Part shown: in pieces, positions 1 through 64,000 of the stretch | Layout of the letters: the number at the start of each line of letters is the position of its first letter | Numbering within the stretch: the first letter of the stretch is position 1 | Source: Trichosphaerium sp. ATCC 40318 | Lineage: Eukaryota > Protista > Tubulinea | Direction: 5' to 3' | Assembly: GCA_038496445.1 (NCBI GenBank) | Contig: JALMLS010000304.1 | Location: 372,001-436,000 of the forward strand | Length of the DNA: 64,000 bases | Notes under the pieces: generated by a model | The model's input: only the letters and a program-made list of their open reading frames with translations | Database searches by the model: none | What the model was told of the DNA's origin: nothing | Position numbers and translations under genes: made by a program

Positions 1-2705
1 AAACGAAAGAAGAAGAAAGGTTTGTTGATTGTGTAGATATATTGACTATTTTTCTAACTGTTGTACCTTTTTAGGAAGAGATTCTATTAGTATTAAATCA
101 AAATTATCGACATCAAAGATACAAATGCGTGACACAGTGCGTTGTAATATTACATTGTTTGGGTGTTAATATTATTGGTACTAGACAGCAAGATCGGAGT
201 CACCACGAAGTCCAAGAAAATCTAAACCTTACACAATGCTCAAATCGGTAAGCATACTGTTTTATACCAAAAGAACTTTTTTGTGTTTAGAGATCAAGTT
301 TTATTTTAACAGTATTGACATCAATAGAAATCTATTCCAAAGGAGATGCAAGGTGTAAAACAACATGAACGTAAACGTTCTCACACAGATATAAATCCTT
401 TGCGATCGTTTGCTGCAAACAGAGGAACCAAGTTCCTAAAGTACTGCGATTTATTATTATTATGAAATAACCTATATTAATTTTAACCTTATAGGGTGCA
501 ACTACCTAATGAACAAACTCATACTATACTTGTTACCGATGATTTAACACTCCGTGGTGGTACGAAAATAGTTTTTTGTAGAAACTCTATTCAATGCAGT
601 TGAATTTTTTATGAGTTCTTCATGTTGACGGAGATTGGTGTTATAATTTCTTTTGTGTTCTTTTTCGTTTACTTATTTTCTATCTCTAGCACTCACAAAA
701 ATATGTACTGTTCGTACAGATATCAATATTGATGCATATGTACCTCGAGACCCAGAAACAGGACGTCACTTGGGTGGAGAAATGGAGACTAAAATTTGTG
801 AAATGACAATTGGCGATTCTATTGCTTTTTATTGTAAGAGCGGTACAGCTGAGGAATTTTCACCAATCTTTCCACCTGGTCATGTACGTCACCTCTAACA
901 TGTCATTTCTGAAAGGAAAACCTGTGTAGCAACGTACTAACTTGATTTAAGCTTATTTATGATAAACCAAACGAAAATGGATCACGAGCAATATCAGCTG
1001 CTACTTTAACTGTACTTCTACACAAAATATGCGGAGAGCAACAACATTGTGCGTTTTTTATTATTATTGTTTTTATTTGTATTGCAACATAGTCACGTTT
1101 TACTTTCTTTTTTCTGTTTTTTTTTTGTTAACAATCTGTTTGTAGCGATTCTATCGGACTTTTTGTTGACATACAGATCGTTTTGTAAACCAGAACGTAT
1201 ACTTAAAACTGTAAGAGAAAATTTTTGTATTGAGAAGCCTCCAGTATGTGATGAAGGTGCTTGGACAAAGTATCTTATGTTACAGAGAATGCGGTGCGTT
1301 TAATACACTTTGTTTCTTTTTTTTTTTTTTTTTTTTTTTGTTTGTACTAATGCTAAAGAGTTAGGGTCTTGGTTGTGTTAAAAAAATGGATTGCAGAGTT
1401 TTGGATCTATGATTTTGCTGGTAATGAGCCTCTTTTAAAGTCAATAACAGATTTTGTAAACGACAAAATGAAACCAGTAATGACTACTGCTGGTACTGCA
1501 GTTTTAAGTCTTATTGAAAAAATGGTATGTGCAAAATGTTGTTGACTAGTTTTACTTATCCTTTATAATTAAAGAGAGCAAACAAAGGAGCTATAAAACG
1601 TATAATGGTTGTCCAGAAAGAGTCACCTCAATTACCAAAACGTCAACAAGGACCAAATTGGATTGTAACAACACCACCTATTGAGATTGCACGTCAACTC
1701 AGTTTGATAGATCAAGCATCGTACAAAAGTATCAAATGCTGGTACGTACCACCTTTTATGAAGCAGGTTTATATGCTTGGTGTATTTGTGTTATACATGT
1801 GTACTCACGTGATTGTTTTAGGGAGTGCTTAGGATTGTCATGGAATAAGAAAGGAAAAGAACAAAATTCTCCACATATCTTAGATATGATTAATAGTTTC
1901 AATCGATGCTCTAATTGGGTCAGTCAAACTATAGTATCTCAAGAGAATCTTAAGCTTCGTATTAAACTTATTAATTGGTTTATACAAATAGCAGAGGTAC
2001 GTAAAACAAATAAGGAGAAAAAAGAAGGAAATGAGATTTTTGCTTTTCGTTTTGATGTAATCGGCAGTCTTATGATTCTCACCTACTTTTTTAGAAATGT
2101 TTAGACTTGAATAATTTCCAAGGACTACTTGAGATTATCTCAGGGCTTAACCAAGGGTCTGTAAGCCGGTTAAAGAATACATGGGCAGTAAGTGATTATT
2201 TTTTGAAAAAAATTATTTTAATAATTTTTGCATTTGTTTAACACTTTACTAGGGTGTAACACCAGCAAGAAAGACAATTCTTAATACTCTTACAGAACTA
2301 GTTGGTAGTGAAAAAAATTACAAAAAACTACGTGACCATATGCTTCGTGTGACGCCACCTTGCATCCCTTACATCGGTATGCAACATTTCGCCATTTTTT
2401 TTTTATAATACTGGTTGACTTTTTGGTTTCTAATACTGTTTATAGGTATGTATCTGCAGGACTTGACATTTGCTTCAGAAGGAAGTAAAGATAAGATCAA
2501 ATCACCTAGTTGTGATAAAGACCTTATAAACTACTACAAACACTCTCAACATGCCAAAATTATCGAAAACTTGTTGAGGTTTCAGAATGAACCTTATCCT
2601 TTTGAATTAGTTGAGTCCATATCTAATCTGATTAAGAGTATAAAGACTCTAGATGACAAGCAATTGTACAACTTATCCTACGCTTGTTTACCTAGAGGTT
2701 CATAG
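1..2705 (+). CDS. Ras guanine nucleotide exchange factor (Raf-like RBD + REM + CDC25 domain), 5'-partial, multi-exon
   Basis: Spliced exons give EIARQLSLID...CLGLSWNK...FNRCSNWV...LNNFQGLLEIISGL...PPCIPYIGMYLQDLTF (CDC25 motifs) and SDFLLTYRSF (REM). Upstream KVQLPNEQTHTILVTDDLTLRGALTKICTVR resembles an RBD. Stop TAG at 2703-2705. Confidence 0.93.
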
Positions 2706-3167
2706 AGAAAAAATGAGAAAAAATAGCCCATGGGTGGGCCGCTTGGCTGGAAACAATCCAAACAATAAATAAGCCGTTTTGTAAAAAACAATCTTCATTC
2801 ATACTAGAAACCCTGTATTGAAACAAATAGGCTACTTGATGCAACAAAGACCATACGCAGTAGGTATGAAATTTACTGAGCTGAAAAGTAAGTGCTGCTA
2901 GTAGCGATGACCATTATGATAAAAAATACTCAGTCAAGTTTTGCTCCATTGCAACAACCACCCAGCGCTCAGAATGACTGAGAATGATTCTTGTTTTATT
3001 CGTGGTACTCAATAAAAATGTATACTCATGACGCTTTGCATCTATCAGGCTTGACAGCGTGGTTGTTTCGTTGATGCTCGCAGTTTGATTATGCTACCTG
3101 GACTTAACAAAAAGGTTGTTAACAGCTTGAACTTAGTTATCTAGTACCCTCCTTTGCTGTACTTACT

Positions 3168-3920
3168 ATGACGACACTTCTTTACTCACACCCAACGTCG
3201 GCTGACCTTGACGCTGACTATGAACTCGAAATAGCTTGTATACGCTTAAAACACTAGTAAAACTATGATTTCAACATACTGACACGTAATTTACAGCTTT
3301 TCCTGAAGATGAGGCAGCAAGTAAGGAAAAGCTTGCGTTTCGCATTAAAAACGCTAATACGTACTTTGTGATCGGTAAAACTACAAAAAAGGAGGGAGGC
3401 ACGTTTTGTCACTAAAAGTCCTTTCTTTTAGCTAAACTATGCCATCACACTCTAGATTTACCTGCAAATAGCATAGTAGCCCATGTATGTGGCACTCTAG
3501 CAAAAGGAGAAACGTTAGATCACGAATCAATGGATTCACACGAACCTGAAGGAAGTACGTTCGTTAAACAACGTTAAATAACTCTTATAATATTCAAAGC
3601 ATCTCTGTGTGTACATTCTGTTGCTGTACATCAATCCTTACGACGGTATGACACTCAAAAAGGATTTTGTTTTTTTTGGCTTCTTTTTCCTTCTTTTGGT
3701 TTGATTCGTTTTTTTCTGTTGTAGACGTGGGTTAGCACTTGAAATTTTAGCAAAATACGTATCTATTGTAAAGTCAGAATCCAAGCAAGTGAAGAGGATT
3801 CTTCTTATTTGTAAGAAAAACTTGATACCACTTTATGAAAAAGCTGGATTCACATTACTTGGAAAGAGTCATATAGTTTATGGTAAGGACCCTTGGTATG
3901 ATATGAAAATGTCTCTATAG
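3168..3920 (+). CDS. GNAT acetyltransferase, polyamine/arylalkylamine N-acetyltransferase (Paa1/AANAT)-like
   Basis: Exons read FPEDEAASKEKL...HEPEG..LCVHSVAVHQSLRRRGLA...LLICKKNLIPLYEKAGF...YGKDPWYDM*, typical of the AANAT/Paa1 family. Confidence 0.88.
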
Positions 3921-3989
3921 AATAAACATTATAAACGTTTCCAAATAAAGTCTAAAACTTAATCAAGCTGCTTAAAAAAACGGCACGTG

Positions 3990-6408
3990 ATCAATTTTTT
4001 TTACGAATTCTTTGTTGGGCAGCCAATCCTTTTTCGTATTCTCAAGACACTCGTACCACAACACTAGGTACATCATAATGCATAACTGGAAATGACGCTG
4101 TGGTTTTATTCATTTAATCTAAGTTTAGGATTGGGTACTGTCAGGGAATGTCTACCATTGCTGGTGTTGTGTGACTTGATGTTGAGCGATTTTTTTTAAC
4201 TTTTTTTTTAATTACAGTTTTATGTGTGGCTACCCACTTAGTATCTCTTTTACAAAATCAAGTGCGTTTAGTAGAGCACCTACTTGATTTTCTCCTGCGA
4301 GTATAGTCAACTTTCTAGCCTCTACAGGGTGTTCATTAACAAATCCAACTTCAAAATTTTCTTCGTTTCCTTCCTCGTTTTCTGCTTCTTCTTCTTCCTC
4401 TTCGTCCTGTGCAGCGAAATTCTCAAAAGCTTCAAAATTAAGTTGATCCATGTCACCATCATCAAGTGCTCGTTGAATAAAAGCAAACATCCTGGCAAGA
4501 TAGGCATTATTTACTTCTTCTTGATTTTGATCTTGAATTTGATTTTCAGCTTCTATCCATTCTCCTTCTCTTAGGGCTTCCTCTTTTTCTTCTTTTTTAA
4601 CTTCATCTATAAAACTACATAAACACAATATACACAAAGGTGATAAAAACATACCGAGCGTCTTTAGGTGACCCATGGCCTTCAAAAAAGATAATCTCTC
4701 TAAAATGATGGCTAAAGAGTTTGAAGGCAACTTATTGCTTAAATCAACCAAGAAAGATTTCTGATCTTCTTCAGAGCGCATAGTATTTGTCATATCTGAA
4801 ATTAAACAATCTACTGCTAGTGTACTTAATGAAGGTACAGTCCAAAGACCTTCACCCATTATAACATATGTATCATTCAAAATGTTAAAACTAGGATCAG
4901 CACCACCTAATCTTTACGATCAAAAAAAAGAAGTAGGTTGTAGTATTCTTGATGATACATCTTTATTTTAAAAGTAGGTACCGTGGATAAGAACGGCATC
5001 AAGATGATGTAAATATACGGCACGATGACAATCAGTAGGCATTGGTTTATATTGAAGGTTCAATTCTCTCCAAGAAAACGAAGTTTCGCCAGCTTTTATA
5101 AAGTGTCAGTGAACGCAGCTCAGAGCTTTATGTACTTACTTTGGTGTAATACCCAAGCGTCGTTCAAAGCGCCTACTTCTTCATTAGTATCAGGATCCAC
5201 TGACCCATCCCATCCTAATACAATCGTTAGAACAAAAGGCTGTCATTAAAAGTATACCTCCGTAGAGAAGCCACTTGTAATCACCAATTTGTGTGAGTGA
5301 ATGACCTGCCCGACCTAAAGGTCTAGTATCTCCAGAGACACTACAAGATAGCCATATCCATGATTCTGTATTCAAGACCCAGATATCACCTTGATGATGG
5401 CATAAGAAGACAAGCAAAAAAAAGTAGGAAAAAAAAAGTAAGGTGGGATGCTAAGTTCAACGGTCGTACCGAAGACTTCTTTCTCTTTTTTTCTTCCTCC
5501 AAATAGAATCAATCTATTAGGATTTTTCATTGATGACATTGTATGAAAATATCTAGCCTCTGAGAGAGTACGGTGAGAACAAGAAAAAAAAAAGTTTTCA
5601 AAAAAAAAAAATTGTACCAGGGCACTTGGTAGATATATTAGGCTTCTTCCATTTATTGGTTTCTTTGAGAAGCTCAGCAAAATACACATGGTATTATAGT
5701 GCTCGTACTTGTATCAAATACATGTAAATCTGCTGTCACAGCAGCAGATCGCGACCATGAGGGTACACCACCAAAAACAACTAAAATTCTCGTCAAAACA
5801 ATAAAGATACAACAACAAAACTGTAAGTTTACGGTAGCTTACCAACGTCTTTGCCATTCACTAATCCACCGCAGTGTCCAAATATGTTAGAAGGTTCGTT
5901 CTCGCTCTGGGAGGAAATGTGAGAAGCTGTTTTGCTTGGAATTCCATGGTGTACTTTTACTTCTCTGTATGTACGTTCTTTAACGTCCAGTACGCTTACT
6001 GCCGAGGATCCTGAACCGAAAAACGCTTATTAATTTATTCGTTAGTTAGAAAACGTAAAATCAGCTGTACTAACACCATAGCATTCCTTTTGATAGATAA
6101 AACGTGTGATGAGCGCGCATAGTTTCTGTATTTAATGTAGACGCTAGTTTTGTCCATTCCCAGGTGTCTTAGTAGTTGTATTAGCGTATAGTCATGGAAT
6201 ACATCGTTGTACGTAAGTCTAAACAAAACAATTGCGTTGAAGCTTGTTTTGGCCGGCATTCGCCCATTGACATGATAACCATGTTATTGGAGAGGGTAAG
6301 AGTGTGACCTCTTCTACCTTTCTCATCACCAACAACAGGTGGTGCGTTAGATAGCTTAAACCATCCTACTATATTATGAGACGACTCTTCAGCAATTCTA
6401 TCCGCCAT
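3990..6408 (-). CDS. Kelch-repeat protein with BC-box-like motif and acidic tail (KLHDC-like cullin adaptor); 3' end approximate
   Basis: Kelch blades (RRGHTLTL, ARYFHTM..LILFGG, PLGRAGHSLTQIGDYKWLLYGG), then LWTVPSLSTLAVDCL directly after the last blade, then a poly-Glu region. Confidence 0.8.
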
Positions 6409-6950
6409 TTAGCGCTATTTGAACTTCATACGCTCCGAAACAATATTGATAATTGTTTTACCGAAAGAGAAAGACTTAACGGCTGTCAGTTTTTAGTATT
6501 CTATTCTGTTATTATCGCTACCATAAAACCGAAATAGCGCGTACCCAACGGTTGTAGAGAAGTTTGATTACAATTTGAAGTTGTCGGTAGCTGAAACTTT
6601 CAGAGTAGAACACAGCTAACATTGACTAAGTATTGTTTTTTCAAAGTTCACAGACTTCACATGAATCGCCAAAGAAACAGTAGTGTATGAAAAAAAAACA
6701 GTTGGTCATTTGTTTACTAACCAGCATTCACGTGTTTTTTTTGTTTCGTAGAACAAATCGTTTTTTGTGCTGCACAATGAAAGTGCACTAGTTTTTTGTG
6801 TCAAATCATTCATTATCAGAAATGACAAACCTCGAGAAGCACACCTCCTTTTTTTCAGATGCGATGTACAAGAAAATACTAACACAAGTTGATTTGCTAG
6901 TACCCACGAGGTCACGTGTTCAAATATTAATGAAAGCTAATTCTTATTAG

Positions 6951-7776
6951 TGCGCCACTACTGCGTTTACCTCCAGAACTCATTTTGGATATCACCGACC
7001 TGTACCCGAAGTTCAGAGAAGTCCAACATCTTCTATGTAAAAAAACTGCTCTAGAATCTGGGAAATACAATCTGCGTTTTGAGAAGTGTGGTACATTCGA
7101 AGAGTGGCATGAGAATGGCAAGAGAAAGAGTAAATTTACGTACGAGAATGGGAAGCTCCATGGAGAGGGTATGATGTGGTCCAGTGATGGATGCTTGTGC
7201 GTTAAAAGCACGTTCATAAACGGAGTAGTGGCACAATTTATCAGGCTTAAAAACGGCCATGTGATGGGAAAATGGGATTCTAAAACTAGTACTTACAACT
7301 CCAATGATGACCGAGATTCTTGGACCAGTTCAGTTGGTTGGTTGGCTAGTAAGCTATGGTTTACGAAAAATATCAACAAAAAAGTTATTTATATCGTTGA
7401 TAAGCGTAGATATACAGAATTCCTTGGTAACATACCACATGGTAGGGACGAACAATATATTCGCGGTTGTAAAACCAATAGTGGATCATATAAGAACGGA
7501 TTGATGCACGGATCGTTCAAGTATTGGCATTCAAACCATAAATTGGGTAATGAGACAACCTATGTGAATGGACTGATAGAAGGGATTGCAACAAGATATT
7601 CGTCTGATGGTCAACTGGTAGGTAAAACTCCGTATTTACATGGCAAACGTCATGGTACAGAAATACAGTATAGACCATCAGGCTGTTCATATATCAAATC
7701 TACGTTAGTATACGAACATGGCGTTCTTATAAAACAGGAGAGAAGACCATATTCTTGGGCACTAAAGTTCGACTAA
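6951..7776 (+). CDS. F-box-like motif + MORN-variant (MORN_2/YwqK-like) repeat protein; true 5' end in unresolved upstream exons (~6822?)
   Basis: Repeats such as EEWHENGKRKSKFTYENGKLHG, YKNGLMHGSFKYWHSN and YLHGKRHG. In-frame upstream of the track start is LLRLPPELILDI, preceded by a ctaat...ttag acceptor ending at 6950. Confidence 0.75.
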
Positions 7777-8070
7777 GAGCGTGTTAGTTAGTAAAGTAGA
7801 AGGTTTCAAACCATTACCCATTTTCTTCATTAGCAGATAAACAAACAGGATTTGGAGTAATCACATCCAACCTTATTAACAGAACTTTGTGGGTAAGGTC
7901 AATAACTAGCTATGTAGTCACACCGAAAGGTAACTATTTTCGTCTTTCACGGATGAACACGCAAGCCAGTTTCTAAATCCGTCTCATCGTGAAAATTGTC
8001 AACTTTTCGAGTCAACGGGCTTCTTCGTGACCTTTTTTGTACATTCCTATCTCATTTCCGTAAAATCATT

Positions 8071-10135
8071 ATGGCTTTTGATATCCTCGGTAACATTCAA
8101 CAATGCGTAGAAGTAGCAACTGTACGCTGTTTAATATTACTGTGGACCAGTACACAAGTGCACGCGCTATATCTGTTTCTAACGCTTTATCTAGGTCATT
8201 TATTCCTTCTGGACGGAACACAGAGATGCTTTAAAAGATATTGGCGGTATACAAAAGTTATCAACTACTGCTAGCCTAGCACAAGCTACTTTGGGCCGCG
8301 TATCAGACCTTTTAACTGGAGATATGTTCGTAAAGGATTCTGTAGAGGAAATCAAGGAACAGTTTGTACAGGCGGGTGAAATGATAGTAAAGTACGTCAC
8401 AGATGCATCCAAAACAAGCAATTTTAGTTCGGGAATAAGCTTTCCAAAAAGGCGTTTTCTTCATTCTTTTTGTTCCAAAGAGCTTTTGCCGCAAAGTTAA
8501 CGCAGGGTTATAGGCTACAGGCCAAGTTCAAGAAGGGTAAACCACTTACGATGGTGAAACTGTTTTTTAAAGCTCCAGCAATGAAAGAAGAGCTAGAGAT
8601 GGTCAGCGACGCGCTAGAAGCTTCTGTAGCTGTACGTGGAGAGAAACCAAGTTTATTGTTAGCCGTATATTGGTACTTACGTCATGTTTGTAGGCGCTAG
8701 GAGCATATCTAACAAGCCGTGTTAACATCTCAATCTTTTGGGCTGGGAACATCATCTCGCATCAAAAAGCGCTCAACTACTGGTGCAAACACTTCGGTAC
8801 GCATCCTTTATTATGTACAGAAAATCAAAGAGCTGATTTAATATCTCTTTTTTGGTTGGCTTTCTTTGTATTGCAACTACGTTACTCTAATGCCACGATA
8901 TAGGTGGTAACACTCATACCTCTCAAAAGAGCCATATGACTGATGCTCTACGCTACGAGCCTCTTGAACCTTTGAATAAGCATAACACTAGTTTATTGGA
9001 TCAAAATGCTGATGCTGATATCACTTGTTATGAGTTGCAATCATTCTTTGATTGGTTTGGTAATCCAAAGCTTTCAAAACTAGTTAACGATTGCTCTGGT
9101 TGGTTCCTAAAGGCAACAAAGGTTGAACAAGATGAAGTAAAACCTGGTACGCTGATATCGAAGGTAGAGTGTTTGTTACTCATTTTTAACTAGGTTGTCA
9201 ATGGCGTTTGAGACACGTGAAGAGTAGTTTCTATAGAAAAGACTTAGTTGGTAAAGATGGATCACTCAGGCTTACATTGAAAGCTGGTGATGAGCTTGTA
9301 AAGGTCTACTACAACAAGGTATAGCAGCTGGTTAAGTTATTTTTCTATTGTCAAAATCTGACTGTTACCTTTCTAGACTTTGATCGCACGTTGTCTAGTT
9401 GTAGACCTCTTCCGGAGTTTAGATAAAGCCAATGAAGTTAAAGACGCAACAGAGTTGTGGGTAAGTATTAATACTTCTGGTTGTAGCAGCGCCCTGCTAA
9501 CACGTGTTTTAAGCATCTTCAAAGAATTGTTGAGATCATTCCAGGAACTCTTAAGGTTGCTTCATCAGTAGTACCTTCTCTACCTCCGCCACCAAAGACT
9601 GAAGAAGAGATAAAAGCGGAAGCTGCTTTATCTCCAAGAGAACGAGCAAAGAAAAACAAGCAAATGAGACGTGCAGCAGCCGGTAGTCATCGCGGAACTA
9701 AAGCGGAGACATTTGAAGGATACATGTGGCGTGAACAGATGCAAAAGCCCCTTCACCGTGTTATCAGTATTGAAGGATCAAAGGTATCATGGGCTGGTGA
9801 TGGTAAAGGATTGCAACTTACTTGGGCGATGAAAGTAAAGAAGAGCAGAATAGACGAAAACATTGCCAGGAATTGGTGCGCTGAAAATAGCTCGTTGTGT
9901 TCTTATTTTTTTTCTTTCGTTTAGGTACAGCGGTAATAGACACGTTTTGGATATTAACACACCTAACGGTCTTGTTGCTCGATGTGCTTTTGATGACTTT
10001 ATTACAAGAAACGTTGTATCAAAGCTATTAAATGACGCCATTGATGTACTTAAAAAAGCACATGGTCCAGAACCAGAGCCTGTAGAAAAAGCAGATTCAA
10101 CACCATATGAAGAAGAAAAGCCTACATCAAACTAA
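8071..10135 (+). CDS. Multi-exon signalling protein: N-terminal helical bundle + EF-hand-like (Cbl-TKB-like) region + Pro-rich linker + C-terminal PH-like domain
   Basis: Spliced product contains NYWCKHFG, LDQNADADITCYELQSFFDWFG, PSLPPPPK and FEGYMWREQMQKPLHRVISIEGSKVSW. Domain names are by motif resemblance only. Confidence 0.6.
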
Positions 10136-10253
10136 TAGTTATGAACGAATAGTGTACAAAGATACTCTAATTGCCACAAGTCAAATAAAAGGTCATAATT
10201 ATTTTCAATTAAATACCAAGGTGTACACTAAAACAAGATTTATTTTCACTCTT

Positions 10254-13200
10254 TTACAGTGTTGCAGTATTTACCGGTTGCGTTGAACTACCCATCCCTA
10301 CAGGAACTGACGTGGGACCTAAACTTGAGCCAGTTCGTGAATCTCTGGATAATTGTGCATCCATACAAGCACATGCAGGAGTCTTGTGAATAAAGAACGA
10401 GTTTACAGTGATTGCTAAAACAAATTAGATCTTTGTATAAATTCTTTTGTACCTGAACCAGATATGATACACATAGATACAATAATAAATCTTGTAAATC
10501 TATCAATATCTGTTGCAGCGAGTACAACACTCAACATTGCAAAGAAAGCAACATTGTACACTGTGAAGAAGATTATCTTAGATTCATTGTATCTCTTGAT
10601 TGGAATTGTTCTTATTCTAAATGCAAACACACTACAAACCAACAGTAGGCATGCCTAAAAATGTAGATAGTAAGTTCCTTAATACACCATATACAAACTG
10701 TACATTTGATGCAACTATGATGTACATGATAATTTCAAAAGCAGAATTGTATTTGCAAGAATGATAGTTCCGAAATACTCTGATTGAATCGACAACAATC
10801 ACTTCACTTGAAGAACTTCCAACAGTTGTCTGAAGTATTTAGTAACTCCATATTAGTACCAACGATGTACCATTATGACCAAGAGAATAACATGACAAAT
10901 GACAAGAGATCCAACCCACAAAAGAACCATCTTATCACTGATTCTTATCACTTGTGTTGTTTTCAATCGATACAATCTATCAAGACGAAGTGTTTTCCCA
11001 AGTAAGGGCCTACAAAACGGTAAGTAACATCAACAATAATTTAGTCAAGTACCCAAAGAGTAGAATGAAACCAATATCAAGAACCCAAATTGATGCATTA
11101 CATGTGAAATTGGAAACAACATTTGGAAGCAAAGTGAATACAGAGATGTACAACAACGAGCTTCCAACAATCATTAATCCCATGAATAAAGGTGATGACG
11201 CCTACAACAGTCATAAAGTCAGCAACAATAAATGGAGATCATGTACCTTGACTTTTTTGTTGCGAAGACTGAGAACAAGGAAAACAGCCCATCCTACATT
11301 GATACAAAAGAAAATGATGGCAACAATAGTTATGCATATTTCTGTCCAATGACCTGGTCAGGAAGTGATTAGCTTTTGTATTTACTGAAGATGTACCATA
11401 TTGTGGATGAAATATACGTTCATGCCATTTGGGCATTGGATAAATCAAGTCTGCAAGTTTTGTTGGAGGAGGTCCTATCAGAGTGAAACTACCTTTTTCT
11501 TGCATTTGAAGATGTAACCAATCCCTAATACAGTTTCAAAGACAACCTCTTCAATCTGATAATTTTCTTACCTTTGTTGAAATCCATCAACATCCCATGA
11601 GTATCGTCCAGCAAGTGTATCTTCTTTTAATCGGAACATGTTGTCATGTATTATTTCGTCAATCTATGTGTTGTGTTATGAAGAGATAAAATAAAGAATC
11701 AATAAAATCTAAAGTGTACAGTCTTATCTGTACAGGCAGTGGTTGAGATAGAAGAAGCGAGTTGTATTGATGAGTTGGTATTCAACTTATTGATAAAACG
11801 TTAGTGATCGTGGTACATACACTTTGGCTTCCACGTACAACGATAGCATCTCCATAGTCTACCACTGCTTTTTTAATCGCTTTGTTGAGTAACGATAAAA
11901 GAATAGCATAGGTGGTGAAGTCGCTGTTAAGGTCTTTTCCATGTCTCTTTTTGAATCCATCATTAAGTTGTGAATAGTTTCCATATTCTGCCGTTGCAGG
12001 GAACTTCATATCTGCCGAATACTGCCCAACAATAAGTACATACAAATATAAAATAGAACATACCTGAGACTCAGCACTGATATAGTGCCATAGATTCATG
12101 TCCAGATTAACTAGCCTACTTGCTTCCGCATCTGTAAAACCAACATATCTTGGGGTGTAGTCTTCTTTACGAAGGGTATCCATAATCAATCCAACAGCAT
12201 CCCATTGTTTACTACAAATAAACCTGGAAAGTGTCAGAGGTTTTAATTTTATTTTCGTATGTGTAAGGACATACCATGCATCAGCGTCATCCTCTTTTGC
12301 CATCAGAGCTATTTTTGATATGTTCTTAGTCACAGATTCTGAGAAGTTACCAAAGGGTACAGCTAGAAAAGCCTGACGAGCATCAGCATCAACTAAACAA
12401 AATAAGATTGTATTCAAGATGTACAACGTACATTCCACGGCATATTCAGATTTGATGGTGAATCCTTGTAATCGTAACTCATCTCTGAATAGTTTACTCG
12501 AGCACCTTTTCAGTCACATAAGCTAGACGGTGAGAATAAAACGGGAAGCGTACATTGTTCCAAATATATTCTCATCAGAATAAATTAATGTCACTGTTTT
12601 CGCACCAACGACACGTAATGGTGGTAAAGCTGCAAAGAAACCTCGTTCTCTTGGAAGTCCAACACTGAGACAACAAGATGTTCCATTTGCTTGTTCATTG
12701 AATTTGTTGCTTCCTGATACTAGCATTGGACAAGCATTAGAGAAATTAAGTTCTTTGCAATCACTAAACCATATGCTTACGTAGTAGTCGTTTTTTCTGT
12801 TCCATAAATTCAATGATAGGAGGGCTGTGGTCTACAACCACAGGGCTAACAAAAAAGGAAATAGAAGAGTCATTCAACCCTTTCTCGTATATTTCTTTCG
12901 TGTAATTTAAATTATAATATGAATTGATAAGCCTGTTACAATTCGTGAGTATTACCATTGTTGTATTACTAACTGTCCTTGCATAAAAGAACGTACTTTA
13001 AATTCAACCTAATCCTCTCCCCTCCTATCGTGACCGGAGTGTCTTGTTCAACTAATAGATCCGAAAAGTACTCCAAAGTATTCCTTGTCCAGTAAGCACG
13101 AAATAATACAAGAAAATCTGTACTCTAAATCCAATATAACGGCTTCAAAGTCCGGCGTCCACGCTCCAACTTGTACTAACGAACGTGAGAAACGTACAGG

Positions 13201-13586
13201 CAATAGTATTTTGAAGCAAAAAAACGCCTGGATAGTTTGTTAACGTGCTACGTTAACACACGCAGTAAACCAGGCGAATTTTCAAATACTACAGCACCAG
13301 CGTAAGCCGTAAGTGTAGTGGCTGTAGGAAAAAAAACCAAATGAGGATTGTACGGCTTTCAGAGTTATAGACATGTATTGTTAAAACACGCTACCGTCTA
13401 AGCAACACGTGATATGTTTGGTCCAAAGATAGTTGTTCAAAAATAATTAGAAAGAGGCTAAAAATTTCCTCGTAGAGTGGCTAACGCACGTATTGTTATG
13501 TTTTTGACTGCAAAAGCATCCGGAATAGTCAGCAATCCAATAAATATTACAATCATACTTAAAACTCTCGTGTTGAATGCACGCAT
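10254..13586 (-). CDS. Class C (family 3, GABA-B/Grl-like) GPCR, copy 1; 18 exons
   Basis: Signal peptide MRAFNTRVLSMIVIFIGLLTIPDAFA, periplasmic-binding-protein-like ectodomain, YPMPKWHER linker, 7TM motifs ASSPLFM, LLGKTLR and YNESK. All 17 introns spliced in frame. Confidence 0.9.
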
Positions 13587-13675
13587 GGCTATTTAACAAG
13601 CTAAGGTTCTAAATAAGACGAACGGACGATGACCGAAACGAAAATGCGTCTAAAAAGAAAATGAAGCTATGTTCG

Positions 13676-13870
13676 TTGTAGAACACGTGATTATATTCTA
13701 AACGTGCTATGCATCAAATTGTTACAAGTCGTACGTAGTATTGAGTTTGGAAGAATTGCCGCTTTTAGATATCGTCCAACGTGATATCTTATTGTATAAC
13801 GCTGTGAATACGCGTCAACAATACTACGGGCTCGTAAAAAAAGTGACATTGAATTAAATTTGTGAACTAC
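13676..13870 (-). promoter_or_regulatory. Conserved upstream block of the GPCR genes (CACGTG box plus GTAGTTCACAA motif), repeated before all six copies
   Basis: The + strand motifs tgtagaacacgtgatta and ttgtgaact recur at similar spacing near 13680, 17425, 21122, 25627, 30226 and 35303. Confidence 0.55.
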
Positions 13871-14023
13871 AACGTGTAGTTTGTGAACTGGTTTAAACAC
13901 TATCTACATTGCCTCTCCAACAAGTGCGGTTAATTAGGCTTGGTTACGACACTTCAAGCGGAAAAAAATAACATGGAGAGCAATTGTTTAATGTTTATTT
14001 TTCCATGAACCAACCTACCTTTT

Positions 14024-17000
14024 TTAAACGGTACACGGTTGCGTTGAACTGCCCATTTTAGGAGTTGTAATGCGAGTTACACTTGAACCGGCTCGTGAAT
14101 CTCTGGACAATTGTGTATCCATACAAACACATGCAGGAGTCTTGTGAATAAAGAACGAGTTTACAGTGATTGCTAAAAGTACATTAGATTGTTGTATGAA
14201 CACTTTTTTTGGTATAACCTACCTGAACCAGAAATGATACACATAGATACAATAATAAATCTTGTAAATCTATCAATATCTGTTGCAGCGAGTACAACAC
14301 TCAACATTGCAAAGAAAGCAACATTGTACACTGTGAAGAAGATTATCTTAGATTCATTGTATCTCTTGATTGGAATTGTTCTTATTCTGAATGCAAACAC
14401 ACTACAAACCAACAATAGAAATGCCTAGAAGAAAAATATTTGATGAGTTCCTTATTACACCATATACAAGTCGTACATTTGATGCAACTATGATGTACAT
14501 GATAATTTCAAAAGCAGAATTGTATTTGCAAGAATGATAGTTCCGAAATACTCTGATTGAATCAACAACAATCACTTCACTTGAAGAACTTCCAACAGTT
14601 GTCTGAAATATTTAGTAACTTCATATTAGTACCAACGGTGTACCATTATGACCAAGAGAATAACATGACAAATGACAAGAGATCCAACCCACAAAAGAAC
14701 CATCTTATCACTGATTCTGATCACTTGTGTTGTTTTCAATCGATACAATCTATCAAGACGAAGTGTTTTCCCAAGTAAGGGCCTACAAAACGGGTAAGTA
14801 ATGTCAACAATAATTTAGTTGTCTAAGTATTAAGTACCCGAAGAGTAGAATGAAACCAATATCAAGAACCCAAATTGATGCATTACATGTGAAATTGGAA
14901 ACAACATTTGGAAGCAAAGTGAATACAGAGATGTACAACAACGAGCTTCCAAGAATCATTAATCCCATGAATAAAGGTGATGACGCCTAAAAAAGTCATA
15001 ATGGTTACATTAAAAGATGAAAGACCTTGACTTTTTTGTTGCCAAGACTGAGAACAAGAAAAACAGCCCATCCTACATTGATACAAAAGAAAATGATGGC
15101 AACAACAGTTACAAATATTTCTGTCCAATGACCTGATGATAACACGAGTTAGGTATTGGTATATTTCTAAAGATGTACCATATTGTGGATGAAATATACG
15201 TTCATGCCATTTGGGCATTGGATAAATCAAGTCTGCTAGTTTTGTTGGAGGAGGCCCTATCAAGGTGTAACGACCCTTTTCTTGAATCTGAAGATGTAGC
15301 CAATCCCTAATACGGTTTAATGTAAAAAGAGACAACTTCTTCAATCTGATAATTTTCTTACCTTTGTTGAAATCCATCAACATCCCATGAGTATCGTCCA
15401 GCAAGTGTATCTTCTTTGAATCGAAACATGTTGTCACGTATTATTTCGTCAATCTATTCGCTGTCGTGAGGATCAAAATACAATCTAAATAGTGTACGGT
15501 CTTATCTGCACAAGCACAGGTTGATGTAGAAGAAGTGAGTTGTATTGATGAGTTGGCATTCAACTTATTCAAAAAAGGTTAGCTGATTCATACACTTTAC
15601 TTCCATGACGTACAACAATAGCATCTCCATAATCTATCACTGCTTTTTTAATCGCTTTGTTGAGTAAAGATAGAAGAATAGCATAGCTGGTAAAATCGCT
15701 GTTGAGGTCTCTTCCATATCTCTTTTTGAATCCATCATTGAGTTGTGAATAGTTTCCATATTCTTCTGTTGCAGGGAATTTCATATCTGCCGAATACTGC
15801 CCAACAATAAGGACATAAAATATAAAATAGAACATACCTGAGACTCAGCACTGACATAGTGCCATAGATCCATATCCAGGTTAACTAACCTTCTTGCATC
15901 CGCATCTGTAAAACCAACATATCTTGGGGTGTAGTCTTCTTTACGAAGGGTATCCATAATCAATCCAACAGCGTCCCATTGTTTACTACAAATAAACCTG
16001 GAAAGTGTCAGAGGTTTTAATTTATTTTCGCAAGTGCAAAGACATACCATGCATCAGCGTCATCCTCTTTCGCCATCAGAGCTATTTTTGATATGTTCTT
16101 AGTCACAGATTCTGAGAAGTTACCAAAGGGTACAGCAAAATATAAGGATAAAGATGAAGCATTAACTATCGCAAAATAAGATTGTATTCAAGGTGTACAA
16201 CGTACACTCTACGGCATATTCAGATTTGATTGTGAATCCTTGTAATCGTAACTCATCTCTGAATAGTTTACTCGAGCACCTTTTCAGTCACATAAGCTAG
16301 ATGGTGAGAATAAAACGGAAACGTACATTGTTCCAAATATATTCTCATCAGAATAAATTAATGTCACTGTTTTCGCACCAACAACACGCAATGGTGGTAA
16401 AGCTGCAAAGAAACCTCGTTCTCTTGGAAGTCCAACACTGAGACAACAAGATGTTCCATTTGCTTGTTCATTGAATTTGTTGCTTGTTGACACTACACTG
16501 AAGCATCAGAGATATTAACTCTACAATAAAACACGTGCGTACACAGTAATCGTTTGTTCTGTTTCATAAATTCAATAATAGGAGGGTTGTGGTTTACAAA
16601 CGCAGGTCCAAGAAAAAAGGAAATTGATGAGTCGTTCAACCCTTTCTCGTATAATTCTTTCGTGTAATTTAAATTATGCTGTGCATTGATAAGCCTGTTA
16701 AAAATCGTGAGTTACCATTGAAATAAATAACTGTCATTCTTGCATTATAGAACGTACTTTAAATTCAACCTAAGCCTCTCCCCTCCTATCGTAACCGGAG
16801 CGTCTTGCTCAACTAACAGATCTGCAAAGTACACCAAAGCATCCCTTGCGCTGGTAAGGAGGAGAATACCACAAAAAAAAAACTGTACTGTAAATCCAAT
16901 ATGATGACCTCAAAGTCCGGTGTCCACGCTCCAACTTGTACTAAAACTAGGTAAGAAACGTACGAGCAAAAAACCGACAGAAAAGTTGGCGACATTTGCG

Positions 17001-17329
17001 CTACCAGGCGGATCTCAAACATTACAGAAAAAAAACAGCGCCAGTAAGTGTAATGGTTATAGGAAAGAAAAACCCAAATGAGGATTTTTTTTGTTTTGGA
17101 CCGTTTAGACAATGTATTTTAAAACATACTATCTCTAACCAACACGTGATACACGTTGGTCCAAAGATAGTTGTTCAAGTCAAAAATATTGGTAAACAGG
17201 TTTTAAATCTTGTCAAATAAGTTTCTACGCACGTATTGTTATGTTTTTGACCGCGACAGCATCCGTAATCGGCAACAATCCAATAAATATCACAATCATA
17301 TTTAATGCTATCGCGTAGTATGCACACAT
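14024..17329 (-). CDS. Class C GPCR, copy 2
   Basis: Same exon structure as copy 1; C-terminus ...SSTQPCTV*. One donor is weakened to GTCTTT. Confidence 0.85.
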
Positions 17330-17751
17330 GGTTTTTTAACGAGCTAAGGTTGAAATAAGATGAGGGGCGTTGCCAAAACGAAAACGTTTCGAAAACAGGA
17401 AATGAAGTTTGGTTTGTATATTGTAGAACACGTGATTACAATATAAACGTGCTCTACAGCAAATCGATAGAAGGCGTACGTAGTTGTATACTTTGTCGCG
17501 TTTGGTTATTGCCAGCTTGTCCAGTCGTTGTTTACAAGCTGTAAAACGTGTCAATAATACTACGGCTCAAACAAAAGTATGTAATTTGTGAACTAACTAC
17601 AAACTGGTAAACGATCAATCAATACAATACCTATGTCTGAAAAACATGTTTAGCTAGGCGCCGGTACCTTCAAGTAACACAAAATGACCTGGTGCCCAAA
17701 ATAAGTAGTGTGAGAATTTATTTAATTAGTCAAATAACAGAAGTTTGCTGT

Positions 17752-20700
17752 TTACATAGCACTATCTGTCGGTTGTGTTGAACTACCCGCTTTAGGTGTT
17801 GATGTACGACCTACACTAGAATCGGTTCGTGAATCTATGGACGCCTGTGCATCCATACAAACACATGCAGGGGTCTTGTGAATAAAGAACGAGTTTACAG
17901 TGATTGCTAAAAAGTACATTAGATTGTTGTATGAACACTTTTGTACCTGAACCAGAAATGATACACATAGATACAATAATAAATCTTGTAAATCTATCAA
18001 TATCTGTTGCAGCGAGTACAACACTCAACATTGCAAAGAAAGCAACATTGTAAACAGTGAAGAAGATTATCTTAGATTCATTGTATCTTTTGATTGGAAT
18101 TGTTCTTATTCTAAACGCAAACACACTACAAACCAACAATAAGGATGCCTAGAATAAAAATATTTGATGAGTTCCTTATAACACCATATACAAGTCGTAC
18201 ATTTGATGCAACTATGATGTACATGATAATTTCAAAGGCAGAATTGTATTTGCAAGAATGATAGTTCCGAAATACTCTGATTGAATCGACAACAATCACT
18301 TCACTTGAAGAACTTCCAACAGTTGTCTGAAATATTTAGTAACCTCAGTAGTATTAAACGGTGTACCATTATGACCAAGAGAATAACATGACAAATGACA
18401 AGAGATCCAACCCACAAAAGAACCATCTTATCACTGATTCTGATCACTTGTGTTGTTTTCAATCGATACAATCTATCAAGACGAAGTGTTTTCCCAAGTA
18501 AGGGTCTACAAACGGATAAGTAATGTCAACGATAATTTAGTCAAGTACCCAAAGAGTAGAATGAAACCAATATCAAGAACCCAAATTGATGCATTACATG
18601 TGAAATTGGAAACAACATTTGGAAGCAAAGTGAATACAGAGATGTACAACAACGAGCTTCCAAGAATCATTAATCCCATGAATAAAGGTGATGACGCCTA
18701 CAACAGTCATAAAGTAAGAAATACAGAACACAGTCATAGCTTACCTTGACTTTTTTGTCATGAAGATTAAGAACAAGGAAAACAGCCCATCCTACATTGA
18801 TACAAAAGAAAATGATGGTAACAACAGTTACAAATATTTCTGTCCAATGACCTGGTCAGGAAGTGATTAGCTTTTGTATTTACTGAAGATATACCATATT
18901 GTGGATGAAATATACGTTCATGCCATTTGGGCATTGGATAAATCAAGTCTGCTACTTTCGTTGGAGGAGGTCCTATCAGAGTGAAACTACCTTTTTCTTG
19001 CATTTGGAGATGTAACCAATCCCTAATACAGTTTCAAAGACGCTGTCAATCTTATAATTTTCTTACCTTTGTTGAAATCCATCAACATCCCATGAGTATC
19101 GTCCAGCAAGTGTATCTTCTTTGAATCGAAACATGTTGTCACGTATTATTTCATCAATCTATTTACTGTCGTGAGGATCAAAATAAAATCTAAATAGTGT
19201 ACGGTCTTATCTGCACAGGCAGTGGTTGAGATAGAAGAAGCGAGTTGTATTGATGAGTTGGCATTCAACTTTTCCAAAAAACGTTAGTGATCGTGGTACA
19301 TACACTTAGCGTTCACGTACAACAATAGCATCTCCATAATCTATCACTGCTTTTTTAATCGCTTTGTTGAGTAACGATAGAAGAATACCATAGCTGAGAG
19401 ATCCAGTGTCAAGGTCTATTCCATATCTTTCTTTATATCCATCATTGAGTTGTGAATAGTTTCCATATTCTGCCGTTGCAGGGAACTTCATATCCGCCGA
19501 ATGCTATGAAAAAATAACAATGTGCGAAAAACACTGTAGATACCTGAGACTCAGCAGTAACATAGTGCCATAAATCCATATCCACATGCTTTAATCTGCT
19601 AAGGACCGCATCTGTAAAACCAACATATCTTGGGGTGTAGTCTTCTTTACGAAGGGTATCCATAATCAATCCAACAGCATCCCATTGTTTACTACAAATA
19701 AACCTGGAAAGTGTCAGAGGTTTTAATTTAATTTTCGTATGTGTAAGGACATACCATGCATCAGCGTCATCCTCTTTTGCCATCAGAGCTATTTTTGATA
19801 TGTTCTTAGTCACAGATTCTGAGAAATTACCAAAGGGTACAGCACGAAAAACCTGACGAGCTGTAGCATCAACTAAACAAAATAAGTCTTTGTTTAATGG
19901 TACAACGTACATTCTATGGCATATTCAGATTTGATCGTGAATCCTTGTAATCGTAACTCATCTCTGAATAGTTTACTTGAGCACCTTTATGGACACAAAA
20001 TTAAACTGAGAATAAAATGGGAAACGTACATTACTCCAAAAATATTCTCATCAGAATAAATTAATGTCACTGTTTTCGCACCAACGACACGTAATGGTGG
20101 TAAAGCTGCAAAGAAACCTCGTTCTCTTGGAAGTCCAACACTGAGACAACAAGATGTTCCATTTGCTTGTTCATTGAATTTGTTGCTTGTTGACACTACA
20201 CTGAAGCATCAGAGATATTAACTCTACAATAAAACACGTGCGTACACAATAATCTCTTGTTCTGTTCCATTAATTCGATGATGTGAGGGTTGTGGTCTAC
20301 AACCACAGGTCCAACAAAAAAGGAAATAGAAGAGTCATTCAATCCTTTCTCGTATATTTCTTTCGTGTATGTAAAGTTAAACCGTGCATTCATAATTCTG
20401 TTACAATAATCATGTTAGTATTGTAATTGTTTTTAACACCTTGCATACAACGTACTTTACTTTCAACCTAAATCTCTCCCCTCCTATTGTAACCGGAGTG
20501 CCTTTTTCAACTAATAGATCTGCAAAGTACTCCAAAGCATTCCTAGCGCTGGTAAGGAGTAACATACTACAAAAAAAACCTGTACTTTAAATTATTTATG
20601 AGGAACTCTATGCTATCGGGCCACCCTCCCACTTGTACTTAAAAACAGAGTAAGAAAGATCATTTTTAATGTTTTGAACCGCTACATGATCGGGCGTTTA

Positions 20701-21039
20701 CACGCATGCACAGTGATCCACCGGAAAAGTAAAAAACGGCGAAAAACAACGTAAGAGACGGGAACCAAGGTGCAGGGGAAAAAACCCCAAATGAGATATG
20801 TGGCTTTGGAGTTTTAAACGATCTATTTTTATACCGTATTTCCCTTACCAGCACGTGATATGTGTTGGTCCAAAGGTAGTTGTTCAGGTCAAAAATGATT
20901 TGAAAAAAGGTTGTAAATCTCCTCATACAAGTTTCTACGCACGCATTGTTATGTTTTTGACTGCAAAAGCATCCGGAATAGTCAGCAATCCAATAAATAT
21001 CACAATCATATTTAATGCTCTCGTGTTTAATGCGCGCAT
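17752..21039 (-). CDS. Class C GPCR, copy 3
   Basis: Same exon structure; most divergent ectodomain patches; ends QPTDSAM*. Confidence 0.88.
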
Positions 21040-21922
21040 GGTTATTATCAAGCTAAAGTTCTAATAAGACGAATGAACGATGCTCAAAACGAAAACGAAG
21101 GGAATGCAGTTTGGTTCGTTGTAGACCACGTGATTACAACATACACGTCTAAGTCGTACTTAGTTGATCGAGTTGTTTTGTAGTCGCTTTTAGTATTTGG
21201 CCAGTCGTCCAAGTGTTTTATTAAGTTGTGAAACGTGTCAATAATACTACGCTTCTTAAAAAATTTGAGATACAACTTGTGAACTACAACGTGTAAACAC
21301 TAAAAGCCTCCGAAAACCGACATACCAACTGATAGGAACATACTGAGCGGCTAAAATCCGGAACGGATGAAACACCCGTGATAGGTTATGTACATTGCGA
21401 AATGTTGGATAGGTCGCCATGCCTTGTTTTACCGCAATGTTCGCACCTACCTACCATTAAAATTTAGTATGTTTAGCTATGACAATGTTCATGAGAATGG
21501 CTCCGCTTTTTGGCGTGGGTTACCGACAATTTTAATCAACTCATACACTACAAGATATCTTTTTGTGTGAAGAGTTTTGATAAATCCGAAGAAGTTAACT
21601 CCTCGCTAAAAAACAATTATACCTTATTTTGCCAACACTGCGCATAGAGGATGGCATTATTTCGACTCTTTGCGTGAGGTTATCGCAGAAAACTCAGAAC
21701 TTTTTCGTAACCCATGATCCTGCCTGAATGTATCTAAACAGTTAGACTAGGCATAAAAATACGCATACAGTGGCGGAAAGGTTTAACTTAAAATCGACAT
21801 TTAGAACTTTTGATAAAAAAAGCGTTTGCTCACATACGCATTTTTTTGTACAGTGGTTTTTGTGAAGGCCAAATTCGAAATTGTCATTGGCAACTTCGCT
21901 ATATTGTGTAGGCCCTCATAAA

Positions 21923-22152
21923 GTTGGTTCCTAAAGGCAACAAAGGTTGAAAAAGATGAAGTAAAACATGGTACGCTGATATCCAAGGTAGAGTGTTTGT
22001 TTACCCTTTGTCAATAGGTTTAACTAGGTTGTCAATGGCGTTTGAGACACGTGAAGAGTATCTTCTATAGAAAAAACCAGGCATATAATGGAAGATCAGT
22101 CAGGGTTGCATTAAAAGCTGGCTACAAGCTTTTAAGGTCTACTACAACAAGG
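21923..22152 (+). pseudogene. Duplicated internal fragment (exon-intron-exon) of the 8071-10135 gene
   Basis: gttggttcctaaaggcaacaaaggttg...ctacaacaagg matches ~9099-9320, including the intron. Confidence 0.9.
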
Positions 22153-22186
22153 CATACGCCAAAACAAAATACTAATAAAATTTGTT

Positions 22187-25100
22187 TTATATATCCTTAT
22201 ACAGTGTTGCACTATCTGCAGGTTGTGTTGAACTGCCCCTCCCTTTTGTAGTTGATGCACGGCCCATACTTGAGCCAGTGTGGGAATCTTTGGACAATTG
22301 TGTATCCATACAAGCACATGCAGGAGTCTTGTGAATAAAGAACGAGTTCACAGTGATTGCTAAAAACAATTAGATCTTTTGTATAAATTCTTTTGTACCT
22401 GAACCAGAAATGATACACATAGATACAATAATAAATCTTGTAAATCTATCAATATCTGTGGCAGCGAGTACAACACTCAACATTGCAAAGAAAGCAACAT
22501 TGTACACAGTGAAGAAGATTATCTTAGATTCATTGTATCTCTTGATTGGAATTGTTCTTATTCTGAATGCAAACACACTACAAACCAACAATAAGGATGC
22601 CTAAAACAAAACAATTTGATGAGTTCCTTATAGCACCATTATAAAAGTCGTACATTTGATGCAACTATGATGTACATGATAATTTCAAAGGCAGAATTGT
22701 ATTTGCAAGAATGATAGTTCCGAAATACTCTGATTGAATCGACAACAATCACTTCACTTGAAGAACTTCCAACAGTTGTCTGAAGTATTTAGTAACTCCA
22801 TATTAGTACCAAAGATGTACCATTATGACCAAGAGAATAACATGACAAATGACAAGAGATCCAACCCACAAAAGAACCATCTTGTCACTGATTCTGATCA
22901 CTTGTGTTGTTTTCAATCGATACAATCTATCAAGACGAAGTGTTTTCCCAAGTAAGGGCCTACAAAAGCGTAAGTAACATCAACAATAATTTAGTCAAGT
23001 ACCCAAAGAGTAGAATGAAACCAATATCAAGAATCCAAATTGATGCATTACATGTGAAATTGGAAACAACATTTGGAAGCAAAGTGAATACAGAGATGTA
23101 CAACAACGAGCTTCCAAGAATCATTAATCCCATGAATAAAGGTGATGACGCCTAAAACAGCCTTAATGGTTACTGTAAAAGATGAAAGAGTTACTACATA
23201 CCTTGACTTTTTTGTTGCGAAGACTGAGAACAAGGAAAATAGCCCATGCTGCATTGATACAAAAGAAAATGATGGCAACAATAGTTACAAATATTTCCGT
23301 CCAATGACCTGGTCAGGAAGTGATTAGCTTTTGTATTTACTGAAGACATACCATATTGTGGATGAAATATACGTTCATGCCATTTGGGCATTGGATAAAT
23401 CAAGTCTGCCAGTTTTGTTGGAGGAGGTCCTATCAGAGTGAAACTACCCTTTTCTTGCATTTGAAAATGTAACCAATCCCTAATACAGTTTCAAAGACCT
23501 GTCAATCTTATATTTTTCTTACCTTTGTTGGAACCCATCAACATCCCATGAGTATCGTCCAGCAAGTGTATCTTCTTTTAATCGGAACATGTTGTCACGT
23601 ATTATTTCATCAATCTACGTCATGTTATAAAGAATCAAAATAAAATCTAAATAGTGTACGGTCTTATCTGCGCAAGCACAGGTTGATGTAGAAGAAGTGA
23701 CTTGTATTGATGAGTTGCCATTCAACTTATTGATAAAACGTTAGTGATCGTGATACATACACTTTACTTCCATCACGTACAATAATAGCATCTCCATAGT
23801 CTATCACTGCTTTTTTAATCGCTTTGTTGAGTAGTGAAAACAGAATAGCAAAGGTGGTAAAGTCGCTGTTAAGGTCTCTTCCATGTCTCTTTTTGAATCC
23901 ATCATTAAGTTGTGAATAGTTTCCATATTCTGCCGTTGCAGGGAACTTCATATCCGCAGAAAACTACAGAAAACAATTTCAATGTGCTAAAAAACATAAA
24001 ATAGAACATACCTGAGACTCAGCAGTAACGTATTGCCATAGATCCATGTCCAATCGTATTACCCTGTTTGGAGTTGCATCTGTAAAACCAACATATCTTG
24101 GGGTGTAGTCTTCTTTACGAAGGGTATCCATAATCAATCCAACAGCGTCCCATTGTTTACTACAAATAAACCTGGAAAGTGTCATAGGTTTTAATTTATT
24201 TCGTATGTGTAAGGACATACCATGCATCAGCGTCATCCTCTTTCGCCATCAGAGCTATTTTTGATATGTTCTTAGTCACAGATTCTGAGAAATTACCAAA
24301 GGGTACAGCAATGTACGCTATACGAGCCTCAGCATCAACTAATAGAATAAGATTGTATTCAAGGTGTACAACGTACACTCTACGGCATATTCAGATTTGA
24401 TAGTGAATCCTTGTAATCGTAACTCATCTCTGAATAGTTTACTTGAGCACCTTTATGGACACAAAATCAGACAGTAAGTAAACGTTGAGAATTGATAGTA
24501 AGAATAAAATGGGAAACGTACATTGTTCCAAAAATATTCTCATCAGAATAAATTAATGTCACTGTTTTCGCACCAACGACACGTAATGGTGGTAAGGCTG
24601 CAAAGAAACCTTGTTCTCTTGGAATTCCAACACTGAGACAACAAGATGTTCCATTTGCTTGTTCATTGAATTTGTTGCTTGTTGACACTACACTGAAGCA
24701 TCAGAGATATTAACTCTACAATAGAACATGTGCCTACACAATAATCGTCTGTTATGTTCCATTAATTCAATAATAGGAGGGCTATGGTTTACAAACGCAG
24801 GGCTAATAAAAAAGGAAATAGAAGAGTCGTTCAACCCTTTCTCGTATATTTCTTTCGTGTATGTACTGTTAAACTGTCCATTGATAAGCCTGTTACAATA
24901 TCGTGAGTACTACCAGCGTTGAATAAACCTGCCACATTGCGTTGTACGTACTCATATTTCAACCTATATTTCTCCCCTCCTATTGTGACCGGAGCGTCTT
25001 GATCAACTATTAGATCTGAAAAGTAGTCCACAGAATCCCTTGCGATGGTAAGGAGAAAATTGCAATAATAATTTGTACTTTAAATCATATATGAAGCTCT

Positions 25101-25525
25101 CAAACCCGTTGGACCACGCTCCCACTTGTACTAATATAAAGTGAAAAACACGTAGTCGTTGTTTTTAAAGCAACTAAAACTCCTGAACAGTTACACGCTT
25201 TCTGTGTAAGTAAATAAGGCGGATTTCTAACACCATAGTAAAAACAGCAAAGGTGAATCATAACGGGAAAACATCGGAAGCTTTTTGGTTTTGGAGTTTT
25301 TACCCCGATGTATTTTTAAAACGCGCTACCCCTTACCAACACGCGATATGCGTTGGTCCAAAGATAGTTGCTCAGGTCAAAAATAATTAGAAAAGGCAGT
25401 AAATCTCCTCATACAAGTGTTTACGCACGTATTGTTATGTTTTTGACTGCAAAAGCATCCGGGATAGTCAGCAATCCAATAAATATTACAATCATACTCA
25501 ATCCCCTCGTGTTTATTACACACAT
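22187..25525 (-). CDS. Class C GPCR, copy 4
   Basis: Same exon structure; the usual TAA is TAT here, extending the tail to ...ATLYKDI*. Confidence 0.88.
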
Positions 25526-26593
25526 AGTTACTAGAAAGCTAAGGTTGAAATAAGATGAATGAACGTTGCCGAAACGAAAGAAAAATCGCCAAAAACGACA
25601 AGCCAGAAAATGAGGCGATCTCCGTTGTAGAACACGTGATTACATTATAAACGTGCTCTACATCAACAAATCGCTAAAAGTCGTACTTAGTTGTATTCAC
25701 TCTGTTTTATTCGCTTGTTATCGCTTTTAGCTATTGGCCAGGTATTCCAGGTGTTGTTGTATTAAGCTGTAAAAACGTGTCAACAATACTGCGCTTCTAA
25801 TAAATTTGACATACAGTTTGTGAACTACACCTACAAACCTCCGAAAGCTGACAGGCCAACTGAAAGGAACATAATAGGCGGCAACAATAGGGTCGGATGA
25901 AACACATCCAGTACAGGACGAAATGATAGGATATGTACATTGTGAATGTTGGTTAGGGCGGCATGCCTTGTTTTAAAGCTATGTTCAAACTTACCACTAA
26001 AGGAAGTGTTAGGTTTAAGCCATTTTTTCTAACCTCTGTGAGTGCTCCCAATACGCTGTTTTACGCTTAAGGAAACGTTTTATAATACTCATTATCCCAA
26101 ACTGTGTGTCATTGTAAAACGTATTTTGTAGACACAAAGAACGTTTGTACACCTTATTATTGAGCGTCTAAAGTATGTATCAATGGGTTTTATGTGGTTA
26201 ACAGCCTTCAGTGCTGTTTGTGGTTGAACGAACTTTTTCATCTAAGTTACGCTACAGCAGCACTCTATTGGCATTTTAAATTAAATTAGAGTATTAAAAC
26301 AGTTCCAGCACAACTACAATACAATGAATTGCCCGTACAAATTCAAAAGAGTAAATACCATTCAAAATAGAAGCAGTTTTATCAGTGTAGGATAACCAGG
26401 GCTAGACAAGTCATTTTCATCGTGTTGCATTTGATCACGTGTCAAAAATAATAAATTTCTTAAAAGTGGTACGAAATCTATTACAGAGCTTTGTTGTATG
26501 ATAAAAACATCCACAATTACGGTGTCTGTTCCAACAAGTAAAAGTAGAGCTTTGAGTGAATCTGTTTCCTGAAAATGAGAATGGCGCGTAGGT

Positions 26594-26765
26594 TAATGTT
26601 TTAGTGCAATGAAGTTCGATCGTTTGATGAAATAGAGTCGCAAGGACTCTGCTCGCTTTTTCTTCGTCAATACGAAGAAATAAATCTGGGGATTGATGTG
26701 CTTCAGGATTGGCCATTATCGTTAACTATCCAGTGGTTTGCTCCTTTGATGAAGAAGGCCAAATT
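26594..26765 (-). pseudogene. Decayed fragment of the hydrolase gene at 35861-37803
   Basis: Encodes ANPEAHQSPDLFLRIDEEKASRVLATLFHQTIE, near-identical to ~35960-36110, with a 1-nt insertion upstream of ANPEA. Confidence 0.9.
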
Positions 26766-26839
26766 TGACGATTTTGGCAAGGTGAGCTTGAAAAAGTCTA
26801 CAACAAGGTGTACGCTAAACAAGATTTATTTTCACTCTT

Positions 26840-29800
26840 TTACAGTGTTGCAGTATTTATCGGTTGTGTTGAACTACCCATCCCTACAGGAGCTGACGTG
26901 GGACCTAAACTTGAGCCAGTTCGTGAATCTCTAGACAATTGTGTATCCATACAAGCACATGCAGGAGTCTTGTGAATAAAGAACGAGTTTACAGTGATTG
27001 CTAAAAGTACATTAGATTGTTGTATGAACACTTTTGTACCTGAACCAGAAATGATACACATAGATACAATAATAAATCTTGTAAATCTATCAATATCTGT
27101 TGCAGCGAGTACAACACTCAACATTGCAAAGAAAGCGACATTGTACACTGTGAAGAAGATTATCTTAGATTCATTGTATCTTTTGATTGGAATTGTTCTT
27201 ATTCTGAATGCAAACACACTACAAACCAACAGCAAGAATGCCTAAAATAAAAATGTATCTGGTGAGTTCCTTAATACATTATACAAGTCGTACATTTGAT
27301 GCAACTATGATGTACATGATAATTTCAAAAGCAGAATTGTATTTGCAAGAATGATAGTTCTGAAATACTCTGATTGAATCGACAACAACCACTTCACTTG
27401 AAGAACTTCCAACAGTTGTCTGAAATATTTAGTAACCTCAGTAGCATTAAGCGAGTGTACCATTATGACCAAGAGAATAACATGACAAATGACAAGAGAT
27501 CCAACCCATAAAAGAACCATCTTATCACTGATTCTGATCACTTGTGTTGTTTTCAATCGATACAATCTATCAAGACGAAGTGTTTTCCCAAGTAAGGGCC
27601 TATAAACGGGTAAGTGTCAACAATAATTTAGTTGTCTAAGTACCCGAAGAGTAGAATAAAACCAAGATCAAGAACCCAAATAGATGCATTACATGTGAAA
27701 TTGGAAACAACATTTGGAAGCAAAGTGAATACAGAGATGTACAACAATGAGCTTCCAACAATCATTAATCCCATGAATAAAGGTGATGACGCCTACAACA
27801 GTCATAAAGTCAGCAACAATAAATGGAGATTATGTACCTTGACTTTTTTGTTGCCAAGACTGAGAACAAGGAAAATAGCCCATCCTACATTGATACAAAA
27901 GAAAATGATGGCGACAATAGTTACAAATATTTCCGTCCAATGACCTGGTCAAGAAGTGATTAGCTTTTGTATTTACTGAAGATGTACCATATTGTGGATG
28001 AAATATACGTTCATGCCATTTGGGCATTGGATAAATCAAGTCTGCCAGTTTCGTTGGAGGAGGTCCTATCAGAGTGAAACGACCCTTTTCTTGCATTTGA
28101 AAATGTAACCAATCCCTAAACATTGTTTTAAAAAGATACAATCTTCAATCTGATAATTTTCTTACCTTTGTTGAAATCCATCAACATCCCATGAATATCG
28201 TCCAGCAAGTGTATCTTCTTTGAATCGAAACATGTTGTCATGTATTATTTCGTCAATCTATGTGTTGTGTTATGAAGGGATAAAAATACAATCTAAATAG
28301 TGTACGGTGTTATCTGCACAGGCACTGGTTGAGATAGAAGAAGTGACTTGTATTGATGAGTTGGCATTCAACTTTTCCAAAAAAAGTTAGTGATCGTGAT
28401 ACATACACTTAGCGTTCACGTACAACAATAGCATCTCCATAATCTATCACTGCTTTTTTAATCGCTTTGTTGAGTAACGATAAAAGAATAGCATAGGTGG
28501 TAAAGTCGCTGTTGAGGTCTCTTCCATGTCTCTTTTTGAATCCATCATTAAGTTGTGAATAGTTTCCATATTCTGCCGTTGCAGGGAACTTCATATCCGC
28601 AGAAAACTACAGAAAACAATTTCAATGTGCTAACAAACATAAATGGGACATACCTGAGACTCAGCAGTAACGTATTGCCATAGATCCATGTCCAATCGTA
28701 TTAACCTGTTTGGGGTTGCATCTGTAAAACCAACATATCTTGGGGTGTAGTCTTCTTTACGAAGGGTATCCATAATCAATCCAACAGCATCCCATTGTTT
28801 ACTACAAATAAACCTGGAAAGTGTCAGTTTTAATTTATTTCGTATGTGTAAGGACATACCATGCATCAGCGTCATCCTTTTTCGCCATCAGAGCTATTTT
28901 TGATATGTTCTTAGTCACAGATTCTGAGAAGTTACCAAAGGGTACAGCAATGTACTCTATAAGAGCCTCAGCGTCAACTAGCAGAATAAGATTGTATTCA
29001 AGGCGTACAACGTACACTCTATGGTATATTCAGATTTGATTGTGAATCCTTGTAATCGTAACTCATCTCTGAATAGTTTACTTGAGCACCTTTATGGATA
29101 CAAAATCAGACAGTAAGAATAAAACGGGAAACGTACATTGTTCCAAAAACATTCTCATCAGAATAAATTAATGTCACTGTTTTAGCACCAACAACACGTA
29201 ATGGTGGTAAAGCCGCAAAGAAACCTCGTTCTCTTGGAAGTCCAACACTGAGACAACAAGATGTTCCATTTGCTTGTTCATTGAATTTGTTGCTTGTTGA
29301 CACTACACTGAAGCATCAGAAATATTAACTCTACAATAAACAGGTGCGCACACAGTAATCGTTTTTTCTCTTCCATTAATTCAATAACAGGAGGGCTATG
29401 GTTTACAACAGCAGGTCCAACAAAAAAGGAAATAGAAGAGTCGTTCAAACCTTTCTCGTATAATTCTTTCGTGTATGTACTGTTAAACTGTCCATTGATA
29501 AGCCTGTTACAATATCGTGAGTACTACCAGCGTTGAATAAACCTGCCACATTGCGTTGTACGTACTCATATTTCAACCTATATTTCTCCCCTCCTATTGT
29601 GACCGGAGCGTCTTGATCAACTATTAGATCTGAAAAGTAGTCCAAAGAATCCCTTGCGCTGGTAAGGAGAAAATTGCCAATAATAATTTGTACTTTAAAT
29701 CTAATATGAAGCTCTCAAACTCCTTGGACCACGCTCCCACTTGTACTAATATAAAGTGAGAAACACGTAGTCGTTGTTTTTAAAGCAACTAAAACTCCTG

Positions 29801-30128
29801 AACAGTTACACAGTAAATAAGGCGGATTTCTAACACCATAGTAAAAACAGCAAAGGTGAATCATAACGGGTAAACATCGGAAGCTTTTTGGTTTTGGAGT
29901 TTTTACCCCGATGTATTTTTAAAACGCGCTACCCCTTACCAACACGTGATACGCGTTGGTCCAAAGATAGTTGCTCAGATCAAAAATGATTAGAAAAGGC
30001 AGTAAATCTCCTCATACGAGTGTTAACGTACGTATTGTTATGTTTTTGACTGCGAAAGCATCCGGAATAGTCAGCAATCCAATAAATATTACAATCATAC
30101 TTAATACTCTCGTGTTTAATACACACAT
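26840..30128 (-). CDS. Class C GPCR, copy 5
   Basis: Same exon structure; N-terminal half closest to copy 4; ends QPINTATL*. Confidence 0.88.
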
Positions 30129-31089
30129 GGCTACTAGCAAGCTAAGCTTAAATAAGATGCATGAACGTTGCCCGAAACGAAAAATCGTCAAAAACGACAA
30201 GCCAGAAAATGAAGCGATCTTCGTTGTAGAACACGTGATTACATTATAAACGCGCTCTACATCAACACATTGCCAGAAGTCGTACTCAGTTGTATTCACT
30301 CTGTTTTATTCGCTTGTAATCGCTTTTATCTAGTATTCCAGTTGTACTACGCTGTAAAAACGTGTCAACAATATACTACGTGCTTGTAAAAATTTAGACT
30401 TGTAGTTTGTGAACTGGCAAATGGCTGACTAAAACACAATAGCTACAATGTCTCCGAAAAATATGTTTGTAAGACGTTTTGAGTAATGTGATGTATTGAG
30501 CCATTTCATTATTACTATGGTGAGAAAACGTACTGCCAGCTATCAACTATTTTTTGCATAGTAACTTTTATTTTCACAATTTCCAAAGGTACTGTCGATA
30601 AGCTCGGTTTTCTGGTGTTTTCATATTCTGACTTTGCGGAAAAACAAGTTTTTATGAGAACATGCTCTAAACCTCAATACGGATAACATGAACCACTCTT
30701 TAGCTGCTCACATACGTGCTCTTGAATATGATAAACTAATAAATGATTTGCAGCACATGTTACTCTCCGCCTCCCGAAAGTGACATTGCTGGAGTCCATA
30801 TTTTCCTACGTTCATAACCCTGGGCGTTATAGGATAACAAAAGCCGGTAACCTCAGTAGTTTGAGGCACCAATGTTGTATTCAGAGCCTCAAACAACATG
30901 TTGGAACAGCGTGTAGCCTTTCCGGCTGTCGACTCTGTACGCACGCACATATACTGTTTTTTTAAGGGTGCGGTATCGATGGGATTGATAACGTTTCTGT
31001 TCGAGTGTTTAGCGTAAAGGCTTTGTCACTGTTCCTTTCTCGACAAAAAAAAAACTGGAAAAAAACTGGCTTTGCTGAGTTTCCTTATC

Positions 31090-31923
31090 TATTGTCCGTA
31101 TCATTCAAGTTTGCTAATCTTTGCAACTTTTTGCTGTTTGTGACTTTTGATTTTCGAGTTTAGTCAGATCTGACAGATCTTGCAAGTTCTGTTAGTTCTT
31201 ACAGAACTGACAATTTTGCTAGAACTAGCAGACCCAACGTTTGAAATGTGATTCACGTTATTGAAGGCTTGCTAGGCGGAAAAATCATGAATTTGCACTG
31301 GCCACGTGATTTTAAAAACCCACCTAACATTTATTTTATTTTACAATAATATGGTTACATGGTGTCCGTACCACAATATCGCCTCCAGAGATACTTTGAG
31401 CGCTTTTGGAATTAATCTTTACGGTTTTTTCCCGTTGATACGCCTCTTGACGGTTTTTTCCCCGTTGATACGCCTCTTGACGGTTTTTTCCCCGTTGACG
31501 CCTCTTGACGCTATGATTGTGTCAGCACTAGCGCGTGGCGGCGTAGTACGTTAGGCAACAAATAACAAGTAATTCGTACCTTTTGGTCTTGTTCGGCTCC
31601 TTTGGGCGCTTCTATGGTGAGTGTAGCATTTACAAGCGCACTTACGCAAAATACTGCGATAGTCTTGTTAGATGATGTGACTTTGACATTGTATTTTTTT
31701 CTTGCCTTAAGGTACATAAGCACGGCAAGCAAGGTACATTGACTGGAGTTGTGGAATGTGATGCATTCACATTGCACTGAACCTTCAAGTTTTTAACAGA
31801 TCTGACAGAACTTACAAGAACTAGCAAAAGTGACAAGATCTGACAGATCTGTTACTTCTTGCAAGATCTTACACTTTGATACTTCTGCCAAACCTGTCGC
31901 AAACTTGAATGATACGTACAATA
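31090..31923. mobile_element. Non-autonomous TIR DNA transposon (MITE-like), ~830 bp
   Basis: 25-bp terminal inverted repeats, tattgtccgtatcattcaagtttgc (31090-31114) and gcaaacttgaatgatacgtacaata (31899-31923), 24/25 match. Subterminal cagatctgacag and agaactagca repeats at both ends; no transposase ORF. Confidence 0.8.
31421..31510. repeat. ~30-bp tandem repeat x3 inside the MITE-like element
   Basis: Unit acggttttttccccgttgatacgcctcttg repeated three times with small indels. Confidence 0.95.
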
Positions 31924-31953
31924 CATGCTAAAACAACCTTTATTTTCACTCTT

Positions 31954-34900
31954 TTACAGTGTTGTACTATCTACTGGTTGTGTCGAACTACCCATCCCTA
32001 CAGGAGCTGATACACGACCTAAACTTGAGCCAGTTCGTGAATCTCTAGACAATTGTGCATCCATACAAGCACATGCAGGAGTCTTGTGAATAAAGAACGA
32101 GTTTACAGTGATTGCTAAACGTACATTAGATTGTTGTATGAACACTTTTGTACCTGAACCAGAAATGATACACATAGATACAATAATAAATCTTGTAAAT
32201 CTATCAATGTCTGTGGCAGCGAGTACAACACTCAACATTGCAAAGAAAGCAACATTGTACACAGTGAAGAAGATTATCTTAGATTCATTGTATCTTTTGA
32301 TTGGAATTGTTCTTATTCTAAACGCAAACACACTACAAACCAACAATAGAAATGCCTAAAATAAAAATATATCTGGTGAGTTCCTTAATACATTATACAA
32401 GTCGTACATTTGATGAAACTATGATGTACATGATAATTTCAAAAGCAGAATTGTATTTGCAAGAATGATAGTTCCGAAATACTCTGATTGAATCAACAAC
32501 AATCACTTCACTTGAAGAACTTCCAACAGTTGTCTGAAATATTTAGTAACCTCAGTAGCATTAAGCGAGTGTACCATTATGACCAAGAGAATAACATGAC
32601 AAATGACAAGAGATCCAACCCACAAAAGAACCATCTTGTCACTGATTCTGATCACTTGTGTTGTTTTCAATCGATACAATCTATCAAGACGAAGTGTTTT
32701 CCCAAGTAAAGGTCTGCAAGGGGATAAGTAACATCAACAATAATTTATGTCTAAGTATTAAGTACCCGAAGAGTAGAATGAAACCAATATCAAGAATCCA
32801 AATTGATGCATTACATGTGAAATTGGAAACAACATTTGGAAGCAAAGTGAATACAGAGATGTACAACAACGAGCTTCCAACAATCATTAATCCCATGAAT
32901 AAAGGTGATGACGCCTAAAAAAGTCATAATGGTTACAGTAAAAGATAAAAGAGTTACTACATACCTTGACTTTTTTGTTGCCAAGACTGAGAATAAGAAA
33001 AACAGCCCATCCTACATTGATACAAAAGAAAATGATGGCAACAACAGTTATGAATATTTCTGTCCAATGACCTGATATAACAAATTAGATGATTGATTGT
33101 ATCAAAGATGTACCATATTGTGGATGAAATATACGTTCATGCCATTTGGGCATTGGATAAATCAAGTCTGCCAGTTTCGTTGGAGGAGGTCCTATCAGAG
33201 TGAAACGACCCTTTTCTTGCATTTGAAAATGTAACCAATCCCTAAACATTGTTTTAAAAAGATACTCAATCTGATAATTTTCTTACCTTTGTTGAAATCC
33301 ATCAACATCCCATGAGTATCGCCCAGCAAGTGTATCTTCTTTGAATCGAAACATGTTGTCATGTATTATTTCGTCAATCTATGTGTTGTGTTATGAAGGG
33401 ATAAAAATACAATCTAAATAGTGTACGGTCTTATCTGCACAGGAACTGGTTGAGATAGAAGAAGTGAGTTGTATTGATGAGTTGGCATTCAACTTTTCCA
33501 AAAAAAGTTAGTGATCGTGATACATACACTTAGCGTTCACGTACAACAATAGCATCTCCATAATCTATCACTGCTTTTTTAATCGCTTTGTTGAGTAACG
33601 ATAGAAGAATACCATAGCTGAGAAAGTCGCTGTTGAGGTCTCTTCCATGTCTCTCTTTGAATCCATCATTGAGTTGTGAATAGTTTCCATATTCTGCTGT
33701 TGGAGGGAACTTCATATCGGGTGAATACTGCCCAACAATAAGTACGTACAAATATAAAATAGAACATACCTGAGACTCAGCACTGACATAGTGCCATAGA
33801 TCCATATCCAGGTTAACTAACCTTCTTGCATCCGCATTTGTAAAACCAACATATCTTGGGGTGTAGTCTTCTTTACGAAGGGTATCCATAATCAATCCAA
33901 CAGCATCCCATTGTTTACTACAAATAAACCTGGAAAGTGTCAGAGGTTTTAATTTAATTTTCGTATGTGTAAGTACATACCATGCATCAGCGTCATCCTC
34001 TTTCGCCATCAGAGCTATTTTTGATATGTTCTTAGTCACAGATTCTGAGAAATTACTAAAAGGTACAGGAATATATGTGTTTAAAGATGAAGCATTAACT
34101 ATCACAAAATAAGATTGTATTCAAGGTGTACAACGTACACTCCATGGCATATTCAGATTTGATTGTGAATCCTTGCAATCGTAACTCATCTCTGAATAGT
34201 TTACTCGAGCACCTTTTCAGTCACATAAGCTAGATGGTAAGAATAAAACGGGAAAACGTACATAACTCCAAACAGATTCTCGTCAGTATAAATTAATGTC
34301 ACAGTTTTAGCACCAACAACACGTAATGGTGGTAAAGCCGCAAAGAAACCTCGTTCTCTTGGAAGTCCAACACTGAGACAACAAGATGTTCCATTTGCTT
34401 GTTCATTGAATTTGTTGCTTGTTGACACTACACTGAAGCATCAGAGATATCAACTCTACAATAAACCAGATACGTACACAGTAATCGTCTGTTTTGTTCC
34501 ATTAATTCAATGATGTGGGGATTATGCTCTACAATAGCAGGGCTAATAAAAAAGGAAATAGAAGAGTCATTCAACCCTTTCTCGTATATTTCTTTCGTGT
34601 ATGTGAAATTGTAATTTGTATTGATTATTCTAGTGCAATCGTGAGTACCATTGTATACCTGTCATCCTTGTATTATATGTACTCGTATTTCAACCTAAAT
34701 TTCTCCCCTCCTATTGTGACCGGAGCATCTTGTTCAACTAACAGATCCGAAAAGAAGTCCGCAGAATCCCTTGGCGCTTGTTAGAGAAAAATATCACAAA
34801 AAAAAACACAATAATAATCTGTACTTTAAATCTAATATAAAACTCTCAAACTCCTTGGGCCACGCTCCCGCTTGTACTACAACAAAGTAAGAAACGCCAT

Positions 34901-35197
34901 CGTTATTGTTTTTGAGGCACAAAAAACCGCCTGGATAATTTGCCACACTTTTACACTACACGTATTTGCAGTAATCCAAGGATGTACTTTAAAACGGACT
35001 ACTCTCTAACCCACACGCGATACGCGTTGGTCCAAAGATAGCTGTTCAGGTCAAAAATAATTTGGAAAACGTTTTGAATCTCATCAAACAAGTTTCTACG
35101 CACGTATTGTTATGTTTTTGACCGCAAAAGTATCCGGAATAGTCAGCAATACAATAAATATTACAATCATATTTACTCTCGCGTAGTATGCACACAT
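31954..35197 (-). CDS. Class C GPCR, copy 6
   Basis: Same exon structure; shorter intron 1; ends QPVDSTTL*. Confidence 0.88.
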
Positions 35198-35860
35198 GGA
35201 TTAACAAGCTAAGGTTAAAATAAGATGAATGAACGTTGCCTGTAAAAATCGTTAAAGAAGAAAAAGACAATCGTCGAACAAGAAAATGAAGTCATCTTCG
35301 TTGTAGAACACGTGATTACATTATAAACGTGCTCAACACATGTTAACAAATCGCTAGAAGTCGTACTTTGTTGTATTCACTCTGTTTTATGTTGTAATTG
35401 TCGCCTGTACGCTATTGGCTGTTATTCCAATTGTTGTAAGCTGTGAAAACGTGTCAGCAATGCTACGCTTCTTAATAAAGAAAAAGTGAGTGTGTAATTT
35501 GTGAACTACAAACTGGTAGACGCCACTTGAAAGCAGCTGTGAGATCAAGCTACTGAATAAATACAATGATTAAATTAACACGGTAACCGAGCAGTTACCA
35601 TCTTTTTGTTTATTATTGTGAGCGAAGGTAGGTTTCCGGCCTGAGCGAAGCGACGGGCCTGACGGAAAGCAAACAGAGCCCTCTAGTCTTGCATTCGTTG
35701 TACCATATTCGCATTGTTCGAATAAGTTGATTACCCGTAAACTCCGAAAATATGTTTGTTAGCTTCAAGCAAAACCAATGACCATGTTTAATGTTTTAGT
35801 GTGACAATTTATTTATACATGAAACAACCTTTTTAAACAGTATGGTACAGTACAAGTTAA

Positions 35861-37803
35861 CTAACATACAACTGGTACGTCGTAAGGGATTAATTCATCA
35901 GATTCCCTGAAGCCACCAGTGAAATACTGTAAAGCTTCTTCAGAATCATTGTTGAAGTACTCGATCGTTTGATGAAACAGAGTCGCAAGGAGTCTGCTCG
36001 CTTTTTCTTCGTCAATACGAAGAAATAAATCTGGGGATTGATGTGCTTCAGGATTGGCATTATCGGTAACTATCCAGTGGTTTGCTCCTTTGATGAAGAA
36101 AGCCAAATTCTTGTCGTTGTTGGCAACTCCGTATCTAGTGTATCCTCTCATAAAGTTGTCGGCAGACTCAATGCCACTGTGTTGGTCAATACCGCCTCTG
36201 AACCATCCACCAAATTTACCAGGAAGCAAGCTTGGTATGAAAGCTGGTGGAGCACCATTCAGATTTCCTGCAGCTATACCGCCATACTGAACAACGCCTT
36301 TTACATTTGGTCTCGAAGTTACGTCGAATGTTCCGCAGTTGATTGAGCTTGTACCATTGCATATAGCTGTTCCTTGTTCGTTTGCTGATACACAAAATAT
36401 AGCATTAGAACCTCCAAAAGAGTGCCCAGAAAATATAATGTTGTCCAGGTCGACGTTTGGCTTCAGGGATGGGTTTGCGATCCAAAAAGCTTCGAGGGCA
36501 TCCAAAGACGAGCAAGGAGCAAGGTTGACTAGTCCTGGGATAGGAGGAAAAGAAATAAATCTAGATACTATCGCTACAACATAGCCTTGGGTAGCAATGT
36601 TGGCTGCTAGTCGAGAGTAGTCCGAAGATCGATTGAATCCGCTTCCGCCAGCAAGGAATACTAATAACGGAAAGTTTTCGGAAGGAGCATCAGGGTAGGT
36701 GATAAACATGTCGTATGGAACGCCAAAAGGAAATTCGTTTGTAGGAACGTCGTATTGAGTTGTTAATACTGTGTATTGAGGCTGGAATGCTGTTGGAAGA
36801 CCAAGGTCCTTACGCTCGAAAAGTGCATTATTTCTTGCAGATATTATATCAGATCGAAGGAATCCTGAGATTTCTGCGTTGTTACGGAGTTCGGTGGTGC
36901 CGTTTACCCAAATACCTGGCGTTCAGGATTAGTAAACACATGGTGCACGGAATATTTTTTGTGTTCGAAAAAAAATCACCTCCAATACAAAACATTCACG
37001 TGAAAATTTTACGCTTTATCACGTGATGATTTTTTTTTTTTGTATTTTCGTATTTTCGTACCTCCACAGGTTTCAAAGTCATTTCTGGCTATCAAGTCTC
37101 CATAAATATGTAGGGTTCCTTTACATCCTCCGAAAGAAACCGAAGCGTCGTTTCTAAGCTCTAAATTTCCATTGATAATAACTCTTGCGTTTTCATCAAA
37201 AGTCAGCTCCACGTTGTTCCTGCCAGTTACGTCGCCTTCAATGTACACAACGGATCCAGATACGTGAGTATTAGGATCAATATCATTGGGAAAGGTTTTA
37301 CACCTAGGACCTGATCCAAGGCTTCTAAAGGACTAAAGGTGAAGTTAGAAAAATATTGTGATTTTATTCGAAAAAAAGGTATGTACCGTCGCGCGAAAGA
37401 CTTCATCAAAATTAAATATGCGTGTTACATTTGTAAAGGTCATGTTTTGTGGTCTTGGAACTATGCCAAGAATAGATTCAAACTCAAGTGTGTTTGAGGG
37501 GTCCAAATTGAAGGTACTAATGTCATCAATATCAGCGCCATTTCTAATAGACACAGAGCCTACAACATCCAAAGATTGTCCGCTTGGATTATTTAGGAGA
37601 TTCACATCACCTTGTACAAAGCCTTCGTCGAATGAAAACCCGTTCCTTGCTTCTAAACCGCCTGTAGATATGAAATTTCCACTAATGCTGCCGTCATTTC
37701 TTAGCGACATTTTACCACTGGTTGTAACCGCAAATTGGTCGAGTTGCTGTGCATGTAGGACGACAAGGACAGCGAAGAGGACAGTTATCGTTTTAAAACC
37801 CAT
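35861..37803 (-). CDS. Secreted beta-solenoid + chlorophyllase/cutinase-like alpha/beta hydrolase fusion (3 exons)
   Basis: Signal peptide MGFKTITVLFAVLVVLHA. Two GT-AG introns join three ORF-track pieces in frame; the last acceptor is at 36916, and 36913 to the 36709 ATG is 204 nt with no stop. Hydrolase motifs PLLVFLAG, IATQGYVV, GHSFGG and IKGANH. Confidence 0.82.
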
Positions 37804-38616
37804 CTATGCGAATATTAATATGGAAGAGGGCAGCAGCTATCTAGGTGTACCTTATTGGAGATGTGTTGTAACGGTTGAGATGTTTATTGAATGAAATTAT
37901 TTCCGGAAAAAAATTCACAAATAAAAGCTACGCAGAACCGTCTATCCCACGCGGGTTTTTATTCAGTTTTTCTGCACATAGTATGGTAATTTTGAGAGGT
38001 TTTAGGGTCTGAGTTTGGATAGGATGCGCTAGAACGATGGTTCAATTTGGGTTATAGATAGAATTTCTGAAATTATTTCTGCCTGTTTGGAAAATCTACA
38101 TAGTAAAAACAGGGTTCTCTCCTCTTTGAGCCTGGTTTCTTCAAGGTTTTGGGAACAAAACATTTCCTTCTATCTTGTGATTTGAAGGTTGAGTTTAATA
38201 CTACATACACGTTATGGTAAACTACTGGAGAACACGTGTTTTGTCCGCTTTATCAACTGTAGCCAAACAAAAGCTGAAAACTTTTTTTTTGTCTGCGAGA
38301 CACTCTACCACAAACTTGAGGCGTAGGGCATGTCAATAAACAAACTTTGGCCGTTGCTATCAATTAAAAGAAACCAGACCTGAATAATATCGTACATTAA
38401 TACTAAAGTGTCACAGACGTTAGCGTAGCAGTGTTCTTGCGAAAATATATTTTATTTTATTTTATTTTCAGAAGAATTCACAAGAGTTGTGACAACCGAA
38501 AGGTGTATTTATAAAATTTTTCTTTAGAACGCCATTTTGATTGGAAAATATACTAACATATGTACACTATTACCCAAGCGTTGTTTAACAGCACTGTGAG
38601 TTCGAAATGAACATCA

Positions 38617-41600
38617 TTATTTTTTCGTCCTAAAAAACTTAGCAATCGTCTGGAATCCCTGTCCAAACGATTTCGTTGGAACAAGACGCTTTGAAATCCA
38701 ACCAGGAAGCTTTTTCTGAATATTACTAATTGAAAGAAAGCCGTTAAAATAACCAAAAAACAAAAACAAAAAAAAAAATTGTTTTCTGGAATCGTACGTT
38801 TGTTGAAACCTCTTGTCTACTAATAGTATTGTAGAGTAATCATTAGCGTGTCTTATAGATCTACCAATAGACTGATTAACAGCTTTCATACATATATTTT
38901 CGTAGTATGCTGAACCAGACATTTCAGAGCTATTTGATTCCCTTGCTCTTTTATTAATATAATTGATCTTCTCTTTGAGTATTGGATCAGTCTTATTTGG
39001 GTATGGAAGGCCAACCTTTCGAAAAAAATAAGCAAACATTTAGCGCGTGTAACTGTATGCAAAATCACGTGCAACTAAAAGAAAGGTTATAGATAACTTA
39101 CCATTATTATACACCTTCCAAGTCCATCTGAAAAATTTATACCTTCGCTTAGTTTTCCGCCAACTACACAACTCAGGATTGCTCCTGTCTTTCCAGGTGC
39201 TGGTTTGTTTATCGCCTAACAGTATTTGATATTCCGCCATCACTAATAAAACACGTACATTTGCGTATAAGGTCAGTGTTGTTTCGGTTTTGGTAGAAAC
39301 TCTTGGCTCCCTGAAAAACTATTTTGGATTTAGATAAAAGCATAGATTGTTATAGCGTACAGTTTTCTTCTGTTTTATTCTATCCAAAATACCATTATTG
39401 AACCACCTATGGTGAACTTGTTCTTCGTATGCATACGAAGAATAGAATATAACAATACCATCAGGAACAGTATTGGCAACATTCGAAAGCAAATACCCTA
39501 GTTCATCAATCTAGAAAAAAATGAGAAAATAGTCTATCACGTGAAGAGCTACCATTGCTTCATTTGAGCGTTTGCCATAAGTGAACTCAAAAGGAACGCC
39601 AAGAGGACCTGATTCGAATACAATAGTGGATAGATTTTCGTCTGGAATCACATGAGAGCACGAGAATATCGATAGCTCATCTCTCGGTTTTTGTGATCCA
39701 AACAGTTGGTAAACGTAGTCGTCAAACTATGAGCTCGTGTTGGTACTAAAAAGTTTGTTTATTAGACGTACGGGCTGTAGTGTACCTCCTGCTAATATAA
39801 CTGCCTTGGCTTCTTCTGCTACAGGAAGGAAATGTGGAGAAGGATCAAGAGAAACAAACTGAAGGTGAGATTCTTTTTGTTGCTTGGACCTGACATGAAC
39901 ATATGTAAATGAAAGCTCGATAAAATTTAGAGTGAATATCTACTTACCTAGCTGCTAGAATCCTTCCAGAATCATCTGGAACCATCAATGCCTTGAAAAA
40001 CTCATGTACAACATTAAGTGCTGGTATGGAACGATTGATCTCAGAAGAGTCAACTTTTACATTTACTAGTTTTCTGGTAAGCAAAGTAAACGATGGTGAA
40101 TTAGATATTTAAATATGTACTTTTTCTTTGTCTCAGCTTTATGTTAACTTCCAAGTTATCTATATAACCCATAATCTTTTTTGAAATCTCTGTTTGCTCA
40201 AAGAACTTTCCAATCTAAAGCAACAGCTCAGAAAACAAAAAAAAATTAATCACTTGTGTGAGCCTAATAGTAAATCCACAAGGATGGTATCGTTTCATAT
40301 TGGATGATTGGTTCCATGGTGAATGGTTTTACGTACTTTGAATAAATTTACATTGTCTATTTTTGACTCGAATAGAAAGTCATTGATATGCATTATCTTC
40401 TTTTGTATGTCTTTGATATTCTCTTTTTCTCCTACAAAAACAAACCAATTAATTATCAAAAGGAATAACTTCATCCAAGATTGCTACAGAGCAAAAAAAA
40501 AAGAAAGATGAAAGAGTGAGAAAGTGTTAAAACTTGTACCTACTGAAATGTACTGAACAAATGCTTTTAGGATAAATATAACACGTTCAATATACATAAC
40601 ATTTTTACCCTTTAAACGCTGTCTAAACTTATCTAAATACCTCTTTAGCTGTGCTAAAGCTTGAGAAATCTAAAGTTAATAAGATAATTACTACTCCAAC
40701 AGGTTGTAACGCACTATAGACATTGACAGTTTCACAGAGTGCATGCTGTTGATTGTATCGATTAAGTTATGTGCCTCGTCAATAATAACTACATTATCCT
40801 TTATATCAATACCTAAAGCTTCACGCGTTCCAGGATGGAACAATGCTTGATATGGAAGAGCTACAACCTCCGCTGACTTTACACCTTGTGGCACATAAAT
40901 TAATTTAAAAAAAGTTGCTTAAAATGTCTTGACGTACTTGCACGTGACCCGTAGTAGGGACAAGTCTTCAATGATTTGCCGAGCGTTATTAAATCTTCAA
41001 TATCACGCACACGTGATAACACCTCATCTTTGTATAGCATCTAACCACCCGAGTGAAATCAAGATTGTATCAGAGATGCTTACCTTTAGATGTGGACTGT
41101 AAAATTCACATTTAGCGTCTTTGGTCTTTTTGGCTACACGTGATAAGTGGTACAAAATTTTGATTGCAGGTTAAAGATTATCAAGCTCATTAATTGCCGT
41201 TTTTCACTTATAACTTGTGATTTGAGAAATATTCTGTAGTACCTTTACTTTTGCTTGCACCTATGAGCTCAAGGCAAGCATCATTTATTTGAGTTGTTGT
41301 CGGCTTAGAATGGACTTTGGGATTTATACAGTAGTTCTTCCTTGATCCCAAAGTAACTGCTTTCAAGTCTTCTCCATAAACAGTTTTTTGAATTTCATTG
41401 ATAAACTGTGATAACTGTGTATGCGTCCTACTACAGTAGTACACCTATATTAAACGTTAAAAGCCAAGTATTCCTATTGAGAATAAAACTACCTTTCGGA
41501 CTTCAACATCCTCACCGTCAGACTCATACTGAAGCGGAGCTTCTTCAGAATCAGAGCTGTCATCATTCATTTTGTTTAGTTTTTCTTCATCGCTGTCATA

Positions 41601-42270
41601 GTCATCAAGCAAGAACTGCGAATCATCTTCAACCATAGTTGTAGCTTTTGGAGCATTGCTATAAGACTGTGCTTATACGTGTAGAATTAGCAAGCGGTAT
41701 AACCAGAGAGCAAAAAAAGTCAAACCTGCAATTTTCTTCTTTTTGCTTGTTTGTTTAGGTTGACAACATTAGAATGCTCCCTTATCCGCTTGAGTCTCTT
41801 ACGTTGTTTTTCAATACGGTCTCCATGAAGCTCCTTCATACGTTCTTCATCACGTTGTTCTTTTTTAAGATGGGACGTTCTAGCCCATGCAGGTATATCA
41901 TCATTTTGTTTGTTTTCTTCTTCTTGTGATTTATCGTCGCCACCACACTGTTATTGTTTTTGAGGTTGACATTTTTGATGGGCGATTTAACGTACTTGCT
42001 CATCACATGTTTTATCACATTCAGCCTTCATCAACGGCGTTTTTTCGTTATCTCGTAACCATTTTAAGGCTGAACACGCAATTGAAAGAGATTTACCCTG
42101 AGCACGTTTAGCTTACTCTATCGAATAGAAAAATAGCGTACAGTGCCTGTAGGTGATTCAAATAGACCAATTTTACATTCATCAACGCAATTGTACAATT
42201 GACGCATGAAATCTTCTTGTATTGAGTACGGCGTAAAAGGGAACGGAAAATCAACCTTGTCATTTGCCAT
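38617..42270 (-). CDS. DDX11: ATP-dependent DNA helicase DDX11/ChlR1 (XPD family, Fe-S)
   Basis: [15 protein letters not shown]...[88 protein letters not shown]. Confidence 0.95.
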
Positions 42271-42504
42271 CTTTCGCGGCAAATTTGAAATAAAATGAAA
42301 AAAATTCTGCTTATTAAGCGAGCTACCTGCCTTAGCTCTATCACCAATGTCACGTTTTTGTTACTCATATTTTACGATTTATTTTACACATACATCTTTT
42401 TTGTTTTTGTTGCCAAACGCCAAATGCCACTATGAGGGAGCGCAAACGGTTCTTTGAGTTGTTTTTTAAACCCTTTTTTTTTTCCTTTCTTTGTTAGAGT
42501 GTCC

Positions 42505-43936
42505 CTATTTAGGAGCAGGCTTTGGCCATGGTTTATCAATGCAAATACCGACATAAGATGGGTATCTATACAGTAAACAATTTAGTTTATTTTAAAGGTA
42601 CCTTGGAACAAAAAACAAAGATAAATGTGTACGTACTTAGGCATGCCATTCTTATTGTTTTCACTATATCTATAAGTGATAATAGAGCCAACAGGTGGTG
42701 GATTTTCTCTATCATCCTTTGAAAAACCATTTCCTATCTTAAACGTATCACCATTTTTTAACTGGCACTCCAGAGAACCTTAAAATAATCAGAAAGTTGC
42801 AGTATACAAAAAACTCATTGTATTTTTGGCATACCAAGTCTTCCTTCTTTTGCACCTGTACCCATAACATGTCCGATAATCTTAGCTTCATTATCTTTGT
42901 ATGTCTTTACTTTAAGCAGTGTGTTAGTTCGTCCAGACTCGTAGAATGATCCAGGCTCACGAAGCATAAGACCTGATCAGTATTAACAAAATGTTGCACA
43001 TAATATGAGTAATATTACCTTCACCTCCATTGTCTTGTACCCTCTTTAGCTCATCCAACATTGCCTTGTTATTCTAGAATACATTAAGCATAGATGAATA
43101 TAGAATGCTTTAGAGTACCTCTACTAAAGTGTGTTTTACGCTTTGTACATATTTGTTTTCCTTTGGCAAAATTTTGTTTAAAAACTCTAGACGTGACTCG
43201 AATGGTAAATCAGGGTGACCAGGACAATCAAAAACTTTGAATGTGAGTTTCTCGAACATCCTCTCTCGTTTTCTGGCTTTTCTAGGCCTTCTATCTACAT
43301 TTATATCGTTACATTTGGTACAAAAACTTCACAATGATGATTTTCATTAAAACTGCACTAACCTGGAAGTGTCTTAACGAGCCCTACTGTCTCTCTGAAA
43401 GCGTTTCTGCCACCAAATAGTTCTCCTAATCACTGTTAGGTATATGTTTCATGACCACTTAGCTAGCGTGCCGTCTAGCAGTTCTTCCGGAAGATCTTGT
43501 GTAAAGAAGTCTGGCACAAAGTACCGACTGCCTGTTCTCGACAAGAACTCACTTTTGAAAGGAGTGAATAGTGTCAAAGGAAGGTATGTGCGTACGATCC
43601 TGTCCATAGACATCTAACGCCGTCATATTTTTCTGACATCCACCAACCACTTACATCCTTTTTCTCTGTCCACTAACGACTTGTTTACATAATAATTTGG
43701 TGAAATTACGCACTCTATTGGCTTGAATGAGGTCTACACCGAAATCTGCCGGAGAAAGGCCTGTGAGCGCCGAGGAATCAGAGGAATAACGTATTACGCT
43801 AACGCGTGATGAGCAGCGTATTGATTTGCACTTTTGTGCTATGAATCGTTAATTTAACGCCAGTGGCCTCTATTGCGTTGAAAACGCGTGAGTAATCGAA
43901 TAACGCACCTCGAACGCACGATACTCTAAATATCAT
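42505..43936 (-). CDS. Minimal ATP-dependent DNA ligase (PRK09125-like) with a putative mitochondrial presequence
   Basis: WWMSEKYDGVR (motif I), LDGELF, FKVFD, GGEGLMLR, LLKVK, and OB-fold FKIGNGFS...PPPVGSIITYRY. Missed by the ORF track because the exons are short. The 5'-most exons are less certain. Confidence 0.9.
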
Positions 43937-44031
43937 GTACTAGTTACGCTGTTTTCTTATCTAGACGATAGAATAAGCATTTTTAAGGTGTTTTCACAAT
44001 AAGTCAATGGCAATTTCATTTCGGTGACAAC

Positions 44032-45487
44032 ATGTCTAATATCGTCACGCTTGACGATTTAGAAGATGACGGGCCTATGCCTAACCCATGGAGCGGTAAA
44101 TGTCAGATTTTTTTTTTGTTTTAACGTAACCGAAACGTAGGTAATGCTGGCGGTTCGCGAACTGTCGAAGCAAGCGAAATAGGCCATAATTACGGCGGTT
44201 CACGGATGAGTTTGCAAGTATGTGTAGAAAATAAGCTGTTAACTAACTGTTTAAAGGTGGGCTACATTAATATGAATGGCGAAGGTAAGCGTGTAAAATA
44301 GCGTAAAATAGCGCTAGTTTCTTACATTCGTTAAACAGTCAAAACAACGCCATCAGGGTCATCAGGAGGTACGTTTAATACGTCACGCAAGTCTCTTACT
44401 TGGTTCAAAAAGGCAAAATATGTATGTATTTATGCTGTCCATGTTTTGTCGACCCATGTGGCGAAGAACGACGTGGAGAGTATAAAAAATGTATTATATC
44501 CTTTAGCGCAATGCTAGCGATCATACAAGTACGCTGAGATTGCACAAAACAACTCACTAAATCAACATTAAGCTGCTTGCCTTAATCTTGTGCATTTGCA
44601 TCGGTGGCTTTGCCTCTCCTTCTGAAAACCCAAGTCTCGGGCCTCCAGGGAAGACCTTAAACATGCTAGGTGCCAAGAACGCCTATCTCGTATACCATGG
44701 ACACGCACGCTTCATTTCATTTTTTTAAATTAGTACTTATTTTGTACAAAGGTTTATCGACTATTTACACCAATGCTGCTGCATGCAGGCGCGTCTTATT
44801 CTATCGTAACATCAACGACATAACATCACACTAGGTGTTATTCATTTGGCTGTAAATATGTTTGCACAGCTTCGCTTTGGTCTGTTCTTGGAACGCAAAT
44901 GGGGAACAGTACGTGCCACTTGTTTTATCTCTTCTCATTGGTGATAGCCATTTCTTGCTGTTGTATACATTGTATCTGGGATAGGCGGATCACTGTGGTC
45001 TTGCCTAATTAAACCAGAGGTTATTGGCGTTGGTGCTTCTGGTGCTCTGATGGGTTTGATGGGAGGATTTCTAGCAGAAGTAATTTTAACGTGGAATAAA
45101 ACTCCTAAATATGAACGAAACCTTAACCTCGTTCAAGCTTTGGTATGGATAGTCATAGCAATGGCTCTTGGTGCTTCAAAGGCAAGTAAAAAAAAAGTTT
45201 CGCGTTATGTACTCACATGTTAACCTAGTATATTGATTGGGCTGCTCAGTAAGTTGAAATCTATGAATAGTTTTCTTATTTCTTACTTAAAAAAAATTAG
45301 TTTAGGTGGTTGTATTACTGGTCTCCTTGTTGGTGTTCTACTCTTTACAAAAGAGATAGAATTACCTAGAGGATATGCAGTTGTTACTACGGTCAGTGCG
45401 TTAGTTCTGGTAGGAATGCAATTTGTTATAGGATTGGTATGTTTCTGGTTACTCAAGATTGGTGAGAATCCTGTGAATGTCTCGTAA
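44032..45487 (+). CDS. Rhomboid intramembrane serine protease
   Basis: NPSLGP, VYRLFTPMLLHAGVIHLAVN, catalytic GASGA, and IDWAAHLGG. Confidence 0.92.
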
Positions 45488-45670
45488 ATAATGTAATCAA
45501 AAGTATAGCGCAAAAAAAAAAAGACGAAGATTTTTTTTCCGAAAGAAAATAAAAGTAACGTTCAACGTCAGTTTTGAAATTTTTGAAAAGCGGTTATATT
45601 TTACGAATATACAATACCGTTGGATTGCTTGCGTAGCCTTTATCATTAAAATAAACATACACATTACCAC

Positions 45671-47352
45671 ATGTCAGAAGAAAACGCAACAGATATTGAA
45701 TTAGCTACCCAGACGCTTGATTTCATTGGCTCATTGAAACCTGAGCAAGTTGATGATACTACACGCGCCAAAATTTGCGAGATAGTTGGTACGTTGAAAA
45801 CCAACGGATTTACAACCCTTACGATACATAGCAAACCTATGCGACTTTCAAAACAGATTTGCCCGCCCAATTCTGTTCTTGGGCCAAGAAGATAGAGATG
45901 AAACTTTAACCATCTCTAGACCTGTACCAGTACTCATAAAGTACAACTACGCCATTAAAGTTCCTAGTACGTGCTTTTTAACCATTTTCGCATAAACCTT
46001 ATTGTATTAACGTCGTAAAGCGGAGACAAACCTTCTCGGGGATGAAGACGGTACCACAGTTGACAGTGTCAAATATTGCTACGTAAATACACCTTCTTGG
46101 CGAAAACTTGTGGATGACGGTACAAGCCTTCCTGAATTACCGTTGAGGTCTCAACGGTTATCTAGGTGCTCTAACAGGAGAAGACGCAAAAACTCCAAGT
46201 TGTGGATGGGATTGGATTAAATACCTTTTTGATTTGTTTCAAAGCACAAAAGATGAGCAACGCGATGTCGCACGGCGTCTAGCTGCTTGCTGGTAACACC
46301 AAAAAAAAAAACCCGAGAACTTGTCTTTTATGAATCTTCTTGTTTATCACGTGATAGGTATAATATTGCCACTCAAATCGATTTAAATCCTCCACCTATT
46401 GCTGAAGAACTAGAAGACCCAATGATGGGTATGGAATCACTTGGCGCAGTAGGACAGCAACTTTTGCAGATGATAGCCGCAGGTAAAGTTTTTTTTTTTT
46501 GTTGCTACATGTATTTTTTTCTTTGAGCTGATGTTCGTTGTAGGAGGTCTTGGTGGCGGTGACTATGATAGTGACGATGATGGAGACTTTGTAGATGATG
46601 GTTAGACATCTATTGGATGTTTTAAATAAGCTCAAAGAAAATTTTAGAAGAGCAAGTTGACGACGATGAAATTGAGGAAAAAGAAGAAAAAGAAAACAAG
46701 GACGAGGAACAACCAGAGTTTAAAGCTCCTGAACCAATACGTACTAATACTTTAAAATACCCATTCAAGAGCCTTATACCTTTCCTTTAGAAGCTACTGA
46801 GGATGACGATGAACAAATTGAAGAAGGTGAGCCCTCAAAGAAGAGGAAGAGAGAAGACAGTACCGATCAGCCAAAAAAAAAATTACGGCTTACACCTGAA
46901 AAAGATGATGTTGATGAACAAGTAGATGCTACTGAAGACCAAGCTGTACATGATCAGAAATTTACTGCAAGTGAAATCCAACAATCTGTACTTGAGAATG
47001 TAGATAAGCTTAAGGCTTACCTACCTTCTCCTGAACACGATATGGAATGGTTTAAGCGTACATTGAAGTGGATGCAAGGTACCTATTTTCTTCACAAAAT
47101 GCGATTTCGGTTCGAAACTTTTTTCTTCATTGAGCGATTTAAGACTTATGTCCAAATAGGTAAGACTGTAATTGATGAAACATGGTTCCCTTGGGGCATG
47201 CCACCTCTAGTAAGTTATTTCAAGAGGCTTCAGTATTACTAACGTCGTATCTACCAAAATAGAAACCTTACATTGATTGTCTTAAATCGGAAGATGAGTA
47301 TGAAGTTAACCACGCTAAGAGTATCATTCTGGTGTTCCAACAACACATGTAA
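45671..47352 (+). CDS. Uncharacterised acidic protein with NLS-like basic motifs
   Basis: Exons appear to splice in frame (MSEENATD... to ...IILVFQQHM*), with Asp/Glu-rich tracts and PSKKRKR / PKKKLR motifs. No family recognised. Confidence 0.7.
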
Positions 47353-47570
47353 TACGCTTCCTCCCTTGTTATTTTTATTAGACAGCAGTGGTTTCGCGTC
47401 TAGACGAATCAAGGAGGTTCAGAGGCGCTACTTGTATTATAAACTACAGTTTTACCTTTTTTGTCGTTTTTATTGCGGAGAATGTTCAGTTTGTTGACAT
47501 TTAGCGACTGTTAGTTTTCCACTGCTTTAACTGCTAACACAAGCTGTAACACTTGTCTGACAATCACTCT

Positions 47571-49579
47571 ATGTGGGCGCACGTGATTTTACTATCGTTC
47601 TTATGTTTTCACGTGACGTACAGCAAAGTGGCCCAAGGTATCGTATTTTTGGCTTAATTGAATGCCTTGGTGATAGTCTTTTGAATATTCAACATTAATA
47701 AACGTCTAGGGTCTCTTAAAACTGATAAGAACTTTCATTACATTACTAAGTTCTGTTACGCTAAAACCGGGCCACCATTGGAGTTTACCATAACGCTTGG
47801 TGCCAAAAATATGAAAAATACCTCAAAACCTGTATTTGCTATGTATATGGATTACCCAGAACAAAGTGATTTACACAGGTGGAAAACGGTGTACAAGAAT
47901 AAGGCTTTATCATGCGAACAGAAAGTCAACTTCACAGGTAAACGTGATAACAACTTTTTCAATAAGTAGCATATCTGTCTAACACCAACATAGAAGGAAA
48001 CGTCGTGCCGATTGTGTCAGGAAAAACGTACAAAAGCTTTTGAGGTTTTTTTGGATAAAATCCCACTCATCCCTTGCGTTCTCGCTGTTTTTACTGTAGA
48101 ACTAATTGGTGACAATCATATTATAACAGAGAAAACCCAAAAAGCTCAGAGCCATCGCTTGAATCTTTTCCCGTTTTTTTGTGAAGTTTCTTACCAATTA
48201 ATGCTTTGTTTAGTATTGTTACTCCTCAATTTACGGCGAAGAAACCAATGTATTGGTTTTTCGCTATAGCTGATTGTGCTTCAGATGAAGGCATTGATAT
48301 TGAGGAGTACAATATTCACATGGTAAACTATGGATTATCTTGGGATAAAGAATTTTCTTACGACGAGATCGGCATGGTTGATATTTTCCTGGCTTTCTTC
48401 TTAATCTATTGTCTTGGAGCTTGTTTTCATGTATACGGCATATGGAAGATGTATAAAATAGGAGCTTTACATGCGGTATGTCATCATTACAAAGGAGAAA
48501 ATATTTCGTAGTTTTTTCTTCTTTCTTTTTTTTTTTGTTTTCAACTCACGTGATTTTCTAGATTGTAAAGATCTTATCCACTGCTATTGCACTGGAGATG
48601 GTTTATCTATTTTGTTCTGTTGTTCATTATTGTATCTATATATCAAATGGCGTAGGCTCATCAGGATTCAAAGGATTTGGTGACTGTACGTTGTACAAAC
48701 CTTAGTACTTTCGTTCTAACTTCTTATTTTATAGTGTCTCATATGGCTTCTGTTGTGATCTTAATGTTCCTTACAATATTACTTGGTAAAGGATGGGCTA
48801 TAACATCATCATACCTCACCCACAGAATGTTCATGGTAGTTGCCATAGCATGTCTTACTGTCGCCCATATGACCTTATTCATTTGGGATGGTACGAAATT
48901 CAATCGTTCATAAACTATCATCTTACCAGCCTTTAAGTTGTTGGCAGAGATCCCGCATCAACAAGTTATTTCTATGATAGTGTTCCTGGTATATTTGTAC
49001 TTGTATTGAGGTACGCTATAAACACAAAACTCATCAGTCTATTCCAAAACTAATAATAATCTAAACAGAGTGCTCACATGGTTTTGGTTCTTGTGGAGTA
49101 TTTTCTGGACGTATAAACTAGAGGCACAGCCACAAAAGAGAAGGTTTTATATTATTCTTTCTATTGGTTTATCAGTACGGTTTAGTTGTTTAGTTTTTTC
49201 TATGTGTTTAAACTAACCTGTCTTTAAAAAGGTATGGTACCTCTCTTTGATCGTATTCGTAGTTATGGCTGCAGGCATGGCACCATGGGTACCAAAGAAA
49301 ATCACAATTGTTACAGCATTGGTATTGTTTTCTGATACCTTGGCTTTCGCTGTGTTGAACTTCCTGTTGTGGCCAACAAGGTACGTCTGACGAAAATAGT
49401 TTTGTCACGTGACACGCAAAAAACAAAAAGATAGTTAAATTCTCTTTTGTTGACTATCTTTAAGAGCTTCTTCGTACTTTGAAAAGCTACACAGTGAACC
49501 TCTTGGCTCTCAAGAGAAGAGAAAATCAACAGGCGCTTTTGGAGCTGAGAATCACTTGATTTCAGATGAAAACTTGTAA
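47571..49579 (+). CDS. GPR180/TMEM145-like (intimal thickness-related receptor) 7TM protein
   Basis: Signal peptide, YITKFCY, WFFAIADC, EFSYDEIG, ILLGKGWAIT, DPASTSYFYDSVPG. Confidence 0.85.
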
Positions 49580-49730
49580 TAGCACAATAATAAGTTAAAA
49601 CTCAATTCAATAAAGTGATTGTAGATATTACCGCCACTCTGCAGACCTAACTTAGCTCTTGACACGATTAAGTCGAAATACAATAAAGAAGCGTTAGTAG
49701 GTCATTTGACACTCTACAGAGGACACCAAT

Positions 49731-50618
49731 ATGAACGACTACGCTAAGAAGTTATTTAAGCAAACTTTGGGTTTTATTACTAACAAAACACCCGAGATTA
49801 CAGCTGTCGACTTCGCCAGCCATGAACTTACCGATGGTACGTAATAGTTACAACGGAAAAATTATCAGTACGTATTTTGACATGAGACAAGGTGATATCG
49901 CTGATATAGCGACTGCTATAACTGATAGCCCATATTTGGACACTCTAGACCTCTTTGATAATCCAATCGGTCCAAACGGCGCAATGGTAAACTTTCACTC
50001 AATATTCTGCTAAGCGCTCCAAGGTACTTGCCAAAGCGCTTACATCCATTCCAAATTTGACTGAACTGGGGCTTGGTAACTGTAATTTGGGTGATGAAGG
50101 CATTACCGCGATTGCTAATTCATTACAAAGTACGTTAAGGATATTGTAGCCGTTCAACAACTGACACATAAAATGTAGATAATGTAACTCTAAAACAAAT
50201 CGATTTTTCTCAAAACAGTGCGCACCTTAACCATGTTTAAACTCCGATTAACATGCCCTAGATATCAGTGATGATGGCGCAAAAGCTATTGGAAAGGTAC
50301 AGACTCATCAACATGCTGTATTCTTGATTTTTGAACAAAGATGCTTGAAAACAAATCCTCTCTTTCAGAGCTAATGCTCCAAAACAATAAAATAACAGAC
50401 ACAGGAGCCTCCGTAATTACAAAAAGTAAGTAACAACAAAAAATAAGACACGTGCAATTAATTGCTTACTATTATTTCAACAAAAAGGCCTCGAGAATTG
50501 TCCATCACTCTCTTCTGTTTTCTTGCAACAAAATATGATTAGTACAGAATCAAAACAGATGTTAAGTTCGTGGGGTTGTTCAAACAATAGAAAATGTACA
50601 ATGCAACTTGGAAACTAA
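49731..50618 (+). CDS. Small RI-like leucine-rich repeat protein
   Basis: LDTLDLFDNPIGPNGA, LTELGLGNCNLGDEG, LSELMLQNNKITDTGA. Confidence 0.85.
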
Positions 50619-52158
50619 TAAAAAGAATCTTTTTTTCGTGATGTAGTAACAAATATCGCAGGTACACGCTGATAGCTTCTTGCAATAATGCACGTGTTTT
50701 TTTCAAGCTTACGAAAAGCGTGTTATTCGATTCTTATTTACAGAAATTTTACCCTTTTTTATGTTAAGTTTTCAATCATTTGAAACCACGTTTATCATGG
50801 TGAACACTCATAAGCATGAGATCAAAGAAGCTCAATTATATCGACACCTCTTTACTGCTTACCGTGATGACTGAATTAGCTTCTGTGGGCGGTTGGTGCG
50901 TACGTACTACTGCAATACACGTACGCATTTGTACCGACTAGCTATTTACACTTGTTCGCAGGTTACTAAGCAATATCCTTGCACGCTTGACTCAGTCGCG
51001 AAAACGATACCGGTTCACCGTCAACCCACTCGTTGTGCAGGCGATGTACAGCTCGTTTTACCATTGTTGGTCTGGCACAATGGGTGGTGTACTCGTTCAA
51101 GTGGTCTTTACTAACTAAGTATTCGTCCCACTGTTTGTACGTAAAACATCTTAACCGGAACACCTATCCGACACCTTGTTCTATGAGCCCTCTTCAACAA
51201 TATCGCTTCCAGTTCGTATTTACGTGTTGCCATGTTTTTGGTACGTGTAACGTATTCTGTGAACTCATCACGTTTTGTTTTTTTAGGCTGACGAAAACTA
51301 CTTCTTTTAAAGGAAAGCACGTGATTTACACGAGGTTCGTGTTTTCGAAACAAGGTAACTATGTTATTGCTTTTTCAAAACCTAGCAAATCGAAGCTTGG
51401 GTTCTGGCCATTCTCTTTTCGTTTCATGTGCTTCGATAACACTTTGTCGTGTTTAAGAAGCATAATGAAGCATCTCAGGATTCGTGGCACTCTCGTGCGT
51501 AGCGAGTATCTCACGGTGTTCGGCAGCTTGTACCAGCTTGTTAATAAAGTAGGAGGTGAGCTGGTGGCATTCCTCAACTGTTTCGGAATCTTGCAAGTAG
51601 TACGCAGATTCAACTAGCTAGGTAACACATTAGGATGCTCGCAGTACGCTATAGTAGATTAGGTATCAGTGTTCAATACTCTATTTTCACGTACCATTAT
51701 ATTTTGTTTGCACACTGATGTACTTGATTGTTCATTTAACAATTTTACTTCACAACGCTCTCTGACAATAATTACAGCCTACGACATAGCTATACTCAAA
51801 GACAACATTCAGCCAGACACAATAATATAATGTACATCTTGTAAAAGACAAGTTCATCAGAAATTACAAGCAAAAACTACAGTATCTTGCACCTAATTAG
51901 CCAAATAACATTCCAAGTTTATAACTATTCATACCTCAAGACAGTTATAACCTTTCACTATGTTGCCAATACAATGTACCCTTGTTGATTCCTAGTACTG
52001 GATTCCACAGAATGAGAACGGAAAAAAATACTCGTTTGGTTATTGTTCTATCCTATTCGCACAACTTTCCACGTGCTTGACCAGTTGATGACTAATTCTG
52101 TAACACTTCATAAAACTTAAGTTAGATTACGTGAGCGTTCTACCAAGTACCAAACACC

Positions 52159-55100
52159 ATGGTTAAGGGCGCATCAGCAGTTCGGTTGAAAATCGATGAA
52201 CAGAAGCTTAATTTGTATCTAGAAGAACACATACGCATTTACAAAGGCCCCATCACTGAGGTAGGCTGATTTAGTGATGTTACAAACTTTAACGTTAATA
52301 AATGCGCCAGATACTCCAATTTGGCGACGGACAGTCTAACCCGACGTACTATATAAAAGATTCAGGTGCCAAATCGTTTTTTAAGCTATTCGTCATTTTC
52401 TTTAGCTGGAAACGAATTAGTTGTACGTAAGAAACCACCTGGTAAATTATTACGTGGAGCGGTACGCCAGTTTTTCCCGTTTGTATGGCAAAAAAAAAAG
52501 TGAGAAACTGACAACCAATAGCACCAAGTTGAGCGTGAATACAAAGTTATACGTGCTCTAGAAAAGACCAACGTGCCTGGTACATTCAAAACAAAATATA
52601 ACATGTTTAACGCACGTGTTAATAGTTCCAACCGTCTATCTCCTTTGTCTTGATTCTGATGTCATTGGTAAGCAAACTCAAGCGACACAAACAAAAAGGT
52701 TAAGTGTATCTCACTTTTTTACTCTCCAGGAACACCTTTTTACGTTATGGCATACATAGAAGGGCGGGTGCTTGAGCCTTCAATGGTTGAAAAGTATCCT
52801 CCTGCAGAACGACGAGCTATATTCAAAGAATTGAATCGCGTTCTTGGTGAGCTTCATAGTACGTCACACTAACTTCATAGCAAAATAATATGTTTAATTA
52901 AACCCCTAGACGTTGATTATAAAGCTGTTGGTCTTGGAGACTATGGAAGACAAGGTACACGAAGTCAAAGAAAAGAGCCAGAAAACCCTGAAACATCTGT
53001 TAGGGCAATATATTAAGCGTCAACTGCGCACATGGACAAGACAGTATGTGAACAGTAAAACATCAGAGATTAGAACAATGAATGAGTTGATAGAGCAACT
53101 TCCTAAACATATACCTTCAGATGATCGTACGCCAAAGAAGTCCAAAGAAACACCTAATTTCAATGATTTTAATATTTTATTGTAGCAACCACTATAGTAC
53201 ATGGAGACTACCGCCTACAGAATGTTATGTTTCATCCAACTGAACCTAGAATTTTGGCAGTATTAGATTGGGAATTATCAACACTAGGTCACCCACTTAC
53301 AGACCTTGCATACAAGTACGTTAAAGCTGTTTTAAAAAAGTAACAAAACTTAGTTGTATGCCTTATTTTATACCACCTGGTCTTAAGGAGTATGAGGGTT
53401 ATCGAGGATCTAGTACGCTTTTTATCTTCTATAACTAGTTTCTTACGCATGATATAGGCGATGGTATTCCAACAATGGGTGCGAGAGAAGTAAGAAACAA
53501 AAGTTCAAAAACTAACCAAGTTATTCAGAAACTTATTTTGAATGGTATTGCAAAGCTACAAACAGGACGTATGTACCACCAATGAAGTACTTTCTTTCCT
53601 TTTCGTTTTTCCGTATTGCAGCAATTACACAAGGAGTATACAAGCGGGCACAACAGGTACACTTTTCGCACATGCGTTAACACAAACATAAACTAATGTA
53701 AGAAAAAAAAAAGGGAAATGCGTCATCACCAAAAGCCCAATTTGTTGGCATGTTTGCCAAGAAAGCATCTATGCTTGGTTATAAATTACTCTTAGAGCAT
53801 ATACAAGAATCAGGAGAAATACCAGGGTTCCCATTTCCTCCAAAGATTAAAGAGCTAGTCCGAGAATTGAAAGCGTTTATGGACAAACACATTTATCCAA
53901 AGTACGTAAAATATCTAACCTTATCAAAATATTACCTGTACTCAAAGTACACGTGATATCAAGTTATGATATTGTAGAGCTAAAATTAGTTATAGTGAAG
54001 AAGTTTTAGATAAACAACTTCAAGAAAATCCAGGTAGTGTGCCTCCTATTTTATTAGAACTTCAAGAAAAAGCAAAAAAGACAAATTTATGGAACGCCTT
54101 CTATCCTGATACAAAGCACGGTCTTGGTCTATCTTTGTATGAATACGCGCCAATATGGTAAGTAGAATGTCTATCCAATATCTATAAGTACAGTTACTAA
54201 CTTTTTACTCAAAACAAAGTGAATTGCTTGGACGCTCATTCGGTGCTCAAGTGTTTAACTGCAATGCTCCTGATACTGGCAATATGGAAATTTTACATAT
54301 GTTCGGTACACCAGAACAAAAGGAAAAATGGTTACATCCTCTCCTTAACGGAGAAATACGTTCTTGTTTTGCCATGACTGAACCCAATGTTGTATGTTTC
54401 TTAAACAGCCTTCCTCTTACCATTTACTAATACAAACAACAGGCTAGTTCTGATGCTACAAATATTTCAACGTCCATTGAACAGATTGGTGATGAATTAG
54501 TTATCAATGGTATGAAGTGGTGGATAACAGGAGCAGCAGGTAAATAAATTTGGATCAAAACTTGTTCTTGTCTAAACAACTTGTTTTAGATCCTCGATGT
54601 AAGGTTGCTTTTGTATTGGGTAAATCTATTGATAGAACAAATAAGTATAAATCCCATAGTGTCGTCATTGTTCCTATGGATACACCAGGAGGTAAGACAG
54701 CGTTTCTTAGCTTTTTTTTGGAATTGAACTTGATTAATATTTTTTGTTGTACAGTTCGGGTTGTGCGTGACTTGACTACTTTTGGATTCCATGATCTTCC
54801 TTCAGGACATTGCGAAATGGTTTTTAATAACGTCAGGTACACAATTTCATCAGTTGTCGATTAATTAATGACTTTCTAATAGAGTGCCAGTATCAAACTT
54901 GCTTGGAGGTATTGGAAAAGGATTTGAAATTGGTCAGAGTAGACTTGGCCCTGGTAGAATACATCATTGCATGAGATTGCTAGGCGTAGCAGAACGTTCT
55001 TTAGAAGCAATGATTGATCGCGTTCACCGAAGAAGGTAAGGATTTCCAAAGCAGATTTTGATAAAACTCACTACTTTTTTAGTACATTCGGCAAGAAAAT

Positions 55101-55646
55101 TGCGGAACATGGAACTATTATGAGGTACACCAAAATACAAATTTTTTCTGTTACATTATATCTAACAGTATAATACAGAGATGTAGCAGAATGTCGCTGT
55201 GCTATTACCCAAGCGAGGCTTCTCACACTATCAACAGCACAAATGGTAGATAATCTTGGTCAATACGCTGCGAGGTACCTACGAAATCCTTTGAAATAGA
55301 CACTATGTCTCATTACTTTTGTAGAGCCCAATTATCAATGGTAAAATACATAGTTCCAAAGATGGTATGTGATGTTGTTGATAAAGCAATTCAAGCACAT
55401 GGCACGTGATTTTGAAAAACATGTTTATGTGTTTATAACTTTGTTTAGGTGGTGCTGGTGTTTGTCAAGACTTTTTCTTAGCACGTGCATACGCAATGGC
55501 ACGTTGTTTACGTATTGCAGATGGTCCTGATGAAGTGCAGTACGACTGTTTTTTGGTTTTTGTTTTTTTGACTTAGTGGTTTCTTACACACGATGTTTAG
55601 CGCCCAAACTATTGCCAAGTTAGAGTATAGACGCGCAAGACTGTAA
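52159..55646 (+). CDS. ACAD11: Acyl-CoA dehydrogenase 10/11 family (APH kinase-like + ACAD), C-terminal PTS1-like ARL
   Basis: [71 protein letters not shown], ending RRARL*. No N-terminal HAD domain. Confidence 0.9.
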
Positions 55647-55753
55647 GTTAGGTTGTGTAAGGAAGAACAAAGTAAAATATGAGCACATTTGACTTAAGCT
55701 GAACTGTAACTTAAAAAGTGTAATTCTCCATTTTCCACTTGAAACGCGTTAAT

Positions 55754-57061
55754 ATGATGCGCAATGTACTAACGTGCTTTGTGGTTATAGTTTTGTTGCA
55801 ATTAGGCGTAACATGCTCAAAAAGCTCTTTGACGGATAGTTGTATGCGTAAACTAGCGTAATTATAACATTTACATGTAATTTAGCCAAAACTACGCCAA
55901 TTAATACAACAGTGATCAAAAACTACTTATACTACAGCTACGCTGCATATTGTAAACCCCCACAACTTAAACAATGGAATTGCTACTGGTAGGAATAAAA
56001 AACAATCAAGTGTCACATTCTGACTATTTGTACAGGTGTAATAATACCCAGGAATCTAAGTTTGCCATTGTTGTACAGAATGAGACCATTGGCACTTTCG
56101 GTTATGTGGCTGTTACGTCAGAAAACACACGTACTAGACATTATTGCAACTTTTTTTTGAAATTTGTCGAAAACCATTTGCAACAACTAACCTCCACGAC
56201 AGTCGTTGTATCATTTAGAGGAACTGTAAACTCATTTAGTGATTTTATATACGACCTGGAATCTCTTCATTTGATAGGTAGGACTACAGACTGCTGTCTG
56301 GAAACGACTTTCTTTTCCTGATGAGATCGCACAAAAAAATCATTTTACTTTTCTTTGTAGATTGGCCGCTTTTTCCGGGTGCTCAAGTTGGCATGGGATT
56401 TTATGAAGAGTGGATAGCTATACGTCATCAAATAGTCCCAGTGATCACAGATTTACGCGATAAGTACAACATAAGCAAGGTGGGAGAGTGTTGAGAATAC
56501 ATTAATTAATTAATGTAAATTACAGGTTATTTTTACCGGGCATTCATTAGGTGCTGCAGTCTCAGTGCTTATGGGCATTGAGATGATAGCAACGAATTTA
56601 ATACCCAAAGAATCTGTAGAGATTTGGACGTTTGGACTACCTAGAGTAGGAAACCCAATAATGGCTGCATACATAAACGAGGCAACGTGCTTTCTTTTAA
56701 CATATAATCTAACTGGAAAACTTTAGAACATCAAGATGAGTACAAGAGTTGTATGGAAAGAAGATCCTATTCCTCATCTCCCACCTACTTTTCTTGGATT
56801 CAAGCATATTGCAAGAGAGGCGTGTATCATATATTAATATCTACAAGCGTTAACAAGACTTAGGTTTGGTACAAACAACTGAACGAACAAATAGTTTGCA
56901 ACGGTTCAGGTTTGTCTTGAATGAACTTACTGAAAGCTAATAACCATGTAGGAGAAGATCCAAATTGCTCCCTATCTGTTGGACTAAATCTATTCCATGC
57001 TTTGGATCATGCCAATTACCTTGGGATTGGGTTAAGGACAGGAACCAAATATGGTTGTTGA
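55754..57061 (+). CDS. Secreted class 3 lipase
   Basis: Signal peptide, YSYAAYC, VVSFRGT, FTGHSLGAA, TFGLPRVGN, DPIPHLPP, HIAREVW, GEDPNCS, DHANYLG. Confidence 0.93.
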
Positions 57062-57553
57062 GAAGAAAGAAAAAACTAATATCAAATTAAACTTATCATT
57101 ATAACCCATCCATTGTATTCTTGAACCGATTGTAATAAGTTGTTTCCCACTAGCATACATTACAACCTTTTCTCACCAAGTAAAACCTCAACGGATTTCT
57201 ATTTACACAGCTGAGCGCACAAGAGGCATGACAGTGAGGTGGAATTACAAATAGCGGATTGAAATGCTTGGAGGTCACCCTAGAGTAATCAACCCGTTCT
57301 TCCTTTTTTAAAGTCACAAAACTGACAAATTTAGAAGCAATCAAAATGTTCTATTTTGGACAACAATTGTACTCCTTGTCATGGGATAAGAAATTGTCAT
57401 TACTTTACATCTGATATGACGTAGGAAAGGTGATACACGTGAAATGAAAACAATGAAAATGACGAGATATGCGTTGACGTAAGTACAAGGTTTTAAGAAA
57501 GAAAAAGAGAAATCGTATTGTTTTGACTCAAAATTATTAATAAAAACTACAAG

Positions 57554-60065
57554 TTATAAAGTGATGGTATGGTCAGTTTCGTCCATGATATCAGTAGCCA
57601 TTAGCTCATCGAAAATATCACGTAAAGTAGCAATACCAAGGGTCTCAACACCATCATTACCAACACAAATAGCAAGGTTACCTGTTATACATGGTGAGTC
57701 AAAACATAATATATATTATGAACAATAGTTTTGGAGAAAAAAAGAGATATAAAAAGACTTACTCTTCCCGCGTATGAGCATTCTCAACAATTCATACAAA
57801 GGTGTTGTAGCAAATACCGTAGGTATTTTATGCATTTTTAGGTCTAAAATACGTTCCTAAGGTCTTGGTTAAACAAGCTAAAAACAGAACAACAAAAACA
57901 AGTAAAGTAAACGAAAGAAAAAAAAACTAATGCAGTACATCTGATTGACCATCAACATCAATAAATGTTTTGGCAAGAATCATGCCAATTATATGATCTG
58001 GATCACGTCTATAAACAGGTATTCTAGTATAACCAGCTTTGGCAATACTAGAAATGAGCTCTTTGTCTACTTTTCTTGATTCCTCTAAACTGAACACTTT
58101 ATCCATTGATATCATTATGTCTTTAACAGTCATATCCTTCAAATCCAAAGCTTCCTTTAAAACAATCACATTAGATACGCCATATTTAGTACTACCAGAT
58201 TAAAATACATACCTTAATAATAGTTCTAACTTGGTCGTTTTGGATAGACAGCTTTGCCATGTCAGCGATTTCATCTCTATTTTTTGGAAACTTTGCTCGT
58301 AATTTAGTAAGGTACACCTCATGACATACAACCCAAACGAGAAATCCTAGATACCATTTTAGGATTATATTACACGCCAATTAGTACCTGTTATAAGCAT
58401 CAGTAAACCGCATATCCATACAGTAAATGATCCCCAGCTAGCCTTGTTATTAAAAGCGCAAGCCCAAATACCACCAATATTAGTCCAAATACAGGCAATG
58501 CCTAACACCTTTTCTTCTAGTTAAATACAATTACAACAATTATTAAATACGTACACCATAGTATACATTGATCATAAAGTGATTAGTTGCTCGTAAACTG
58601 GAGTGATAGTAATATGAGTATGTATTCAAAACATGGAGTTAAAAAAAACGTACAACACGTGCAAGGCAAATAAAGCAACGTTGGCAAGAAACAAGCATAT
58701 TACGATAGCCCATTCTAATCCACGAGTTACATTTAGATTTAATGGATTTTGGTCGTACTATTTTCAGCAAATACGGCAACCACAGCGATCAACACTAAGG
58801 CGAGGTAAGATAAAAACAACTTAACCATTTACCTTTAAGTTGAAACGAAAATGACACGTATTGTTGTTTCCCTCGTATAGGCGCTGCAGAGGCAAACTCA
58901 TCACCGACTTGCTCAATAAGCTCTTCCTAAAATAATGTTATCAGGTAGAAGTTAGAAGTACTATAGATGTACCCTATCATTTTTAAAACGAGTATCTTTG
59001 AACTCTTTAATGAACAGTAAACTAGCGAAGTAAGGCAATGTGAAAACAATCACTGCAACAACAACAATAGCTATATGATATCCCTACATTCGTTAATCAC
59101 GTGAGCCTTACTTCATCAAAAAAAGAAAAGAAACGTACTTCCCAGCAGACAAGGTTTTCTTGTCCAACCTAGAAATAGTGTAAGGTTATGTCTCAAATAG
59201 TAATATGGTACCAAGAATGGCTTAGCATTTTGTGGATACTTGCAATGGAATGCGCCTAATAGGATCCTCACTGATGGTAACGGAGCAATTTCCATTACAT
59301 AGCGAACATAATTATTCCACAACGATGCCGAAGATAACCTTGAAAAGTAAGCACAAAATTTAATCTTTGGGTGTAGCTAGACATACTGCTTAAAGCATGC
59401 TCCTATCATTACGATGTGTATCATCCATAGTACCTAAAAGATCATTAACTTACATCTTGTCACACAGGTGAGGAGTAATGCACAAACCAGCAAAAACCTT
59501 AATAAATGTACTTTCTGTTTTGAAGTCTGTTACACGTGCGTACCGCTATTAACCAAAAGATAACGTCGTAGTTAATGTGTATATAATTGATTTGAATAAG
59601 CATAGACTGAAATACGTGGTATACGCCCCTTTAGGAATTGTCATTCAAAGCTGTTTTTAGAATACTCTCATTAATACCTAGGAGCCATTGCATCTGTCCA
59701 TGGAATGTGCGGGGAGAAGGATAACCCCATTAACTGCAATGCGCCGACAAAATACCCAACAAGCAAAGCGACACCTCCAGAACCCCAAACTATCTCTCTT
59801 TTTGCGTGTAAGATTAGAAATAATATGTAAAGTACCTATTAAGCGTTTTTTGTTCCCTACGTATCTATTTTGTGTTAAACTACAATAAATGCATTATCTA
59901 ACCTCATGATTGTCCTTGTGGAATATAATATTCGATCTATAGGCCAAATACCTTTAATGCATCATTAGTGCCTATTCTGCGTATCCTATAAGTATCGTAC
60001 CACCACGCACACCAAAACCCGAATAAAATTACGCCCACAACAGAGCCAACGAGCGCGTACAACAT
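57554..60065 (-). CDS. Multi-pass membrane protein with C-terminal CNNM/CorC-type CBS pair
   Basis: EALDLKDMTVKDIM...GYTRIPVY...IIGMILAK...LGIATLRDIFDELM..DIMDETD. The N-terminal hydrophobic exons are less certain. Confidence 0.75.
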
Positions 60066-60189
60066 GTTGTCCTGACAAAATCAAAAAAACTTAACATTTT
60101 TCGAGATTAAGCGTGCCCATAAATTTGGGTTACACCGGTTAGACCTCACTTGGCAAAGAACCTTCTGTTATTGTCATTTAGATTCAAAT

Positions 60190-62203
60190 ATGAAATTTGT
60201 TGTACTAACGACACTTCTATTCTGCTTTTGTTGCGCTCTCGCGTTTGCATCCAACACAACAGCGGTGAAAACATCAAAAGCGCAACTCTGGTTCACGCGT
60301 TTATCACATAATATCCCAGCGACGAAATCTATCGTCAATTCTATCGAAAACACCATAAGCATACCGAAACAGGTAATTGTTATCAATTCATACTTTTCCA
60401 AGTTCCTCCATTTTCGCTCAATTTTTTTTTCTCAGGCTAGGCGTTATGCATGGAGTATTCAGTACCTAGCATTGGCAGTTATACTTGGAGTGATACTAGC
60501 ACTAGTCACATGTTGTATTTCCTTGACTCAGACATTTTGCAGGTTCGTTTTATTTCAAAAAAAGTTTCGAGCACGTGACGAAACACTAACTTTTTTCAAT
60601 CTTTAGCGCTTTCAGGTTCGTCTTTCAACTAACAAAGCTTCCTACTTTCCAACACCAATACTAGTTCACGAAGAAAGGTGTACCATAGAGCAGACTACAT
60701 CTCAGCTCGTGTTATGGTGTGCATACTCGCAATATTGATAAGTGCTACTGCAGTTGCAGCACTAGTTGGCTGTTTTAGGTCTCCTGCCCGTTTGGAGCGA
60801 AACTTTGCAGACACTGATGCAGTTCTAAAGACCTACCTCAATTACACCAACAACTTGATACACGACGTAAACGAAAGTACGTTCTTTTGCTCCTGAACTT
60901 GTTTTATTTTTCCCTGCTTAGCAAATTTTTAGGTGATAAATGTACTAAAATAGCGAACTACCCGCCTATTGATACTCCCCAAGAATTAATTGACGTCTCT
61001 GTTTTCCTACAAGACGTCACTAATGCGCTTAGCAGCAAGCAGATCCACACTACAATTGAAGATATTGGCTGGGTTCTGAAAGTAAGTTCACTTAAACTTC
61101 AATAGTTTTTCATTAAGTTGTTAGGGCTTTTTTATTGCTAGCATTGTAATTGCGTTTATCAGCGCTGTTTCAACTTGCTTTGCGTTCAAAATTGGAATAA
61201 GTACGACACCTTTGTTTGTTAGTCTTTTTGGAACACACTAACGCTTCCCAGTAACATGTATCATCCTGTCTCTCATTTTCATACCTGTAATGTGGATATC
61301 AGTCGGCACAACCACAACGTCGTCAATTCTTCTAGCAGATGTTTGTGTTAAAACAGGTACGTTTACACCATTGATTGACATGCGTTAACTAGTGTATAGG
61401 AGTTGTAGAAGAAGTTATGATTGCTGCGAATGGCACAATGGATAACCAATGTACACAAACAATGGTACTTAAAACTACTATGTTACCTGACTAATAACTA
61501 TAGATGAGACACTATTTGACATGTGATGACGTTCTCAAACCGCCATGCAATAAAATAGATTCGTTTAAAATATGTACGCAACTTGTGGAGATGTAAACAA
61601 ATCAGCTAATGTATTTATTAAGTGCTCGTAACTGCCATTTCTCAAGTCAACAAGTATATAACTATTTCTCCATCTCCTCAACTACTGGAATGGTACATAG
61701 TAACTGCGCAGTGTCCTTCTTACAACATTTAGTAAGGATCTCCTAACATCTGCTCAAAAACATGTCGATTTGGCAGCGTCTTGCAATGCACTATCAACGC
61801 TTGTTAACACAATAGAGGAAGCAAACTGTGCTCCAACAAATCAATCACTTCTTAATGTAATGATGATCATAACTCTATGCGCATTTCTAACCAGCACATT
61901 ATTTCTAATAGTACGTTAAAAAAAAAGATTGCGGTTTCTCTCCTCTTATGCAGTTTGTAGTTAATTATGGTATTACTCTTCAGCCTAAATCGTGTATCAT
62001 ACCGCGACCAAGGGTTACGCTATGTTGAACTCCTTGACATGGACACGTACGATGTACCTGACAGCGTTCATAATGGCGAAGAGCCTAGCCACGTGAATTT
62101 GGTAGTAGCTTGGGTAATCCTTAGCGCCGCTCTTGCAACGACCATAATCACTTTTACTCTATTGTATGTTATTGGTTCTAAACCAGCTACGTACACTAGA
62201 TGA
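60190..62203 (+). CDS. Tweety/prominin-like multi-pass membrane protein
   Basis: Signal peptide; TM ending TCC; VMWISVG...LLADVCV and HYLTC match the Tweety-like layout. Confidence 0.55.
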
Positions 62204-62691
62204 ATTTGAATCCATTGGTAAACACGAAAAACAAAATTGTACTCTAGTTTGAATTAAAAATAAATTGCAGCCATAAAAAGAGCACTGTGGTGGAACCGTT
62301 ATTGCTTTTGGTAACGCGACCCGTTTTTATTTGTAAAAACACGTGAACGACGTCAACAAAGTTGAACACGTGTTTTTGTTATCTTGTAGGCACTGTTTTG
62401 GGATGTTTTAACAACAGTTGCGTATTTTGGGTAACGGTTGGTTCAGGAAAGAAAAGCCTCTATTTGACCACTGTTCAAAAATACCATTTAATTAAAAACC
62501 GCAATAGCGAGCTAACGTTCACTCAAAGCTGTTGGTGTCAACTGTTTTTAACTACTGCGCGTCAAAAAAAAAGCAACCGTCTTCAAAAAAACGAAAACAA
62601 ACGCCACCACAGCACACGCTTGGGTTTTTCTACATCATTTAATTGAGCGCCTTTATGAACGAAAAACAGCAAACTCGCTCTTAGCGGCTAA

Positions 62692-64000
62692 ATGCACATG
62701 AATAACTATATTAAGAGGCCCACTAGATACGAGCAAACCTCTTTACAAACGTTTCAAGACAAAGTAAACTGCTTGGCAAGCCAATCTCTTGGTTCGAGTT
62801 CGCCTAGCGTTATTTCGCAATTGGACTTCGGAAACAGCAATGTGGGCGACCAAGAGGCGCTGGAGATTGGAAAACATTTGAAAACAAACACTGGCATTGA
62901 ACAGCTATGGCTCGACCACAATCACATCAAGGACCGTGGCGCGGTCGAATTGGGTTCTGCACTGAAAAGCAACACCCATTGCAGATATTTAATGCTGAGC
63001 AACAACAAAATATGCTGGGCGGGCGGCGTAAAGCTGTTTGACGGCTTAAAAGCGAACAGAACACTCGAACACTTTGATCTGTCACACAATTCGTTGCGGT
63101 CAACAGACTGTGTACAGAAAGAGATTTTCGTATGGTTTAAATTCAATAAGACGTTACGACACCTTGATTTGAGCCACACAGAGCTCCAAAACTTCTCTGT
63201 TAAAAGAATCGCTGAAGGATTGGGCGTTAACAACACCTTACGCAGCCTCGACCTCAGCTTCAACTTATTTGGCGACGAGGGCGCTGTAGCTATTGCTATA
63301 CAGCTTACAAAAAATGCTGGGCTTCAATTACTAAGCTTAAGCGGAAATCCGATCAACAAGTTAGGTACGCTATCAGTGGTTATTTTTTCGCATTTTTTAA
63401 CGCGTGTCATGACATTTCTGACACTTGGGCTTTATTTGTCATTAATTTTTTTTTTTGACTTCTAAACCAAACTAGGACTAAATAGCTTGGGAGATAGTCT
63501 CAAAAAGAATACGACGCTAAAGGCGTTATTGCTAGGCCAAATGCCTGTCGATGCGAAAGAAGGTCTTCAATACTTATTGTCTGTAGTGCAGGTACAAAAT
63601 GATGCTTGTAAGCTTTTAACCATTTTACTTACATATTATTTTAAAAGACAAGTACATCTTTAGAAGCACTTGACATACAAGAAAATGCAATCTCTTCTTC
63701 TGATATCAAATCAATTTTATTGTCAAACAATACACTACGTAGTCTCAACCTCAGCCGAAATAATCTACACAACGACGACTTGCTAAAAATCACAGATGGT
63801 TTACGTACAAACACAACGCTAACTGAGATTAATATAAGGTGTGTAAAGTGGAAAAGTTGTACCACTATTTTTTTTTCCTCTAAAATCCAAAAATTACCTC
63901 TCCTTTTCTTTTCTTGTTGTCTTATAGTATGTTTTAGCAAAAACGCCTTTAAAGATAATGCCATTGTAAAATTCTCAGAGGTTCTTGACGCCGGAAAGAC
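62692..64000 (+). CDS. RI-like (NLRC3-type) LRR protein, 3'-partial
   Basis: Repeated NxTLxxLxLxxNxIxxxG units continuing over introns to the window end. Confidence 0.88.

Follow-up and report, generated by a model that had tools for sequence, protein, structure and literature searches.

The 64-kb stretch of Trichosphaerium DNA analysed here (the window) carries, between positions 10254 and 35197, six direct repeats on the minus strand, with start-to-start distances of 3.77, 3.72, 4.45, 4.64 and 5.11 kb (Table 1). The array runs from the stop codon of copy 1 to the ATG of copy 6, the same limits as those drawn in the first-pass annotation of this DNA, and a tblastn search of the 64-kb window found no seventh copy. 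Once spliced, all six copies are intact 18-exon open reading frames of 748-756 codons with GT..AG introns. The gene models were built on intron positions common to all six copies and were compared with RNA joints. Gene finding by dynamic programming on single copies gave wrong frames or kept introns in, and several introns in copies 1, 3 and 6 are in frame and free of stop codons. For intron 16, a downstream candidate donor was rejected because it reads TT in copy 4 and because an RNA joint places the donor 9 nt upstream; the upstream donor, GTACGA, is intact in copy 4. The upstream motif listed in Table 1 has 9 matches, against 0.26 expected, and every one of them lies inside the array.

Table 1. 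Coordinates in the window of the six receptor genes, their divergent patches and the conserved upstream motif.
Feature	Position	Strand	Description
Copy 1	10254..13586	-	18 exons, 752 aa; exons 1-12 (ectodomain) 11397-13586, exons 13-18 (7TM and tail) 10254-11353
Copy 2	14024..17329	-	18 exons, 748 aa
Copy 3	17752..21039	-	18 exons, 750 aa; of all copies, diverges most in patches 1, 5 and 6
Copy 4	22187..25525	-	18 exons, 756 aa
Copy 5	26840..30128	-	18 exons, 752 aa; copies 4 and 5 are the most similar pair (92.8% identity)
Copy 6	31954..35197	-	18 exons, 751 aa
Patch 1, copy 1	13138..13161	-	aa 38-45, loop following the first predicted strand; dN/dS 0.37; copies 1-6: WTPDFEAV / WTPDFEVI / WPDSIEFL / WSNGFESF / WSKEFESF / WPKEFESF
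Patch 1, copies 2-6	16903-16926, 20600-20623, 25093-25116, 29708-29731, 34839-34862
Patch 2, copy 1	12902..12925	-	aa 82-89; dN/dS 0.69; copies 1-6: NSYYNLNY / NAQHNLNY / NARFNFTY / NGQFNSTY (copies 4 and 5) / NTNYNFTY
Patch 3, copy 1	12818..12847	-	aa 108-117; dN/dS 0.42; copies 1-6: SPVVVDHSPP / GPAFVNHNPP / GPVVVDHNPH / SPAFVNHSPP / GPAVVNHSPP / SPAIVEHNPH
Patch 4, copy 1	12364..12390	-	aa 211-219; dN/dS 0.67; copies 1-6: DADARQAFL / NASSLSLYF / DATARQVFR / DAEARIAYI / DAEALIEYI / NASSLNTYI
Patch 5, copy 1	12106..12129	-	aa 281-288; dN/dS 0.49; copies 1-6: AEASRLVN / ADARRLVN / AVLSRLKH / ATPNRVIR / ATPNRLIR / ADARRLVN
Patch 6, copy 1	11905..11925	-	aa 335-341; dN/dS 0.85; SDFTTYA in copy 1, TGSLSYG in copy 3
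Motif ATCACGTG[GT]T, copy 1	13682..13691	-	conserved, about 100 nt upstream of every ATG
Same motif, copies 2-6	17427, 21125, 25631, 30230, 35307
Same motif, within intron 1	13404, 17141, 29941	-

Spliced RNA contigs agree with 11 of the 17 introns, the contigs with 99-100% match being limited to portions of copies 1 and 2. In copy 1, they back the splice junctions of introns 5, 11 and 12, introns 8, 10 and 15 being backed through RNA joints that cross between copies, and a contig over the copy-1-specific 3' end (10223-10416) matches with a single mismatch. In copy 2, RNA joints fit introns 7, 9, 10, 13, 14 and 16. By these contigs, at least copy 1 and one transcript of the copy 2/6 type are expressed and spliced.

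Each predicted protein consists of a signal peptide, an ectodomain, a seven-transmembrane (7TM) domain matching Pfam 7tm_3 and a short C-terminal tail (40 aa) that varies between copies. Between the hydrophobic N-terminus (aa 1-26) and TM1 lie some 430 aa with 8-9 N-glycosylation sequons, and the seven hydrophobic segments lie within aa 458-708. The matches to 7tm_3 come from the exon-17 piece (positions 179-241 of 251, E=1.3e-7) and the exon-14 piece (positions 48-91, E=0.002), both of which score below the whole-protein cut-off only as the pieces are fragments. Together with the six intact reading frames, these matches agree with the class C assignment of the first-pass annotation and, judged from sequence, the array is a tandem family of genes for predicted paralogous class C (GABA-B/Grl-like) G protein-coupled receptors. 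Between aa 363 and TM1, every copy contains only one or two cysteines (aa 379 and 381), so that the proteins lack an NCD3G-type cysteine-rich domain.

The ectodomain is most likely a very divergent clam-shell of the type-I periplasmic-binding-protein (LIVBP-like) class, joined directly to the membrane domain. A phmmer search of 1.84 billion representative proteins, the sensitivity of which was lowered by the use of a raw reading frame with three in-frame introns as the query, recovered a single true homologue, a Trichosphaerium transcript fragment (P0001). This fragment matches Pfam Peripla_BP_6 (profile positions 180-287) at E=0.0047, which misses the cut-off, and among its language-model neighbours all 20 that were listed belong to Peripla_BP_6 (score 0.96); both observations bear on the C-terminal half of the ectodomain. 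Nothing relevant was obtained when the ectodomain exons were compared one by one with Pfam at E values up to 10, sequence searches of the PDB with P0001 and profile A2 gave no match, and no usable match came from a language-model search on exon 5 by itself; for the N-terminal half of the ectodomain, which carries patches 1-4, these searches gave no direct match to the fold. In hhalign, the joined ectodomains align colinearly with E. coli LivJ over 330 columns, although not significantly (probability 0.5%, P=0.13). Comparisons with LivJ/LivK and 120 LivJ relatives by hhalign and hmmsearch yielded nothing significant, and an HMM of the 120 relatives returned E values of 0.15-0.8. The LivJ-seeded homologue search recovered only relatives of >86% identity and left the profile no deeper, and an AlphaFold run on P0001, with the window exons as alignment rows, reached a pLDDT of 36, too low for use. 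The likeness to LIVBP/Peripla_BP_6 proteins thus consists of the weak P0001 match and its neighbours, the alignment with LivJ being itself non-significant.

The six proteins are 86-93% identical to one another, and 173 of the 756 alignment columns are variable (175 of 759 under the earlier intron-16 donor). These columns are more strongly clustered than in any of 5000 permutations, and the invariant stretches measure 36, 25, 27, 63 and 80 aa. Mean identity is 98.6% over TM2-TM7 and 86.1% over the ectodomain; TM1 and the tail are also variable, unlike TM2-TM7. Between aa 9 and 737, no indel distinguishes the copies, whereas the introns are rich in indels. The first-pass annotation had described near-invariant TM2-TM7 and ectodomain segments, and a single conserved signalling module combined with ectodomains that are set apart by short patches. 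The alignment bears out both descriptions, and the six series of patch sequences reported there agree with it letter for letter. The accompanying statement that the patches differ radically holds inside the patches, but does not extend to the copies as wholes, given their overall identity.

Copies 2 and 6 are identical in patch 5 and have in common the NASS variant of patch 4, which adds a sequon. In patch 2, the glycosylation sequon lies at N88 in copies 1 and 2 and at N86 in copies 3-6. With patch 3 included, sequons have been gained or moved in three of the patches, and this turnover would be easier to reconcile with loops exposed on the surface than with a buried pocket.

Regional dN/dS is 0.09 in the 7TM domain, 0.05-0.12 in the frozen parts of the ectodomain and 0.56 in the pooled patches. 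Thus, the core ectodomain and TM2-TM7 are held constant by strong purifying selection. Synonymous divergence (pS) also differs between regions, ranging from 0.05 to 0.56, with 0.08 in the 7TM domain and 0.45 in the patches, and across windows pS and pN are correlated (rho 0.71, p=2e-6). The contrast between frozen and variable segments on which the first-pass annotation was built is real in the protein, but it is largely mirrored at synonymous sites. Since pS in the patches is high, these are old, weakly constrained islands rather than fast-evolving ones, and the pattern of pS and pN across regions argues for gene conversion combined with differing constraint.

Recombination has made the copies into a fine-grained mosaic. 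In the PHI test, 52% of the informative site pairs are incompatible and none of 1000 permutations reached the observed value (p<0.001). In the 7TM exons, where only 52 of 769 sites are variable, 162 of the 253 informative pairs (64%) fail the four-gamete test. Furthermore, the sharing of intron variants among copies switches from intron to intron. In tandem copies as alike as these, part of the mosaic could be an artefact of assembly or polishing. Four-fold sites in the 7TM exons diverge by 0.065 (0.035-0.099), compared with 0.197 (0.146-0.247) for the introns that separate these exons (p=3e-5), and intron divergence stays at about 0.2 along the whole gene. This three-fold deficit points to exon-confined gene conversion atop purifying selection. 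Conversion between the copies is frequent, proceeds in short tracts and is largely limited to highly similar exons. The patches have escaped homogenisation: their synonymous age equals that of the introns, amino-acid change is tolerated in them and their length never changes.

Taken as a whole, the locus probably represents a family of six class C receptor paralogues shaped by purifying selection and exon-confined conversion, with divergent patches that would have a role in ligand recognition. The patches may form surface-exposed loops in or beside the ligand site; the copies would then respond to related but different ligands and feed into a shared signalling output, in the way of vertebrate class C chemoreceptor families. 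Patch divergence would be maintained, conversion in these segments being disfavoured by selection, prevented by mismatch or hindered in both ways.

A neutral account would regard the patches as poorly constrained surface loops that have no ligand role, diverged early and were thereafter shielded from conversion by mismatch, the copies being redundant or differing only in their regulation. We consider this account unlikely, although dN/dS below 1 everywhere, the joint movement of pS and pN and the coming and going of sequons in patches 2-4, as expected of exposed loops, all agree with it, and the flanks near the promoters, at 67-84% identity between copies, leave room for regulatory divergence. 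Unconstrained loops usually tolerate in-frame indels, however, and the ectodomain has none despite the many in the introns; moreover, reading frames and splice sites are intact in 6 of 6 copies. In addition, two segments adjoining the patches, aa 112-131 and 282-301, combine high pS with low pN, which indicates that variability is site-specific rather than regional.

The first-pass annotation had proposed instead that the patches line the ligand cleft and were driven apart by diversifying selection for ligand specificity. Such selection would resemble that on MHC or V2R pockets, with purifying selection as the only force keeping the 7TM domain constant. In converted families, islands of divergence are the expected outcome of selection against homogenisation, and such islands are present here; the sharp clustering of the variable residues and the constant loop length are likewise in its favour. 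None of the patches, however, has a dN/dS above 1 (0.37-0.85 by pairwise NG86, a comparison of low power with six recombining sequences), the 15-codon window with the highest value (1.24) rests on very few sites, and the patches also have the highest synonymous divergence, as expected of old rather than fast change. In the non-significant alignment with LivJ, the ligand contacts (listed in PMC6983066) Tyr18, Leu77, Cys78 and Phe276 fall within patches 1, 3 and 6, and the columns of Ser79, Ala100-Ala103, Tyr150 and Tyr202 are invariant; with 4 of 11 contact positions variable against a background of 26%, the same alignment gives no enrichment. Purifying selection alone, moreover, leaves the four-fold deficit of the 7TM exons relative to the introns unexplained. 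The values obtained thus lend no support to positive selection in the patches, a dN/dS below 1 there being one of the results that the first-pass annotation had named as speaking against its proposal, and the proposal as a whole appears distinctly unlikely.

The array might also be seen as an evolutionary cassette system, in which short-tract exon conversion fixes the signalling module and occasionally shuffles pocket-loop variants, giving new loop combinations on a constant chassis. Under this scheme, which we find very doubtful, patches 4 and 5, common to copies 2 and 6, and patch 1, common to copies 1 and 2, would have moved as units, and homogenisation restricted to exons might reflect repair templated by spliced RNA rather than by DNA.

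The low synonymous divergence of the 7TM exons could alternatively reflect constraint on synonymous sites, through mRNA structure, the kinetics of translation and membrane insertion, or splicing signals in the tiny exons, rather than conversion. The three-fold difference from the adjacent introns is compatible with such selection, and conversion tracts would need boundaries coinciding with exon ends. Yet the few variable sites of these exons are highly reticulate, which constraint alone does not produce, the composition of four-fold sites (T 44%, A 36%) just follows the AT richness of the genome, and exons 2-4 of the ectodomain are free of the deficit (four-fold divergence 0.19, close to 0.21 in the introns). 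We regard this explanation as highly improbable. Somatic or templated hypermutation was rejected, as nothing resembling template repeats lies in the array and the patch variants common to several copies fit ordinary germline inheritance.

The reading based on purifying selection and exon-confined conversion has partial parallels in several known systems. One is the Grl receptors of Dictyostelium, like the array an amoebozoan multi-gene class C family with a binding-protein-type domain, in the array a predicted one, at the N-terminus and a 7tm_3 domain. The array differs from them in that Pfam misses its ectodomain on all exons and in that its sole database relative is the Trichosphaerium transcript; we know of no report of Grl genes arranged as six tandem copies with a conversion mosaic. 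Both GABA and glutamate are reported ligands of GrlE (PMC12716839). Metazoan GABA-B receptors likewise have a clam-shell ectodomain set directly on the 7TM domain without the cysteine-rich NCD3G domain (PMC12716839), an arrangement that here follows from the sequence, with the fold predicted. They differ from the array in its short tails, without evident coiled coil or heterodimerisation, and no sequence relationship between the ectodomains was seen; amoebozoan class C 7TM domains do not cluster with the metazoan subfamilies (PMC12716839).

Arrays of V2R, OlfC and T1R genes resemble the present one in their tandem paralogues, conserved 7TM domain and variation in a few ectodomain segments. In these receptors, a cysteine-rich domain is present and the ANF_receptor fold can be recognised from sequence. 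In the Trichosphaerium array, a split into an invariant 'backbone-binding' and a variable 'side-chain' part of the site is possible, as suggested by the weak, non-significant LivJ alignment. V2Rs are reported to be under positive selection at pocket sites, whereas dN/dS in the patches of the array stays below 1. In the models of Innan and Teshima, as in primate opsins and rbcS, conversion between paralogues homogenises coding sequence and short segments stay divergent. The array departs from these cases in that its introns are not homogenised and conversion appears to be restricted to exons of 107-202 nt, an exon/intron contrast sharper, to our knowledge, than in textbook examples of concerted evolution.

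Such an unusually sharp contrast in homogenisation deserves population-genetic attention. Moreover, the array is a clear illustration that the joint action of purifying selection and conversion can resemble a frozen module with hypervariable patches without positive selection. Animals sense amino acids, tastes and pheromones through class C receptors of the clam-shell kind. With six natural variants that differ at about 50 defined residues on a constant scaffold, the array would be a convenient system for mapping ligand specificity in a protist.

The array comprises six repeats, all in direct orientation on the minus strand, whose starts lie 3.77 to 5.11 kb apart. It extends from the stop codon at 10254 (copy 1) to the ATG at 35197 (copy 6). 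Searches of the whole 64-kb window (G+C content of ~36%, no Rfam matches) with three exon probes (tblastn) recovered exactly six copies and no further ones elsewhere in the window. The longer spacers, between copies 3 and 4 and between copies 4 and 5, carry pieces of the genes flanking the array on both sides: 21923-22156 resembles 9099-9323 at 83%, and 26610-26780 resembles 35953-36126 at 93%, one of the fragments being part of the esterase-like gene (35861-36709). These fragments have the appearance of remnants from the unequal exchanges by which the array arose.

The first-pass annotation of these genes as class C GPCRs was borne out by Pfam 7tm_3 matches of exon pieces (E=1.3e-7 and 0.002) together with seven hydrophobic segments within aa 458-708. 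The signal peptide is followed by an extracellular part of ~430 residues that carries 8-9 N-glycosylation sequons. Just one or two cysteines are present in the 100 residues before TM1, and the cysteine-rich domain is thus absent; the array proteins share this layout, an ectodomain joined to the 7TM without a cysteine-rich domain, with GABA-B receptors (PMC12716839). Among 1.84 billion representative proteins, phmmer identified one true relative of the ectodomain (exons 1-12), P0001, a 229-aa MMETSP transcript fragment from Trichosphaerium sp. ATCC 40318. P0001 showed a sub-threshold match to Peripla_BP_6 (E=0.0047, profile positions 180-287), and 20/20 of its listed language-model neighbors were Peripla_BP_6 clusters (score 0.96). 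The ectodomain exons of the window had no match in Pfam, nor did the window exons match any PDB sequences, and the ectodomain is very isolated in sequence.

Gene models were built by aligning the six units, retaining GT/AG pairs common to at least 5 copies and applying the union of introns to each copy. The resulting 18 exons read through in 6/6 copies and encode proteins of 752, 748, 750, 756, 752 and 751 aa (copies 1-6, revised models); intron 1 spans 227-314 nt, introns 2-17 span 38-71 nt, and the donors are mostly GTAC/GTAT/GTAA. We compared RNA contigs from two public runs with positions 10150-16149 (copies 1-2 only). Their CT..AC joints (minus-strand GT..AG) coincide with the modelled boundaries of introns 5, 7-15 and 16, and a 194-nt contig, with a single mismatch, spans the 3' end that is specific to copy 1. 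Therefore, the array genes are transcribed and spliced, as judged from copies 1-2. Independently, P0001 lacks exactly those residues that in-frame introns 7 and 8 would encode. Intron 16 has two candidate donors 9 nt apart in every copy (22645-22653 in copy 4); the RNA joint uses the upstream GTACGA, which also accounts for the mutation of the downstream GT to TT in copy 4 only. Consecutive introns 6-8 are stop-free multiples of 3 in copies 1, 3 and 6, with a raw frame spanning 243 codons, making single-copy gene finding unreliable. Transcripts retaining these introns would keep frame, and raw-ORF readings or searches are misled.

The six series of variable ectodomain patches quoted in the first-pass annotation are exact in the protein alignment. 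Variable columns (173/756 in the revised models, 175/759 in the first alignment) are clustered beyond 5000/5000 permutations, with invariant runs of up to 80 aa, and there are zero indels between aa 9 and 737 across the six proteins. Whole proteins are 86-93% identical, with mean identities of 98.6% in TM2-TM7 and 86.1% in the ectodomain. The description of the membrane domain (7TM, exons 13-18 with the tail) as frozen holds for TM2-TM7, but not for TM1 and the C-terminal tail, which are variable too. By the first-pass annotation's own criterion, diversifying (positive) selection, proposed to act on the patches, was not supported by Nei-Gojobori dN/dS estimates, based on only six, mutually recombining sequences, which are below 1 in all six patches (0.37-0.85; 0.56 pooled); values are 0.09 in the 7TM and 0.05-0.12 in the frozen ectodomain blocks. 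In the frozen blocks pS amounts to 0.05-0.08; it rises to 0.25-0.59 in the patches, where synonymous sites are near saturation, and pS and pN are correlated over 20-codon windows (rho 0.71, p=2e-6). The patches are long-standing islands rather than fast-evolving spots. In the old segments beside them, aa 112-131 and 282-301, pS is high and pN low, indicating that tolerance of change is site-specific.

Recombination among the copies is evident from the unit alignment, in which 52% of site pairs are incompatible (336 informative sites) and PHI is lower than in 1000/1000 permutations (0.365 versus 0.527 +/- 0.008). Copy groupings by common intron variant switch from intron to intron (examples in the Table), and in the 7TM exons (52/769 nt variable) the four-gamete test is failed by 162/253 informative pairs. 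Intron divergence is ~0.2 throughout the gene, and four-fold-site divergence decreases from 0.19 in exons 2-4 to 0.107 in exons 5-12 and 0.065 in the 7TM exons. The contrast between 7TM four-fold sites (0.065 [0.035-0.099]) and introns (0.197 [0.146-0.247], p=3e-5) is seen in exons 13-17 and the 40-55-nt introns 13-17 of all copies (copy 1: 10453-11353). Homogenisation of the 7TM exons appears to end at exon borders. In the simplest reading, short-tract gene conversion would work well in exons that protein constraint keeps similar, and mismatches and indels would block it in introns and patches. Constraint on synonymous sites is a weaker explanation of the low 7TM four-fold divergence. Some of the mosaic among the copies could come from the way the tandem repeats were assembled.

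Lining a ligand cleft is a candidate role for the patches. Speaking against a buried pocket, patches 2, 3 and 4 show gains or shifts of sequons, and it is exactly there that the copies differ in sequons. AlphaFold gave no usable model of P0001 (pLDDT 36) when the rows of its alignment were taken from window exons. By hhalign, the whole ectodomain is colinear with Escherichia coli LivJ over 330 columns, non-significantly (probability 0.5%, P=0.13). In this non-significant alignment, the LivJ ligand contacts listed in PMC6983066 fall on patches (Tyr18 on patch 1, Leu77 and Cys78 on patch 3, Phe276 on the first residue of patch 6) and on invariant columns (Ser79, Ala100-103, Tyr150 and Tyr202), the variable fraction (4/11) showing no enrichment over the 26% background; this mapping is a lead only.

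The motif ATCACGTG[GT]T, with an E-box inside, is located ~100 nt upstream of the ATG in all copies. It has 9 matches versus 0.26 expected, none outside the array in the window. The motif represents a candidate shared regulatory element within flanks whose identity between copies is otherwise just 67-84%. One RNA contig connects 13600 with 13735, leaving 3 letters unplaced at the junction. Such a joint suggests that the 5' untranslated region of copy 1 has a 134-nt intron (13601-13734), and the upstream CACGTG motif would lie inside it.

Table. Features of the receptor array and its neighborhood
Feature	Position	Strand	Details
Gene with PAF-acetylhydrolase/chlorophyllase-like alpha/beta-hydrolase match	35861-36709	-	match E=4e-7; neighbor upstream of copy 6
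Copy 1 intron 6	12393-12431	-	multiple of 3, stop-free
Copy 1 intron 7	12224-12274	-	multiple of 3, stop-free
Copy 1 intron 8	12022-12063	-	multiple of 3, stop-free
ATCACGTG[GT]T upstream	13682-13691, 17427-17436, 21125-21134, 25631-25640, 30230-30239, 35307-35316		copies 1-6
ATCACGTG[GT]T in intron 1	13404, 17141, 29941		three copies
Patch 2 sequon	N88; N86		copies 1-2; copies 3-6
Patch 3 sequon	N113		copies 4-5 only
Patch 4 sequon	N211		copies 2 and 6 only
Intron 12 variant			common to copies {1,3,4,5}
Intron 13 variant			common to copies {1,5}
Intron 15 variants			common to copies {1,4} and {5,6}
Intron 16 variants			common to copies {2,3} and {5,6}

With this array, GABA-B/Grl-like class C receptors have undergone a lineage-specific expansion in tandem. 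Its frozen-module/variable-patch appearance comes from purifying selection together with concerted evolution at the exon level, around loops that are older, under weak constraint and constant in length. That the copies differ in ligand specificity, as inferred previously, is plausible.

Follow-up and report, generated by a model that had tools for sequence, protein, structure and literature searches.

Conflicting groupings among six tandem class C GPCR genes of Trichosphaerium form a dense mosaic, probably produced by short-tract gene conversion

Why should neighbouring introns of the same six genes sort the gene copies into groups that contradict each other? The question is raised by an array in the window, i.e. 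the 64,000-nucleotide stretch of the genome of the marine amoeba Trichosphaerium analysed here, whose minus strand carries six class C GPCR genes in tandem, all intact, at positions 10254–35197 (Table 1). The original prediction had located the array correctly, with the coding span now found to be slightly wider than its 10400–34900. Each copy has 18 exons and 17 introns, the first intron being 227–314 nt and the other 16 only 38–71 nt long, and the encoded proteins comprise 748–756 aa. As several introns of copy 1 are in frame and stop-free, we used a splice model fitted jointly across all six copies, with the GT and AG of every intron conserved in 6/6; a model derived from only the first copy proved wrong and was abandoned, and no tblastn match was obtained with an intron-free paralogue on contig C9, which was too remote for use as a guide protein. 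A frame check on the spliced models found the reading frames intact across the 17 GT–AG introns of all six copies, and the junctions from exon 3 to exon 18 agreed with those of P0003, a spliced homologue taken from an independent data set. Overall identity among the copies is 84–92%, with the identity of a given pair swinging from about 50% to 99% along the gene. No transcript of the six genes was found in protein collections with a 243-aa frame of copy 1 and a 133-aa frame of copy 5 as queries, and the full-length homologue P0003 as protein-search query retrieved other paralogues only, none of the six genes. A metagenome-contig scan with exon 17 gave no match, and no contigs encoding a further homologue, P0001, were found.

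Table 1. Positions in the window of the six receptor genes and of the segments of copy 1 discussed in the text.
Feature	Position	Strand	Description
Copy 1	10254..13586	(-)	class C GPCR gene, 18 exons, 752 aa; joint splice model
Copy 2	14024..17329	(-)	class C GPCR gene, copy 1 gene model, 748 aa
Copy 3	17752..21039	(-)	class C GPCR gene, copy 1 gene model, 750 aa
Copy 4	22187..25525	(-)	class C GPCR gene, copy 1 gene model, 756 aa
Copy 5	26840..30128	(-)	class C GPCR gene, copy 1 gene model, 752 aa
Copy 6	31954..35197	(-)	class C GPCR gene, copy 1 gene model, 751 aa
Copy 1, exons 1-4	12781..13586	(-)	signal peptide and ectodomain start; diverged 5' quarter
Copy 1, exons 13-17 with introns	10453..11353	(-)	seven-helix domain; exons 90-100% identical, 6 copies
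Copy 1, intron 5 (I5)	12506..12553	(-)	after IFGT; groups 126/345, 6 sites
Copy 1, intron 12 (I12)	11354..11396	(-)	after PQY/G; groups 1345/26, 7 sites
Copy 1, intron 13 (I13)	11202..11246	(-)	TM1-TM2; groups 135/246, 7 sites; tight classes 15, 246
Copy 1, intron 15 (I15)	10830..10870	(-)	TM4-loop, after TM4; groups 124/356, 7 sites
Copy 1, intron 17 (I17)	10415..10452	(-)	last; groups 14/2356, 6 sites without conflict

The 7tm_3 profile (PF00003) places the six genes among the class C (glutamate-type) GPCRs. Read across exons, copy 1 scored 40.9 bits against a cut-off of 33.5 (C15:382454-383005), with single exons scoring 32 and 18.3 bits, and the spliced homologue P0003, whose seven-helix part aligns exon by exon with copies 1–6, scored 112.8 bits. 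More than 140 matches to this profile are found in the genome, which thus carries a very large class C receptor family. Membership of class C is also defined by an N-terminal Venus-flytrap ectodomain with the type I periplasmic binding protein fold (ANF_receptor or Peripla_BP_6). Exon-by-exon searches gave no Pfam match in the ectodomain, and six-frame genome scans with PF13458 and PF01094 gave no match at this locus. P0003 scored 25.1 bits against Peripla_BP_6 (E 1.8e-5), below the cut-off of 31.7, P0001 reached 17.1 bits with a periplasmic-binding-protein profile, and an atlas feature search with the open frame of copy 1 pointed, as a lead only, to ANF_receptor and Peripla_BP_6 clusters at 0.90. 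The ectodomain of the six copies may be a divergent member of the periplasmic-binding-protein (Venus flytrap) type. The cysteine-rich linker NCD3G is present in the mGluR/CaSR/taste branch of class C and lacking in the GABA-B branch; as it was found neither in P0003 (E up to 0.1) nor in exons 11–12 of copy 1, and as linker exons 10–12 contain few cysteines, the layout resembles that of the GABA-B-like branch.

All five intron groupings that had been predicted were present exactly as claimed under the joint splice model, and so were the five coding patches with their copy sets: NASSL in exon 7 (copies {2,6}), TPNR in exon 8 ({4,5}), HNPH in exon 4 and LSYG in exon 9 (both {3,6}) and WTPDFE in exon 2 ({1,2}). 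The intron splits had moreover been described as mutually incompatible, which a hand check upheld for six of the ten pairs, whereas I17/I15, I17/I12, I13/I12 and I12/I5 are compatible. Since a six-leaf tree holds at most three such splits, the five together still fit no single tree. Alternative intron alleles differ by 20–50%. Ectodomain patches are likewise shared by varying subsets, as {2,6}/{1,3}/{4,5} at the start of exon 7, {1,2,6}/{4,5}/{3} in exon 8 and {3,6} in exon 9, and the combination of patches is unique to each copy.

It was clear from several tests that this mosaic is far beyond chance. Each of the 25 bipartitions possible for six copies is represented among the 355 informative sites, and the PHI statistic (z = -21.9) was lower than in any of 2000 permutations. 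Compared with simulations on one ML tree in which rates were clustered in space, 51% of the informative-site pairs were incompatible versus 24–32%, and PHI z was -24 versus -3.3 to +1.6 (about -0.6). Parsimony segmentation found 13 tree switches at a penalty of 4 (shuffled mean 5, maximum 11) and seven at a penalty of 6 (shuffled mean 0.8, maximum 4). ML trees of separate blocks (IQ-TREE, ultrafast bootstrap) conflict with high support, and AU tests reject the trees of each other's blocks with lnL differences of 20–140. As had been predicted, no single duplication tree accounts for the array, the AU test rejecting the tree of the whole alignment in six of ten blocks (p 0.005 to 1e-78), with blocks that were picked after the data had been seen. 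A GENECONV-type check, in which runs inside introns with one or two aberrant copies also count, gave 21 significant pairwise shared fragments (Bonferroni p <= 0.05) over 12 of the 15 pairs, in agreement with the short-tract gene conversion originally proposed. The four-gamete Rm of 105 was discarded because recurrent mutation inflates it in copies as diverged as these.

The conflict has a clear topography. Only the 5' quarter (block B1) retains a tree that follows gene order, ((1,2),3,(6,(4,5))), with UFBoot 86–100; with the data of this block only the tree of block B3 survives, marginally (p 0.026), all others being rejected at p <1e-7. In exons 1–4 pS is 0.25, close to the intron p of 0.25, whereas in the seven-helix exons 13–17 it falls to 0.08 with an intron p of 0.20, the introns lying between these exons still forming two to five classes. 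A pS of 0.00 is reached in several windows of exons 14 and 15, whole exon blocks lack any synonymous difference among all six copies, and along the gene synonymous divergence ranges from 0.00 to 0.57. Among informative-site pairs separated by <=60 columns, conflict is seen in 8% of those within an intron, 28% of those within an exon and 39% of those across segments; introns are thus coherent internally and exons are not. Switches falling mostly outside introns, together with the exon blocks free of synonymous differences, fit the earlier proposal that conversion is anchored in invariant exons. GC3 did not rise in the homogenised part, being 0.32 in exons 13–17, 0.29 in exons 5–12 and 0.40 in exons 1–4. 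Raised GC3 is not a universal signature of converted regions, so that this result weakens the case for conversion but does not exclude it.

We consider it most probable, at roughly three chances in four, that the mosaic arose by repeated short-tract gene conversion among old copies of the tandem array. The copies would first have diverged, up to about 50% in introns and about 25–35% at synonymous sites, whereupon the 3' three-quarters of the genes would repeatedly have exchanged short stretches by non-allelic homologous recombination, in tracts of about 100–570 bp and mainly by non-reciprocal gene conversion between loci. Such exchange would require near-identical sequence in order to start and to finish. 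For that reason tracts would begin and end in conserved exons, chiefly the seven-helix ones, which would lose even their synonymous differences, while introns, being short and diverged, and a small number of variable patches in the ectodomain would be moved whole, as blocks. Each segment would thereby drift to one to four 'alleles' common to different subsets of copies, leaving each gene a unique mosaic. The closest copy elsewhere in the genome has <=69% identity, in the 7TM part only, and as the genome holds no further close copy the donors would be the six copies themselves. Copies 4 and 5 are 90–99% alike over the first 2 kb and downstream each matches other copies, which suggests several replacements after or around the event behind this likeness.

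That the exchanges were conversions rather than crossovers, as well as their timing, is what we infer from these patterns. Reciprocal unequal crossing-over as the main cause, creating hybrid genes as the array grew and shrank or through recombination between diverged array haplotypes, seems unlikely to us, even if the copies are direct repeats 3.7–5.1 kb apart and so favour unequal exchange, the spacers hold relics of flanking sequence, and the stretch of about 2 kb shared by copies 4 and 5 includes the upstream flank and ends in a clear switch near alignment column 2100. Most patches measure 95–570 bp with different relationships on their two sides, so that each would need two crossovers, and the number of switches, about ten or more in 2.6 kb of each copy, would imply many changes in copy number. 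We also looked for a preference for exchange between adjacent copies and saw none.

Gene conversion had further been thought to shuffle specificity modules into new receptors. Variable ectodomain patches are indeed reassorted, and conversion might plausibly build new receptor specificities; no sign of positive selection accompanies the reassortment, and much of the mosaic signal would leave the protein unchanged, since it lies in introns and at synonymous sites. A stronger version, that new mixtures of ectodomain patches were favoured by selection for new ligand specificities, appears doubtful. It could draw on the reassorting of variable patches within otherwise invariant ectodomain exons, on the unique combination in each copy and on several patches having a pN/pS close to 1. 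Nevertheless, no 12-codon window had pN clearly above pS (the highest ratios were 1.1–1.4), regional pN/pS was 0.19–0.55, much of the conflict is intronic or synonymous, and neutral divergence-dependent conversion predicts the same pattern.

Could the true copies instead be tree-like, with the patches stemming from reads mis-assigned by Pilon, chimeric amplified molecules or mixing of consensus sequences? The published Trichosphaerium draft, the probable source assembly, was made from REPLI-g whole-genome-amplified DNA with Canu on Nanopore and PacBio reads, three rounds of Pilon, and Redundans (PMC10521059). With such a history, some genuine differences in conserved exons may have been lost to Pilon, and duplicate contigs elsewhere show the assembly to be imperfect. 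The internal evidence nonetheless argues against an artefact, which we regard as highly improbable. Base accuracy must be good, as all six copies keep their frames across 17 introns, and the patches are clean blocks, not mixed site by site. Shared tracts usually carry private differences, whereas copy-pasting from a pool of reads would leave identical tracts, and no two copies are perfectly identical over more than 181 bp; with intron alleles as far apart as found here, 150-bp read pairs should place uniquely. In another array of the same assembly (C36), 198 of 241 informative sites are tree-like, so that the pipeline does not itself seem to create patchwork. Also highly improbable would be a working combinatorial system, in which frequent conversion, possibly mitotic and differing between nuclei of the multinucleate amoeba, mixes patches on a constant signalling domain, selection widens the ligand range and short diverged introns are barriers that define exchangeable modules.

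Diversification of the VSG, var or chicken Ig type depends on an archive of silent or pseudogene donors that feeds an expressed copy, and no such archive was seen here, all six frames being intact and the genome holding no other copy above 69% identity. Repeated gene conversion between copies is a known process, and the array is a very clean new example of it, not a new mechanism. Regional gene conversion has been described in the clustered protocadherins of fugu, zebrafish and human, with raised GC3 in the converted regions in fugu (PMC1852091, citing Noonan et al. 2004). These are likewise tandem surface-receptor arrays with a diverged 5' ectodomain and a 3' part homogenised even synonymously, for which trees are made from the 5' part only. 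Unlike the amoeba genes, with their 17 mini-introns acting as reassorting neutral markers, protocadherins have single, large variable exons, GC3 in the amoeba array is not raised as in fugu, and in its homogenised part several classes are interspersed in place of one uniform block. A mosaic of divergence due to interlocus gene conversion has also been described for HMA4 of Arabidopsis halleri, present as three genes in tandem, with divergence-dependent conversion and purifying selection giving nonsynonymous < synonymous < intron divergence, both as modelled and as observed, and with effective conversion rates varying within the gene (bioRxiv 10.1101/2025.10.29.685298). The contrast between exon and intron divergence recurs in the amoeba array; however, the three HMA4 copies are young and their long introns simply diverge, whereas here six old copies have moved very short introns between them, giving two to four shared intron classes and conflicting groupings. 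Conversion between GOT1 paralogues of the copepod Tigriopus californicus is reported to have given novel combinations while islands of divergence persist (PMC3728101), as in the amoeba array, although GOT1 is a metabolic enzyme with few copies and not a receptor array. Closest at hand, the C36 genes are also tandem class C GPCRs with seven-helix blocks of 90–99% identity in otherwise 55–70% identical copies, but they are largely tree-like, and the patchwork of the six-gene array is much denser.

The 17 very short introns serve as neutral barcodes and make the conversion record unusually legible, with at least about 13 changes of genealogy within 3.4 kb of the six-gene array. The pattern points to active homologous exchange between paralogues in an amoeba with a debated sexual cycle. 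For phylogenies of class C receptors in this organism, only the 5' part of the ectodomain should be used. Should the variable patches turn out to contact the ligand, the array would offer a simple model of receptor diversity made by gene conversion together with a uniform signalling domain.

Six direct repeats were found at 10.2–35.5 kb of the window, with start-to-start distances of 3.77, 3.72, 4.45, 4.64 and 5.11 kb, all of them coding for a class C GPCR on the minus strand. The source genome comprises 70.3 Mb in 642 contigs, and the published Trichosphaerium draft has 70.87 Mb, a GC content of 37.7% and a mean intron of 75 nt (PMC10521059). On single exons the 7tm_3 profile gave 32 and 18 bits, and on copy 1 read across exons 40.9 bits, above the cut-off of 33.5. 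A splice model based on copy 1 only was dropped, as several introns of that copy are in frame and without stop codons, and we used a joint model having GT and AG as well as an open frame in all six aligned copies. This model consists of 18 exons and 17 introns (first intron 227–314 nt, the other sixteen 38–71 nt) and gives intact products of 748–756 aa in every copy. Introns 6–8 of copy 1 (window 11785-12513) are in frame and stop-free, resulting in a 243-aa open frame, and in copies 5 and 6 the last intron (window 27001-27039 and 32115-32153), of 39 nt, is likewise in frame and without stops; retention of these introns would add residues and not truncate the protein.

Coding spans of the six tandem class C GPCR genes according to the joint gene model (window positions).
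Gene	Span	Strand	Feature
copy 1	13586-10254	minus	coding span, joint model
copy 2	17329-14024	minus	coding span, joint model
copy 3	21039-17752	minus	coding span, joint model
copy 4	25525-22187	minus	coding span, joint model
copy 5	30128-26840	minus	coding span, joint model
copy 6	35197-31954	minus	coding span, joint model

An exhaustive protein search with the 243-aa frame of copy 1 as query led to P0001, a spliced relative of 229 aa, and to its cluster mate P0003, of 696 aa and derived from a JGI contig; the nearest database relatives were in the transcriptome MMETSP0405 of Trichosphaerium sp. ATCC 40318, the source of P0001. Over exons 3 to 18, P0003 was colinear with the exon peptides and had no insertion at any junction, and the exon-by-exon genome matches of P0001 stopped within a few bases of the borders of exons 11 and 12. 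Both proteins matched a paralogue on another contig (C27:115027-115890; 86–92% identity) and not to the six array genes, and they therefore validate the gene model by homology and have no bearing on expression of the array. With an identity of only 86–92%, either ATCC 40318 and the sequenced isolate are distinct, or the assembly lacks the true counterpart. P0003 matched 7tm_3 at 112.8 bits and Peripla_BP_6 at a sub-threshold 25.1 bits (E 1.8e-5), and an atlas feature search with the copy 1 frame gave ANF_receptor and Peripla_BP_6 clusters; because of these two results, we consider the ectodomain to be probably a divergent Venus flytrap without cysteine-rich linker.

Overall identity between copies was 84–92%, with a single pair ranging from about 50% to 99% in a 120-column sliding window, and clustering per segment revealed that the grouping of the copies changes from intron to intron. 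All five intron groupings of the original prediction were borne out by six or seven sites each (I17, 14/2356; I15, 124/356; I13, 135/246; I12, 1345/26; I5, 126/345), and five coding patches were found with the membership that had been claimed. The accompanying claim of mutual incompatibility held for six of the ten pairs of these splits, which strictly conflict; the neighbouring splits of I17 and I15 are compatible, and so are those of I13 and I12. Conflict between neighbours becomes the rule once the further splits of I16 (156/234), I11 (134/256), I10 (156/234), I9 (124/356) and I8 (1236/45) are included.

The alignment held 3110 ungapped columns with 761 polymorphic and 355 informative sites, among which all 25 bipartitions possible for six copies were seen, with 51% of informative site pairs being incompatible. 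Nearby sites conflicted less than distant ones (PHI z = -21.9; none of 2000 permutations as low). A four-gamete count was discarded because high divergence leads to recurrent mutation, and the null was instead simulated on the single ML tree, with rates clustered in space as in the data; under this null, 24–32% of pairs were incompatible and PHI z lay between -3.3 and +1.6, compared to the observed 51% and -24. When the sites were segmented by parsimony over all 105 topologies, blocks were 95–570 columns long; a penalty of four steps left 13 switches, where shuffled orders had a mean of 5 and at most 11, and a penalty of six left 7, where they had a mean of 0.8 and at most 4. In a GENECONV-type permutation test, 21 fragments shared between copies passed Bonferroni p <= 0.05, and 12 of the 15 pairs were represented among them. 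ML trees of ten alignment blocks (B1–B10) disagreed with high ultrafast-bootstrap support, and AU tests of a single tree for all segments rejected the whole-alignment tree in B4, B5, B6, B7, B8 and B10 (p 0.005 to 1e-78), with most of the other blocks' trees also being rejected by most blocks; these blocks were picked after the data had been seen, although lnL differences of 20–140 far exceed any effect of that choice.

The 5' quarter of the genes (exons 1–4 with introns) is diverged, having a pS of 0.25 and an intron p of 0.25, and its tree, ((1,2),3,(6,(4,5))), is in keeping with the physical gene order, which we read as the surviving duplication history. The mosaic begins at intron 4 and continues downstream. 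Copies 4 and 5 are 90–99% alike from the upstream flank to about column 2100, beyond which each resembles other copies. Synonymous divergence along the gene varies from 0.00, in stretches of 18–24 codons across all six copies, to 0.57, with a mean pS of 0.08 in the seven-helix exons versus a mean intron p of 0.20 between them. Informative introns are coherent (0–10% conflicting pairs within I8, I11, I12, I13, I15 and I17), and within exons conflicting sites are scattered. For site pairs at most 60 columns apart, conflict was 8% in one intron, 28% in one exon and 39% across segments, values that describe an effect size rather than a strict test, the pairs being non-independent and the intron pairs closer together. 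Perfect identity of one copy with another extended over 181 bp at most. Among the six copies no preference for sharing between neighbours was seen, and raised GC3 was not found in the homogenised part. A genome search for closer relatives of the array gave nothing above 69% identity, and exchange was thus only among the six copies.

Reciprocal unequal crossing-over surely had a part in building the array, in agreement with flanking-sequence relics in the longer spacers and with the one clear end of the copy 4/5 similarity; as source of the many short patches that are bounded on both sides it is a poor explanation. In the spacers, 175 bp below copy 5 (window 26610-26780) are 93% identical to 35953-36126, inside the gene upstream of copy 6, and 235 bp below copy 4 (21923-22156) are 83% identical to 9099-9323, about 1 kb below copy 1. 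Probably these pieces were left behind when segmental duplications built the array, and they may explain the longer spacers (1.1–1.8 kb versus 0.4 kb).

An artefact of assembly or polishing could also produce mosaics, particularly if the assembly is the published draft, made from whole-genome amplified DNA using Canu (Nanopore and PacBio), three Pilon rounds and Redundans (PMC10521059). We regard this as very unlikely, because the six frames are intact over 102 splice junctions, the blocks are clean with no site-wise mixing, private differences persist inside tracts common to copies, and the alternative intron classes differ by 20–50%, which read pairs should tell apart. Furthermore, in a four-gene array on contig C36 of this assembly most informative sites (198 of 241) are tree-like. 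In the most conserved exons, Pilon may have erased part of the true differences, thereby exaggerating the zero-pS blocks.

Repeated interlocus gene conversion in short tracts, between tandem paralogues that had diverged long before, accounts for the data most economically. This is the mechanism originally proposed, and it is supported by the clustered conflict, the block trees and the GENECONV-type fragments. The success of each exchange would be set by local identity: conserved exons would have identity enough for exchange to start and resolve, and hence become homogenised, silent sites included, and short diverged introns and variable patches would be moved either in full or not at all. At each segment the six lineages would then resemble a small coalescent of their own, which has drifted to between one and four classes. 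For the HMA4 triplet of Arabidopsis halleri, a process of this kind has been both modelled and observed, with divergence lower at nonsynonymous than at synonymous sites and highest in introns (bioRxiv 10.1101/2025.10.29.685298). The array also resembles teleost protocadherin clusters in that its genes are diverged in their 5' part and homogenised in the 3' part (PMC1852091).

The original prediction further held that specificity modules are shuffled. Variable patches of about 10 residues within otherwise invariant ectodomain exons do reassort, giving every receptor a unique set. They are located at the start of exon 7, midway in exons 8 and 9, and in exons 2 and 4. However, pN/pS was 0.19–0.55 and below 1 in every region, with a few 12-codon windows reaching 1.1–1.4, values as compatible with relaxed constraint as with selection, and much of the conflict lies in introns and synonymous sites, leaving the protein unaffected. 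Conversion is therefore supported as the mechanism, and an adaptive role for it is conceivable; a combinatorial receptor system under selection, possibly somatic, in which introns mark the borders of modules, seems to us highly improbable.

Genome-wide, 7tm_3 gave at least 141 six-frame matches and P0001 gave 112 exon-level matches over many contigs, the repertoire of class C receptors being very large for a genome of 70 Mb. Pairs of 7tm_3 matches with equal score and length on separate contigs (C14/C114, C327/C527, C132/C404, C223/C279, C10/C486 and C144/C402) point to leftover duplicate contigs, possibly haplotigs; of the six-gene array no duplicate was found in the genome. On contig C9, at about 157.0–159.0 kb (L001:1551-3509, minus), we observed an intron-free open frame of 653 aa matching PBP_like_2 (75 bits), which is of the phosphate-binding-protein type, and 7tm_3 (67.8 bits). 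In this class C receptor, the ectodomain is a type II binding protein in place of the usual Venus flytrap. The C36 array (C36:158850-181550, covered by stretches L004, L006 and L005) mostly follows an AB/CD tree, and its seven-helix blocks are 90–99% identical in all four copies amid flanking parts of 55–70%, so that in this genome the signalling domain seems to be locally homogenised as a general feature.

That tandem receptor genes undergo conversion is textbook knowledge, and in a literature search of limited extent we did not find it reported for amoebozoan receptor arrays. The merit of the present case lies in its clarity, with very short introns serving as barcodes in a six-gene array.
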